Positions 1 through 64,000 of a stretch of 64,000 nt of DNA are shown here, piece after piece; positions within the stretch are counted from its first letter, which is position 1; each line of letters opens with the position of its first letter. The notes beneath the pieces are model-generated. The model was not told the DNA's origin. It saw nothing but the letters and a program-made list of their open reading frames with translations, and searched no databases. The stretch is from Chiloscyllium plagiosum (taxonomy: Eukaryota), in NCBI RefSeq assembly GCF_004010195.1, contig NC_057710.1, positions 137,336,503 to 137,400,502 on the forward strand, given 5' to 3'. The translations under genes were made by a program, and so were the position numbers.

Positions 1-544
1 TAGCTCATGTCATTTATACACTTCACCGCCCCAGGACAGATAATGTCTCATTATTTTTAATGTACAGCAAACGTTTTTCTAACCAGCACCGATTGGACCA
101 GAAGAAATGCCCTAGTTGATCAAATATTTCAGTTGATCAAAAAGTTCACATAATCAATGTTAAACACACACTAAGTAATTGGTACATAATGCAGGAGGTA
201 GATACAAAACTGACATACTTTATCTACAGCATATATCATTTACATAATAATGCAACTTTGCCTTAAGTAAAACTCACCAGCACAGAACTTTCTCACCTGC
301 ACCCTCAACTGATTACCTGGACATCACGGAGATCATGATCAAACAGTAAACTTGCATTATTTCAGGTTCATAAGGTGCTGGTTAAAACAAAGTTTGCTGT
401 ACTTGCGTAGCAGACAGTCTTGGTCTCCATTTTCTTTACTAGCTAGTCTCTGTTCGTCCTAAACTGTGCTCGAGTAGCTAATATTAAACATTGCAGGGAT
501 CTCCTAACCCTCTCTCAGTTTCCTGTTACTTCATGCCATGTGGG

Positions 545-870
545 TTCAGGACCCACTTCAGGAAGTGAACAAACTATTCAAAATTGAGATCAGTATAGTG
601 CTGAAGGAGTGCCAGTATTGCCATCCGTTGGGTGAGGCATTAAGTTGCTTGTTCAGGTGGATATTAAAAATGGCAAGGCCTTATCTAAAGAAGAAAAAGT
701 TCTTTTGTTATTCAGGTTAATATTTCATGCATCTACCAGCAAAGAAAAATTAGCTTTTCAATTAACTTTTTGTCTATGCATAAAATGGACCATCACATGT
801 CGCTCATGTGGTAATAATGATGATTCTTTAAACTTGTTCACTATACATATAACACTTTGGAATACTCTGA
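545..870 (+). mobile_element. Degenerate Deu-domain SINE (SacSINE1/AmnSINE1-like)
   Basis: B-box-like ggttcaggaccc, then gtgctgaaggagtgc...caggtggatattaaaa...aatatttcatgc, colinear with the copy at 29965 and with the Deu SINE consensus as I recall it. Confidence 0.55.
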
Positions 871-891
871 ATGATCTAGAGAAATACTCGA

Positions 892-1109
892 TTGCCTGTT
901 CTGATATAATACATTGGTTCATTTCCCCTGTGATCCTGTGTTATAAGAAAACCGCGTAAAAGCAGAACCATTTAAATCAATGGGATCAGAATCGCATTAT
1001 TGCCAATACAGGTAAGGAAAGTTCATGCTTCACAAATACTAGTCCAAATTCTTAATCGCATTATAGCCAATTCATATTAAAGAAATGCACATTATAGCAG
1101 ATCTGACTG
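892..1109 (+). mobile_element. Tc1/mariner-pogo(Tigger)-type MITE, copy 1
   Basis: Imperfect terminal inverted repeats (ctgttctgatata ... tatagcagatctgactg) followed by TA; colinear with 34407-34625 (shared aatacaggtaaggaaag, aatcgcattat). Confidence 0.65.
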
Positions 1110-1196
1110 TATGTGATATATTATATATACACAAAGTTCTTTCTTGGAAAAAATTACTTTCAATACAAATTACTTCTCACTTCATACCATGTCTTA

Positions 1197-1525
1197 TCAC
1201 AGAATCCCTACATTGCAGTAAGCAGGCCATTCAGCCCATTGGATCCACACAGACCCTCTGAATGGCATCCTACCCAGACCCACACTCTCTACCCTAACCC
1301 TAAAACGCATTTCCCCATGGCTAATCTACCTAGCCTGCACATCCCTCGACACTATGGGGAATTTAGTATGGTCAATTCACTTAACCTATACACCTTTGGA
1401 CTGTGGGAAGAAACTGGAGTACCCAGAGGAAACCCATGCAGACATGGGGAAACTCCACACGGTCACCCAAGACTGAAATCAAACCCAGGTCCCCAGTGCT
1501 GTGAGGCAGCTACCCACAGAGGCAC
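1197..1525 (-). mobile_element. HE1-type V-SINE
   Basis: Reverse complement gives tRNA-like head, V-domain (tgtggagttt...tctgcatgggtttcctctgggtactcc) and CR1-like tail. Confidence 0.85.
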
Positions 1526-1841
1526 AAAAGTTTGGACATGAAAATAAATATCAGCATTTTACAGAGAAGTACATCAGTTTACACTATAGAAACACAACTT
1601 GGACGTTGGCAACTTGATTTAGGACCTGATAATTTCCATTTATTTCTGAGCTCATGCACTTTGTACCTTCATAAACTGTACTTGGTCACCACCATTTATT
1701 CAATGTAGAAGGTTTTGTTTCCACAAGTCGTGAAGTATGTGGCCTTTGTGGTTATGAAAATTTGTAAATATTAGTCAATGATTTATAGCAATGATTCAGC
1801 ACATGCAACATTTAGACCATCTGTTAAAACATAAAGCACAC

Positions 1842-1937
1842 CTGCTTCATCATCATCATCCTCATCATCTGAAGTTGATGACAAGGGACTCGGTGCTGAA
1901 TTAACTTGATTATTAGCAACATATCCACAGTGCATGC
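1842..1937 (-). CDS. SEC24B: SEC24B internal coding exon (probable exon 4; acidic Ser/Asp segment)
   Basis: Acceptor ttccaccttacag|GC, donor GCAG|gtgtgc; 96 nt, phase 1-1; encodes (G)MHCGYVANNQVNSAPSPLSSTSDDEDDDDEA(G), resembling human SEC24B GVQYGEYVNNQASSAPTPLSSTSDDEEEEEEDEEAG as recalled. Confidence 0.9.
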
Positions 1938-3139
1938 CTGTAAGGTGGAAAGCACAAAACAAGAAAACAAAATTAAGTAGAGCAAAGAATAAGAATCAAT
2001 CACTGCAAATCATTCAATAAAAGTGCAAGACAGATGAGAAAGTTAATAGGATACAAACCACATTACTGAATAACCAACTCAACTCAACAAATAAAAATGC
2101 ATTCAATACAACAACAAAAATTCACCAATGAGTTGGCATGGATAATGTAGGGCATTGAAAAAGTATCGGAAGGGGTTCATAATTACTTTCCAATCGACTG
2201 CACACAAACAAAAACATTTATGGACAAAATGCATGGTGACCCAGAGTGATCTTCATTCGGTATTGGCATCCAATATGTACCGTAGAGTAGGCTTAATTTT
2301 CCACAGGTACAGTCATATGGACCTAGGCTACTCACTGCATTTTTAAGAATTGACCATTTTAGAGTCGGAGTCTTATTTCTGATGGTGGCGAATACTAAGC
2401 AATCTGATAGCAGGTCACAGTTCTTCTCGAGTGACAAATGCTCCAAATTCATTCATTCATCATTTAATCCAAATAAACATTTCTAACCTTATTATGGTTA
2501 GTTTCGTTATGCAGTCTCGCTGACACAAACATTTGAGCTGATACATCTATTTATGGTCATAAAACGTAAAACGTAAAAAACGTAAAATACGTGGTGGTAT
2601 ACAGTAATGACATATCAATTCAGCTAGTGCTGCTTGGAGAGTGAGACATTTTTGGTACACCATGCTAATTGATTCAGGATGTGCTTTTTTCCCCAAGATG
2701 CCCTGGTCTCATAACCTACACTGTCAAGATCTAAGTCCTTTTCTTGAAGCTATTCCGGGATAGCCTTCAGATTCTGCGTACCACAAGGAAATCCTTGACC
2801 TAGTTACCTTGAACTCGCTACACTCAACAGAAAGCTCAAGGAGCATGTATAATAATAGAAATATCCAATAATATGCAATAAAGCACAGGAGTAGATTAGA
2901 ATATCAAGTTCCTACATCCAGGGCATGTAGTATGATAAGATGACCTGAGTACATAGGCTAAGATTATTCTTACTCTGATATTATAGCCTGACACTACTGT
3001 AATAACATCAACTCATTTTCCATTTCAGACAGTCTATAGCTTGTGTCACTGATCCAAACCAACTGATGCAACAAGTACAACACTATCTGGAATGCTTACT
3101 GAACACAAAAATATAGTTCCAAAAAAATCATGTATTTAA

Positions 3140-3245
3140 TCTTAACTCTCTCTCCCCACAGATGCGGTCAGACCTGCTGATAGTTTTTTTCCCTAAATGC
3201 TTTCTGATTTTCTCAGATTTCCAACATTCATGGTATTTTTGCTCC
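3140..3245 (+). mobile_element. Old PLE terminal-repeat fragment
   Basis: ttaactctctctccccacagatgc...cagacctgctga...cagatttcca, same motif order as 30590-30770, 51220-51560 and 56340-56450. Confidence 0.5.
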
Positions 3246-4599
3246 TATAATATAATTTATTATTTGGATTGTTTCTCTTTATACGAAGTGGTTTAAGACT
3301 TTGCCATGGTTTTACTATTCCTGAAGGCCGTCCCCCAGATGGCAACAGGCAATGATGCAAGTTCCAAATTTGCTTAACAAACAGTACAGAATATTCATCT
3401 GGGTCTTAGTGAAGATTACTGACCTAGCCTCTGCTAAAGTGCCTTCATCTCAATCTATAAAAATAATGGAAAATTTCACAAGAGTAAATGGTAATTGTAG
3501 CTACGTTTCACACATCTCCCAGCTTAGAATTCAGATTACAGTGATATTCAGCATGTATGCTACATAACAAAAGCAGGCATTTCTCCAAATGACACCAAAA
3601 ATTGTTAACAATTGCTTCTCAATGAGACGGAGACATAGGCCTTCCACATTCATGGTGAAAATAGATTCCATTCCTGTCACCGTATGAGACATGTAATTCA
3701 TATCCTCCAAATGATCGATGACAGTTGATACAAAGCCACAAACTTGGATCGAGATACATTTACCTCAAACTATATGAATTTCACAATTTGAAACACCTAT
3801 TAGTGTAATGATAAATAGGAGTCAAAGAATATGATCATGTTAACTCCAGGTCTAACTTCATGGAGTGCTATTCCATTCAGACTAACTTCCAAACTCAGAA
3901 TCACAGAATTGATAAGGTGAAGGAGGCCCACTTGTACAAATGGAGTTTGCTGAAGTACAAGAGCTGAACTCAAGTAAAACAGAATGGAGCATATTTTCTG
4001 AACCAGTTACCAAAGATGTAATTTCAGTATTGTATACCTTTTCATCCGATCCAGGTCTTTTTAGAACTGGCATCAACCAATGCCTTTCTATTTGCGCTGA
4101 TTTCAACGGCTCATCACTAACTCAGCATCCTGACAATGTCCAAGACTGTGGCAACAAAACAACTGATGCAACTGGATTTTTCATAGTGTATTTTATTATG
4201 TGCTTCTTTCCCAGTATGCACTGCCAAATTTAAATGGCAGGAGTTAAAACAATCCCAAAAGAATGGAATAGTTGTCAAATCGGATCAACGCAAAAGTTCG
4301 TACGGTATTAAAGACCTATTACCATTCAATCTAGGGATCACTACCTGAGCAGTATGTCAGCCAAACTGACCCACAAAGATGTGATCAATAATGATGCACA
4401 ACCAGTCAGATTTTTGACAATGTTAATGGTAGTATATTTTGTGTTGTCAAACAGCTGTCCCATCCCAGTCAAGCTATATTTGGCATAAATTGAGATTTTT
4501 GAGGAGAAAGTGAGGTCTGCAGATGCTGGAGATCAGAGCCGGAGATGTGTTGCTGGAAAAGCGCAGCAGGTCAGGCAGCATCCAGGGAACAGGAGAATC

Positions 4600-4627
4600 G
4601 ACGTTTCGGGCATAAGCCCTTCTTCAG
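4600..4627 (-). ncRNA. Minimal type I hammerhead ribozyme motif (PLE family A)
   Basis: Minus strand CTGAAGA-A-GGGC-ttat-GCCC-GAAA-CG-TC: intact core, 4-bp stem II, loopless palindromic ACGT stem III; stem I imperfect (attc/gatt). Confidence 0.75.
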
Positions 4628-4778
4628 GAATGAGGAAAGTTTGTCCAGCAGGCTAAGATAAAAGGTAGGGAGGAGGGACTTGGGGGAGGGGCGTCGGAAA
4701 TGTGATAGGTACTACAAACAAACCATTATCTCCCAGACCGTCCATAACCTCATCACCTCGGGGGATCTCCCATCCACC

Positions 4779-5735
4779 NNNNNNNNNNNNNNNNNNNNNN
4801 NNNNNNNNNNNNNNNNNNNNNNNNNNNNNNNNNNNNNNNNNNNNNNNNNNNNNNNNNNNNNNNNNNNNNNNNNNNNNNNNNNNNNNNNNNNNNNNNNNNN
4901 NNNNNNNNNNNNNNNNNNNNNNNNNNNNNNNNNNNNNNNNNNNNNNNNNNNNNNNNNNNNNNNNNNNNNNNNNNNNNNNNNNNNNNNNNNNNNNNNNNNN
5001 NNNNNNNNNNNNNNNNNNNNNNNNNNNNNNNNNNNNNNNNNNNNNNNNNNNNNNNNNNNNNNNNNNNNNNNNNNNNNNNNNNNNNNNNNNNNNNNNNNNN
5101 NNNNNNNNNNNNNNNNNNNNNNNNNNNNNNNNNNNNNNNNNNNNNNNNNNNNNNNNNNNNNNNNNNNNNNNNNNNNNNNNNNNNNNNNNNNNNNNNNNNN
5201 NNNNNNNNNNNNNNNNNNNNNNNNNNNNNNNNNNNNNNNNNNNNNNNNNNNNNNNNNNNNNNNNNNNNNNNNNNNNNNNNNNNNNNNNNNNNNNNNNNNN
5301 NNNNNNNNNNNNNNNNNNNNNNNNNNNNNNNNNNNNNNNNNNNNNNNNNNNNNNNNNNNNNNNNNNNNNNNNNNNNNNNNNNNNNNNNNNNNNNNNNNNN
5401 NNNNNNNNNNNNNNNNNNNNNNNNNNNNNNNNNNNNNNNNNNNNNNNNNNNNNNNNNNNNNNNNNNNNNNNNNNNNNNNNNNNNNNNNNNNNNNNNNNNN
5501 NNNNNNNNNNNNNNNNNNNNNNNNNNNNNNNNNNNNNNNNNNNNNNNNNNNNNNNNNNNNNNNNNNNNNNNNNNNNNNNNNNNNNNNNNNNNNNNNNNNN
5601 NNNNNNNNNNNNNNNNNNNNNNNNNNNNNNNNNNNNNNNNNNNNNNNNNNNNNNNNNNNNNNNNNNNNNNNNNNNNNNNNNNNNNNNNNNNNNNNNNNNN
5701 NNNNNNNNNNNNNNNNNNNNNNNNNNNNNNNNNNN
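4779..5735. other. Assembly gap (957 N)
   Basis: Run of n. Confidence 1.
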
Positions 5736-5736
5736 A

Positions 5737-6139
5737 TAAGGCGTTGGGGTCCGGGGAAGCGAAAATCATGGAGCAGGTGGAGGGCGTGGGTGGTGTCCCG
5801 AACGTAGGTGGGGAGTTCTTGGACTAAGGGGGACAGGACGGTGTCAAGGTATGCGGAGATGAGTTCGGTGGGGCAGGAGCAGGCGGAGACAATGGGTCGG
5901 CCGGGGCAGTCAGGTTTGTGGATTTTGGGCAGGAGGTAGAAGCGGGAGGTGCGGGGTTGTGGGACTATGAGGTTGGAGGCGGTGGATGGGAGATCCCCCG
6001 AGGTGATGAGGTTATGGACGGTCTGGGAGATGATGGTTTGGTGGTGGGGGGTGGGATCATGGTCAAGGGGGCAGTAGGAGGAGGTATCTGCGAGCTGGCG
6101 TTTGGCCTCAGCGGTGTAGAGGTCGGTGCGCCAAACTAC
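5737..6139 (-). pseudogene. PLE reverse transcriptase fragment (open frame up to the gap)
   Basis: VVWRTDLYTAEAKRQL...FYLLPKIHKPDCPGRPIVSACSCPTELISAYLD...TYVRDTTH, typical PLE RT N-terminal motifs. Confidence 0.9.
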
Positions 6140-6639
6140 TGAGATTATCAAATTGAGATTATCAAATTGAGATTATCAATCATGTCTTTCAGCAACTATA
6201 AAGGACAGTGAAGATGGCCGTATTTGAGCACAAAATATTTTTATTCAACACTATAAACACAAACATTTAAAACTCCAATGAAACCAAGGTCAGGACGACT
6301 ATTATTACATTAATAAAAACTGGAAATGGATGTAAGCCTGAAACTGCTTTGTAAGCAATACATTATATCCACTTCAGATAATGCTAAACTTACTGCTGCT
6401 GAACTACCTTCAACTCAATCCACAAAGGTAAAAACAACAAAGAGGAAAATTCCACAAAAGCAATTATTTGTCCAAAAGTAAAGTACAGTTCATTTGGAAG
6501 ACAAAGATATCCCGTTTCAACAATTTTCCTAATGATAAGGTCACATTTTTGCTAATTTGAAATTTTAACTATTTTGACTTTTATACATTATAAAACTAAG
6601 TTCTGATATAAGTTATGAATTGAAAAATATACAAAGACA

Positions 6640-7050
6640 AGTTGTCACAGCGGCCAGTTTAATTCTGCAGCCCGCTGAGTACAGAGGGGTGACATACAGG
6701 TGAGGTTCCCAACTGTACTCAGGAAGGAAAACAGCACATATGGCATTTCATTAAAATTTTATTTCCGGATTTCTGTTTAATTGGTGGTGAAAGGGCACAA
6801 TCGTAAATACAGTGTTTAAGGGATCACTCCCAAGTATGCTTTTTAAAGGAGCTTAGAGCTGGCAACCAAAGCGAAGGAAATGCCATAATGGAGAGGACCA
6901 GAGCAAAGATTACTACACTTCATTTCAGCGATACCTACTTGGATGTGTTGAAGGCTGTGATACTTCCCTACTAACAGGAGAAAGAAGCCTACAGTGGAGA
7001 GCAAGAAAGTCTAAAGATCGTAGCTGCAGCAGCAAAATGGTAAGATGCTA
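6640..7050 (+). mobile_element. Probable PIF/Harbinger relic (start of Myb/SANT-like ORF)
   Basis: atggagagg...catttcagcgatacctacttggatgtgttgaaggctgtg resembles the PRFSDxxLxxLLxAV start of Harbinger Myb/SANT proteins; decayed. Confidence 0.35.
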
Positions 7051-7149
7051 CTCAATTCAATGCTTTAATGACCTAACCTGGTTAGGAATGGTTAGGCATT
7101 GACATATGAATGCATATTCTGCTATGCACATGATCCCACTTGCTCATTC

Positions 7150-7790
7150 TACCTTGACAAGTCTACCATTCACAGGTTACCACTGACCAGAAAACAAATT
7201 GAAGCAGCCATATGAAGAGCGTGGCTAGAAGAGCTGAAGAGAAGCTCGGAATTCTGCAGAGTATGATCTACTTCCTGTCTCCCCAGTGCTACCCTTTACA
7301 ATTCAGGAGTGTGATGGAACAATCTCCAGTTGCCCGAGTGGGTACAGTTCCAACAACATGGAAGGAGCTCAATACCACCCAGGACAAACTTGATTGATAC
7401 CACCTTCAATATTCACTCTCTTCACCACAGTGGCAGCAGGGTCTACCATGTACAAAGATGGACTACAGTAACTCACCAATAACACCTTCCAAACCTGCAC
7501 ACTCTGTCACCGAGAAGGACAAAGGCAATAGATAAATTCGAACACTACCAGTATCTGTAGATTCCATTCCAAGACATACGTCAACCTGACTTGGAACAAA
7601 TCACCATTTCGTCACTGTCAGTAGGTCAAAGACCGGGAACCCTCTTTCTAAAAGTACTGTAGGTGACCCTACATTCAATGGGCAACTCAAGGTGGTAGTT
7701 CCCAACCACCAACTCCAGGGCAGTTAGGATGTGCAATAAATGCTGGCCTAATTGGTGATGCCCACATTCCATGAATAAAATAAACTTCCA
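7150..7790 (+). mobile_element. CR1/L2-group LINE 3' fragment (family with gcaataaatgctggcc tail)
   Basis: Tail gcaataaatgctggcc...gcccacattccatgaataaaa; related pieces at 22485-22535, 39030-39990, 49310-50120 and 61270-61980. Confidence 0.65.
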
Positions 7791-8039
7791 ACAGGGACTT
7801 CTCACACTCATTCAGGTGCATCCACTTTTCTCTTTCTGTGAATGCATTCAGTTGTCTATTCATTTAACTACTTATCTAGGTCTTCAGCTCTTCCTTAGTT
7901 ACCGTCCCCCAACATATCCCTCCCATTGGATGAGCATATCATAACACAATGTGGCATCTGAGTACAAAACACTGGCATTTTACCAATGATCCCCACTGGC
8001 TAGGGTAAAGTGATCCAGCATTCCTTCTTCCAGTGACAG

Positions 8040-8390
8040 TCTAAATGACTATTTAGTAGTCTGTGGTGTAGGAAGGACCACAAACATGTATTGGGATAAA
8101 AGGTTCTTTTTCAGAATGGCAGCTAGTGATAAGTGGTGTCTCGCAGGGTTTGGTGTAGGGGCTGCAGCTGTTCACTTTATATATTAATGATCTGGATGAA
8201 GGGACCGGGGGCTTTCTGGTGAAGTTCATCGATGATACAAAGTTAGGCGGACAGACAGGTAGTTTTGAGGTGGTGGGGAGGCTGCAGAAAGACTTAGACA
8301 GTTTGGGAGAGTGGTCCAAGAAATGGTTGATGAAATTCAATGTGAGCAAATGCGAGGTCTTGCACTTTGGAAAAAAGTAAATCTGATGGT
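8040..8390 (+). mobile_element. CR1 LINE RT fragment
   Basis: Encodes SGVSQGLV*GLQLFTLYINDLDEG...KFIDDTKLGG...FNVSKCEVLHFGK. Confidence 0.85.
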
Positions 8391-8394
8391 GATA

Positions 8395-11300
8395 AGCCAC
8401 ACTAGAATGGGTTGAACAGATAATTTAGCAAACCTGCATAAAAGGCAGTTGCTTTTAGAAGAAATGTGATCACCTGTACACAATGCTCAGCTTCCAGTAT
8501 GACTGTGCACATCTGGTTAAATAATGAAACCTGGAAGAGGCTGCAAGCTGATTAAAAGACCCATCAGCAAACACTGTAGTTCATCACTGGATACGGCCGC
8601 CTCAGAACCCCGTATGTAGTGAACATTCCATGCAAGAACTCAACAACTGCATCTGCAGTGGCAGTACAGAACTATTTTACTTAAATCCATGAGAAACAGC
8701 TGATAGTCATAAAGTAAGACTGTCTATCAAACAGTTTGGTTCCCATTTATTCTCATGGCTTGGTGGGGCAAGTGGTTCTCTTGGTCAGACCAATGGAAAG
8801 CTCAGGTCTCACAGAAAGCTGTCTCTCTGGAGATTGCTGGTCAACACAATAGGCCCTGACCCTTGCCTCTGCACTTGGTTATGTCCAAGTGACCCTGGTG
8901 TAATTTGTCTAGGATGTCACTCCTCTGAGTGAAGGATCAGCCTATCAAATACCAGCAAATAATCAAGAACTGCGAACTCCTATCAATGCTCAAAATAAGT
9001 CATTACACCCAACCTCCAACACAACATTAGTGAACAGCATCACATTCCCAGTCCTCATTGTTTTTGTCAGATTTGATTGAGCTCACTTTGGGTTGCTGGC
9101 TACCATACCACTGTGGTTTGAGTATATGATTCAGGTTTTCACCAATAAATCCCTTATCAGGCTGTCAATTACTCCACGAAGAACCTCTGCTATCACTTGC
9201 AGCTTTCCTTGCATATATTTGGTCTCATAGGCATACTTTGAAAGGCAAACATAAACTTCTATTTGTGGAAGTATCCTTGCTAGTTCTCTCTCATCTACCA
9301 GGGAGACCAGTAGTTTATAGCCCATCTCTGCAAGTACTTTCAAGCCAAGGATGCAATCTGAAAACCTCTCACATGCCCACAAGGCAAAGAGGGCACCCTC
9401 CTCTTTAGTTATCCAACATGACTCTGGGTATGACAATGCCCTGAAGGCTGAATACACCAGTTTCTATACCCAGCTGGAAATTCCAGAATGAGTACTGCTT
9501 TCTAGTGTGATGAAAGTGAATAACATAGTCTGCTTCCATGCTGTACATCTCTATGACTCTATGCTCATCATTTGGAAATTATAATGTTTTATAATTGAGA
9601 CAGATGGGCTTTGGCTTCAGTCTTGTGAAAGTAATTCCTTTCTTAAAGAAAACCGTCAGAACAAAATTTGGAGAAGTGACCTGAATACATCATTTCCAAG
9701 AAAGCAAGTGACTTAGCAAGAGCCTGGCCAGATATCTACAGCTACTGGATAAAACGTTTACTCTGCTGAGTTCATGGCATACAGATTAAAAGAAAGAGTA
9801 GAAGCGACAGCTAGCTTAGTTTGAGTTCACATCAGAGAAATGAAGTTTCGGTTTTATACTAGCAAAAGAATAAAGATTGTACATTTCAGGCGAATTTAAG
9901 CCTAGCAAAAGGACAGATTAGTTCATGCAATCTCCACACTTGGAGTTGCGCAGTGGTTTCCAAGCTGTCGGAACTGAAAAGTGGTCTTAAAATGGTATCA
10001 GGAAAACTGAAAAGCATCAGTTCAGTAACAAATGAAAGAGTTAAGAAAGGAGTGACAGCTTTTTGGCATTAAGTATCGGAAAAGGATATTGGTAGGATAA
10101 AAGGATGGATCTTGTGGTTGTGATTTATATCTGCTCTTTTTTGTATAATAAACACATTTTTGGCAGCTTTGCATGAATATATGCAATGACTAATCACCAC
10201 AATAACCGTTGGTATCCAATTATAAAAATAAAACTTATGATTGATAAAGCCATATTTCTTTCTAGCATCTGACCTGTCCAGTATTACTTTCAACTGGGAT
10301 CGTAACAGAGCCTAAGCTGAAGCATGCAAAGCTTTACATATTTGGAAGGGAATAGACTGTAATGGGCAAGGACATCTGTGGACAGCAGCATGCCCTTGAT
10401 CTTTTGGAAAGCACACTCCTGATGCAAGCCCCAGCACCGCCCTTTGTTTTTGAGTAGCTGTCTCAAAAGGTTCTGTCAGCGTTCCCAAACAGGCAAAAGT
10501 TTTGCCAAATGGTTCACTATTCCTTGAAAGTGATTAAGGAGTGGGAACTCCATAAAAGACTACTTCTTCTTTGGGGACAGTGTTATCTCATCTTAGTCAA
10601 TAATGTGTCTGAGAAAGCAAATAGTTTTCTCTGAGAAATCACATTATTTGTCAAGAGTAAGCCCTGCAGCCTGTGGCTAATTTCACATTCCTGGACTTTC
10701 TGGTCATATTTTTCAATCGTCTTACCATGCATCAATAAGTCATCCATATCACATATAACCCTTTCCATTGAAGAATCACTTCCCAATGGAACGAGAAATG
10801 TAGTAAGCAGTCTTGTTGGACATCTAATGATAGCTCCAGAACAGATGACTGGCATCAAGTTTGTAAAACTTCTACTTTAGACAATTTGGTTAAACTCACA
10901 TTGGCCATAGACATAGAATGGGATTTTCTCAGCCACTGTTTTGTTGAATTTTGTTAAATGGATACATATTTTGATGGACCCATTGGATTTGGATACAGTA
11001 ACCATGCATGAATACCTCTCAGTTAGTTTAGTCACCCAAGAAATGCCCATTTTGGTCAGTTTTCTCAAGTCGTTCCTGAACTTCACTCATTAACAGGGAT
11101 AGAATCTTCCTGTATGCTCAGAGACAATGGGTTAGCACTCGCCTTTAATGTGATGCTGCATTCAGTATTGAGTTTGTTTAATGCCTCACCTATCTCCTCC
11201 AAATGAGGTACTTGTTTTAACGTGGAAAACTCTTCTAAAGGAAATGGATGATCTACTGCGTAGAGTCCTTTACACATATCCACTAGTACCTTTGTTCAGG

Positions 11301-13115
11301 AACTATTCAATTTCTGCATATTATGTTTTTTTAAAAGAGGGAACACTTTTGGTCATAGTTGGACGCTGCTTTTGCCTTTGAGATATTTTTGTTCCACAAC
11401 ACTTACAATAATTCTTAGCACCTGATATTCTGTGCATTGTGCGTGTTGGCTTGTCTGTGTCTGTTTCATGTTTTTGCCTTATGAAGTTGCTCGAGTAGAA
11501 TTGTTCCCTTCTCAGGATTTCTCTAATTCTTCCTGGTCTCTGCTTCTAATGCAATTTGATCAACTCTTCAGAATTAAATCTTCTTGAATAGATCTAATAA
11601 AGCCTGAACAAAAGTTCCAGCAATAATTTAGCATCTTATTAATTCTGACTGCAAGGCTTCATACTCACAATTTCCACCAAGCTATAGAAGTCATGAATGA
11701 ATTCAACTACAGGTTCCCCTCAAAGTTGAACTACTCTGTTAAATCACATCCATTCAAGAATTCTATTTGTTCCTAAGTAATCATCAGCTGCAGGAAGTAC
11801 TGAATACTATATTAACTTGTTCTGTTTCTGATTCGCCACAATTTTGTATATTAGTAGCTGTTTTCTCCATATAAATCAAAACTTTTGCTCTGTTAGAGCC
11901 AAGCCAACTATGATTTTGAATCTGAAGTATATTCCATTTCTATTTCTTCGCATTGATCAATCTTTTGACTTTAAAGCATCTTAAATCTGTTTAACTTCAA
12001 TATTGTTTTAAATCTGATCATCTTGTATTCAGAAAGGGTATTATTTTAAATTATAGTACAGTATAGCTTGCTAGTGTCTTCACAGCTTTTTCTTTATTTA
12101 CCAGACTTCTTTTGAATTGTATTAATCTTTCTAATAAAACTTTAAGCTCTATTTACACAATGTTCTGTAGAGATTTACTGCAGCTAATTTTAAGTCTTAT
12201 TTTTGGTAAAACTCATTTTTAAAATTAAAAGGTCATAAAATTGTCTATACCAATAATCTTCTAAAAAAGCTAATCAAACTTTAGACATTTCAAAACTTGT
12301 AAACTCTCTTAAATACCTCAGAAAAACTATCAGTATTATCTTCCTGATCGAGAGAATCAGGAATAGAACAGTCTCTTTATTTTCCTTTTGCTTGGAAAGT
12401 TTCATAATTATTTTAAAACAAATTTGCAGCCTTTCACCTCTTCTTGAGATGATCTGTGCTTTTGTTCCTCTGTACAAATGGTGTACTGAAACTCAGCCTA
12501 TTATTAAAATATATTTTTTTATATCTTTTTAAACTTTTATTCTCGGTATCTTAATCTGCTGTGGTGAGCTATTTGCTTTCAAAATTTCTGATTTTGATAT
12601 ATATTCAAGTTATGGCTCGGTTTTAACTTTTGCACCTGAACCTTACAGTGCCCACTCATGACTGCAGCAATGCTCATTTTACCAGTAAATAATCATGTTT
12701 TATTCTTCCAGCCTTTCAACCTGGGGTGTTCTGCTATTCAGGTATGTTTTCTACCCTTTTCCCTTCGGGATTTAACTTACTGCTGGAATCTCTGATGTCT
12801 GTTTGCTGTACCACCAAACCCCAAGTCAGATCTGCTCACACTGGCTTTACTGCCACGTTCCTAGGTTTCCTTGCCTTCTCACTTCAGTGTATTGCAAATA
12901 AGCTGTTACAGCTTTTATGAGCTTGTGCTGACTGATGTCTGTTTAAATTGTTTTCAATCTGCCCAGCGACCAAACTTAAGCCAAAGCTCTTAATGTGATA
13001 TCCGACTTGGCTGCAAATACACAAAAAAAATCATCTTTTTATTTAGATTCTAGTCAATTATTTTCACTGTTTGCCTCTCCAAAATAGGATGTAATGGCAC
13101 CTGTTGGTGCCACCA
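8395..13115 (-). mobile_element. Decayed Ty3/Gypsy LTR retrotransposon internal region (gag-RT-RNaseH-integrase)
   Basis: Minus-strand remnants: gag near 11600-11900; RT MVTVSKSNGSIKICIHLTKFNKTV (10877-11086) and VICDMDDLLMHG (10583-10858); RNase H KEEGALFALWACERFSDCILG (9131-9457); integrase-like remnants 8400-8760; many stops and frameshifts. Confidence 0.8.
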
Positions 13116-13494
13116 TGTCATAATATACCACCACTGGTGGCTCGTAGTTCGGATTGAGTGCTGCCACTGATCCTCCTTCCTCTTCCAACCCAAAGGCCTG
13201 ATCAACAGTCTATGGTGGAGAATGGGCCATGAACAAGTCTCAGCAAAAGAGACACTGCATTAGATAACAAGTTGCAGCTTACTACATCATAGAAACTAGG
13301 TTACATTCCACTCTTGGACCTATTTGCTGTTTTTAACAAGAGGTAGAGAAGTCAAGAATCTCTAATCAGGAAGCTGTGGCAGATTCCAATTGATTCTCCA
13401 CCTAGAGGCCAAGACATCAGACTGTAGAGCTCAGCAGAACTTTAACGTTAACACTGTCAGAACCATTATCTTATACAAAGTACATACCATTACA
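13116..13494 (-). mobile_element. Probable 5' LTR of the Gypsy element
   Basis: On minus begins tgtaatgg and ends tgaca (TG...CA), immediately followed by PBS-like tggtggcacc; partner LTR not found. Confidence 0.5.
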
Positions 13495-13794
13495 CTTACC
13501 CAAGTTTCTGAGCTCCCTCCTTGAAAAGGGGAGCTCAGAAGACCAAGAGTAAATCAAAGTCATCCAGATGTTATAGCAGACTCAGTCACATTCACATGAT
13601 TTCAGTAACAAGCTATTGTAATATATTTATCCCTTGTCAGGTCTCATTCTCATCTCCCCAATGCCCTTCAGATATTGCTGAAGATAATTGCTCAGAGGAG
13701 TCTCAGTTTCAGGACTCACGCAAATCATGCACTAGCTCAGATAGTCACACTTTGGGCAAATCTTCTGTTTTCATTACATCTCATTCATTTGGTC

Positions 13795-14962
13795 AGAGTC
13801 ATAGAGATATACAGCACGGAAACAGATCCTTCGGTCCAACTCGTCCATGCCGACCAAATATCCTAACCTAATGTAGGCCCATTTGCCAGCACTTGGCCCA
13901 TATCTTTCTAAACCATTTCTATTCATATATTCACCCCGATGTCTAATAAATGCTGTAACTGTACCAGCCTCCACCACTTCCTCTGGCAGCTCTTTCCATA
14001 CATGCACCACCCTCTGCATGAAAGTTTCCCCTTAGGGCCCTTTTATATCTTTCCCCTTTTACTTTAAACCTATGCCCTCTATCTGGACTCCCCTAACATA
14101 GGGAAATGACCTTGCCTATTTATCCTATCCATGCCCCTCATGATTTTATAAAGCTCTTTAAAGGTCACCTTTCAGCCTCTGACGTTCCAGGGAAAAACAG
14201 CCCCAGCCTATTCAGTCTCTCCCTATAGCTCAAATTCTCTAATTCCGGCAACATCCTTGTAAATCTTTTTTGAACTCTTTCAAGTTTCACAACATCCTTC
14301 CGATAGGAAGGAGACCAGAACTGCACGCAATATTTCAAAAATGGCAAACCAACATCCTGTACAGCTGCAACATGACCTCCCAACTACTTTACTCAATGCT
14401 TTAACCAATAAAGGAAAGCATACCAAATGCCTTTTTCACTATCCTATTAACCTGTGACTCTACTTTCAAGGAACTATGAACCTGCACTCCAAGGTCTCTT
14501 TGTTCAGCAACACTCCCTAGGACTTTACCATTAAGTGGATAAGTCCTGCTAAGATTTGCTTTTCGAAAATGCAACATATCATATTTATCTAAATTAAACT
14601 CCATCTGCCACTCCTCAGCCCATTGGCCCACTTGATCAAGACTCCATTGTAATCTGAGGTAACCTTCTTCACTGTCCATACCTCCAATTTAGGTGACATC
14701 TGTAAACTTACTAACTATAATTCCTCTGTTCACATTCAAATCATTTTATATAAATTACAAAAAGCAGTGGACCCAGTACTGATCCTTGCAGCACACCACT
14801 GGTCACAGGCCTCCAGTCTGAAAAGCAACCCTCCACCACCATTGTCTGTCTTTGACCTTCAAGCCAGTTTTGTATCCAAATGGCTAGTTGTCCCTATATT
14901 CCATGAGATCTAACTTTGCTAACCAGTCACCCATGCAGAACCTTGTCGAACGCCTTACTGAA
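13795..14962 (-). mobile_element. CR1 LINE 3' part (ORF2 RT C-terminus and 3' UTR)
   Basis: WAEEWQMEFNLDK, YCVQFWSPSYRKDVVKLERVQKRFTRMLP; tail ctctatgactc. Confidence 0.92.
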
Positions 14963-14964
14963 CA

Positions 14965-15800
14965 GTTTCTGCCTTTGCTGTTGGAGTTCATGTATTTCTG
15001 GACATCCCTGGTGCATTGAGGAAAAGTTAACAAACAGTGAAATTCACAGCTGACTTTGGAGGAACCTGTGTGGGAGAGCTCACAACACAGGAACAGTCAA
15101 GAGCATAGTTTTTAACAGGTAACCTTGCTGTAAATCTACTGTAGTAACTGGGTTCTTCCTTGATTATGTTTTATTCAGATCTATCTCTTGATTAAATTTT
15201 AAAAATATAAACCATGAGTACTAAGTTAGCCTGCAGCACTTTTTTAAGAACAAAAAGATGGTGCTATTTTCAGGAACTGTAGATTGTGAAGAAGAAAAGA
15301 TGGCCTTAAGTAGAGTGATATGCTCTTCCAGTCAGATGTGGGAGTTTAGGAAGAGTTTACGTGTTACTGATGATTATGTCTGTAGTAATTGTCTTTGGTT
15401 GCGAATCCTATCATATCGCATGGATTGGTTGGAGCAAGTTATGAGGCAATGAGGAATTTACAAAAGCAAATTTACAAAAGGGTGTGATGGATGACAATTA
15501 TGGAAAGGGAGAAAGGCTGTAGATATAGTGAAGTAGATAAATTAACTCCAGAAAAGGTAGATGAGGTGGCTAGGTAGTGTAGGTAGCTATCTCCATTTCA
15601 AACAAGCATGATGTTTTGGAAAATGTAGGGGGTGATGGACTCTCAGGGAAATGTAGCATAAACAGCCAAGTGTTTGTTATCTAGACTGGCTCTAATGTAG
15701 TATGGGGTACGTCGGGTTCCAAACGACTGATTGTGATAGGGGACTCTCTAGTCAGAGACATAGACAGATGTTTCTGCAGCCAACATCAAAAACTCAGATT
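14965..15800 (+). mobile_element. CR1 LINE 5' part (ORF1 zinc finger and start of SGNH esterase), decayed
   Basis: MALSRVICSSSQMWE...DDYVCSNC (15298 onward) and IVIGDSLVR-DIDRCF motif at about 15730-15775. Confidence 0.7.
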
Positions 15801-16111
15801 GATGAGTCACATAAAAGATGACGAGTTACATGAGCTGACTCTTCAGAGGATATCCCTCCATTTCTTCTTTCAATCAGAGAGAGATTAAAGGACACTAATG
15901 GGCCTTTTGCTGAGATCTAGGCCCTGGTGATGAAGTCCCGCCACTAGTGAACAGCACTCTCACTCAGCTGCACTTCAAAAAAGCATGTTCCTGTTGCACA
16001 ACCATGGGATTGCAAAGACCAAGGTGTCAGGCAGTCTGTTTGTTGGAGGCCACAACTAACATGGGGTGTATAGGTCCAGCTTGCACCTTCCCACCTAGAA
16101 CCAACATTAAG

Positions 16112-16670
16112 TGAAGGTGAGAATGTGTATAGGGTATAAGCAGGTAGGGAAAGAGTTAAGTTCTGAGTTTTGTGAAATAAAAGGTTCAGCTGAGCATGAC
16201 TCAGATCAGATAAGAACTTGCAGTTAACAATAGGGTGCTGGAGGCAAGGGTAATTGGTTAATAAGGTGGAAAAGTATGCATTATGTAGAGCCATTTAACA
16301 ATATTGGAAGCATTCAGTATGTAAGGTCAGTTTAATAAGGTGAAAAATATGCACTATGTGAAGCAGCTAAGATTCATTGTGTAACACCAGATGGCTTAAT
16401 CTTTGCTACTGACACTCGCTGATTGTAACGGTCAGCCAATCAATATGTAGGTTACTTCATTAGAATGCTCCTCCCTGTAAAATAACTATATAATTCATTT
16501 ATAAACTGCTCTTCCTGAGAAAACTGAGAACTCGTGTCTCTGTGCACATGGACAATCATTCTCTCTCCCTCCAGGGCCCAGAATAAAGATGAAACTAAAT
16601 AAAGATAAAGATAAAACTATACTGTGTCTCTGAGCATTTTGCTTTGACTGAGGGGGGAAACGAGACGACA
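16112..16670 (+). mobile_element. Probable solo LTR
   Basis: Starts TGAAGG, ends ACGACA; two internal direct repeats of about 32 bp (taataaggtg..aa.tatgca.tatgt), CCAAT near 16436, TATA-like tatataa near 16487, AATAAA near 16581; only a partial TSD (aag). Confidence 0.55.
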
Positions 16671-17810
16671 AAGGCCGGACTTGTATACTACCACCATGCT
16701 AATTATGTTGCCTTTCTGCCACTACAGAATGAGAAGATTTTAATCTTCAGTGTGACCAGTAAGGCAGATGGTGACACTTGGTGGCTGGGCATGAATAGAT
16801 TAGAATGGACAATGCAGCAGTGGAAGTGATCACATCTGAGGGACAAGCTCTGCTCAGCTGGGGCTTTTGACTAACAACAGAATCAGTGAACAGCAGCAGC
16901 AAATTACAGGCGATACAATGAACGACCTTGAAAGTGCAGTTCACATAACTGCAGAAAGATTGGAGAGGTCCACCTCAAGCATGAAGGGAGGGGATATCAC
17001 AAGCCACAGAAATGTTGTGCTTCTCCATGGACTGCAGACTCCAATCAAATGAGCCCACACAAAGCTTAAACATTGTTCGGGATGTGGCAACTTGTCTGCC
17101 TTGCTAATAGGTTGTCAGACATCCAACCCTGTCCTTACAAAGCTGCCTTGACAGTTAATAAGGTATAAGGAAGCACACTGAAGTATGGCTGGACCAGGAA
17201 AAAGAACATTGAAAAAATGTAACGGAATCGGGGATTCCATCAAAACTGCTTTCACATTTCAGCCACAGTATTTCTGAGTCAGTGGCACACGTACAGTCTT
17301 ATCTCCAGATGACTGAAACTGCTGCTACACAGGTAGCACTACAAGAGCAGTATTTAGCAGGGTACTTGCAAGCTCCAAAAATGCAGAAGTTTTTGCAAAG
17401 GGTATTACAGCAATCATAAGACAGACATAGGAGCAGCCTGCCTTTGCCTCTACTGAAGTCATACAGGCTACACCACCAAGCAGTAGAAAAATTAAAAGGC
17501 ACGAATAAGGTTCTGTGGTTGCACCTAAGTAACTGCTACACTGTTGTTTAGAACGTTCGGTATTTATTCAGATTACATTTATGGCATTTTCCACACATTA
17601 CTGTCTTGTTCTTTCTCCGTTAGTTCATTACAAGTAATAGTCAAGGTTTTTGATGAATAATGTGAGGACATTAGTTCATGGGAAACAATCAGAAGGATGT
17701 TGAAGGGGTAGTTCAAAACCTCTCTGTATCGGAAGCAGTGTGGAGTAGTAGGAGGTAGGAGTGATTTTTGCATCATCCAAATGCAATGTTGCAAACTATT
17801 TGAATCCTTC

Positions 17811-18130
17811 CGGTGGCTCAGTGGTTAGCACTGCTGCCTCACAGTGCCAGGGACCTGGGTTCAATTCCCGCCTCGGGCAACTGTCTGTGTGGAGTTTGCA
17901 CGTTCTCCCCGTGTCTGCTTGGGTTTCCTCCGGGTGCTCCGGTTTCCTCCCACAGTCCAAAGATGTGCAGGTCAGGTGAATTGGCCATGCTAAATCGCCT
18001 GTAGTGTTAGGTGGATTAGTCAGGGATAAATATAGGGGGGGTGGATTTCTCTTCGGAGGGTCGGTGTGGACTTGTTGGGCCGAAGGGCCTGTTTCCACAC
18101 TATAGGTAATCTAACCTAATCTAACCTAAC
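17811..18130 (+). mobile_element. HE1-type V-SINE, young, near full length
   Basis: A box tggctcagtgg, B box ggttcaattcc, V-domain, CR1-like tail gggccgaagggcctgtttcc, ctaat/ctaac repeat end; CpGs retained. Confidence 0.92.
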
Positions 18131-21100
18131 ATGACATCATAAGCAGTTTAACTGTTGGGCAGTAAACTACGTGGCTGCCGGTGCCCTCTCAGCTTTGCAA
18201 CAGGCTGCTGCTGGCTGGCTTCGTCCCCAGAGATGCAACCCAAGGCATCACAAAAAACACATATGTTGATGTGATAGCAAAAAACTCCTCTTAGCAAAAT
18301 TACGATGGACAAACTCTTGACACAAGCAGGTAAGATGGCAGAAGAGAATATTTAGTATTTTTTGACATCTCTGTCTGCGATTACTTCAGTCCCTCAATGG
18401 ACACAGTACATTTACCTTCAATCTACTGTGAGTCAAGGAAGTCATGAATGCAGTGGACAGAATGTCAAAATGGAAACAATGCATTAATAACCCTCAGACC
18501 TAACAACTGAGAACAGAAATCCACAACCCACCACTCCTGAAGGCCGTACAGCAATTATTTTAAAGCACAGCAAACAGTTTAACTTTGTGAAAAACCGTGC
18601 TTATCATATCCTTGAATTTAAAAGGAAAAGTTGCCTTTCACTGCTCTGAAAACAAAAAATGAGAAATTGATATTTATCTTTCCTAGCGAAGAGGATGAAG
18701 TCAATCTCTCAGTGAAGGAAAGGGTGGTAATTTTATTAATTTTTATTGATCTAGTTAACAAAACTCAAAGTAGAAAGTCATCCAGATGGACTGGGATATA
18801 TCTTACAGTTTGAGCAAAGGGTCTCATACAATGTTCCAATTCTATGGTATGTGAGGATGGTGTCAAGATATTGAGCAAACTAAAATTTCATGATTCAAGG
18901 AGATCAGTGAAGCGTATACTTGTAAATTGAAACATCGAAACAACTTGCACTCCTGCAGAAAAACAAAATCACTATACACTGTTTTAAAAGGTGGAGGTGA
19001 ATTGTCAAGACCAAATAGGAGGAACTCGTTGGCGAGGATGGGATAGCAGCAACGGACCGAGCAAGGAGTAGGAAGAGCAATAAAAAATACACATTCATGA
19101 AAGCAAACAGGGAAGTGATAAGGCAAGGTGATGCAAACAAAAAAAACGATTTTGCTTGGGGAGATTCTGAGTGGCCACAGACAGCAAAACATGGAGAACG
19201 ATGAAGGAGCAAAAAATGGGTGTTAAGGAAGCAAAGAGCATACAAGGATAGAAGAGATTAGTAAGATAAAGTTAGCTGAGATTTGAAGGTCAGCAAATAA
19301 TTTAAGAAGTCAATGCGATAGAGGTTGAGCTAGCTGAATGCCACAGCAATGGAGGGAACAGTTTGAGTATGGGGAGGCAGACTGTCGCATTTAAAATGAA
19401 TTATGGAAGGTGGCGTCAGAAAAGCTATGACCAAAGTGGAGTCATAATGAGGCATAATGAAATAAGAAAAATCTAGGAAAGTAGCCCTTTGTAAAAATCA
19501 TAATCAGAAAACAAAAATGTAATTACATTTATTGATTCTAGTAATTAAGGTTGAGAATATCCTCAAGCACAGCTGTAATGTGCCTGTGATTCTGCAGTAC
19601 CAAGACACAGTCAGATTACTTACACTGATGACAAAAAAATTAAATACCAATGCCAGACCAGTTAACATACCACTGTATGTTGTACAGTTGAAACTTCTAC
19701 TTTTAAATAAAAATAAAAATTTTCCTTCAAGCTTAAAACAAGAAAATAATCCGCTCATAACATACTATTGAAAATTAATACCTACATTTAACCTCTAAAC
19801 AGCCAAAGCTAAAAGCAAAGACAATCAAAGATTTTTGCTACTGTCCATCGATCTACCTGAAACACACACAATGTTTGGATATCAGCAACACTGCAGCATA
19901 GACCTTGTTAACTGATATGGTGGTTTTATCTGAATGGTCAGATTGGGGAAGGAGAAGTGTGTAGGAGGAGAAGAAAGAGACAAACTATTAATTATGAAAT
20001 TTTATAAGCACAATCTTCAATAACACTCTCTCAACAAAAAGTTGCATGTATCTGACATTCTAATTGTGGGGTGCCCAAGGGACTTCTTCTTCAGCCCATT
20101 CCAGAAAATTGACAAAATCTCGTGGCAATTCAACAATTTCTTCCAATTACCATGTATACAGAATACAATGAATAGAAATGTCAAACATGCAGAGAAAACA
20201 CTTATAATAATCACATTCAATTTAAAACTCCAATCCAAGGAGAGAATGATTCTGAGGCAGAACATCAACACAGAATTTAAATTTGTTTTTGAAGTCATAA
20301 AAACAGACTACTGCTGAATATTACAAATAAACTGTTAAGAGACTCAATAATCAACATTTGATTCTACTGTGACATGCAAAAAAACTTTGCATTTAATAAT
20401 GTTAGATATGAAGTTTAGCTGTGAAATACATTACCAAATGAATACTAGTAAAAGCTTGGGAAGACTGGCCTCATTTGTTAAGATACACTGATAGCTAAAA
20501 TCAAAAGAACTCAGATGAAATCCCCAGAGGCTGTGTACAAGAAACATCAAGAGATGGCTAACCACTATTCCCCAGCAATAAGTTCCCAGTGGAGATTGCT
20601 CTCTTCATTAACCTTCCCCAATATACTTCATAACTATTTCCAACGCAGCGTTTGATTTGTTCTCTTTTTTTTGAACTAGTAATTTTTAAAACATAAATAC
20701 TGACAATCAGTCCCTAAAAAGCACATAGCTTCAAAAGAGGTTCTCTCTCAGAAGCTCGAAGAAGAGGATGCAAGCTCAAGTTGCTTATTAATTATATTTT
20801 CCCAAAGGTTAAGAACATGATGGAAATTCTCAACAGAAATGTAGGCACAACCTACAGTTCAGAATAAAAATCTAGGCAATAATGGATTTAGGAGTTTGTG
20901 GTTAAAGATCTGGCTAGTTAATCAAAATGTAAAACAGATACAGTATTAACGTAATATGTGATACTGCTGAGCAATCCACAACAGGCAAATACATTGGTTT
21001 TCCATCAATTCAAAACAGAAAAGCACCACTTTAGGACTTAAACGTCAAATAATACAGCATACAAATCAGTATAGCCTCATTCACATGATATAATTCTACT

Positions 21101-21784
21101 CTATTTCATCGATGAATTACACACAATACAGGCACTCCCAATAAATGATTGCAACTCAACGCTTTTGCTTTCTCTAAATGAAACAAAATCTTTCCAGATC
21201 CCCACAGTGCAAGTGGTAAAACACGGAACTACATGATTTTGTTTTTACAAGACTACAAGTGCTGATTGCAAACCATTTCTCCAGGTGGGATCTTATGTAC
21301 CCCAAGGGTGGCCCCCATCTCTACTTTCTTCCCACAGTACACACCTACCTCGCCATCGTTCACACCTGCTTCCTGGTTTAATCTAAAAACATGAATTAAT
21401 AAACCATCACCTTGGTGTGTTGGAAAATTATTCCATGACCCCTCCCACTTTGCTTTCCCCTGACGTGTTTGAATAGCAATGGGCCAACTCAATACAAAAT
21501 AAAAAATACTGCTCTTAAAAACAAAGAAAACAAATGTACAGTCTTGAAAGAGAAAATAATTATTACTAATCTGTCAGTGCAACAGGAAGGGATGATAGAT
21601 GTAGAGGACAATATATTTAAAGAAAATTAAATATCAATCATCCTCTGCCCAATTCAGATAGCCTGGATTTGGAGTGTGTCAAACAATTTACTTGTGCTCC
21701 AATAACAAAATGCTCCCCTTTCACAAAAAGATTAGCAAAATAAATTGAGAAAGGAAATTGCAAACACGGTAAAATGTTGAAACC

Positions 21785-21940
21785 ATAGCGATGTACAGCA
21801 TGGAAAGAGACCCTTCGGTCCAACTCGTCCATTTTGACCAGATATCCCTACACAATCCATTCCCACCTGCCAGCACCCGGCCCATATCCCTCCAATTCCT
21901 TCCTATTCATATACCCATCCAACTGCCTCTTAAATGTTGC
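21785..21940 (-). mobile_element. CR1 3' UTR fragment
   Basis: Matches 13800-13960 (acagcatggaaagagacccttcggtccaactcgtcca). Confidence 0.8.
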
Positions 21941-22184
21941 AAAGTGATAACTTATTCTGTAATTTATATTTTTTTAAAAGTCTAAACACAGCAAAAGAAA
22001 ATCTATTTTAAAAAAAGTTAAATGTTAGAACAATTAATCGCTTATATACTACTTGCTGAATCAATACTGTGAAGTAATCCTTAATTAAATGGCAAGGACT
22101 ACATTAAACAGAAAGCAGTAACTGTTCTAACAGCCCCCTACTGAATCCCTGAATAGGCAAGTGTCAATTAAAAGTTGGACAGCA

Positions 22185-22300
22185 CTTGGGGTGCAGTGAT
22201 AGCATCTCTACCACTGGGCCAAAAGGTCCAGGTTCAATTCCAACCTGTTTTGGATATGTTCCACGAAATGTCCTTACAGACTGACAAAAAAAAAATCTAA
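22185..22300 (+). mobile_element. Short tRNA-derived SINE (old)
   Basis: A/B-box-like gtgcagtgatag...ggttcaattcc and A-rich end; similar copies near 33280-33390 and 39995-40070. Confidence 0.5.
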
Positions 22301-22772
22301 ACTAAAAGTTGAACTAAGAATAATAAAAATTTAAAAAAAAGTATTCAGAGGTCTATCCAAAAGTTTCAGAAGAGAGAAGTACCGAAGCAGTGTATTGAGC
22401 ATTAAATTTCTTCTAGCTATCAACCATTCATTCCTATTTCACCACTACCTAAAAACTATTCGAATATATCCTGAGTTGTATCTCAATAAATGCTGACCCA
22501 GTAAGCAATGCTCACATCCAACGAATGAATAATAAAAAAATTTAATCTTGCAGAGATTAAAAGATGAGCTCCTAAAAACTCCATGGCTAACACTCAGCCA
22601 ACAGGGCAGCAAACCTGAATACTGAAAGCAGGGAGTTTGCAATTTCACTCAGCAAACCAGGATCAGAGTTTGCTAGGGCTGCACCTGCCCATAGTGGGTG
22701 TTTTCAATGAACGTGCACTCAAAGCCAGGTAAGTGGGATTTGAGTTCACTGGAGTCTGTCATAGAGGAAGGA

Positions 22773-23283
22773 GTTCACAAAATATATCTACTACCACAGG
22801 GCTGGAGGTGAACAAAACTATTTTGTGAAACTGACTTCCTCATAACTTACTGTTGAATTGAAGGAGTAGGACAAAGGGTACTGCTGTACATGCTGTCTGT
22901 AAAATGTTCTGAGGCATGTTGTGGAGACATGATCAGAAAAACAAAAATCAAAATGGTCTTGGTTAAAAAAGGGGCTCAATTAGGTGAATCCAATAAATAG
23001 GACTTAGACAACTAAACTCAAAGTATTGTTCACAAAAATATATCTACTACCACAGGACTGGAGGTAAACAAAACTATTTTGTGAAACTGACTTTCTCATA
23101 ACTTACTGTTGAATTGAAGGAGTAGGACAAAGGGTACTGCTGTACATGCTGTCTGTAAAATGTTCTGAGGCATATTGTGGAGACATGATCAGAAAAACAA
23201 AAATCAAAATGGTCTTGGTTAAAAAAGGGGCTCAATTAGGTGAATCCAATAAATAGGACTTAGACAACTAAACTCAAAGTATT
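22773..23283. repeat. Tandem duplication of about 255 bp
   Basis: 22773-23027 and 23028-23283 are nearly identical with a few substitutions and indels. Confidence 0.95.
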
Positions 23284-24026
23284 AATGGTGGGAAGCACTG
23301 GAATAGTGAAGTCTGAAGAGGAAACATGGATGGTTGAGGATTGCAGTAGTAGGTGGGCACACTCAGACATTCCTAAATAATGTAAAATATGTAGTTTTTG
23401 TACTGCACTGTTGGAGGCTTAGTTTGGGTTCAACAGACTCTGAAGACTACTTCAAACGTAAAGATTATAAGAGTCATAAGCCAGCTATGCACAAGTTTGA
23501 CAGCATTGGAGTTGAAGTGGTGAAGGTCAGGACTATACCAGCTGAAAAACTGAATAGGTTTTATAGCCAACAAGAGTAATGAAGGTGGAGGCAAAAAGGT
23601 GCTTTAACAGATTAACAACTGCAGATGCATCCTGATGAATAGAAAAGTTGCATTTCACTGGCGTACTCCTGGTTAAACAACAGGACACTGCAAACAATTT
23701 TCAGCAAGATCAAAACTTTTGTTCTTGAACGTAAAGACAGAAAAGGTAGCATTGCTAAATGTAGTATATAAAAGAGTTAGCCAAATAAGTAAAATATGTA
23801 AAGCAGCAGACAAAATAGGAAATAATGAAAAGAGAGAAAGAATAAAATGCTGAGAGCAAAGTCAAATCAGGAATAAAAATACAAAAACAATTTGCTTAGG
23901 ATTACATTCAAAGTATACATGCCGAACAGCTTATTAGCAACAAATAACATAAATTGATCTTTAATGTGTTTATGGGGTGGGGGTAGAAGAGAAGAAAGGT
24001 AAGTAGGATAATGCAGCAGTATTTAC

Positions 24027-24188
24027 CGTCCTGTGCTTCTGAAGCAGGTGCTGGTGATGCAGAGGATGATACTGGTGGATCAACTGAGGAAGGTGGCCTC
24101 CTTGCAAGAGGTGCTCCAATGACTGGAAGTGTTGCTACTTTCACTCTGTCAGGTAGATAACTTTGGTGGGGTATTGAAAGGGGTGGAC
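24027..24188 (-). CDS. SEC24B: SEC24B internal coding exon (probable exon 3)
   Basis: Acceptor ctctgttctgcatttag|GT, donor GACG|gtaaat; 162 nt, phase 1-1; (G)PPLSIPHQSYLPDRVKVATLPVIGAPLARRPPSSVDPPVSSSASPAPASEAQD(G); in frame with both neighbouring exons. Confidence 0.82.
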
Positions 24189-25384
24189 CTAAATGCAGAA
24201 CAGAGTTTGACTGCAAACAATTGTGTGAGAGTATCCAGTCGAGACATAGTAATAAATCAAATAGAATACTGTAAAAAAAAACAAAAATTGTAGCAGGCCA
24301 CTGATCAAATGATAGCTGCGATTTCCAATATGCCACAACTGCTTGTCTCCCTACATTACGGGCTCTAGCAAATCTTGTGGGTTAGGCTAATTTAAATATT
24401 AATGGTGGACTCCCAGGTGGGCTCAAGGTGGTTGGGGACAGGGAGCAGAAGGAAATTGTTCCAACCTTACTGAAGCAAAGTTTTAATTTTTCTTGGCACG
24501 GCATGAAACGTTTTAATTAAAATGCCATTCAAGACAGTCACATTTAGCAGTACAATGAATTGCATTCAATTACTGTGAAGAATGAATGTATCTAAAACAG
24601 AGAAAAAAAGACACACAGCATAAGCAGATGGTCCGTCAAATCTGTTCCATATTTTTGCTGCATTTAAAGATCAGAAAATCTTTAAACTGCTGCAACCCAG
24701 CAACGAGCGGCCATATCACCTTTCATGAGCAAGAAAAGCTTGGAAACTATACCAATTCAAAAGGGAAGAGAGGAAATTTAGGGAATTTTGAAGGTGACAA
24801 AAATGAGGGTTGGGATCCCTCAGGCAGCATGAGGAATTTCATACAACATCCCACATAAATTCCCTGAGTTGAACCTCGGCTGGGAAATTGCCAACTTCTT
24901 TCTGCACTGCCAGAGTAGACCTACAGTAACTGCACAATAACCTGTTTCAGAGGTTCCAGCCTCTTTTTACATCGAACCCAGTTGTCTGCTTAAATAACTG
25001 ATGCACGTCTTTAGGTTCTCCTCAACCAAATGTAATACAAACTGTCTAACTACACAGACATGTCGAGTCCCTTCATTACTTTAAGAAGGCTCAGTTAATG
25101 CCCTGAGACACATAATGCTTTAAAAGTTTAATTGCAGAAATTACATAAGCAATACTAGACTTTTTCAAATGTCTTTCATACATTGTTCTCAAATAGATCC
25201 TAATGTTCAACTTGTGTTGTGAAATTAAAAAGTTAAAATTATTTCAATTTATCTGATAATTTCTCCTCTCGTGCCTACCCATGCTTCTCATGCTTCCTAG
25301 TGATGGACAATGTAGGGACAGGCCATAAGAAAGCAAAGAATGGAAGCTGTCAGAGAGCAATAGCATTTGTCACTTGATAATTTA

Positions 25385-25640
25385 AGAATATAAAAATAGA
25401 TTCAACAGTGGGCTATTTGGCCCTGCAAGCTTACTCCACTATTCAAAGCAACAATAGCTAATCTGATTGCGACCTTAACTCCACTTTCCCGACTACCTTC
25501 CATTACCCTGGACTCTCATGTAGTCCAAAAATGTACCTCAGCCATGAATATACACAATGACCCATCTTCCACTGCTCTGTGTGGAAAGTAACTCCAAAGG
25601 TTAACATGCTGAGCGAACAAATACCTCCTCACCTTAGTTA
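25385..25640 (-). mobile_element. Old CR1 3' fragment
   Basis: ggccctgcaagcttactccactattca...ccttaactccactttcc...ccactgctctgtgtggaaagtaactccaaagg. Confidence 0.6.
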
Positions 25641-26369
25641 TGCAGTTTGCTACAGTCACAAACAATTTCTAATAAATTTATCAAATCCCTTTCACAAAAC
25701 CATCTTGACTCTCATTGATTGTATTTTGACTTTTTACATGTCTTGCTACTACAGTCTTAACCATGAAATTCTTCATGCTCCCACTGATGCCTTATTGTTA
25801 TATAACTGGCCTACAGCTTCCTGTTTTCTATCTCCCTTGATGGTAGATGGGCATCATTGCTAGCCAGGTTGCCAAGCTCAAAATGCATCTAGTTGCATGG
25901 CTGAGGCAGAGGGACTGAAAATGTCAAAGATCAACCTTTCATTTTTCACTTAAATTTTTTGCCTTTATCTTTAAACAATAACTCTGTCAAGCATACAATG
26001 CAAAAAAACAGCTAATATTGAAGAATATTCAACAGAAAAAATCAAGCATAAATAAAAAACGTAAAATAAAAATGTAAAATATGAGAAAACGAAGTGCTAA
26101 AAGCAAAGGCCTTGCGACTGTTAAAGTCATTAAAATTAGTTATTTAAGTTACAAATAATTAATTTGGCAGATCACACATGCTAAGCATAGTAATTGTACT
26201 TAATTAGCACATGTTAGACAAGATAGCAGTAATGACCTTTGCCTCAGCTCTACAATAAGGGAAAAGGAAATGAACCAGGGTTTGTGTGTGGAATTTCTAT
26301 CTAGTCCACTTATTCGACAGTTTTAGGCAGATACGCAACATCTAAAAGCCAACCAAAACTCCCCTTTCT

Positions 26370-26690
26370 GTTATGGTCTTATTTACAACTTTCTGTTGTG
26401 GAGCAATACATAATGCGAGCTCACAGTTTTAGGAGAAAGGGTAGCAAATTTAAGAGAGAGGAGGAGAAATTACTTGTCTCAAAAAGGTGTACTGCTGCAA
26501 TTTATTACCCCAGAGTGCAGTGGACAGCACAACATTGAGCAAATTTAAGGAAGTGTTAGATAGACTTTTAAATTAGCAATAGTTGAATTGTGGGAAGGGA
26601 AACTGGGGTTGATGCCAACATGACATCAGTCATGATCATAATGAATGGCAGAACAAACTCAAGTTGTCTACTCCTGCTCGTAGTTCTCAT
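26370..26690 (+). mobile_element. Old CR1 3' fragment
   Basis: gaggaggagaaattacttgtctca...ttaccccagagtgcagtgga...aatgaatggcagaacaaactcaag. Confidence 0.6.
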
Positions 26691-26706
26691 AAGGTTCTCC
26701 TTTCAT

Positions 26707-27062
26707 GTTTTTTTGTAAATATATTTATTAGCAAATTTTTTTTAAACTTTACAAACATATAAAATTATTGAAAAATACAATCAAACAAATATCAGTATAA
26801 TAAAAAAGAAAAAACAAAATTACAATACAACTACTGTCTACTAACTATTAACCTACCCTATAATACAAAACGAATCCTAACACTGTGCAAAGCAACACCA
26901 AAACAAAAGAAAGAAAAGCAAAAAACCCACAAAATACAGAACAGCTATGATGGGCGCAAACCTCCCAAACAAAGGAACGGGAGCATTGTATATGTACCCA
27001 TATTAGCTCAGGAGACCCCCTCCAGAGCCCAGGGCTTGTCCAATCTAACCATCCTGGTTAAA
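26707..27062 (-). mobile_element. 5'-truncated L1/Tx1-like 3' end with poly(A)
   Basis: On minus ends aataaatatatttacaaaaaaa; T-rich 3' UTR; flanked by ctccttt(c/t)at at 26697-26706 and 27063-27072. Confidence 0.6.
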
Positions 27063-27305
27063 CTCCTTTTATTTTAGCTCCTCTTTAATTTGGTTTAAGT
27101 AGTTTCCTACTTCATTGTCAATGAGAAAAGAATACGGACAAAAGGCATTGTATAACAATTTAACAAAGGAATATTCTATATAAAAACAATTTATTCGTTT
27201 TAAAATTTAATACAAAGTGCATTGTAACAAGATCTTGTAATGTATTTTTGATTTTTTTTTTGTTAAAACAACTTAGTTCAAAGCTACTGATTTATTATAG
27301 AACCT

Positions 27306-27655
27306 TTTATAGAATCCCCTCAGTATGGAAACAGGCTATTCCACCCAACAAATCCAAAACAACTCTCCGAAGAGCATCTCATCCTGACCCACCCCCCAAC
27401 TCTATCTCTGTAACTCTGCATTTCTCATGGTTAATGCATCTAACCTACACATCCCTGAACACCACGGGTAATTTAGCATGGCCAATCCACCCAATCTGCA
27501 CATCTTTGGATTGTGGGCAGAAACCGGAGCAACCAGCAGAAAAGCACGCAGACATGGACAGAACATGCAAACCCCACACAGTCTCCCAAGGCTGGAATTA
27601 AACCCAAGTCCCTGGAGCTGTGAGGAATCAGTGTTAACCACTGAACCACCATGCC
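27306..27655 (-). mobile_element. HE1-type V-SINE
   Basis: Head, V-domain and tail on minus strand. Confidence 0.88.
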
Positions 27656-27905
27656 AATTTAACAGAACTACAGTAATTATTGGAAACAAAAGACATTCAA
27701 AATGTCATAAAGATACATGTAACATTTTTTAAATGCTCTAAATCTTAAGGTAGGAAAATTAGCCAAGCTAAATTGCCTATAATGTTCAGGGATGTGCAGG
27801 TTGGGTGGATTAGTCAGGAGAAATGTAGAGTAATAGGGGAATGATTGAAACTTTATTGCTGGAACAGCACAGCAGGTCAGGCAGCATCCAGGGAACAGGA
27901 GATTC

Positions 27906-27933
27906 GACGTTTCGGGCACAGGCCCTTCTTCAG
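27906..27933 (-). ncRNA. Minimal hammerhead ribozyme motif (PLE family A)
   Basis: Minus strand ATTC-CTGAAGA-A-GGGC-ctgt-GCCC-GAAA-CG-TC-GAAT: intact core, 4-bp stem I and 4-bp stem II. Confidence 0.8.
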
Positions 27934-28618
27934 GAATGAGCAGATAGAAGCAACTGAACCTTGTGGAATATCACCGTAGCAATCAGTAAGACGACAAAAA
28001 ATGTACACCTGTACATCTGCAGTGGTTTACAAGCCCTTGGATTTAGAATTTTATTATGTTCTCTTGGGTTATATTTCTAAAATTCAAATTGGTAATGCTT
28101 CCGGTCATGTAAATCCACAACAGTACAAGGCATATTTGTCATATATGTATGTCAAATGAAGTTGACAGGTGGATGTGTTTTTTGTACATAATGGACTTGT
28201 TAACCATAGCATTTAAATATCTTCAGCATGGAATTAAGATCAGCTAGAATCATGGCCATTTTTAATTACTTTTAATGCTACTTTTACTGAGTTTCTTGTA
28301 TAGCTTCAGTTGAAATTACTGTAGGTAGTTGGAATAATATTTAATTGTAGTAAAACATCAGAGTACCGTATCATTAACGCTTCTAAAAATGAAAGTAATA
28401 AACAGACTTTGGAATCAGAGAAAATATTTAAACATAATTGTTTTAAAAACAATTTTTTCCTGACCTGCAGTCTTCTTCTTGACCTCTCCGCCTCCATCCT
28501 ACTCCGACCTATCACCCTCACCTTGACCTCTTTCCACCTATCACATTTCCAACGCCCCTCCTCCAAGTCCCTCCTCCCTACCTTTTATCTTCTCCTGCTG
28601 AACACTCTCTGCTCATTC

Positions 28619-28646
28619 CTGAAGAAGGGCCTGTGCCCGAAACGTC
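28619..28646 (+). ncRNA. Minimal hammerhead ribozyme motif (PLE family A)
   Basis: CTGAAGA-A-GGGC-ctgt-GCCC-GAAA-CG-TC; first base of the stem I 3' strand is mutated (caat rather than gaat). Confidence 0.7.
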
Positions 28647-29021
28647 CAATCTCCTGTTCCCTGGATGCTGCCTGACCTGCTGTGCTGTTCCAGCAATAAA
28701 GTTTCAACTTTGATCTCCAGCATCTGCAGACCTCACTTTCTCCCCTAATAGGGGAATGGTTCTGGTTGGGATACTCTTCAGAGGGTTGGTGTGGACTTGT
28801 TGGGCCAAATGGCCTGTTTCCACATTGTAGAGATTCTATGATTCTATGAACCTGAAATACTTGAATAACTAAAGATTATTTGTAAATTTTAGTGTTTACT
28901 CGATAGATTTGTCAATACAGGGTAAATTACACAGGGCTGTCGATTAAACTCAAACAAACATGCACCATGCATTTTCTTTCATATTCACTGCCTTGGGAAA
29001 AAAAAAGAAAATATCCCCTAC

Positions 29022-29741
29022 CTGCACTTGTCTGGCTATTTGGAGAGGAAACAGTAACAGGCGGATTGGTAACAGGCCCTGCTGATGTTGTCATCGAAGC
29101 TCTGGATAAGGGTTGCCAAGACACAGCAGCATCGCCAGCAGGATAAGGCTGAAACGATGCTTGAATGGGTCTCTGCCCAGTTTCAGGCAATGGTTTCACA
29201 TGACCGGGTAAAACACCAACTAAAGGCTGTCTGGTAGCAGGATGAATAGTCTGTGAGGTTAAATGAGTATTGTACTGGGTACTGAAAACAGGCATTGCAT
29301 GATAAGAGAAGCCAGGATTAGAAGAATTGGGGGGAATACCCTGAGTAGTATTTTGAGAAGGTACGCTGTAATGAACTTGACCAGGATAGTGTCCAAGATT
29401 TGGAACATAACCAACTTGCAGAGGAGTGCTTACAAATGCAGGGTCAAACTGAGGGCTGGCAGTGATCAAATTAGGACCCAAGGGAAGTGCAGTGTGCATC
29501 TGACCAGGTCCTTGAGGAGCACCCAAGGATGTAGGACATAAAGAAGGTCTGACAACGTTGTGGACAGGTGCCTGGTAGTTATTCTGGTAATAAGTAAAGT
29601 TGTATAGTCCAGCCGTGGGGGCAAGTGGTGCTTTACTTGGCACTTGCTGATGACATTCTGGAGCAGTACTGCTGTTCTGCAGAGGTGCTCCATGTCCAGT
29701 CGAGAGAGGCTGCTGCATAGACAATAAATTCGGTGTAGAGC
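29022..29741 (-). CDS. SEC24B: SEC24B large internal coding exon (probable exon 2; Pro/Gln/Ser/Tyr-rich disordered N-terminus)
   Basis: Acceptor tttcctttttcttttcag|GC, donor GCAG|gtaggg; 720 nt open frame, phase 1-1, GSTPNLLSMQQP...SPNSQTSA(G); size and composition fit the large second exon of SEC24A/B genes; splices in frame to the two downstream exons. Confidence 0.88.
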
Positions 29742-29964
29742 CTGAAAAGAAAAAGGAAATATCACTATAGCAAATGTTCATGAAATAATAATTAAGTTAC
29801 AAATTCTAATTTGTGAGAAATCATATCTTGGTAAATGTATCAAAAAGGTGTATTTGTATTTTTGCTATGATAAGTCCAACATGAGAGTCTTTTCTTCCTA
29901 AGTTTACAGCTCCCAAATGTTAACTATACACCATTGCATTCCAAAAATAATTTGCTGCTGAGCC

Positions 29965-30370
29965 ACCAATGCTTGTGGCACAGGGATAGCCCTCTTGCCT
30001 TTGAATCAAAAAATTTTGAGTTCAAGTCCCAGAGACTTGGGCACATGATCTATCTCAGCTGACACGCCAGTGCAATACTGAATCAGCACTGAACTGGTGG
30101 AGATGTCATGCTTTGGATGAGATGTTAGACCAAGGCTATACATGCACCCTCTGGTGTTTATAAAACTCCCATGGTACTATTCAAGGAGAGGTAGGGATTC
30201 TCCACATTGCCTTGAGCAATATTTATCCCTCAAACACCATCACCGAAATCATATAATTTGTTTGTCTCTTCATTATATTTGGAACTAAAGTCTACACAAC
30301 ATTCTTTACAATGTAGTTCTTTGGGATGTTTTAGGGTTATGAATTGCATTCTGTAACAGAAGTCTTTGCT
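29965..30370 (+). mobile_element. Deu-domain SINE (SacSINE1/AmnSINE1-like)
   Basis: tRNA-like head gagttcaagtccc, Deu core ggagatgtcatgctttggatgagatgttagaccaagg...cccatggtactattcaaggagag...caatatttatccctcaa, L2-like tail. Confidence 0.75.
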
Positions 30371-30589
30371 TCTTCTCTACATTAGTGATAAAAGACACCA
30401 AACCAATGCAACAAAATTTTAAAATTAATTCAAAATCTCCATACCCTGCAACTATCCAATTGCAATATCTCAAATTTAAAACTCCAAATACCTAATTTCA
30501 GTAGCAGAAGCTGTAGAGAACTTGGGCACAATTAGCACTAAAACAAATAGGATGGATTCTGGTCCTACAGCAAAGCTATCTCACAACTG

Positions 30590-30770
30590 AAAACAAAATA
30601 CGCTGGATGCTGGAGAAACTCAGCAGGTCTGGCACTATCTATCTGTTGTATCATTTCTGAAGACAAATTATTGAACTTGAAATATTAATTTTGCTTTTCT
30701 CTCTCTGCAGGTGCTGCCAGATCTGCTCAGTTTCTGCAGCAGATTTTATTTTTGTTTCAGATTTCCATCA
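30590..30770. mobile_element. Old fold-back PLE terminal repeat with decayed hammerhead
   Basis: Inverted arms gctggagaaactcagcaggtctggca / tgccagatctgctcagtttctgcagc around ctgaagac...cttgaaatatt. Confidence 0.6.
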
Positions 30771-31099
30771 TGTTTTTACATCTATCTCTTGACTTCTGAC
30801 CTTAGTCCTACTACTAAATTTAAGACATGATTCTGATCTCAAGGGCTACATAATGACTTTATAAAATATTATGAAATAAACTGCATTTTATTGTAACAGC
30901 CCCTACTAACTCTCTTCCTCATCAAAAAGGATTGCATAGCAATCTGCCAGAGCTAATAAAGAAGCTGGACAGTATACAGCCTTTAACTGTTCAGGAGTGT
31001 ACAGGCCTGTTTGTAAGACGTCCCAGGTGCTTCTGTGGGATCTCATGCACCATAATTACATCAACGAGCCGACTAATGTTATTATGGCACCTTGGCAAG

Positions 31100-31427
31100 A
31101 GATTAGATTAGATTCCCTACAGTGTGGAAACAGGCCATTTGGCCCAACAAGTCCACACCAACCCTCCAAAGAGTAGCCCACCCAGACCGACTCCCCTACC
31201 CTATATTTACCCTTGACTAATGCACCTAACACTATGGGCAATCTAGCACAACCAATTCACCTGACCTGCACTTCTTTGGATTGTGGGAGGAAGCCAGAGC
31301 ACCCGGAGGAAACCCATACAGACACAGGGAGAATGTGCAAACTCCACACAGACAGTGCCCCGTGATGGAAATCGAACCCGGGTCCCTGGCGCTGAGAGAC
31401 AGTGGTGCTAACCACTGACCCACTATG
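31100..31427 (-). mobile_element. HE1-type V-SINE
   Basis: Near full-length reverse complement of 17811-18130. Confidence 0.92.
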
Positions 31428-31475
31428 CAGAAGGATGACCACAGATAGGAGATGGAAGAGGTAACATTTTGGGTA

Positions 31476-31760
31476 CAGGTAGTTCTCCTAAAACACTTGT
31501 TTATTAAACGCGGTTTCTCTGTAATGTGATTTGTGAATTGCCGACATTTTTTTGATAAAGCGAACACCTGTTCGCTGTTATGCGATTCTGACCCCGGGCA
31601 CTAGATGTCGCAGTGGACTCTGCGTTGGCATCACGTGGCTTGTGTGCTTTCTCGTGAAGAGCTTTGCGTAAAGTATTGTGAAATGTTTGTGCTAGTGGAC
31701 TTGGAAAAAGCATTGTGAAAATGGTTCTACAGCCTGAGGACAAGAAGCTGGGAGCAATCT
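31476..31760 (+). mobile_element. Possible Tigger/pogo-type DNA transposon end
   Basis: ta|caggtagttctcc resembles the MITE terminus ta|cagtctgttctg; locally CpG-rich; other end not found. Confidence 0.4.
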
Positions 31761-31899
31761 GTTACATTAAAAATTTAAAATTGAGATGAGTGTAAAATTT
31801 CAATGGAATTGACTATCAGTAAAAGGATAGCGTTGAAGAGCAGTTTGAAACTTGGCTTTGTCATTTCAATTAAGAGCTTTTTTTCTGTCTTTTCATTTA

Positions 31900-32790
31900 A
31901 AAATATGTTTAAATGCTAAAGAATTTCTGCAAACTCACGGGAATCTGTTTCAGTGACTAATCACTATGCTAATCAACCATGAAAAAAAAATACCAGTACA
32001 GGAGCCTGGACATGGTCAGTCAGCTGCTCAGGGTGGTCAGAGTCAGGAAACTCTGCATATAGTGGGCGAGGGAAAGAGAAGTGGGTGGCAGACTTACTTC
32101 TGGTACATTTGCAGAGATGTCCGAGGGGGTGAGTCAGCTGTGCAGAAGAGATTCAGGGTTAGTCGGGGTCAGATGTCAGTGAGGATGGGAATGGGGAAGA
32201 TGTTGCAGGAAATGGTGGGTTCAGTAGCAGAGACAGAGTGAGTGTTAGGTATCAATGAGAAGACGGTGGCAATTTCACTGGCAGAGTGGAGAAGGTCATT
32301 GATCTTCTTCCTACATTGTGTGCATTCCTTCAGATGGTTGAGACAGCACTGGCCTGGATGGTAAGCATGATCCAGGTTGGCATGGTTCCAGTAGAATGGT
32401 ATCCTCTGTTGGCCTGGGAGAAAAGGAATGTCCTACCTCTGCACAACCCATCCCCAGCATCTCCATGTCCCTACCCACAAACAGAGGCACCAATTTTCCA
32501 CTGTCTGCCACGTCCAGGGCAAATGTCAGGAACCATGCATGGCAGCTCCAGACTGACAGCTCTTGTCTGAGCGCACAATATTGTTTTAAAAATGGTGCTG
32601 CACCACAGATTTTGGTCAATTCTGGGATATCCAGGACATGGAGAGTTGCTTTGGAAGTGGCACACAATATGATGGTGCTAGAATGTGTCAGAGGGTCACC
32701 AAAGGGTGGGGTAGGTAATAAATCAGGCGGGTTATGTAAAATAAGGTGATAGACATCCCCAAGCATCATGATGTGAAATCCTCCAAATAT
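31900..32790 (-). mobile_element. PIF/Harbinger relic with Myb/SANT-like ORF remnant
   Basis: Minus 32280-32480 reads, across a frameshift, PTWIMLTIQASAVSTI*RNAH-CRKKINDLLHSA, matching the RTxxQCRKKxNDL SANT motif. Confidence 0.6.
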
Positions 32791-33989
32791 TTTGACAAAA
32801 CTGACACTTACTGAAAGAAATTAAGATTCAGCCCTTGATCTATCAAGGCAGGTTTCATTCTGGGATCTGACTTGTGCAGTGTTATCATTGGATGGGATCA
32901 GAAGACTGGTTAGAATGTAGTGCAGCCAGCTGGTATAGATGCCAATCGAGAGTAATCAGCTGAAGATTCTGATGAATTGCACCATACAGTACTATATTTG
33001 GACTGTGCGCAAGTTTGTGTTAGGCTAACTACTGTTTTTGTTTCAATTTTTACTGGTATTTTTGCTGGTTCGCCCAGAACCCTATTTTTCCCAGAGGCCC
33101 TTTCCTTTCTATTGTATGATTTTCCATAACATGGCATCACACAGGATCGTGACAACTCAGTTATAGGAGAACTACCTGTACCTGCCCTTTAATAAATGTA
33201 CAGATGTAACTGAATGAATGATTGATATGAAATACCCTCCAGGCCCTAAAAATAAAGTATATAAAGAAACAGTAGGGTTCTTGTGACAATGTGGTAGTGT
33301 CCCTACATCTTTGCCAGAAGACCAATTCAAAATCCACCTGTGCCATATTAGTGTTATAGCTTGTCTGAACATGTTGTTTGAAAACATATATTAAAAAACT
33401 CAAGAAGCAAAAAGCACAGGCAAAGGGAGAAGGCTCTTTAGGATTTCCAGCTTAAGTTTAATGTCAGCCTAAAGTTGTGGTAGGGGTCATTACGCAGGCA
33501 TTAGAAAGCAGGCCCTTCTGTGCCCAATTTGTGATCAATAGATGCTCATAGCAGTCTCAGGTCATGTATTCACTATGTTTAATCTGCTTGTGCTATATTT
33601 GAACTGTTGCTTCTCAAAAACTACTTTAAGCCACTTGTGACTCCAACTGTTTTGATTAGTCTGTTACTACAGATTAAAATGTTTCAGTGTTCTGAAGTAA
33701 GAAAAACAGAGGTAGGAGTTAGAAGCCATGATTTATTTGGTTTGTAGAGAATGAAAGTTATTTGATCAGAAAGGACAAAACAAAATTGAGCGAAGCCAGA
33801 AGTATAACAGTGTTGACGGTTCACTGGAGTAGTTGATAGATAGATAGCCTGTCTTAGCAAATCAGCTTACCTGGGGCGAAAGATGTCCAGAGAATTTTTA
33901 CATAGAGTTAGAAGAGGACACAAGCCACAGAATCAGATCAGTCAGGCCAAACAGTCCTTGCTAGGGTTTATACTCTCGGTAAAAACAAT

Positions 33990-34720
33990 GACTGCAGACT
34001 CTCCTCCCATCTTTTCTTATTGAAATCAACAATCACCAAACCCATTCCGTCTCCTTTAAAAGCTTGTTGAGCTTCCTCTCAAATGCTATTCACTTTAGTC
34101 ACTCTTTCTGGTAGCAAGTTCCACATACTCTTATCACTCTACATAAATAAGTTTCTCCTGAGTTGGATTTCTCAGTGACTACCGATAGCCTGAATAGTCG
34201 TGCTGTTTCCCCACAAGACGATACATTTGTTCCATCTCTATCTAAACTTCTTATAGTTTTAAAAAACCTCTAATATTTCACTCTTCAATTTCATTGTTTT
34301 CCAAGAGAGAATAGACCCAGTCTGCCAATCATTGCCTGATATGTAGACCCATACATTTCTGGTACCATCTTTGCAAATCATCTCCACATCTTCTCCAGTA
34401 TCAGTACAGTCTGTTCTGATATATCTTGATATTTTCATTCCAGTGCGATCCCGCATTATAAGAAAATCGTATAATAGCAGCACCATTTAAACTATTGGGA
34501 TCGGAATCGCATTTTAGTCAATACAGGTAAGGAAAGTTTGTGCTCTATAAATAATGGTCTAAATTCTTCAATCGCATTATTGCCAATTCATGTTGAAGTA
34601 ATGTGAATTATAACAGAACCGATTATATATTCTCTGTACCATAGTGACCAAAATGGCACACAGTATTTGTGCGGTCCATCCAAGGTGCAATACAAATTAA
34701 GCCTAAACTTTTTATTCAAT
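33990..34720 (-). mobile_element. Old CR1 3' fragment interrupted by a MITE
   Basis: CR1 RT C-terminal remnant on both sides of 34407-34625. Confidence 0.6.
34407..34625 (+). mobile_element. Tc1/mariner-pogo-type MITE, copy 2
   Basis: ta|cagtctgttctgatata ... tataacagaaccgatta|ta; colinear with 892-1109. Confidence 0.72.
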
Positions 34721-37700
34721 TCTATCTCTCTGGAAATAATGCCTCATGCTTGATTTGGACTCTCTTTCTCAAATACTTACAACCTTTAGCCCTTGGAGAA
34801 CTAGATACCTACATCACAGAAAGCAGGGCTTGGGATGAACTGCATCAGGATCTGCTTGGGAGTAGATCAATACCAGAATTGCTCAAAACACCCATTAAAA
34901 CTAAGATTGCAACTACTGAAGGTGTACATATAAAGTTCACACTAAATCTGTGTTGAAAGGTTAGCCCGTTGTATTGTTTTAATTGCAATTGCCTGAACCC
35001 CAATCAGTGAATGCTCTCATGAATATATTGTGGAAGTTGACAGGAACGGTGAGACTTGCTTTTCTGCTCACATTGAGTCAGGGAGGTGCCAACCCTGCTG
35101 AGCAGAGGCTGGAGAGGATAGTTGTAGCAACAATACCATGTTAATCAGTGCTAGAGTTGGTTGCTGCTGTGCATCAGGTCTCCTCCCCTCCACTTTTCCA
35201 CTACAAAGATGGTGGGAGACCTTTTGAAGATAATCTATTGTTGAATCTGGTTCTTCCATCACCATCCTTCATGATCCCCAAAGGAGGACAAACTTTGATG
35301 ACTCAGAGGTACAAGTTCTCAAGTCTGTGCCAGATATATTTGGAATGAAAAAAAAATTGCAGAAGAAACGAGGCTAGACCTGAAGATACCAACAGACTGA
35401 CTGATACATGCTCACTACTCTTACTCAGCTGAGATGATACTATACATTCAAACCACCAATGAATTTAAAGCAGAAAATTGTTCATAAACACCAGACATTG
35501 CAAGACTGGTTTGAGGATGCGGAAAAGAGCTGCAAACAAATGTTTGTTTCATTCAAATTTCTGCTAATTATGTGCTGAAATAAACATTAAAATTACCAAG
35601 TGACAGTAAACCTGACTTTTTTATGAAATTTCAGTTTGCAAGAAAGGGAGAGAATGTGTGAAAGTTTACAAGATTCACGAAAGTGAGAGTGTGAATGTGA
35701 CTGTTTAATGTGCCCATTTTGATAAAAGATTGCACACCCCTAACTGGGATTGAAAAATGCATTATTTTAAGTTAAAAATGCTGTTATTATTTTGTTTTCA
35801 TTAAAATGTACTTATCACAGATTCATATGTACTTCTCTGTACTGAAGAGCATTTCAAAAAGAAAAGAAAAAAAAAGATCTTTTAGCCTTGAAATTATGTT
35901 GACTCAGACATCTGGTCGAAATTCAATTTATATCTTTTCTAAACACTTTACACTCTTCAGCAAGATCACAATGGACTCTATTTCTCTCTTAAAAAATAGA
36001 GATGATGACTTTCCACAGTCTGCAAGAATTCTGATAAAGCTGCCAAATCTTAGCTGCACTAAGAATTTAAAATATTAAATGGAGACGTCAAGTGCTATAG
36101 CACAGGGATAATTTGAACTGAGGCTTCAGATTTCAAAGACTTGCCCTTAACCTTTCAGGCCATTAGTGATCTTCGAAGACAAAGTGTTTAAAGACAGAAG
36201 CTATGAAAGATACCAAATTAACTGCATGCAGTTTTGCCTCTAATGCAAAAATACCAAGTAAAACCAAGCCTACACATCATTGTGTCTGAGACAGGAACTG
36301 ATGGAATAAATGAATGGGAGTGATCATTCTAGGCACTCGAGAAGGGAAACTTTGCCTGAAATTTATGAAGATAATCAAATTTTCATTTAAAAGAAACAAA
36401 CATAAAGAAGTCAGGTTGGTTCTGATGTTTCAGGGAAGAAAAGTTTAGGGAAAATAAATTGAACGTTGACAATAATTGCTGGATCAAGAAACTTGAGTTT
36501 GAGGTAACTTTGAAATAAAATATCAGAGATGATTTAACAGTGACTTTTTATAAATATTGTAAAAAGATTATTAAACTGAAGAACAAAAGAAGTGACCGAT
36601 TGAAATTAAGTAGGAACATTTGAATTTGTTTTAAAGATTGGATTGGACAGAAAATGTCCTCCAGGCTTTCAAACAAGGCCAAATAGTTTTCAATGGGGAT
36701 GCTCCACTTACAATAGAAGATACAGAATGGAAAACCAATCCAAACTGTGATTGATAGATTCTATTGATTGGTGATTTTTCAAACCTGGTATTAATGTAAA
36801 GTCTCATTAAAGGAAGGTATAGATGAGACTAATTGATAAGTATCTCTTGGAGGTGTTTGCATCCTTTGCCCAGGAACATTTAAAAAAACAAACCACAACC
36901 TGACCATTCAAGGGAAAAAAGGCAAAGATTTTGAGACAGATGCCACCCCTTAACATTTACCACCAGACTTTCAGGTAAGATTATCTGAAATTCCAACAAC
37001 GATTCATCACAAGATATATGTAGCCTGACATTGAGATATCAGTAAGAGTGCAACCAATGGCGACTTACTTAATTAACATTTGGAAATGCATAGTTAATGT
37101 GTCCAGAGATGTGACAGAACATTTTAAAATGATGAAGTCATTGAAATAGATCACATAGAAACCAACCCTGAAACAATCAAGATAGGATTGAGGATATTGG
37201 AAGCTGTCAAAATTAAGCAGAAATATGAAATGTGGATTAAGAAAATTAGAGATAGAATTGTCACAGAGCTATCCACAAGTGAATAGAGAACTGTAGAAGC
37301 AGGTTCATGTGTGATCTGTTGTTTGAAATTTAGGTAATTGCAACATACAAATAGTTTAGAATCAGTAGCACACATGTAAAACATTAAAAAAATGACTTGA
37401 TGGATGATCTGCAGACATGGTAGTGCTCACATTACAGGTAAGGTTATTCCTGGTGACAGGTCAAGAATTTGTGTTGTTAACAATAACTTTGGTGCATTAC
37501 CCTATGGTGTCTGATTAAGTAGTTAGGAAATTAAACCAATAACTTTGTAATAGCTAGGCTAGACAGGAGCCATTTATGATAAATCAGTAACAATACTTCT
37601 CCTTGTTAGGTGATTGTAAGAAGTGATGTTATAAAATCTTACGAACCTAATTCAAATTTTATAGGTAGTTCTCGCTCATGCTCTCAAGGAAGATTTCATA

Positions 37701-38449
37701 GCAGTCTACTATGAAATCACAATATACTGCTGCCAGAGGAAATCAATCATCTGGGCATTGTTCTAATTCCATGTTCTAACTAATCCAAGATCATCAGCTG
37801 GGCCCACAATGTGAAGCATTGGTATGTGCTAGAAGCTGTATACAAAATATTCAAGACCCTGTTTTATGCAGGCAAAAGCAATTTGTACATACATTGCACT
37901 TTTTTTTAAAACAAGTTCATGGACAGAGCCAAACTGATGCAAGCCAGAACAACTCCCTAATCAATCATTTGAGAATTAAGATTGATAGTTAATTGCTATC
38001 GCTGAATCTCTTTTCTCCCCCTGAAGTCTGTTTCTTGCGTCATGACCTTTGTGAATACAAGATTAAAGGTTTCAATTTGTAACCTCCTTTTAACAATTAA
38101 GTGATGCCTTGATCCTGGTATCTTCCCTTTGCTGGAGTATTTTGTAAGTTCTCCTACCTAAAATAATAGTTATTCCACCTAACATTTTTTTGTGCTAGAA
38201 AATACTTAAAATATTTCCAGTCTTATCTTTCCCTGTTGTCATAATCCATTATGTTGGTATAAAGAAACCTAGCTTTTAAATTCCAGAGAACAGAGTGGAC
38301 ATAATATATGGGCTCGAAAATGTGTCTATGTGGACACTGAAGATCAGCCTGTCAGCATATGTTTCACTTTGAAATAAACGTACTTACAGCATTGGAAGGG
38401 TTGACTTATTTTACCACATTTTCTCTCAACTAATTTCTGTACTCAACAT

Positions 38450-38830
38450 AGAATCACAGTACAAAACAACTTGCACAGTTGTTAAGAAGTCCCAAAGCAT
38501 TTTAATCACTGTTAGATAGAAAAACTGTGGTCATCTAATTTGCACAAAGGTCACCCAAACTGCAAGTCAGATGCATGATTTTGATGATAATTATGGAAGG
38601 GATATTGGCAGTGACTCTTCTTCAATTACTGAAATATGAACCTTTAGCCCACCTGAATAGGAGACAGAACTTCTGCTAACACCCTACATGAAAGATTATG
38701 CTTCTGACAATTCAGCAATCTCCCAATATTGTGCTTAAGTGTCAGCCCACATGATGCTTTGATGGAATACAGCTTGAACCCTCAATCTGCCTATTCAAAT
38801 GTGCAAGTGTTTCTGACTGAGCAAAAACAC
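38450..38830 (-). mobile_element. Degenerate Deu-domain SINE
   Basis: Reverse complement colinear with 29965-30370 (gggttcaag, ggctgacactt, caggtgggctaaa, ccaatatccc). Confidence 0.5.
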
Positions 38831-39029
38831 TATAAAGTGATTATTGAGGTTTGTTATTGGTGGAAGACATCAAGATCAGTCAAGTGCAAATTTGGGTGGT
38901 GGAAAAAGAGATTTGCTGACTGCATTTGTCACTGTCTTCCATTGTGGCAACAAAAACAACTCAGAAGTCATGGCTAGATCCCAAATTTGGAAATGCACCA
39001 ATAAAGGCTAGTTCTCTCGAACAGCCTTT

Positions 39030-39990
39030 TAACAAAAAGAGTTTTTATTCTTTCACAGAACATGGGTGTCACTGTCAAGGCCAACATATTTTGGCCTTTG
39101 AGAAGATGCTGCTGAGACAACGTTTTGAGCTGCTCAACAGGACTACAGGCAGACCTGTACCAATGTGGAAAGAAGTGCCTGAATTTTGGTCTAGTGACCA
39201 TGAAAGAACAGTGATATACGTCCAAGTCAAGGATGGCATGAATTGAAAAACAGTATGCAGCTGGTGATGATGTTTCCATAAAGTTTTGTCCTTGTCCCAA
39301 GTGTCAAAGTTGAGAGTTTAGAAGGTGCTATCAATACAGATTTGCGTTGTTGCAGTGCATCTTGTAGAGGTTGCCACTCCAAGTCAGTAGCAGAGGGAGT
39401 GAATATTAAAGTCAGTGTGTATGCTTCTGATCAAGTGGGCTGTTTTTTATCTGGATGTTTTCGAGCTTCTTGAGAATTCTGAGCTGTATTCCTTCTTTCA
39501 GAAAGCAACTGGACAGTATTCAGTCATACTCAAGATTGTGCTTTGTAGATGGTGGACAAGCTTAGGGAGTCAGGTGAGTTACTCAGTGCTGAGTCTTGGA
39601 CTCTGACCTGCTCTTCTCTGCACAGTATTCATATGGTTAGTCCAGTTCTGTTTCTGGTCAATGGCAACACCTGCCCCCAGGGATGATTTCGTCGGGGATT
39701 TAGCAATGATAATACAGGGAATGTCAAAAGGATGTGGTTCAAATCTCTCTTGTTGGAGATGGTCTTTGACTGGCAATTTTGAGAGATGAATGTCACTTAC
39801 CCCAATCCTGAATGTTGCCAGATCTCGCTGTATATCGACCCTGACTGCTTCAGTATCTTAGGAGTTGCAAATGGAACAAAATGTTGTACAGCAGACATTC
39901 TCAGATCAGACTTTATGATTTAAGGAAGATCAATGATGAAGTAGCTGAAGATGGTTGGACCTAAAACACTATCCGTAGGAACTCAGAGGA
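39030..39990 (-). mobile_element. CR1/L2-group LINE 3' fragment
   Basis: Reverse complement of the family at 7150-7790 and 49310-50120; includes ttcctacggatagtgttttaggtccaaccatcttcagctacttcatc RT motif. Confidence 0.65.
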
Positions 39991-40138
39991 TTCCAGTGGC
40001 ACAGTCCGCACCTATTAGTTAGGAGATCCAGGTTCAAGTCCCATCTGCTCCAGGGGTGACCACAGTTTTGTTTGGGCTCCTTGAAGCCACACTTGGTCAG
40101 AAGCTGCCATAATATCAAGGGCAGTAACGATCAGCTCA

Positions 40139-41750
40139 GTTGAATTGAATTGAATTGGATTTACTGACACGTGTACCGAGGCACAGTGAAAAGCAGACCA
40201 CAGAGTTAAATAGCACAGATAGTAAATAATAGGTAAACAGTGGCAAAACAAAAACACAGGTACAGGTGAATGTTAAGAGTTTGAGTGTCCATTCAGTATT
40301 GTAACAACAGTAGGGTAGAAATTGTTTTGAAACCGGCTGGTGCATATTCAGGCTTCTGTACCTTCTCCCTGATGGTAGAGGTTGTAGAAAAGCATTGCCA
40401 GGGTGGGATGGATCTTCGAGAATGCTGGCGGCCTTTCCTTGATAACGGGCCTGGTAGATGGATTCTGTAGATGGGAGGTTGGCCTTTGTGATTGTCCGGA
40501 CCCAGTTCACCACTCTCTGTAACTGTCTCAGATCTTGAATGGTATAGTTACCATACAGGCAGTGATACATCCAGACAGAACGCTCTATAAAAGTTGGCAA
40601 GGGTATTCTCCGTCATGCCAAATTTCCTCAGCTGCCTGAGGAAGAGGAGACGTGTTGGGCCTTTGTAACCAATGCATCCACATGAAGAGTCCAAGCAAGC
40701 TTGTTTTGGATGACCACTCCCAGGAGCTTGATACTCTCCTCGCGTTCCACCTCTGTGCTGTTAATGTGTAGGGGGGCATGAGTAACATCCCGACAAAAGT
40801 CAGTAATGAGTTCCTTGGTTTTGCCGGCATTGAGAGTGAGGTTGTTCTTAGTGCACCATTTTTCCAGGCCTTCCAGTCTCATCTGTAGCCTGTTTTGTCG
40901 TTATCTGAAATTCAACCGACTATCAGCAAACTTGTAAATGGCGACACAGCCTGGTATTTGGCGACACAGTCATGTGTATATAGTGAGTACAGTAGGGGGC
41001 TGAGTACGCACCCCTGGGGGGCTCCAGCGTTGAGTGTTAGTAGGATGAAATAATATTCCCAATCTTCACTGATTGTGGCCTGTGGGTCAGGAAACGGAGG
41101 ATCCAGTTCCAGAGAGTGGGGCTTCGTTTGAGATCACTAAGTTTAGTAATCAGTCTTGAGGGGAAAATAGTGTTGAAGGCTGAACTGTAGTCAATGAGTA
41201 GGAGTCTTACGTAGTTGTTCTTGGTGTCAAGTGATATGGCATCTGACGTGGATCTGTTGGTCGATTAGGCAAATTGGAGTGGGTCAAGAATAGTGGGGAG
41301 GCTGGAGTTGATTAATGCCATGACCATCCTTTCAAAGCACTTTATGATCACTGGACGGTAGTAATTGAGACATGCTTCATGAGCCTTCTTAGGCACAGGG
41401 ATGATATTGGCCCTCTTGAAACAGGCGAGGACAGTGGCCTGCTGGTGGGATAGGTTGAAGATGTCCGAGAAGACCTCTGCCAGTTGATTTGCACATGCTC
41501 TGATTATGCGGCTGAGTACTCTGCCTGGCCCCATCGCTTTCCTACAATTCACACAAAGGAAAATTGATCTGACCTCTGATGCAATGACTTTGGCATAGGT
41601 TTGTCAGGACTTACGGAAAAGGTGTTACCTCTCCGCCGAAATTCTGCTCAAAGCCAGCAAAGAAGGCGTTGAGACAATCTGGGAGGGATGTCTCCTATCG
41701 TCTGCTATCTTACAATGTTTCTTTTTAGAACTTGTGATGTCATTCAACTG
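40139..41750 (-). mobile_element. Rex1/Babar non-LTR retrotransposon ORF fragment
   Basis: CANQLAEVFSDIFNLS, IIPVPKK, LDPLQFA, WCTKNNLTLNAGKTKELITDF, DPSHPGNAFLQPLPSGRRYRSL; (ttcaa)n tail; frameshifted. Confidence 0.88.
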
Positions 41751-42199
41751 TGGAATTCAGTTGTGGAATTTTGTAAGGCTGCAATGAAGTCTGGAGCCAA
41801 GCGATCAGGCAGAACCAAAACTGAGCGTGGTCAATGACACCTTCCGTCACTTTGCTGATGACAGAAAGCAGTCTAAGGGGATGGTAATTGGCTGAATTTT
41901 CCAAGCCAGGTTCTGTCCACTTTTTTTTGTGGACATAACCTACTTGGAAAATTTCACCATTGCAACATAGATGCCAGTGTTATAGGTAGCCTTTCGTTAA
42001 TTTATGGTGTTTACAACAGCAACAAGATTCCAGTTTATTCATTAATCCAGTTCCTCCATTGTAAATTGAAATAGGAGCTTTGGAGCCTTTAGCCACAACG
42101 GATGTCATAATTCTATTATGGAAACAGTCAGGAATCTAACTTCAGGCACAGCAGATGGTAGGGACAACAATGAGAAGGGAGGCAGTCAACATAGATCTC

Positions 42200-44230
42200 T
42201 GTTTGTTGTACTTAAATGCAAGCAGTGTATGATGAAACATGAGGGCAAGGTAACTAGTATTATAAAATAAAATTGCAAGAGCCTTTTATAGATCTTCAAA
42301 AAGACAAGAGAAAGACAACAGTGGACAATGGACTGCTGGAAAACAAGGCTAGAGAAATAGCCACAGGGAAACAAAGGAATGACAAGAGAAGTGAATAGGT
42401 TCTTTGCATTAGTTTTCGCAGTGGAAGACATACCAGAACTTCAAAAGAATTAGGAGGCACAGGTGAGTGAAGTTGCCATCACTAATGCGAAGGTGTTGGA
42501 AAAACCAAAAGGTTTGAAGGTGGATAAATCATCCATACAAGATGGATTACATGCAAGGGTTCCGAAGGAGATAGCAGGGGAGACTGTGGCAATCTTTCAG
42601 GAATCACTGGAGTCAGGAAAGGTCCCAGAGGACTGGTAACTGGCTGATATACAAGATGGATTACATGCAAGGGTTCCGAAGGAGATAGCAGAGGAGACTG
42701 TAGCAATCTTTCAGGAATCACTGGAGTCAGGAAAGGTCCCAGAGGACTGGTAACTGGCTGATGTAACACCCCTGTTTAAAGGAGGGAGGGAAGAAGAAGA
42801 CAGAAAAGCAAATGCCGTTAAGTTTGGCCTCAGTTATTGGGTAGATTTGAGTGATCATTAATAAGGATGAGATCACTGAATACATGGACGCGCGTGGAAA
42901 GATAGGATGGTGTCAGCACAGCCTCGTCAAGGGGAGGTCATGTCTGACAAATCTGTTAGAGCTCTTTGGCAGTGGTAATAGGCAAGTTAGTCAAAGGAGA
43001 GCCAATGGATATGATCTATTTGGATTTCCAGAAGCTCTTTGACAAGGTACTGCACAGGGGACAGCTACATAAGAGCCCATGGCATTAGGGGCAAGATATT
43101 GGCATGGATGGAGGATTAACTGACTGGCAGAGAGTAGCAAAAGAAGAGTCTTTTTCATGATTGCAGATAGTGACTAGTGAGTTCCACAGGCATCAGTGTT
43201 GGGACAACTATCCATGCTGTATATTAGTGATCTGGATGAAGAAACTGAGAGCATTGTTGCTAAGTTTGCAGATGCAACAAAGGTAGGTGGAGGGACAGAT
43301 ATTGCTGAGGAAGTGGAGAGACTAGATAAGGACTTGGAAAGGCTAGGACAGGAGGTAAAGAAGTAGCAGCTGGAATTAATATGGGAAAGTGTACAGTTAT
43401 GCACTTTGATAGTTCGTTTGTTCTGTGTCAGACTACTCTCCTACGAACCTGACCTTGAGAATTTTTTTAAAACAGATAGGGAGAATACAGACATAGACTA
43501 TTTTCTAAACAGGGGAAAGGCATCAGAAATCTAAAGCAAAAGGGGACTTGGGAGTTCTGGGTCAGGATTCTCTGAAGGTTAACATGCTGATTCAATTGTC
43601 AGTTAGGAAGGCAAATGCAATGTTAACATTCACCACAACAGGGCTAGAATACAAGAGCAGAAATGTATTGCTGAGGCTGCAAAAGGCTCTCGTCAGACCT
43701 CATTTGGAATATTATGAATAGTTTTAGGTTCCATATCTAAGGAATGATGTGTTGATGTTGGAGGGGTTCCAGAGGAGGTTTACAAGAATGATCTTGGGCC
43801 TGAGGGCTTGTCATGCAAGGAGTAGGTGAGGACTGTGGGTCTGTACTTGACATAGGTTAGAAGGATGAAAGAGGATCAGATTAAAATTTATAGAATATTG
43901 AAAGGCCTGCATAGAATGGACATGGGGAAGCTGTTTCCACTAGTAAGAGAGACTAGGACCCAAGGGTACACCCCTCAGAGTGAAGGAACGATCCTTTAGA
44001 ACTAAGAGACAGAGAAATTTCTTCAGCCAGAGAATGGTGAATCTGTGGAACTCATTGCCTCAGATGGCTGTGGAAGTCAAGTCATTGAGTGTGTTTAAGA
44101 CTGAGATGAATAGGTTCTTGATCAGTAAGGGAATCAAAAGTTACAGGGAGAAGACAGGAGAATGAGATCAAATTGATTGAATAGCAGAGCAGACTCAATG
44201 GCCTGAATGGCTTAGTTCTTCTCTTATGGC
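42200..44230 (+). mobile_element. CR1 LINE ORF2 remnant
   Basis: [45 protein letters not shown]; tail ggcctgaatggc. Confidence 0.88.
42535..42762. repeat. 114-bp tandem duplication inside CR1
   Basis: 42535-42648 repeated at 42649-42762 with two substitutions. Confidence 0.95.
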
Positions 44231-44529
44231 ATTATTCATCATTTTCTTTCCTTCAATAATGTTCTCTTTTCCAAGGTGTTGGCTCCTTGCCCAAGTACAC
44301 TTGCCCTGAGGTACCACATTCAAGCATGAGGTATGATTGGGAATATCAGGTTATGCAACCATCACGGAGCTACTGCAGCTACCTGTCTTCACCAGACGAT
44401 CATGCGTGTACACTTCTGTTGGAACAGATTGATCAGGTGAATGAACTCTGGACAACGTTCCCTTCCTTAACCTTGGGATGCTGAGACCACTTGCAGCAAC
44501 TAAACAGTTGCCCCAGCTGGAATTAATCA

Positions 44530-44694
44530 GATGACTTTATAGAGGTTTATAAAATCATGAGGAGCAAGGATAGGGTGAATAGCCAAAGTCTTTTTTTCCC
44601 CAGGGCAGGGGAGTCCAAACACTAGAGGGCATAGGTATAAAGTGAGAGGGGAAAGATTTAAAATAGACCTGAGAGGCAACCTTTTCCATGATTA

Positions 44695-44726
<32 letters not shown>

Positions 44727-44920
44727 GTGCAGGAGGAGAAGGATAGAGCACATGAATGGAATGAGCTGCCAGAGGGAATGTTGGAGGCAGATACAATTAC
44801 AACATCTAAAAGGCAACTGAATGGGTACATGAAAGGGAAAGGGGACTAGGTCAGATTGGGATGTCTGGTTGGCACAGACAAGTTGGACCAAAGGATCTGT
44901 TTCTGTGGTGTACGGGTCTA
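44530..44920 (+). mobile_element. CR1 3' fragment with internal poly-G run
   Basis: atagaggtttataaaatcatgagg...ggaaagatttaaa...gttggaccaaaggatctgtttc; G-run at about 44699-44722. Confidence 0.8.
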
Positions 44921-45411
44921 CATCAGTGTATACTGGAAGCTGATTGGGGGATCTACACAATAGATCCAGCTTGGCTAATGGATAAATTGAGCTAATTTTA
45001 AAACAAAAATCAAGCTACGAAGATTTTGTTCTTCTGATTGTAGACTTTGAATTGTTTATATTTTGTTAGAACACTATAGCGCAAAATTACTGAGCCACTA
45101 TGTTTCCTTACTTAGGCATCAGATCTAAACCATTTTTTCACTCACTTTCAAATGAGAAGCCTTCAAGTAGTCATATATCGCTGGACAAGCTCTCAAAACG
45201 AAGCAACTCTCCACCCCTTTTCAGCGGGTGCAAAGCTGATACTGGGATCACCTGAACAAAAGACAAGATAGGAGAGGTTCACCATATGACAGAGGAATAA
45301 TCCCAGGTTTACACTGGTTATAGAGCCTGGCCTTTCAGCTGTGAACATTACAAAAGCACAGGTGTGGTGAAAGGGTTAAAATTATGTCCCAATACATGTG
45401 TGAATCTTATT

Positions 45412-45609
45412 ATGAATATGTTACCGGAATGGAAGGTGTTGCTTAGTCTTGCCCTGTTGTTCGCATGAATATGTTACCGGAATGGAAGGTGTTGCTTAAT
45501 CTTGCCCTGTTGTTCGCATGAATATGTTACCAGAATGGAAGGTGTTGCTTAGTCTTGCCCTGTTGTTCGCATGAATATGTTACCAGAATGGAAGGTGTTG
45601 CTTAGTCTT
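45412..45609. repeat. 53-bp tandem array, 3.7 copies
   Basis: Unit atgaatatgttacc(g/a)gaatggaaggtgttgcttagtcttgccctgttgttcgc starts at 45412, 45465, 45518, 45571; enclosed by a perfect 46-bp direct repeat (45318-45363, 45608-45653). Confidence 0.97.
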
Positions 45610-45760
45610 ATAGAGCCTGGCCTTTCAGCTGTGAACATTACAAAAGCACAGGTTGAGAAACAGCACACAGAACTGTTTGCTATCAAAATCAAACGTGCTG
45701 ATTGAATACACCAGCCTACAGAACCAGAAGTTCCAAGGGATCACAATGTCATAATTGCAA

Positions 45761-45872
45761 AGTTAAAAATCACACAACACCACGTTATAGTCCAAACTAT
45801 ACCCTGGACTATAACCTGGTGTTGTATGATTTTTAACTTTGTACACTCCAGTCCAACACCAGCATCTCAAAA
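45761..45872 (+). mobile_element. Fold-back PLE family B terminal fragment
   Basis: TSD tcataattgcaa (45749-45760, 45873-45884); inverted arms aagttaaaaatcacacaacacc..ttatagtcca / tggactataacctggtgttgtatgatttttaactt. Confidence 0.8.
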
Positions 45873-45964
45873 TCATAATTGCAAGTTTGTCTTACAAAAA
45901 AAACCAAGATGCTTTGCTTTATCTCACTCTATCTTATAATTTGTTGTCCTATTTTAATATTCCA

Positions 45965-46370
45965 ATCATAGAGCTGGCAAGCACGGAAACTGACCCTTTG
46001 GCATGGACAAGTTGGACCAATCAGCCATCCCAAGTAAATCTGGTCCCATTTGCCAGCATTAGGTCCATATCCCTCTAAACCCTTCCTATTCATGTACCCA
46101 TCCAGGTGTCTTTTAAACGTTGTAATTGTACCTGTCTCCACCACTTACTCTGGCAGCTCATTTCATACATGTGAAAAAGTTGCCCCTCAGGTCTCTTTTA
46201 AATCTTTCCCCTCTCACCTGAAACATAATTCTAATTCTGGACACCCCAACCCAGGGAAAAGACCTTATACATGCCCCTGTAAAAGGTCACCCCTCAGCCT
46301 CCAACTCTTCAGGGAAAACAGCCCCAGCCTATTCAACCTCTCCCTATCGCTCAAACCCTCTAACAATCTC
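45965..46370 (-). mobile_element. CR1 3' fragment
   Basis: VETGTITTFKRHLDGYMNRKGLEGYG; matches 13800-14240. Confidence 0.85.
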
Positions 46371-46591
46371 CTTTGTTGCAGACATTCCACAATTTACGCT
46401 CCTTTTCCACATGGGATTAAGTGGAAAACATTCCCAGTAAAAAGCACAATGTGTTGAGGTACAAGGCAGAGGTACTGAACTTGTGTTTGCTCTGGCATTC
46501 CCTGCCAGCATTCCTGCTCTCCCAGTGATGACACACACACATCAGAATGTGATATTCACAGATACTGATCACTCTCCATTAATTGGCTGCT

Positions 46592-46683
46592 TCTGGATTA
46601 GTGGTGCTGGAAGAGCACAGCAATTCAGGCAGCATCCGAGGACAGGCAAAATCGACGTTTCAGGCAAAAGCCCTTCATCAGGA
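46592..46683 (-). mobile_element. 92-bp PLE family A mini-insertion
   Basis: Perfect 14-bp TSD attaattggctgct (46578-46591, 46684-46697). Confidence 0.88.
46654..46681 (-). ncRNA. Minimal hammerhead ribozyme motif (PLE family A)
   Basis: Minus strand CTGATGA-A-GGGC-tttt-GCCT-GAAA-CG-TC; canonical CUGAUGA core, one G-U pair in stem II. Confidence 0.75.
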
Positions 46684-47850
46684 ATTAATTGGCTGCTGTT
46701 CACTTAGGAGTCAAGGCAGAGAATTTGTGAACAGTTTCACTGTTGATCTCACCCTGTGCTCATCCAGGAGCTATATCCAACAGGAACTACTAGACAGCAA
46801 ATTAACCTGGAATGTGTGTTTGGCAGTCTGAATAAAAGGAAAGGGAGGGAAAGGGTAGTTGCTATTTCCCCAGCACATTCATGAGACGAGGGTTGGGACT
46901 TCATTATCAGGGAGGGAAGATCGTTTCCCAACGCTGACAAGAGAAAGGAAGGTGGCATTTTGCTGGAAGTGGTCAAAATGTAGAGGATGACCTCTTGATA
47001 CAGAGAGTAATTAGAAGGGGAAACCTTAAAGTGGTTCTACAGGGTGAAAAGTGACGTGGTGACAGCAGACATGAGAAGACATGATTGAGAGTCTCATCAT
47101 ACACACTGAACAGAAAACTTCAGTTAAGTACAAATGAAAATGCAATAGAAGCAGTGATACGAAATGGGATGCCAGGAAAACTGTAAAATCCATCAGACCC
47201 AGTCCAGACTACAATAACTATCATCATTCCAGACCCCTCTGCAGCTGGACTATCCTCCTGGAAATACTGCTCTCTGTAGTTCAGCTTGCCTGGACTACCT
47301 TTGTATGGTTCCATCCTTATTTATCCAGCTGTAGCTGACTCATCTCCAATATTTAATGTTTCTACCTCAGCACGACTACCTACATAATCCTCCCTGGATC
47401 CAATGTATACTTGGCCCTCCTCCATGAATAAATAGTTCCATTTGGTGACAACTTATAGACACATGGTTAACTTCCATGTACGTATTGATGATAGGCAGCA
47501 GCACCACCTTTCAGTCTGCCTTCCACCTCCATGTTGTCAGATTGTGTAGGAAATCCAGCCTTGAATGCGGCGCCATTTTCCTCAGCTGAAGCATGGAAAC
47601 ACCAAAACGTCTAGCATCTCCGTTCACTGTCAGTGCTCCTCTTAAACTTGACAGCAGCAGAGTCTGCCCACGCACATTTAAGTGTGGAAACCGTGCTCTC
47701 AGAGATTCACATTTTTCCATAACTTTCATTGTTGAAGTGCCCTCCACAGAACGCAATCATTGGGAAGTTACCAAACTGATGAGAACCCTTTTGTTCCTTT
47801 AAAAAATTCCAAAATGACAATATCCTGCAAATACAATGTTATCATGTCTT

Positions 47851-47971
47851 CATCACTTCACCTGACGAAGGGACTGAAAGTTTGTGATTTCAAATAAACC
47901 TGTTGGACTATAACCTGGTGTCGAGTGATTTCTGACTTTTGTCCACGCTAGTCCTACACAGGCATCTCCAC
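47851..47971 (+). mobile_element. PLE family B mini-insertion with damaged hammerhead
   Basis: tcac-CTGACGA-agggact-GAAA-gttt-gtga (stem II shortened); TSD atcatg(t/g)ctt at 47841-47850 and 47972-47981. Confidence 0.7.
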
Positions 47972-47999
47972 ATCATGGCTTTCCATAAATGAGCCAATG

Positions 48000-48700
48000 T
48001 CAACATTCTTGAAAACTATTATCTCATCTCCAAGCTCCCTTTCCTCATGGTGAACTTGGACATGTTGCCACGTTTCGACTCTGCCTCCATCTCTCCCAGA
48101 ATTCCATGCTTTGCCTCTCTAATATTCTGTGACTGTGACAAAGGTAAACTATCTTTTCTTGCCCTGTCAGCCACGACAAAGGCTACAGACCACACCATTA
48201 TCCTCCAATGCCTTTGTATTGTTGTCTAGCTATGAGAGACTATCCTTACGTGGTTGCACTGTTATCTCATTGCAGCCACAAATCATTTACAATGGTTTAT
48301 CTTCTTTCTCCAATACCAGTGGCTTTGATGTTCCACAAGTATCTATCCTTTGTCCCGCCTATCTTTCATTTACATGCTGCACTTTTGCAACATCCTGCAA
48401 AGGCGCAGTGTTAATTTTCTCACTCTCAACTTCCAGCTCCTTCTCTCCACGATTTATTTCAACTTCTCCAATGATCAGAATGCTTCTCTGATATCCAGTA
48501 CTGGATGAGCAGAAACTCCCCCATTTAAGAACCAGAGGCATTGTTCTCCACAAACAATGGAGAAGCTATCACTTTCTGTCCCCAATCCAAACCCAATTTC
48601 CTCTCCCTGGCAACTGTCCTGAGAATAAACCAAATCTGTTTGCAGCCCTGGTGTCACATTTGAGCCAAATGCCCAAATTCATGTCACATGTATTTTACTG
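48000..48700 (+). mobile_element. Old L2 LINE RT remnant
   Basis: gaccacaccattatcctccaatgcct, gatgttccacaagtatctatcctt, cagccctggtgtcacatttgagcc. Confidence 0.55.
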
Positions 48701-49309
48701 AGATAATACCTTGAGGGGGCTGGCTGCATATGCTGTATTGCTGAGCATTCAATTAGAACTTGAATTGGTACCAGGTTCGAACTGATGTTAGGAAGGTGAA
48801 AATAGCACAGGAATGTAGCTGCAGGCACAGCCCATCAAACCTGTCCTATCAATAAGATCAAGGTTTATCATCTAGCTCGACTTTGCTGCATTATCTACAT
48901 GTTTCTTAATGTCATTAGCCTCTAGAATCTATTTCTGTCTCAAAAATGCTCAATGATTAAGCTTGCGTTGGCTCTGGAGTAGAGGATTCCAAAGTTTCAC
49001 CATGTGGCAAAATGTTCAAAGTCTCCAGTGAGGAAAGGGAGCTTGGAGACGGGATGCTAGTTTGCAAGAATGTTAACACTAACTCATTTTTAGGAAGTCA
49101 TGATAAAGAAATTCCTCATTTCAGTCTTAAATAATGTATCCCATATTCTTAGACTATGTTCCTTGATTCTAGCCTCCCCAGTCATGGGAAATATCCCATC
49201 TATATCCATGCTGTCACAGGCTGTAAAGATTTTGTGCATTTCAATGAGACCATCTTTCATTCTTTGAAACTCTAGGGAATATCAGCACAGTTTCTTCAAT
49301 CATTGACCT

Positions 49310-50120
49310 TCCTTCCATTATAAAGGCAGAAGTGGGGATATTTGCTGCAATGTTCAGTCCCATTTGTGACTCCTCATATTGAAGCAATCCACATCAATAT
49401 GCAGCATAACTTAGACAATATCCAGGTTTGGACTAACAAGTGGCAAGTTACATTTTTGCCACACAGACAATGGCCATCTCGTACACGAGAAAATCTTTGT
49501 TGCGCCTGAACCTTCAATGGCATCACCGTCCGAATGCTCTCCCTTTCAATACCCTGGAGGGTACCAGGAAACAAACTGCTGATAAAGGCAGGTCAGCTGT
49601 AAGGAATTCTGTGGTAACTAAATCACCTGTTTCCCCAAAGCCTGACAACCATTGGCAAGGCACAACTCAGGAATGTGGTGGAATACTTCCTACTTGCCCG
49701 GATGGGTACAACTCCAAAAATACTCCAGAAACACAACCCATCAAGGGGAAAGCACCTCGCTTGACTGACATTCCATCCACCATCTTCACCAGTCACTCCT
49801 TTCACTACTGATGGACAGAGGCAAAAGTGTGAACCATCTACAAAATGCACCACAGTAACTTACCAAGACTCCCCTGGCAGCACCCTCCCAATCCAGAAGG
49901 ACAACACATGCATGGGAACACTACCACCTCCAAATCCCCGTCCTCCACTGTGCTGGGTCAAAATCTTGGAATTCCTTCCCAAACACCATAATAGCTATCA
50001 CAACACCCCAAGGGCTGTAGAGATTCAAGAAAAGACAGCTTATTATCAGCTGCCCGGCAATTAGGGATGGGCAATAAATGCTGGCCTTGGCATCCACATC
50101 CCTTCAATGAATGGAAAAAA
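49310..50120 (+). mobile_element. CR1/L2-group LINE 3' fragment
   Basis: Tail ggcaattagggatgggcaataaatgctggccttggcatccacatccc. Confidence 0.7.
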
Positions 50121-50475
50121 ACCCCTCTTCTCACAAGACAATCCCACTATACCAGGATCAGTTTGGTGAACCTCCATTGCACTTTCTACAACTATATCCT
50201 TCATTAGGTAAGAAGGCCAAACTGTACACTGTAATTCCAGCATTAGTCTCACCAATATATTTGCAGCCAGACATTTTACTTTTGGATTCAAATTTCCTTG
50301 TGTTACCATTTGCCTTCCTATTGATTGTTGCACACTAACTTTAGGATTTGGACCCAGGTCCCTTGGATACCACACTTCCTGCCCTCTCTATATTCGTTCA
50401 CATTATATTTCATTTTCCATATTTTTCAGCATTCACTACTCCCAATCCTAGTCTCAGAGACAGTCCCAGAGATTG

Positions 50476-50571
50476 TCAATTTTCCTGCTCCTCGGATGCT
50501 GCCTGACTGCTGTGCTTTTCCAGCACACTCTAATCTTGACTGATCTCCAGCATCTGCAGTACCCACTTCTA
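50476..50571 (+). mobile_element. 96-bp PLE family A mini-insertion beginning at the hammerhead cleavage region
   Basis: TSD cccagagattg (50465-50475, 50572-50582); body tcaattttcctgctcctcggatgctgcctga...ctccagcatctgcag. Confidence 0.8.
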
Positions 50572-51219
50572 CCCAGAGATTGAGAGGAAGATTTAAGGAG
50601 ACTGTGGCAACTTACAATCCCATGTAGTTTTGTGGTGTCCCACCAGAGATTGCTCGTCATAGAGGCAACATTTATTTGAAGTCTGCAATGACTAGCATCA
50701 TTTTGCAACTGCTTGTAAAATCCAGACCATTTCCTTTGGTCACAACTACTAACTCTGACCGCTAATACCAATTCAATCATCCTCTCTGTTCCTCTTTCAG
50801 GGTGAACCAGACAGTTATCAACTTTGGTATCCAACTCAGCTCCAGCTGAACTTCCTCTCGCATATGGTCTCATCACAAAGACTGCCTACTGACACCTCAT
50901 CCTATCACCTGCTGTTACCCAGGTCTCAGTCCATTTCCCCTTATCACCTTGCAGCTACCATCTTCAGATTCCACAATACTCACTTAAACTCACATCCCAA
51001 TACTGTAAGCTGCAGCTCATCTACAACTTGGTGTCCAGATTCTAACGTATAGCAAGTCCTTTTAAATCATTTTTGTTGACCTACACCAGCCCCGGTACCC
51101 AATGCCTTCCATTTAAAACTCCCATCCTAAAGTCCCATTTGTGGCTTCTCTCATCTCTAGTTCTGTAACTGACTTTGGCATGACTTCTCTTCATCCACTC
51201 CAATTCTGAACTCTCAAAT

Positions 51220-51560
51220 AAAAGCAAAATAGTGCACATGTTGGAAATCCAAAACAAACAAATATAATGCTGGAGAAACTCAGCAGATCTGGCAGCACCT
51301 GTGTAGAGACAAACAGAATTAACATTTCAGGTCCAGTATCACTTTCTCAGAACTAAAAGGTGCTGGAAAACGGTATACCCATCTTCAAAAGTTCTACATT
51401 TCTCTCTGACAGGATTTCAAAAGTATTAACAAAACTATCTTCTAACACCTTTCAATTCTAAACAAGAGTCGTGTCAGACTCAAACATTAACTCTGATTCT
51501 CTCTCCACAGATTCTGCAAGACTGGTGGAATTTCTCCAACATTCTCTGTTTGTTTCCAAT
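51220..51560. mobile_element. Old fold-back PLE terminal repeat
   Basis: Inverted arms tgctggagaaactcagcagatctggcagc...attaacatttc / aaacattaactctg...tttctccaacattctctg. Confidence 0.6.
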
Positions 51561-51641
51561 TTTGAACTCTGCTCCTCTGGCACTGGCCTCATCTGCGTTT
51601 CCTCCCTTCCAACTCTTCACTGGCAGCCCTGGCTTGAAAAG

Positions 51642-51819
51642 ACGTCACACGACACCAGTTTATCGTCCAACAGGTTTATTTAAAATCACAAGTCAGTTGA
51701 AGTGATGAAGGAGCAGTGCTCCGAAAGCTTGTGATTTTAAATAAACCTGTTTGACTATAACCTCGTGCCCTGTGACTTGCGACTCTGTCCAGCCCAGTCC
51801 AACAATGGCATGTCCACAT
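51642..51819 (+). mobile_element. Fold-back PLE family B insertion
   Basis: TSD cttgaaaag (51633-51641, 51820-51828); inverted arms acaggtttatttaaaatcacaag / cttgtgattttaaataaacctgt. Confidence 0.8.
51702..51730 (+). ncRNA. Hammerhead motif, PLE family B (5' C of core lost at the fold-back junction)
   Basis: gTGATGA-A-GGAGC-agt-GCTCC-GAAA-GC-TT: 5-bp stem II, palindromic AGCT stem III. Confidence 0.6.
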
Positions 51820-51954
51820 CTTGAAAAGTAATTCACTGTTATAAAACGCTTTGCAATCCCATGAGGACATGAAAGACATTATATCAATGCAAGTTCTTTC
51901 TTTTCACAGTTATCAAACTGTCTTCAAGGTTTAACCGAAGCAACTGCTTGGAGG

Positions 51955-53250
51955 TCAAAGAACATTATAGCACAGGAACAGGCCCTTCAGCCCTCCAAGC
52001 CTGCACCGATTCAGATCCTCTATCTAAACCTGCGGCCTATTTTCTAAGGATCTGTATCCCTCTACTCCCTGTCCATTCATGTACCTGTCTAGATACATCT
52101 TAAATGATGCTATCGTTCCCACTTCTACCACCTCTACTGATAACACATTCCAGACATCCACCACCCTCTGCGTAAAGAACTGTCCACATATATCTCCCCT
52201 AAACTTTTCCCCTCTCACTTTGAACTCGTGACCCCCAGTAATTGAGTCCTCCACGCTGGGAAAAGGTTTCTTGCTATCTACCCTGTTTATACCTCTCATG
52301 ATTGTGTAGGCCTCAATCCGGTCCTCCCTCAATCACCTTCTTCCCAATGAAAATAATCCTAATCTACTCAATCTCTCCTCATAGCTTTCATCCTCGATAC
52401 TAGGCAACTTCCTGGTGAACCTCCTCTGCACCCTCTCCAAAGACCAGAACTGTATGCAGTATTCCAAATGTGGCCAATCCAAACTCTTATACAACTGTAA
52501 CATGACCTGCCAACTCTTGATCTCAATACCCCGCCCAATGAGGGAAAGCATGCCCTACTGACCTGCGTTGCCACCTTCAGGGTACAATGGACCTGACCAC
52601 CCAGATCTCTCTGTAAATCAATTTTCCCGAGGACTTTTCTATTTACTGTATAGCTCATTCTGGAATTGCATCTTCCAAAATGCATCACCTCACATTTGCC
52701 CGGTTTGAACTATATCTGCCATTTCTCTGCCCAACTCTCCAATCTATCTAGATTCTGCTGTAATCTCTGACAGTCCCCTTCACTATCTGCTACTCCACTC
52801 ATCTTAAGTGTCACCTGCAAACTTGCTGATGATCACAAACAACAGTGGTCCCAGCGCAGATCCCTGTGGGACACCACTGGTCACAGGTCTCCATTTTGAG
52901 AAGCTCCCTTCCACCACTACTCTCTGCCTCTTGTCGCCCAACCGGTTCTCTATCCATCTAGCTAGAACACCCTGAATACCATGCAAATTCACCTTCTTCA
53001 TCAGTCTACCATGGGGAACCTTATCAAATGCCTTACTAAAGTCTTCATCAATCAACTTTGTCACCTCTTCAAAGAATTCTGTTAGGTTTGTAAGACATGA
53101 TCTTCCCTGCACAAAATCATGCTGTCTGTCACTGATAGGCACTTTCTTCCAAACGGTTATATTCGATCCCTTAATATCTTCCTTTCCTACCACTGACATG
53201 AGGCTCACAGGTCTGTAATAATCTGGATTATCCCTGCTACCATTCTTAAA
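51955..53250 (-). mobile_element. CR1 LINE 3' part
   Basis: [60 protein letters not shown]. Confidence 0.92.
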
Positions 53251-55114
53251 CTGTGAAGTGAGTGTTCACTACCATAACTGTTCCTTGTTACACAAAGCTC
53301 AATTTTAAAAATATACAGAATTCAGAAATTTAGAAGTTTAGCCAAACAGCAATCCTTGTACCAGACAAGAAAATAAAAGTTAACATTTTGGGAGTGGACT
53401 TGTATACACACTGAGGATACAGATCTGACATTGGTAGCTCAGTACAAGTTTCAATCTTGAATGTTATTCAACTAAAGTGAATTTCCAACAAAATTTTGTT
53501 TCATGAAAATAACATCAGGTGACAACTAACATGCCAGAGGGAATTTTCAAAACAGTCGCTAATCAAGTATGGAGTAAGACAGGAGGCAGTTTACAGGTTA
53601 AGGGTTAAAATGAATTTAATGACTGTAAGGAGCAGAATATTCAAGTTCTCTCAGGACTTAAATGACCTTATTCATTTATGAAATAATTAAAGCATTTCAC
53701 TGTTCCCTGGTTCTTCTTCTACATTTTAATTCTTCAGCAATTTCAGAGCAATGAAAACTCGATTTTCACATGTAAAGTATCACAAACGCTACCATGCAGT
53801 GATGTATTACTTTGCACATCCTTTTGCTAGTGATATCAAAATTAATTTCACAATCCAAAGGAAAAATAACTCAAAACACAACACTGTAACAGAAAACAAG
53901 ATAAAGCCCAAGAGACTAAGATGATTTCAACCAGGAAGAAACCAACGACTTAATTGCGAAAGTTAAACAGAAAAGTTAAAAATCATTTTAACTCAGACTT
54001 TAAATATTTATCACACACATACAATTTTGTCCAGTTGTTCTAATATCATGACTGTTTAAAACACCAAAGAGCATATCAAAAGGATTGGGTCTCTGATAAA
54101 CCGACAAGTGCATTCCCAATGAATTACTTTGGCACAGCTTAATGTGCAGATTTTAGATCTGCAATTTTGAAAATAAATATCATTGGCACCATAAATACTT
54201 CACACTATTATCAAAATTATAACTCTTTGAACGAATTGCACCAAAACCACTCCAAGTCAACCAGGCCTAGTTTTTGCATTTTTAATTAAAAATTGTCACC
54301 AAAATAAAATTAGAACCAATACCTACAAATAACTTCAGAAGTGGGTTGTGGGTATTAAACATATAGTGCTCTGATCTACACTTTAAACAAAAAAAAGTGC
54401 AGTTTAGGCCCAGTACTTTCCTTCAGGTTAAATTTGAAAAGTTGTACAGACACATTGCAGTGTGACTGGAACAGGTTTAATATATAAAAAAAAATTGTCT
54501 TCTCAGAAACGTTTGGTGCAACAGACAAAGTTTACACATAATGAAGAAGCCACCAGAAATAATTTTTTTTGAAAAAAAAAAGCAGCCTTTCTTGTTTGGA
54601 GGGAGGGTTGACATTTTCTGTTTGATGAATTTCTGTTTTGCTCCAGGCCTCAAAATGTCCACCGAGTCTCCATTTGAGCAGCAGCCCACTCAGGGTGAGC
54701 TCTTGCTGAAGGACTTCCTCAGATTGCTCCCTGGCAGCAAACATGGGGTCAGAGCGTGCGACAAGCTCGCCCCAAAAAAAATACACACACAGATCTCTAA
54801 TGCATCTGACGATTCTCTCGAGAGACAGTATACCTGAGGAATTACCTTTCTCTCTCTCTCTCTGTTGTTACTGAATTTCCAGGCTACACTCCTGCTGCAG
54901 TTACCATTCCCCACACGCAACGCACAACTACAATCTGCTCTACAGCACCACATAGTGGTGGCCTCACTCTGCACCTTTACCAACTGGCATCTTCCCTCCC
55001 CTCTTGCTGTAGCAGGTTATTTGATGGGGAAACCCATCTCCAGTACTGAGTTAACACCCCTGGCCTTCCACAGAGATATTTGACACTTTTATTTCCTTTT
55101 ATTTGATCACCGTT

Positions 55115-55800
55115 TGATTAGATTAGGCGTGGAAACAGGCCACTCGGACCAACAAGTCCACACACCGACCCTCCAAAGAGCACCCCACCCAGACCCATTC
55201 TTCTACAATTGAACAGGCTGGCAGATGAGAATATTGCTTTTTCAAAGTTTGGATCTTAAGAAATTTTTTTTTTGGGCAGCACGGTGGGTCAGTGGTTAGC
55301 ACTACTGCCTCACAGCGCCCAGGACCTGGGTTCAATTCCAGCCTTGGGCTGGAATTTGCACATGTGTGGAGTTTGCACATTCTCCCTGTGTCTCTGTGGG
55401 TTTCCTCCAGGTGCTCCAGTCCAACACCGGCATCTCCAAATCAGGTCTGGGTGGGTTACTCTTCGGAGGGTCAGCGTGGACTTGGTCCAAAGGACCTGTT
55501 TCCATACGGGTAGCATGGTGGCTCAGTGGTTAGCACTGCTGTCCTATAGTGCCAGGGACCCAGGTTCAATTCCTGCCTCAGGCAACTGTCTGTGTGGAGT
55601 TTGCATATTCTCCCCACATCTGCGTGGGTTTTCTCCCACAGTCCAAGAGGTGCAGGTTAGGTGAATTGCCTGTAGTATTATGTGGATTAGTCAGGGGTAA
55701 ATATGGGGAATGGGTCTGTGTGGGTTGCTCTTTGGAGAGTCGGGGTGGACTTGTTGGCCGAACAGCCTGTTTTCACACTGTAGGAAATCTAATCTAATCA
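55115..55800. mobile_element. Cluster of three V-SINE pieces (minus tail 55115-55200; plus copies 55274-55505 and 55508-55800)
   Basis: Two A/B-box heads with V-domains; PLE family B tail at 55415-55443 inside the first plus copy. Confidence 0.85.
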
Positions 55801-56847
55801 AACTGGCAATCAAATGATTCTCCACCTGCTCCTAGGTCCAAATGGGCCATCATAGTGGTTGAATCACTACTGTTCTTTATCGGGGAGGATGTAATCCTAG
55901 AACGTTTGGGTTTTAATCACTGCACGGATGGTACCAGGCCAGTGGATGAGAATATTTTATATTACTTATTCATAAGATGTGAGCAAATTTTGCAAGACGA
56001 GCAATTGTTCGCCATCTGCAATGGCCTTTGAGAAGGTGATGGTGAGGTACATCCACAAAGCTGTTAGGGAGGGAGTTTCAGGATCTTCAGTGACACTGAA
56101 GCAACAGGGTGTTGTGTGGTTTGGAGAGAAACTTGCAGCTACTGTTGTCTCCATCATTCATTGTTCAGCCCGAACTGCCCTTGAAAAAGTGGTGCTGAGT
56201 TGCCTTCTTGAACCACTGCCGTTTTTCTTAGATAGGTAAAATAAAGACAGTGTGCATCTGCAGTACATCTTGCAAACGGGATAAACCAGTGATGAAGGGA
56301 GTAAATATATAAGATGATGGATGGGAGCTGTCTAGTGACCCAGTTCTAACTCTAATTTCTCTCCACGAATGCTGCCAACCTACTGAACTTTTCCAGCAAT
56401 TTCTGTTTTTGTTTCTGATTTCCAGCATCTGCAGTTCTTTTGGTTTTTATGTTAAAACTGTTTCATGTGATTCTCCATCCATTTACAGTATCACCTTAAT
56501 CACTATCCTCACGCTGCTCTTGATTATGAAAATGTCAATCAAATCTCTTAGTCATCTTCTCTCCAAGGAAAACAATCCAAGTTCTCCAATTTTAGCTCGT
56601 AACTGAAGTGTCTCATACCTGGAACCATTCTCGTTAACCTCTTCTGTACTGTCTCCAAGACATTCACATCCTGCCTATAATGTGGCACCCAGAACAATGC
56701 ACATAAGCGAGGAAGTCTAATCAGTTTCTTATATAAGGTAATCATAACCTTACTGTTGTTAAACATTATATCCATATTTATGTATTTATTAACAGCTCTG
56801 TCTACCTGTCTTGCCTCCCTTAATGAATGACGTACATGTAAACTTGG

Positions 56848-57032
56848 CAAAAGTGAGGACTGCAGATGCTGGAAACCAGAGTTTAAATCAGAGTGGTGCT
56901 GAAAAAACACAGTAGGTCAGGCAGTATCCGAGGAGCAGGAAAATCGGGCTTTTGCCCGAAATGTTGATTTTCCTGCTCTTCGGTTGCTGCTTGACCTGCT
57001 ATACTTTTCCAGCACCACTCTGATCTAAATTG
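56848..57032. mobile_element. Fold-back PLE family A insertion inside an old CR1
   Basis: 13-bp TSD catgtaaacttgg (56835-56847, 57033-57045); inverted arms of about 65 bp hinged on gggcttttgcccgaaa. Confidence 0.88.
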
Positions 57033-57099
57033 CATGTAAACTTGGTCCCTCTACTTCCACACATCCTCAAGAATAATATCCTTCGACTGAATCTTACCA

Positions 57100-58000
57100 G
57101 AAATTGGTTAAGGGTCAGTTTGCCAAGTTTCACAAAGCATTTCTCTGCATGAGCCGCTATCTCCCAAAATTACCTCATTACTATGCACCCCAATGTGCTG
57201 CCATCACCTTATATTCTCCTACTCTCTGCAGGTGGAATTTCTCACCTCTGCAAGAGTAACCTAGGATCCATGGCACAAACAAAGCTCAGCCTTGCAGCCA
57301 GTCAAGTGTTGACAATCCGGAGTTGCCCTTCACCATGTGCATGGTGGGAGAACAACCTCAAACTAACACTACTCAGGGCAGGTCAGTGGCATGGCTGATA
57401 CTTCATTGCATGTACAAGTGTTATTACATTTTTTGCTGTTTAAAAGTCAAGCCATTGGGCTTACACATTCCGCAGTCGCATCCCATCTGATAGCTTTGTC
57501 TAAGTCTTTCCCCAAAACCCAGTGTTTTATCTTTGTTCAATGTGGGACCATTACAAATAGAAAAGCCTTCAATTGCTTCAAAGCACTCACTTCTATTCAC
57601 CTCCAGCAAAAGTGAATTAAAAACAAACAAACAGAAGCTGTGTTTGCCTTTTGGAACAGAAATGCACTGCTTGCCTTTTGAGCAACAGCATATTCACTGT
57701 CAGTGTGTGATTATTGCACATAGCTCACATGTACTGGAAACAGCTGTCAAGTAACTCCTGTCTGGCTTGTTGCACTTGGCACTGCTGTGCTCTACCATGC
57801 AGATGATATACTTCCTGCTGAATGGCTTTATTTTTCTATTTAAAAAGACTGTTCCCACCCTTCTATCTCTTCCTTCAGTGTCCATCACCTCACCTCTTTG
57901 CCTACTCTGGTGTGCAGAGCATAGCATTATGTGCCACACTCTGTCTAAGTGTACTGCAAGGCACCCGCCCATCTACTGCTGGGATAGAATGGCCATTCCT
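57100..58000 (-). mobile_element. Probable PIF/Harbinger transposase relic
   Basis: Minus-strand remnants resembling HARBI1 motifs GDxCGxSQSSAHKCIxxVT (near 57740-57815) and GDKGYPLQRW (near 57240-57270); heavily decayed. Confidence 0.4.
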
Positions 58001-58267
58001 TCAGTTCCTTTCACTGCAGTTGACATACTTCAGTGATGGTGTTCCAGGACATGCACAGTCTGCACTGTCACTGGGCCTCACTCATTCAGAGGAATTCCCA
58101 TCAAAAGCAATAGACTCAGCCCCTTCTATCCCTCCTTCACATCCCGAGGGGCCATTCAGCTGTGAGTGAGCTTCACATTAATTCTCTCGAGCAGCAGCTG
58201 GAGGGAGCTGCTGCTCCTGGGTTTGGTAGAGCGTTTGTTCCTCCTCCATATCTCAGAGCCTTTGTTA

Positions 58268-59115
58268 AGACCATAAGACAATAAGAAATAGGAGTGGAAG
58301 TAAGGCTATTCAGCCCATCGAGTCCACTCCGTCATTCAATCATGGTTGATGGGCATTTCAATGCCACTTACCCGCACTCTTCACATATCCCTTAATTCCT
58401 TGTGAGATTAAGAATTTATCAATCTCTGCCTTGAAGACATTTAACAGCCCGGCCTCCACTGCGCTCCGTGACATTGAATTCCACAGGCCCACCACTCTCT
58501 GGCTGAAGACATGTCTCCTCACTTTTGTTTTAAATTGACCCCTCGAATTCTAAGGCTGTGCCCACGGGTCCTACTATCCCCGCTGATGGAAACAATTTCC
58601 CAGTGTCCACCCTTTCTAAGCCATGCATCATCTTGTAAGCTTCTATTAGATCTCCCCTCAACCTTCTGAACTCTAACGGATATAATCCTAGGATCCTCAG
58701 CTGTTCACCGTATGTTAAGCCTACCATTCCAGGGATCATCCTTGTGAATCTCCGCTGGACACGCTCCAATGTCAGTATGTCCTTCCTGAGGTGGGGGGAC
58801 CAAAACTGGACACAATATTCTAAATGGGGCCTAATCAGAGCTTTATAAAGTCTCAGTAGCACATCACTGCTTTTACATTCCAATCCTCTTGAAATAAATG
58901 ACAACATTACATTTGCTTTTTTAACCACGGACTCAACCTGCAAGTCAACCTTTAGAGAATCCTGGACTAGCGCTCCCACATCCCTTTGTACTTAGGCTTT
59001 ATGAATTTTCTCACCGTTTATAAAATAGTCCATGTCTATGTTCTTTTTTCCAAAGTGCAAGACCTCGCATTTGCTCACATTGACCTTCATCAGCCATTTC
59101 TTAGACCACTCTCCT
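58268..59115 (-). mobile_element. CR1 LINE 3' part (relatively young)
   Basis: 149-aa open stretch LYKALIRPHLEYCVQFWSPHLRKDILTLERVQRRFTRMIPG; tail ttcttattgtcttatgg. Confidence 0.92.
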
Positions 59116-59219
59116 GTGTTGCATCACAGTAAATCCGCTGCTGTGTCTAAGCACTTCTGTCACATTGGCACTTTGGATGTGGCTCAACCAGTCTCAATAG
59201 CTTATCAGCTGTAACTACT

Positions 59220-60480
59220 AACAATTTATACAAAAATTCTTCCTTATCAATTTCAAACCCACCTGGTGATTGAATGCTCTTCTGTCACCTTGGCATGGGT
59301 AACATCTGCCTTGTAATTCGAGAGAAAAAGATGAAAAATATTCATTTAACAAATCAACCATGTTTCCTGCCTTTAAATGTAAATCCTCTTTCTTGCTGTA
59401 ATTGACCATACTCCACTTTTTAACACCCTTTCACTATTAAAGATCTTATAGGAGACTTTGGGATTTCCTTTCTGTTAGCTGTCAGTCTTTTGTTTTATAA
59501 TTCCTCTTTGCTTTCTAACCTCCCCTTCTTTTGCATTCACCTTGTCCTCAGCTGTATTTACTATCTAACACTTGTCATAAGCACATTTTTTCTGCTTTAA
59601 CTTGATTCTCTCTCCTTTGACATCCAGAGAACTTTAGACTTGTTAGTCCTACCTTCTCCTTTTGAAGGAATATACCTCGACTGTGCCCAAGACTATCTTC
59701 TCTTTGAAGGTAGCCTGGTGTTCAGCTGCTGTTTTTCCTGCAAACCCATAGGTCCAGTCTATCCAGCCAGTCTCTGTTCTTGGCCAAGTGAAGTCTGTTT
59801 GTCAGTTGATTGTTCTTTCTCTGCATTGACCACTGTCATATTCCACCATCGTCCCAAACCTTATCATATAATGGTCATTGTCCCTTAAATGTTCCTTACT
59901 GTCACTTGATCTCATTTCCAAGAATTACGTCTAGCAGTGTCTCCATTATTGTTGAACAGGACACATGTTGATGTAGGAAATTCTCCTAAATACAATCTAG
60001 GAATGCTTATCCCTCACTGCCCCTTACACTAACATATATGTGTATTTAAAGCCCTCCGTTATAACTATCCTATGACATTTACAACTATCTGTAATTTCCT
60101 TGCTGATTTATTCCTTGCTGGTGTTCTATATATTGCACAAAGCATTTGCCAAATCAGTTCTGTCTTGAACGCTCTGAAACATCCTCGTTCTCCAGTATTC
60201 AATGCTCTTCTGAACCAAAAACGTAACCCCTCCTCCTTTTTCTCGGTTCCTATCTTTACTGATCATCTTGTGACCAGGAATTTTTAACACTTAGATCAGC
60301 CCTTCCTTAGGACAGGTCTCTGTTATTGCTGCAAGGCAATCTGTGCCTGTAACTCCTACAAGGCAATCTGTGCCTGTAACTCCATAATCTTATTAACTAT
60401 ACACCGTGCATTCACATACACGCAGTTAGCCCTGATTTAGATTATAATCACATTGTCCCTTACTCTAACTCCATCTATTA
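59220..60480 (-). mobile_element. Old CR1 ORF2 (endonuclease/linker) remnant
   Basis: MVDLLNEYFSSF and gggacaatgaccattatatgataaggttt (DH motif) on minus. Confidence 0.55.
60332..60383. repeat. 27-bp tandem duplication
   Basis: caaggcaatctgtgcctgtaactcc twice, separated by ta. Confidence 0.9.
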
Positions 60481-60888
60481 ACTATCTTTACTCAGCGAGT
60501 CATGAGTTCATGAAATGCCCTGCCAGTAGCAGTGGTGGACTCTCCCTCTTTATGGGCATTTAATCGGGCATTGGATAGGCATATGGAGGATAGTGGGCTA
60601 GTGTAGGTTAGGTGGGCTTGGATCAGTGCAACATCGAGGGCCAAAGGGGCTGTATTGCGCTGTATTTTTTTTCTATGTTTCTATGTTCGCTATCTTTGTT
60701 GTCTGCCTCTCCCAGCATTTCCCAGTATTAGTCTCTAATATAAACTGAGTTGGTTTAAACCCTCATCAAATATTCTTGCAATAATGCCTTGCAAGGAACT
60801 CAGCCCCAGCTCAATTCAGATGTAACCCATCACCTTGCATCTCTCCTAAAACCTGCCCCAGGAATCTAAAGTTCTCCTTCCTACAGCA

Positions 60889-61188
60889 GCGGCATGGTAG
60901 CTCAGTGGTTAGCACTGCTGCCTCACTGCACCAGGGATCTGGGTTCAATCCCAGCCTTGGGCGACTATCTGTGTGGAGTTTGCACATTTTCCTGTGTCTG
61001 TATGGGTTTTTTCTGGGTGATCTGGTTTCCTCCCGCAGGCCAGGTGAATTGGCTATGCTAAATTCCCCACACTGTTAGGTGCATTAGCCAGAGGGAAATG
61101 GGTGTGGATGGGTTACTCCTCAGAGGGTCAGTGTGGACTTAATGGGCTGAAGGGCCTGTTTCCACACTGTAGGGTATCTAATCTAATC
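60889..61188 (+). mobile_element. HE1-type V-SINE
   Basis: Head, V-domain, tail, ctaat repeat end. Confidence 0.9.
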
Positions 61189-61348
61189 ATCTTTTCAGGC
61201 CATTACTGGTATTTCAAAAGAGGGAAGCAGTTGATTTTCAATGATCTTCACTCCATTGTAATGTCAGAGTGGGGAAGTTTGCTGAATTATGTGCAATGTT
61301 TGGTATCATTCACAACTCCTGACACACTAAAGTCCAAACATAGCAAGA

Positions 61349-61545
61349 TTAGAGTGGTGCTGGAAAAGCACAGCAGGTCAGGCAGCATCCAAGGAGCAGG
61401 AAAATCAACATTTCGGGCAAAAGGCCTCCATCAGGAAGGGCTTTTGTCCAAAATGTCGATTTTCCTGCTCCTCAGATGCTGCCTGACCTGTTGTGCTTTT
61501 CCAGCACCACTCTAATTCTTGACTCTAATTCTCCAGCATCTGCCT
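61349..61545. mobile_element. Fold-back PLE family A insertion with two damaged hammerhead halves
   Basis: 18-bp TSD agtccaaac(a/g)tagcaaga (61331-61348, 61546-61563); long inverted arms hinged at ...ccatcagg|aagggctttt... Confidence 0.88.
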
Positions 61546-62099
61546 AGTCCAAACGTAGCAAGACATGGGCAACATTCAGGTTTGGGCTGAAAAGTGGCAA
61601 GTAACCTTTGTGCCTCACAGGTCCCCAGCGATGACCATCTACTCCTAATCAATCAATGGCATTTCCATCAATAAAGACCTCTACTCCAGAACTAACAGAA
61701 CTCCTATCCAAATCAAAAGGACAAATTCGTTTCAGCAAGTCACTATTCCATCCATCCATCTCAATTATTAGTAAAGTGATGAAATGTGTTGTTGACAGTG
61801 ATATCAAATAACACCACAATTGACAACTTGCGATTTACCTTTGACCAGAAACTGAACTGGACCAATCATATAACGTCATGGCCACAAGGGCAGACCAGTG
61901 ACTGAGAATTTTATAGCTAGTAATTCACTTCCTCCCTCTTGAAAGCCTGTCCGCCATCTACAAGGCTCACGTTAGGAATGCAATGAAATATATTATCATT
62001 GTGGAAAAACATAAACTATCAATTTTTGAGGTCAGTTTTTAGATTGTTTTAATACTCAGGGATCTTTCATGGATTAAAACAATTTTGAAATATTTTTTA

Positions 62100-63360
62100 A
62101 AAATTGCCTTGAAGTGACCTCAGTGACCATCTCACCTCAGGTTCAGCCAGCTCAAGAAACCACCAATAAACAAGAACCAGTCTGAATTGAAACTAACATC
62201 ATCAAAAGGCCTGAAACCAGTCACTCAGAGCTAATCTTGTGGTGGATTGACACCTTCCTGGATAAGTCTTTCCCAACTGAGTAGTCAGTATGTGAGTGAC
62301 GCAGGAGGCAGCCTTACTGATGCTTCCTCCAAATCCTCAGTACCCTCGGCATCAGAGGTCAGGGACGTAACCTCTGGGAAGACTGGCCATTTTACCGTGG
62401 TGAGTTTGGAAATACTGGCTGTTCCAGCAGGACAAAAGAGAGAGAATGCTTGTGGTCAATGGTTAGGAGTGGTGTGCAGTGAATAATATTGACAGTGGGG
62501 TTACTGTGAGAGTTGTATTGGAATGAAAGGTGGTATTTACTTGATTGGCAGGACGTGAATGTCTTGACATCCCAGGATCCTAACCTCAGGTAGCCTTCTC
62601 TGCCCGTTTATGGGTTGTTGAAATGAAAGTGAACTGAAAGTGTGTGGTGTGGCTTTTGGTTCAGGTGGGGGAAAGGTGAGGAGCTGTTCTGAAGGAGGCA
62701 GTGCAGAGACCATGTAAAGGTCATAGTGTAGGATGTTTGGAAAGGGTGGTGGACTTAAGAGTGGATGAGGGAACATGTTGCCATTGATAGTAAGAGTGAC
62801 ACAGAGCATGAGTCTTGGTGGGAGGTGAGTGCTGTAGCAGTGATGGAGTGAGTGTGAGGTAGCAGAGAGAAAAGTGTGGCCCTTACACTGAAGCAGAGCA
62901 GAAGGTCACTGCTGGCAGTTTCTCTGCTCCCTGGAGAAGGCTATGACCCAGGTGGCATGGTTTGGTAGCATGACTTTCTCTGCCACTCCTCATGGAAGAG
63001 GTCTCCTCTCCTTTGTTTTCCCATCCCCACAACCGGAAGCTTCAGATCCTGCAGAAGAATAATGGTACCATCTTCTGACTCCTCCCCTGACTACATGGGA
63101 CAGCTACTGCCAGTACTCATCTGGGTACATAGTGATCTTTTAAAGTTTGCATGAATGTGAAGATGGCTGTGTTTTGATGGATATCCAATCACTGGTGAGT
63201 TGTTCTGGAAACAGAATGTGATAAGATGGGGCTAGAATTCGGTATGAGGAGTGGGGTAGGTAGTCAATAATGTGCATTTAGTAAGATACGGTGAGAAATT
63301 GCATTAGGCTTTGCAACAGGAATTCCTCCAAAAACCTTGAGACAACTCACATTTAGCAAG
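62100..63360 (-). mobile_element. PIF/Harbinger relic with Myb/SANT-like ORF remnant
   Basis: 62880-63080 is colinear with 32280-32480 (accatgcca..ctgg.tcat, tgaccttct..ctctgc), followed by a gtaag donor on minus. Confidence 0.5.
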
Positions 63361-63399
63361 AAAAGTAAGAATCAGGCCTATAATGTTTGAATATAATAG

Positions 63400-64000
63400 T
63401 TAGCTGTAATAAATAGCTGTTGGATTTTTCAATACCACAATAGCCAAGTCCAGTTTATTATGTACAGAAGATAACCATGCATTGCCTCATCAGGCAAAAT
63501 TCATATCACAGAAAGAGAGAAGAAATGGATTTTTAACAGGAGACCTGAAAAACTCTCTCTTTCTCTCCCACTCTGTTTCCTGTCAGCCTTATGAAAGACA
63601 GTGCCTGATGATGACAAAGTAAATTAGAGAAACATCCATTCACTGAGAATTCAAAGATATTTACAAATTTCATTTCTGTTGTGGATACAAGACATCAATT
63701 AAACAACCGTAGCCTCAGGTTAAAGCTGAACACTTTCACGATTCTAAGGACATTTAACCTGCATATCCTTTTTGTTACATACTCTTCTAAACTTTCTATC
63801 TGTGTTTGTGCATATGTGTTTCATGTTCCATTTTATTATTTTTCTCAGGGTTAGTAAGTAATAATATTCCTCTTTCCTTCATTATAGAAGCCTCATATTT
63901 GGCTTGTTAATTTTTGAAGTAGTGAATTTTGTTTTAACTGGTGTGAAATATCCATGTAATGAAAAAAAATTGTTGCAGCCAATTGAGGAGGTTAAAAAGA
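63400..64000 (+). mobile_element. Possible LTR fragment running off the window
   Basis: Resembles shark Gypsy-type LTRs as I recall them (ctctctct tract, gtgtgt tract, terminal gaggaggttaaaaaga); termini not verifiable. Confidence 0.35.

What the first reader, a model, noticed from the sequence alone, without database searches (positions are those of the whole stretch)
4600..46681. Three intact-core minimal hammerhead ribozymes lie in sense within the SEC24B pre-mRNA
Seen: CUGANGA-stem II-GAAA-CG-UC motifs on the gene strand at 4600-4627, 27906-27933 and 46654-46681, plus antisense or damaged copies at 28619, 47862, 51702, about 56945 and about 61410. Established: PLEs carry minimal hammerheads whose loopless palindromic stem III (here ACGU) implies activity as dimers. 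Inference: several compatible copies in one transcript could dimerise in cis and cut introns co-transcriptionally, which would make shark introns dense with latent ribozymes. Stem I is short, so activity is uncertain. The 46654 copy is in the pre-mRNA only if exon 1 lies to its right.
Basis: partly seen in the sequence, partly recalled or inferred. Interest (0 to 1): 0.72.

Follow-up and report, generated by a model that had tools for sequence, protein, structure and literature searches.

The report
Penelope hammerhead debris in shark introns
The three small self-cutting RNA motifs in this shark gene's introns are real, but they are end pieces of a jumping gene with about 65,000 near-identical copies in the genome, show no clear preference for either strand inside genes, and are likely idle rather than cutting the gene's RNA.

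Summary
The motifs are real minimal hammerhead cores on the SEC24B sense strand. They are 3' ends of a young Penelope-like retroelement (RT, CxxxxCxxC linker, GIY-YIG, then hammerhead), from three separate insertions with target-site duplications. One 33-nt form has 64,742 exact genomic copies. Three sense cores per 64 kb is near background (expected 0.95, P=0.07). The 27906 copy is predicted to be zipped by its own inverted partner, and dimers across 19-42 kb are predicted unstable. CpG decay hits cores equally on both strands. Published PLE hammerheads are inactive as monomers, slow as dimers, or need the element's protein. By-products: copy 5' ends pile up four bases before the core, not at the cut site, so templates were likely uncleaved; the 27906 insertion carries a non-coding passenger found near-identical at 13 other loci. 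A weak post hoc deficit of unpaired sense cores (32:48, p=0.09) stays open. The scan noted similar shark copies before.

The parts
4600..4627 (-). Minimal hammerhead core (C3 at 4627, C17 at 4600), UUAU loop, stem I 2 bp + U-U + 1 bp
   Evidence: folding
4487..6174 (-). One PLE insertion: RT fragment (5741-6130), N gap, inverted RT piece (4714-4778), pLTR with hammerhead and tail; 11-nt target-site duplication
27906..27933 (-). Minimal hammerhead core, CUGU loop, 4-bp stem I; it is the inverted 5' arm (27845-27947) of the insertion below
27831..28758 (+). One insertion inside a SINE: inverted arm, 510-nt non-coding passenger (about 27948-28457), pLTR with hammerhead 28619-28646 and tail to about 28743; 13-nt target-site duplication
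28619..28646 (+). Antisense hammerhead, core intact, first stem I pair broken; predicted to pair with the 27906 copy (98% complementary over 103 nt)
46654..46681 (-). Minimal hammerhead core, UUUU loop, G-U at 10.1/11.1
46578..46697 (-). Short 5'-truncated PLE stub starting just before the core; 14-nt target-site duplication
47862..47920 (+). Second PLE family (AGCU-type stem III), stem II deleted, antisense to SEC24B
51702..51790 (+). Second PLE family, C3 changed to G, antisense to SEC24B
56886..57026 (.). Fold-back pair of PLE tails, both lacking the CUGA half of the core
61346..61517 (.). Fold-back pair of PLE ends with damaged cores (A9 changed, ACGU broken, G12 changed)
45146..45251 (-). 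Inferred internal 5' UTR exon of SEC24B (AG acceptor, GTGAGT donor, in-frame stop)
29020..29741 (-). First coding exon of SEC24B
24027..24188 (-). Alternative exon of SEC24B (approximate ends)
1842..1937 (-). Alternative exon of SEC24B (approximate ends)

Best explanation
The three motifs are hammerhead-bearing 3' ends of a young, very abundant Penelope-like retroelement, inserted separately into SEC24B introns, and they are likely inert passengers that do not cut the pre-mRNA to any meaningful degree. Shown here: element identity, separate insertions with target-site duplications, copy number, near-even orientation in genes, CpG decay on both strands. Inferred from PLE literature and copy ends: reverse transcription starts in the tail 80-125 nt past the core, copies an uncleaved RNA, usually stops about four bases before the core, and often adds an inverted arm. 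Predicted: in the host transcript each motif lacks a nearby partner, is often paired with an antisense copy, and then decays by CpG mutation.
For: 64,742 exact copies, control 0. RT, CxxxxCxxC linker and GIY-YIG precede the same hammerhead in two long copies, L120 and L199. Duplications of 11, 13 and 14 nt flank the three units. In 29 spans of 23 genes (1.53 Mb) sense:antisense is 23:27 intact, 52:58 broken, 48:49 tail-only. Strict-pattern density there is 18.3 per Mb against 18.2 genome-wide. 15 of 23 sense intact copies have an antisense copy within 1 kb. Stem II of 27906 has probability 0.0 in its 960-nt context; the three cross-copy double hammerheads are +4.1 to +8.5 kcal/mol above the monomers. 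The six CpG positions diverge 19.9% in sense and 20.4% in antisense copies; 60 of 76 broken full-length cores carry a CpG hit. 5 of 257 copies start at the cut site against 84 at -5 to 0. PMC4209133: monomer inactive, dimers low. PMC11167929: no cleavage without PLE protein, no RNA-seq ends at the site.
Against: No cleavage assay was run. Several subsets lean antisense without reaching significance: strict pattern 10:18 (p=0.18), second family 12:17, unpaired core-bearing copies 32:48 (p=0.09; against tail-only p=0.067, post hoc). The confidence interval for intact copies (32-61% sense) cannot exclude mild selection. Lunse et al., titled as showing dimer cleavage, could not be read.
Confidence: 0.85

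Rival explanations
1. Solo sense copies are occasionally cut when the element's RT-endonuclease protein binds them in cells that express the PLE, and such copies are weakly purged from introns.
For: The anole PLE hammerhead cleaves only with its protein (PMC11167929, section read). Young near-identical RT copies exist (29,445 candidates). Unpaired core-bearing copies are 32 sense to 48 antisense while unpaired tail-only copies are 28 to 20.
Against: The subset is post hoc and not significant. A pLTR promoter, a poly(A) signal (AATAAA subfamily 2:7) or splice signals could give the same tilt. Tail-only hits include related families. Core mutation is not higher in sense copies (non-CpG core 2.6% sense, 4.0% antisense).
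Confidence: 0.1
2. One reading: compatible copies in one SEC24B transcript pair across introns into a double hammerhead and cut co-transcriptionally.
For: All three share the ACGU palindrome and the AUUC 5' arm. Published PLE hammerheads show some activity as dimers and trimers (PMC4209133). 7 of 29 spans hold two or more sense intact copies; in two genes sense copies lie about 500 nt apart.
Against: Partners are 18.7-42 kb apart; the random-coil local concentration is 0.03-0.25 micromolar and predicted occupancy is 3e-10 to 0.4% at that level. 27906, the only copy with a full stem I, is predicted sequestered. No strand bias. Slow intronic ribozymes are reported not to affect splicing (Fong 2009 as cited in PMC10919898, passage).
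Confidence: 0.03
3. One or more of these copies has been domesticated as a SEC24B regulator.
For: The three cores are intact and lie around alternatively spliced exons.
Against: Intactness follows from youth: the 27906 unit's passenger is near-identical at 13 other loci and the 4600 RT piece is up to 100% identical to other copies. The 58 kb of the gene left of the window hold no intact copy. Orthologous sites in other sharks could not be examined.
Confidence: 0.02

Closest known systems
Minimal hammerheads (min-HHR) in pLTRs of metazoan Penelope-like elements (Cervera and De la Pena 2014, PMC4209133; parts 1-2 of 4 read)
   Same: Type I core, extra nucleotide between 9 and 10.1, G10.1-C11.1 pair, palindromic 15.2/16.2, no loop 3, short helix I, mostly solo truncated copies, pairs on opposite strands 100-700 bp apart.
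   Different: Copy number is far higher (64,742 for one exact form, against about 9,000 in Xenopus and 4,000 in coelacanth). Stem II is 4 bp rather than 7-8. The largest subfamilies have a U-U mismatch in stem I. Sharks are not named in the parts read.
EN+ PLEs of the Neptune/Nematis type (Craig et al. 2021, PMC8557442; passages)
   Same: RT, Zn-finger-like linker, C-terminal GIY-YIG, pLTR hammerhead, heavy 5' truncation, inverted 5' arm, optional tail.
   Different: No tree was built, so Neptune versus Nematis is not resolved. The optional tail here is about 44 nt (ends at +80-82 and +124-126).
Poseidon element PAc of green anole (Frangieh et al. 2024, PMC11167929; passages and second half of main text)
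   Same: Two 3' end points matching internal RT starts, ATT-rich target ends, hammerhead upstream of the RT start, uncleaved RNA as template.
   Different: Different PLE clade. Protein-assisted cleavage has not been tested for the shark element.
Functional intronic ribozymes such as CPEB3 (PMC10919898, passages)
   Same: Self-cleaving motif in the sense strand of a vertebrate intron.
   Different: CPEB3 is a monomer with a measured half-life of 2-3 minutes. The shark motifs are young dispersed repeats that cannot form stem III alone.
Non-LTR retrozymes (bioRxiv 10.64898/2026.07.22.740005; part 1 of 5 and passages)
   Same: Type I hammerheads derived from PLE pLTRs in vertebrates, including one chondrichthyan.
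   Different: Retrozymes are tandem arrays and are reported depleted from Xenopus introns. These copies are dispersed and show genome-average density in gene spans.

Membership tests
PLE minimal hammerhead (min-HHR) | Conserved core CUGANGA ... GAAA ... UH | tested here: met
   all three copies
PLE minimal hammerhead (min-HHR) | Extra nucleotide between 9 and 10.1, and G10.1-C11.1 pair | tested here: met
   Extra A in all three; G-C in 4600 and 27906, G-U in 46654
PLE minimal hammerhead (min-HHR) | Loopless palindromic stem III | tested here: met
   ACGU in all three
PLE minimal hammerhead (min-HHR) | Helix I of 4-5 bp | tested here: inconclusive
   4 bp only at 27906 (pair probability about 0.5 in a short construct, 0.2 in context); 0.00-0.11 for the other two
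PLE minimal hammerhead (min-HHR) | Self-cleavage as a dimer | not testable with these tools
   Needs an in vitro assay
EN+ Penelope-like element | RT followed by C-terminal GIY-YIG endonuclease | tested here: met
   RVT_1 E 4e-8 and GIY-YIG E 1.5e-5 (over cut-off) in one long copy, L054/L199; weaker GIY-YIG in L120
EN+ Penelope-like element | Hammerhead in the pLTR downstream of the ORF | tested here: met
   Same-strand tail about 1.15 kb past the RT piece in many of 30 RT loci; hammerhead after the endonuclease in L120 and L199, on both sides of the ORF in L200
EN+ Penelope-like element | 5' truncation, inverted 5' arm, optional tail, target-site duplication | tested here: met
Neptune/Nematis PLE clades | Zn-finger-like linker between RT and endonuclease | tested here: met
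   CNRRRCNTC in L120; feature defined in PMC8557442 passage
Neptune/Nematis PLE clades | Phylogenetic placement of the RT | not tested
   No reference PLE proteins were fetched
Domesticated intronic ribozyme (CPEB3-like) | Single locus rather than dispersed repeat | tested here: not met
   64,742 exact copies
Domesticated intronic ribozyme (CPEB3-like) | Conserved at the orthologous site across species | not testable with these tools
   No related genomes are held for this window (header)
Non-LTR retrozyme | Tandem head-to-tail units each with a hammerhead | tested here: not met
   Copies are 19-23 kb apart or head-to-head

The most novel reading that the evidence does not exclude
Bamboo shark introns hold on the order of 10^5 latent hammerheads that are switched on in trans by the Penelope RT-endonuclease protein in cells that express it, so solo sense copies are cut at a low rate and weakly purged, while copies born with an inverted arm are silenced. 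The pile-up of 5' ends four bases before the core would mark the element's own RNA start, making the hammerhead the first fold of its transcript.
Probability: 0.1. Interest if true: 0.65.

Novelty: new member of a known kind. Interest (0 to 1): 0.2.

Why it matters
If sense copies did cut, many shark genes would carry a ribozyme load switched on by distance or by a transposon protein, and intron orientation would record it. The evidence instead suggests that a vertebrate genome tolerates a very large number of intact minimal hammerheads in introns. That bears on the open question of what PLE hammerheads do. The copy ends give an in vivo readout: templates were likely uncleaved, in line with the anole in vitro result, and the sharp stop four bases before the core is a testable marker of the element's RNA start.

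Tried and rejected
Rfam scan: no hammerhead family among 13 weak matches; the minimal motif lacks stem III, so this is uninformative. RNA runs: no holder on record as RNA among indexed runs. Reads of one poly(A) single-cell run covered the 27906 site and showed no place where many molecules begin or end, but they come from all genomic copies, so this is a weak test; a second run gave no reads. Exon 1: no CpG island in the window or 100 kb to its right, and no match to a predicted N-terminal peptide; not located. A cut-site signature in copy 5' ends: starts at the cut site (399) are twice the +31 control (200), but about 39 of the 100 listed have junction-derived TCAG/TCCT prefixes (my count), and only 2 of 12 loci inspected were plain truncations; rejected as evidence of cleavage. 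A cap-derived extra G before -4: suggested, not borne out in non-inverted copies. Control repeats: none of 7 showed significant orientation bias. The ABCC family search gave one usable span. Lunse et al. was not held. Literature searches: hammerhead+Penelope+dimer, +shark (one irrelevant hit), Chiloscyllium plagiosum+Penelope (one listing not read); none listed a study of shark PLE hammerheads or of their intronic orientation. Supplements were not read and may list shark motifs.
Full report
Observation. The three motifs are at the stated minus-strand positions. Each has the conserved core, an extra A before a 4-bp stem II, and ACGU with no loop. Stem I is complete only at 27906; 4600 and 46654 have a U-U mismatch at the third pair, and 46654 has G-U at 10.1/11.1. 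The other listed copies are antisense or damaged as described, and two (47862, 51702) belong to a second family with an AGCU-type stem III.

Host gene. The exon at 29020-29741 is identical to a Chiloscyllium plagiosum Sec24B-like protein. The gene continues 58 kb left of the window. Two alternative exons lie near 24100 and 1900. An assembled contig matches the first coding exon exactly and has 124 further nt on its 5' side. A 106-nt segment at 45146-45251 has an acceptor and a donor, and its ends match peptides in two predicted shark proteins. I infer it is an internal UTR exon, so 46654 is likely intronic; exon 1 was not found. The three motifs then sit in three introns, or two when both alternative exons are skipped.

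What they are. A 33-nt form of the motif has 64,742 exact copies, evenly on both strands, with 0 for the reversed control. The 4600 copy lies beside an RT fragment with 29,445 genomic candidates, the best 150 at 92-100% identity. Long copies show RT, a CxxxxCxxC linker, a GIY-YIG domain and then this hammerhead, the layout of Neptune/Nematis-type Penelope-like elements (PMC8557442, passages). The three motifs come from three insertions with duplications of 11, 13 and 14 nt. 27906 is the inverted arm of a single unit that also holds the antisense 28619 copy.

Is three many? In 29 spans of 23 genes (myosins, flippases, SEC24A, one ABCC, SEC24B outside the window; 1.53 Mb; six spans extend beyond mapped exons and are assumed genic), sense intact cores predict 0.95 per window, P(>=3)=0.07. 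The 58 kb of SEC24B left of the window hold no intact copy. Seven of 29 spans hold two or more sense cores. Strict-pattern density is 18.3 per Mb in these spans and 18.2 genome-wide.

Strand test. Sense to antisense: intact 23:27 (95% CI 32-61% sense), broken 52:58, tail-only 48:49, total 123:134. The window's own copies were left out. Seven control repeats also showed no significant bias. Against a flat null, several subsets lean antisense: strict 10:18, second family 12:17, unpaired core-bearing 32:48 (p=0.09; p=0.067 against unpaired tail-only 28:20). These are post hoc, and a promoter or poly(A) signal in the pLTR could cause them. Strong selection is excluded; mild selection is not.

Decay. 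Three CpGs overlap C11.1/G12, C15.2/G16.2 and C17/1.1. They diverge 20% on both strands, against 3% for other core positions; 60 of 76 broken full-length cores carry a hit at G12, C15.2 or G16.2. Sense cores are not more damaged than antisense ones.

Folding. In its 960-nt context the 27906 copy is predicted to pair fully with 28619, and stem II has probability 0.0. Fifteen of 23 sense intact copies elsewhere have an antisense copy within 1 kb. In a double hammerhead both stem I helices and stem III are intermolecular; the three cross-copy dimers are predicted 4.1-8.5 kcal/mol less stable than the monomers. The model omits tertiary contacts and proteins.

Literature. A Schistosoma min-HHR did not cleave as a monomer and only weakly as dimer or trimer (PMC4209133, parts 1-2). 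The anole PLE hammerhead cleaved only with the element's protein, mutants still transposed, and no RNA-seq reads ended at the site (PMC11167929). Slow intronic ribozymes are reported not to affect splicing (PMC10919898, passage citing Fong 2009). Lunse et al. was seen only as a title and through a review (PMC6765202, passages).

Copy ends. Of 257 copies in gene spans, 147 extend through the whole core, 84 start at -5 to 0, and 5 start at the cut site, which is the local background. Genome-wide, starts at -4 number 2,205, against 261 at -7, 399 at the cut site and 200 at +31 (patterns differ in subfamily and CpG content). Most cut-site starts inspected were fold-back or deletion junctions. 3' ends cluster at +80-82 and +124-126, like the two RT starts of the anole element. 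I infer that templates were mostly uncleaved, though cleaved RNA may simply be lost. The -4 stop may be the RNA's start (it falls in a TCATTCC initiator-like sequence; consensus recalled) or ATT microhomology with the target.

Verdict. Cis-dimer cutting of SEC24B pre-mRNA is unlikely (about 3%); inert retroelement debris is the best reading (85%); protein-assisted low-level cutting remains possible (10%). Earlier scan notes reached similar readings on other shark windows; they are unchecked and not counted as support.

Noticed in passing
window 27948-28457; L251-L263: The middle of the 27906/28619 insertion is an AT-rich non-coding passenger, near-identical at 13 other loci and at least 970 nt long in most. 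All 13 carry an inverted PLE arm with varying junctions, so the arm is likely remade at each insertion. This looks like a very recent PLE-driven transduction burst; the source locus was not found.
   Followed up: partly
genome-wide; e.g. window 46685 and 27937: 5' ends of family copies pile up four bases before the hammerhead core (2,205 against 261 at -7), in an initiator-like sequence; possibly the element's transcription start.
   Followed up: partly
window 27846-27860 and 28690-28710: The CUGU-loop subfamily has AATAAA in its tail; single-cell reads show poly(A) directly after it. It is 2 sense to 7 antisense in gene spans and could act as an intronic poly(A) signal.
   Followed up: partly
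window 45146-45251: Shark and ray SEC24B proteins start at MQQP in the large exon, and the preceding exon carries an in-frame stop, so it appears to be 5' UTR.
   Followed up: partly
gene spans on C6, C1 and C36: A third minimal hammerhead family with a 6-7 bp stem II and ACGU (3 copies), and a variant with AUAU stem III, besides the ACGU and AGCU families.
   Followed up: no
window 45359-45609, 22779-23283, 42535-42762: Tandem duplications of 53, 256 and 114 nt; the 53-mer array lies about 100 nt upstream of the UTR exon's acceptor.
   Followed up: no
window 32311-32820: Open frames of 135-169 aa with no Pfam match; possibly a decayed DNA transposon fragment.
   Followed up: partly

What the first reader, a model, noticed from the sequence alone, without database searches (positions are those of the whole stretch)
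27831..28758. Hammerhead-armed PLE insertion carrying about 510 bp of captured DNA
Seen: one insertion bounded by a perfect 13-bp TSD splits a V-SINE. It consists of a 100-bp inverted PLE arm with hammerhead, 514 bp (27945-28458) of AT-rich non-PLE sequence, then a PLE terminal repeat with the second hammerhead. The arms are 99/100 identical, so the event is recent and single. On plus the cargo has 3'-UTR-like marks (TGTACATA Pumilio-type motif at 28183-28190, AATAAA at 28397-28402). Inference: the PLE RT switched template onto a host RNA or DNA and back, giving a composite element that moves host sequence. It sits under 300 bp from a SEC24B donor site and would fold into a 100-bp stem in the pre-mRNA.
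Basis: partly seen in the sequence, partly recalled or inferred. Interest (0 to 1): 0.78.

Follow-up and report, generated by a model that had tools for sequence, protein, structure and literature searches.

The report
Retrotransposon repeatedly copies host intron DNA
This insertion is one of 13 scattered, near-identical copies of a stretch of a host gene's intron, likely made when the copying enzyme of a Penelope-type retrotransposon started on its own RNA and crossed onto a host RNA sharing the same 100-base end, which would be a genomic record of a transposition step not yet shown in experiments.

Summary
The anatomy is confirmed: 13-bp TSD, 99/100 inverted arms, two hammerhead motifs, split SINE. 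The 'single capture of a 3' UTR' is wrong. The cargo is intron DNA of an SLC25A12/13-like gene next to a solo Penelope-like (PLE) end on C5. It has been copied to 13 sites, all starting at the same arm and stopping after 82 to at least 4395 nt. A related species has the empty donor site, and another individual of this species has the donor but shows no copies. Two more cargo families turned up (at least 40 and at least 55 copies). In 68 of 68 copies of two families the arm/cargo junction keeps exact length, and in 63 of them 1-24 donor bases are replaced, mostly by the PLE's own continuation. In one family 31 of 55 copies carry a tail that their donor lacks. Likely mechanism: cDNA starts on helper PLE RNA, transfers by homology onto a host RNA, and is capped by a second cDNA. 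PLE transport of host DNA is known; I did not find this signature in print. Main caveats: the assembly is gapped, I saw no reads of the assembled animal, and no donor RNA was seen.

The parts
27831..27843 (+). Left copy of 13-bp target-site duplication
27845..27944 (-). Constant arm: tail-less 3' end of the PLE terminal repeat, sense on minus; the inferred start of the first cDNA
   Evidence: present at this end in 13 of 13 copies; 99/100 to right repeat
27902..27937 (-). Intact minimal hammerhead motif (stem I 4 bp, stem II 4 bp)
   Evidence: no Rfam match
27941..27944 (+). In-register swap: 4 donor bases replaced by the next 4 bases of the PLE repeat
27945..28457 (+). Cargo: 513 nt of an intron of an SLC25A12/13-like gene, donor G000:C5:40,944,149-40,943,637
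28458..28745 (+). Inverted cap: PLE 3' end from the ORF stop through the tail (tail 28708-28745), joined to the cargo with at most 1 shared base
   Evidence: 99.7% to a natural PLE copy
28615..28650 (+). Second hammerhead motif, stem I broken by G>C at 28647
28746..28758 (+). Right copy of target-site duplication
27758..27843 (.). Left part of the interrupted SINE (continues from 28746 to about 28840)
29022..29754 (-). Predicted Pro/Gln-rich exon of the SEC24-type host gene; donor GT at 29021; upstream boundary approximate
   Evidence: the exon itself got no informative Atlas hit

Best explanation
The insertion is one of 13 TSD-type copies of host intron DNA that lies beside a solo PLE end on C5, likely made when a PLE reverse transcriptase began on helper PLE RNA and then transferred by homology onto a host transcript ending in that solo end. 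Steps: (1) Shown: a 5'-truncated PLE end inserted into the intron (12-bp TSD; empty site in a related species). (2) Inferred: an RNA runs through the intron into that end, antisense to the host gene; its promoter is unknown. (3) Inferred: the helper PLE protein nicks both target strands about 13-17 bp apart and primes both on PLE RNA at its two start sites. (4) Pattern shown, chemistry inferred: one cDNA anneals to the donor RNA through about 100 identical bases, carrying 0-24 unpaired 3' bases, and is extended in exact register. (5) Pattern shown: it copies the donor for a variable length, then joins the target directly, jumps onto PLE ORF or repeat RNA, or is joined head-to-head to the second cDNA. 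The window copy took the last route. It is a by-product of transposition; I see no sign of a host function.
For: Nested copies share one constant end, with cargo of 82, 109, 308, 513, 796, 994, 1556, 1966, 2699, 3093, 3506, 3591 and at least 4395 nt. A TSD was found in 10 of 13. Junctions are in register in 13 of 13 and 55 of 55 copies, with at least 1 base replaced in 11 and 52; the replacement is pure PLE continuation in 9 and 48. The family 3 donor has no tail but 31 of 55 copies do. None of 23 two-armed copies has tails at both ends. PLE pieces in cDNA polarity follow the cargo directly in 4 of 13 family 1 copies, two of which have no right arm, and in family 3, so the top strand is the growing strand. 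21 of 29 long family 3 copies stop at one base, as a template with a defined 5' end would give. A young RT plus GIY-YIG element is abundant in the genome. In vitro a PLE extends both strands and starts at two sites without needing homology to the target (PMC11167929).
Against: No donor RNA was seen: run X21 (about 2% read) had reads on the PLE arm only. The annotated-type transcript at the donor runs the other way. How an enzyme extends a primer with up to 24 unpaired bases in register is unexplained. Terminal microhomology is not enriched (p 0.56 and 0.73), and ordinary arms do not pile up at the 25-nt limit. 15 of the 21 hard stops are followed by N. Three family 1 copies have no TSD that I could find. 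All copies differ from the assembled donor at shared sites, so the real donor haplotype was not seen. No intact full-length helper was recovered; the longest copy seen is truncated and frameshifted.
Confidence: 0.68

Rival explanations
1. The copies are real, but the in-register swaps, the hard stop and the zero divergence are made by gap filling or polishing in a gapped assembly.
For: The assembly has 101,977 contigs and many N runs next to PLE copies. Swap lengths are roughly even from 0 to 24 with a sharp ceiling and need no microhomology. Family 1 copies show 0 differences in 18,913 aligned bases. I saw no reads of the assembled animal.
Against: Swap length does not depend on arm length (p 0.87), on a local copy of the repeat (p 0.90) or on N gaps (p 0.93). 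Family 2 shows 0 of 12 short swaps against 63 of 68 (p 1e-10). The family 1 donor junction matches an independent contig with no differences. By inference, an assembler should prefer the donor junction, which all copies would share.
Confidence: 0.12
2. The template is the sense host pre-mRNA. The right-hand cDNA jumps onto it, copies leftwards through the antisense arm, and anneals to the left-hand cDNA, which fixes the register.
For: The host gene's sense strand is the cargo's plus strand. Annealing of two cDNAs over 100 bp explains the register simply. The family 3 stop lies 2-9 nt from the natural end of a second PLE family.
Against: Copies with no right arm but an antisense PLE ORF piece after the cargo would need antisense PLE RNA as template: L021 and L025, L202 and L215. 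L025 joins its target through a 7-nt match on the top strand.
Confidence: 0.1
3. The cDNA end invades the homologous solo end in chromosomal DNA and copies flanking DNA, with no donor RNA.
For: No donor RNA was seen. No splicing is seen, though no assembled copy reaches an exon. Strand invasion keeps register.
Against: There are 5,978 exact arm motifs, yet a few donors give 13, at least 40 and at least 55 copies while another solo end gives none. A single-base stop in 21 of 29 long copies is not expected on a continuous chromosome.
Confidence: 0.06
4. A single chance capture of a 3' UTR by a switch out and back.
For: Taken alone, the window copy is arm, cargo and repeat inside one TSD.
Against: 14 places hold the cargo, the donor is an intron, and the motifs are at chance level.
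Confidence: 0.01

Closest known systems
PLE mobilisation of host DNA in trans in Adineta vaga (Arkhipova 2013, PMC3846280; 12 of 16 passages seen)
   Same: Host DNA is moved using only the terminal repeats, with direct or inverted repeats, a TSD and an optional tail. An antisense template was proposed there too.
   Different: In the passages seen these are isolated cases, with the NRPS gene lying between two direct repeats. Here one solo end suffices, fixed donors give 13 to at least 55 nested copies, donors are mapped, and the junction swaps and tail gain show where the arm came from.
PAc Poseidon element in vitro (Frangieh 2024, PMC11167929; parts 1-2 of 4 read)
   Same: Two RT start sites bound the tail, both strands are cut and extended, hammerhead cleavage is not needed, and priming needs no homology.
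   Different: Transfer between two RNAs was not described in the parts read, and the paper calls the later steps unvalidated. The helper here has the CX2-5CxxC linker of Neptune/Nematis type.
L1 3' transduction (as summarised in PMC6431247; 12 of 13 passages seen)
   Same: Unique flanking DNA tags the offspring of one source locus, and copies are 5'-truncated.
   Different: The cargo lies upstream of the element end, there is no poly(A) tail, the source encodes no enzyme, and the terminal arm is inferred to come from another RNA.
Retroviral strong-stop strand transfer (recalled, not from a call)
   Same: A short terminal cDNA moves to another RNA through a terminal repeat.
   Different: Here it is target-primed, the acceptor is host RNA, and an unpaired overshoot is kept in register.

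Membership tests
EN+ Penelope-like element (helper) | Reverse transcriptase domain | tested here: met
   PF00078, E 9.7e-9, 35.7 bits against a cut-off of 29.6
EN+ Penelope-like element (helper) | C-terminal GIY-YIG endonuclease in the same ORF | tested here: met
   PF01541, E 4.9e-4, 20.8 bits, just under the cut-off of 22.6; the GIY-YIG motif with two Cys between its halves is visible in the ORF
EN+ Penelope-like element (helper) | 5' truncation, inverted terminal repeats, 30-40 bp tail at one end | tested here: met
   features as listed in PMC8557442
Neptune/Nematis clades | CX2-5CxxC zinc-finger-like linker before the endonuclease | tested here: met
   C-x4-C-x2-C upstream of GIY-YIG
Neptune/Nematis clades | Placement in an RT tree | not tested
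   No reference PLE proteins were on hand, so Neptune versus Nematis is unresolved
Minimal hammerhead of metazoan PLEs | Core, 4-5 bp helix I, helix II, unpaired base 5' of helix II, no helix III | tested here: met
   Met for the left motif, whose helix II is 4 bp; the right motif has helix I broken; no Rfam hit
Minimal hammerhead of metazoan PLEs | Self-cleavage | not testable with these tools
   The two motifs lie on opposite strands, so they cannot dimerise within one transcript (inference)
PLE-mediated transduction of host DNA | Host DNA framed by PLE ends and a TSD, with a donor elsewhere | tested here: met
PLE-mediated transduction of host DNA | Empty target site in another haplotype or relative | not tested
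   No reads were laid on the window site; the absence of all copies in individual X1 is indirect
Retrozyme (definition recalled) | Direct repeats with hammerheads on the same strand | tested here: not met
   The repeats are inverted and the motifs are on opposite strands
Processed retrocopy or 3' UTR capture | Exonic cargo in mRNA sense with a poly(A) end | tested here: not met
   The donor is an intron, there is no poly(A), and the motifs are at chance level

The most novel reading that the evidence does not exclude
PLE transposition includes a homology-guided strand transfer between RNAs in which the enzyme extends a primer with up to 24 unpaired bases while keeping exact register. Any transcript that ends in a 100-base PLE remnant then becomes at once the master of a new mobile family. 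In this genome that is happening now, at several donors, and the families differ between individuals of one species.
Probability: 0.5. Interest if true: 0.87.

Novelty: new variant of a known kind. Interest (0 to 1): 0.75.

Why it matters
The steps after priming in PLE transposition are described as unvalidated (PMC11167929). Unique cargo acts as a barcode that separates helper RNA from donor RNA in each insertion, so the origin of the inverted repeats, the one-sided tail and the intron-keeping transport of host DNA becomes testable with PCR and a two-RNA in vitro assay. It also shows a route by which kilobases of ordinary intron DNA spread to dozens of sites, apparently within a species. In-register extension over a long mismatch would be an unusual polymerase property in the sister group of telomerase.

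Tried and rejected
Rfam found nothing at gathering score and only two chance hits at E up to 10. A search with the far end of the longest copy was no test, because the stretch is an N run. A DNA search with the arm returned nothing because its words are too common; a pattern search worked. A splice-site exon scan gave 3 weak candidates and missed the real exons. No RNA holder was listed for the donor, and run X22 laid nothing and is no test. A read-through from the CR1-like fragment upstream of the family 1 donor was considered; the fragment is about 1.1 kb and 5'-truncated, so it is not supported. The GC-rich far end of L128 looked like a host promoter but is the PLE's own N-terminal coding region in antisense. 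An apparent microhomology enrichment (p 7e-4) came from a wrong expectation and vanished on correction. A PLE RNA 5' end at the 25-nt limit was not supported by ordinary arm ends. A BLAST test of the rejoined family 3 donor was uninformative (0 of 1 hit, controls 0 of 29); collinearity was shown by translation instead. The L082 flank is single-copy. The Atlas gave nothing for the nearby exon. Earlier findings returned nothing. Paper searches showed no title or abstract start describing in-register swaps or recurrent donor families; 'shark' was my guess at the lineage. Subscription papers and all supplements were not seen.

Full report
Observation. The described anatomy is in the sequence: a 13-bp TSD, a 100-bp arm 99% identical to the reverse complement of the right repeat, and a 31% GC middle. 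The rejoined target is spanned by 19 of 56 BLAST hits to other SINE copies. Both repeats hold a minimal hammerhead motif of the kind described in PMC4209133 (part 1 of 4 read). The left one folds into stems I and II, and the right one has stem I broken. Rfam has no match. The host gene is of SEC24 type on the minus strand (PF04810, E 1.8e-15 found with recalled motifs), with a predicted donor 263 bp from the insertion. The two 3'-UTR marks are at chance level (11% and 57% of 5,000 shuffles).

A family, not an event. The cargo occurs at 14 places at about 100% identity, and all 14 candidates were scored. All carry the same arm on the left. One place, C5:40.944 Mb, is the donor. Its arm sits inside a 12-bp TSD with native DNA on both sides, and one contig of the related organism B runs across the site without the arm. 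The other 13 are copies with 82 to at least 4395 nt of cargo; the longest ends in an assembly gap. A TSD was found in 10 of 13: 13-17 bp in nine and about 110 bp in one. Two further searches found no copies beyond these and none reaching the next exon. The donor lies in an intron between EF-hand exons of an SLC25A12/13-like gene (Aralar1/2 hits at E about 1e-15). The gene's sense strand is the cargo's plus strand.

Age and polymorphism. Twelve copies show 0 differences from the longest in 18,913 bases. All share two or three alleles, depending on length, that the assembled donor lacks, and organism B carries the copies' allele at one of these sites. So another haplotype was likely the donor. 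In run X1, a different individual of organism A, one contig covers cargo and junction with no differences from the assembled donor. Its depth is 15.8 against 15.9 on the other flank, and the copies' allele is absent. That individual has the solo end but shows no copies. Only one such individual was examined.

The helper. The caps come from a young element with RT (PF00078) and GIY-YIG (PF01541, just under cut-off) domains and a C-x4-C-x2-C linker. That linker marks Neptune/Nematis elements (PMC8557442, 12 of 24 passages seen). A 59-nt arm motif has 5,978 exact matches against 0 for the control. Among 103 young arms from fetched loci, 5' ends peak at the hammerhead's 5' edge, where both mapped donors also end.

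It is general in this genome. The first 30 motif hits on C1 are about 25 insertions. I searched three flanks, and two were multi-copy. Family 2 had 40 of 40 scored places identical out of 126 candidates, and family 3 had 40 of 40 scored places near-full-length and identical; the third flank was unique. The family 3 donor is on C17, where the young arm interrupts one old PLE that is collinear on both sides. The family 2 donor was not found.

The junction signature. For family 3 I used 30 loci picked by a query away from the junction and 29 long copies. I dropped 4 duplicates, the donor, and the 18 loci from the junction-biased query (L118-L135). The arm-to-cargo distance equals the donor's in 13 of 13 family 1 copies and 55 of 55 family 3 copies. 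In 11 and 52 of them at least one base is replaced, by up to 24 nt; in 9 and 48 the new bases are the PLE's own continuation, and the rest are fold-backs, other sequence or single changes. The window copy has a 4-nt swap. Swap length is independent of tail, local repeat and N gaps, and microhomology is not enriched once the expectation is corrected. Family 2, whose constant end is a longer inverted pair, has 0 of 12 short swaps. Of its ten long copies, six are donor-type, one has a 110-nt in-register swap and three are out of register; the other two (L071, L076) are donor-type, and two further loci did not reach that end.

Where the arm comes from. The family 3 donor has no tail, yet 31 of 55 copies have one. 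The family 1 donor has a tail and 12 of 13 copies lack it. None of 23 two-armed copies has two tails. The tail lies between the two RT start sites mapped in vitro (PMC11167929). I infer that both target strands are primed on helper RNA and that one cDNA then transfers to the donor RNA. This assumes that the unseen donor haplotype has the same arm.

Which strand grows. PLE pieces in cDNA polarity follow the cargo directly in L019, L020, L021 and L025 and in family 3 copies. Several of these have no right arm. So the top strand is the continuous first strand, and in family 1 its template is antisense to the host pre-mRNA. In family 3, 21 of 29 long copies stop at cargo base 3249, 15 followed by N and 6 by six different sequences, while the donor runs on. 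That suggests a defined RNA 5' end. No donor RNA was seen in about 2% of one single-cell poly(A) run, which is weak either way.

Comparison. Transport of host DNA by PLE repeats in trans is known from a rotifer, where an antisense template was also proposed (PMC3846280; PMC6431247). Inverted repeats and one-sided tails are standard. Eight paper searches (listings only, apart from the five papers named) showed nothing on mapped donors with nested copy families, in-register swaps or tail gain. Subscription papers and supplements were not seen and could hold such descriptions.

Verdict. This is a real, recent PLE-mediated transduction, a new variant of a known kind, with an unusually informative mechanistic signature. 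The family and its donor are shown. The RNA, the transfer chemistry and independence from assembly error are not. Effects on the SEC24 transcript (a 100-bp stem, and an intact hammerhead motif and AATAAA on the sense strand) are untested. Interest 0.75.

Noticed in passing
G000 whole genome: 5,978 exact copies of a 59-nt terminal-repeat motif, which points to a very active PLE family.
   Followed up: partly
L070-L072, L076, L098-L109, L136-L145: Family 2: about 2.9 kb of cargo ending in an inverted pair of PLE ends, at least 40 identical copies; 6 of 10 long copies stop at one (GT)n tract, two of them at an N gap. Donor not found.
   Followed up: partly
L225 (G000:C17:8,269,890-8,273,240): Family 3 donor. 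The hard stop of its copies lies 2-9 nt inside the end of a second PLE family's repeat, which may hold an antisense promoter or a cut site.
   Followed up: partly
G000:C5:40,938,170-40,938,270: An old PLE-like end (judged by eye) about 5.9 kb from the family 1 arm, near the length implied by the gap in L015. If that copy is full-length it would carry an SLC25A12/13-like exon.
   Followed up: no
L023 (G000:C18:20.06 Mb): Copy with a target duplication of about 110 bp and no right arm.
   Followed up: no
L015 7311-7360; L020: Caps contain pieces of a diverged terminal-repeat variant (about 87% identical), suggesting that RNAs of different PLE subfamilies meet in one event.
   Followed up: no
L064: A PLE copy with 149-nt and 44-nt pieces of family 2 cargo at its 5' end.
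   Followed up: no
window 27852-27857 and 27902-27937, minus strand: AATAAA and an intact hammerhead motif now lie on the sense strand of the SEC24-type intron, 1.1 kb past the predicted donor site.
   Followed up: no
L128 about 3460-4360: The helper's N-terminal coding region is GC- and CpG-rich and, read in antisense, mimics a CpG-island promoter.
   Followed up: yes
L069, L082, L086, L092, L093, L097: Young arms with no TSD of 10 bp or more within 1.5 kb; only L082 was tested (single-copy flank), so the others may be further cargo families.
   Followed up: partly
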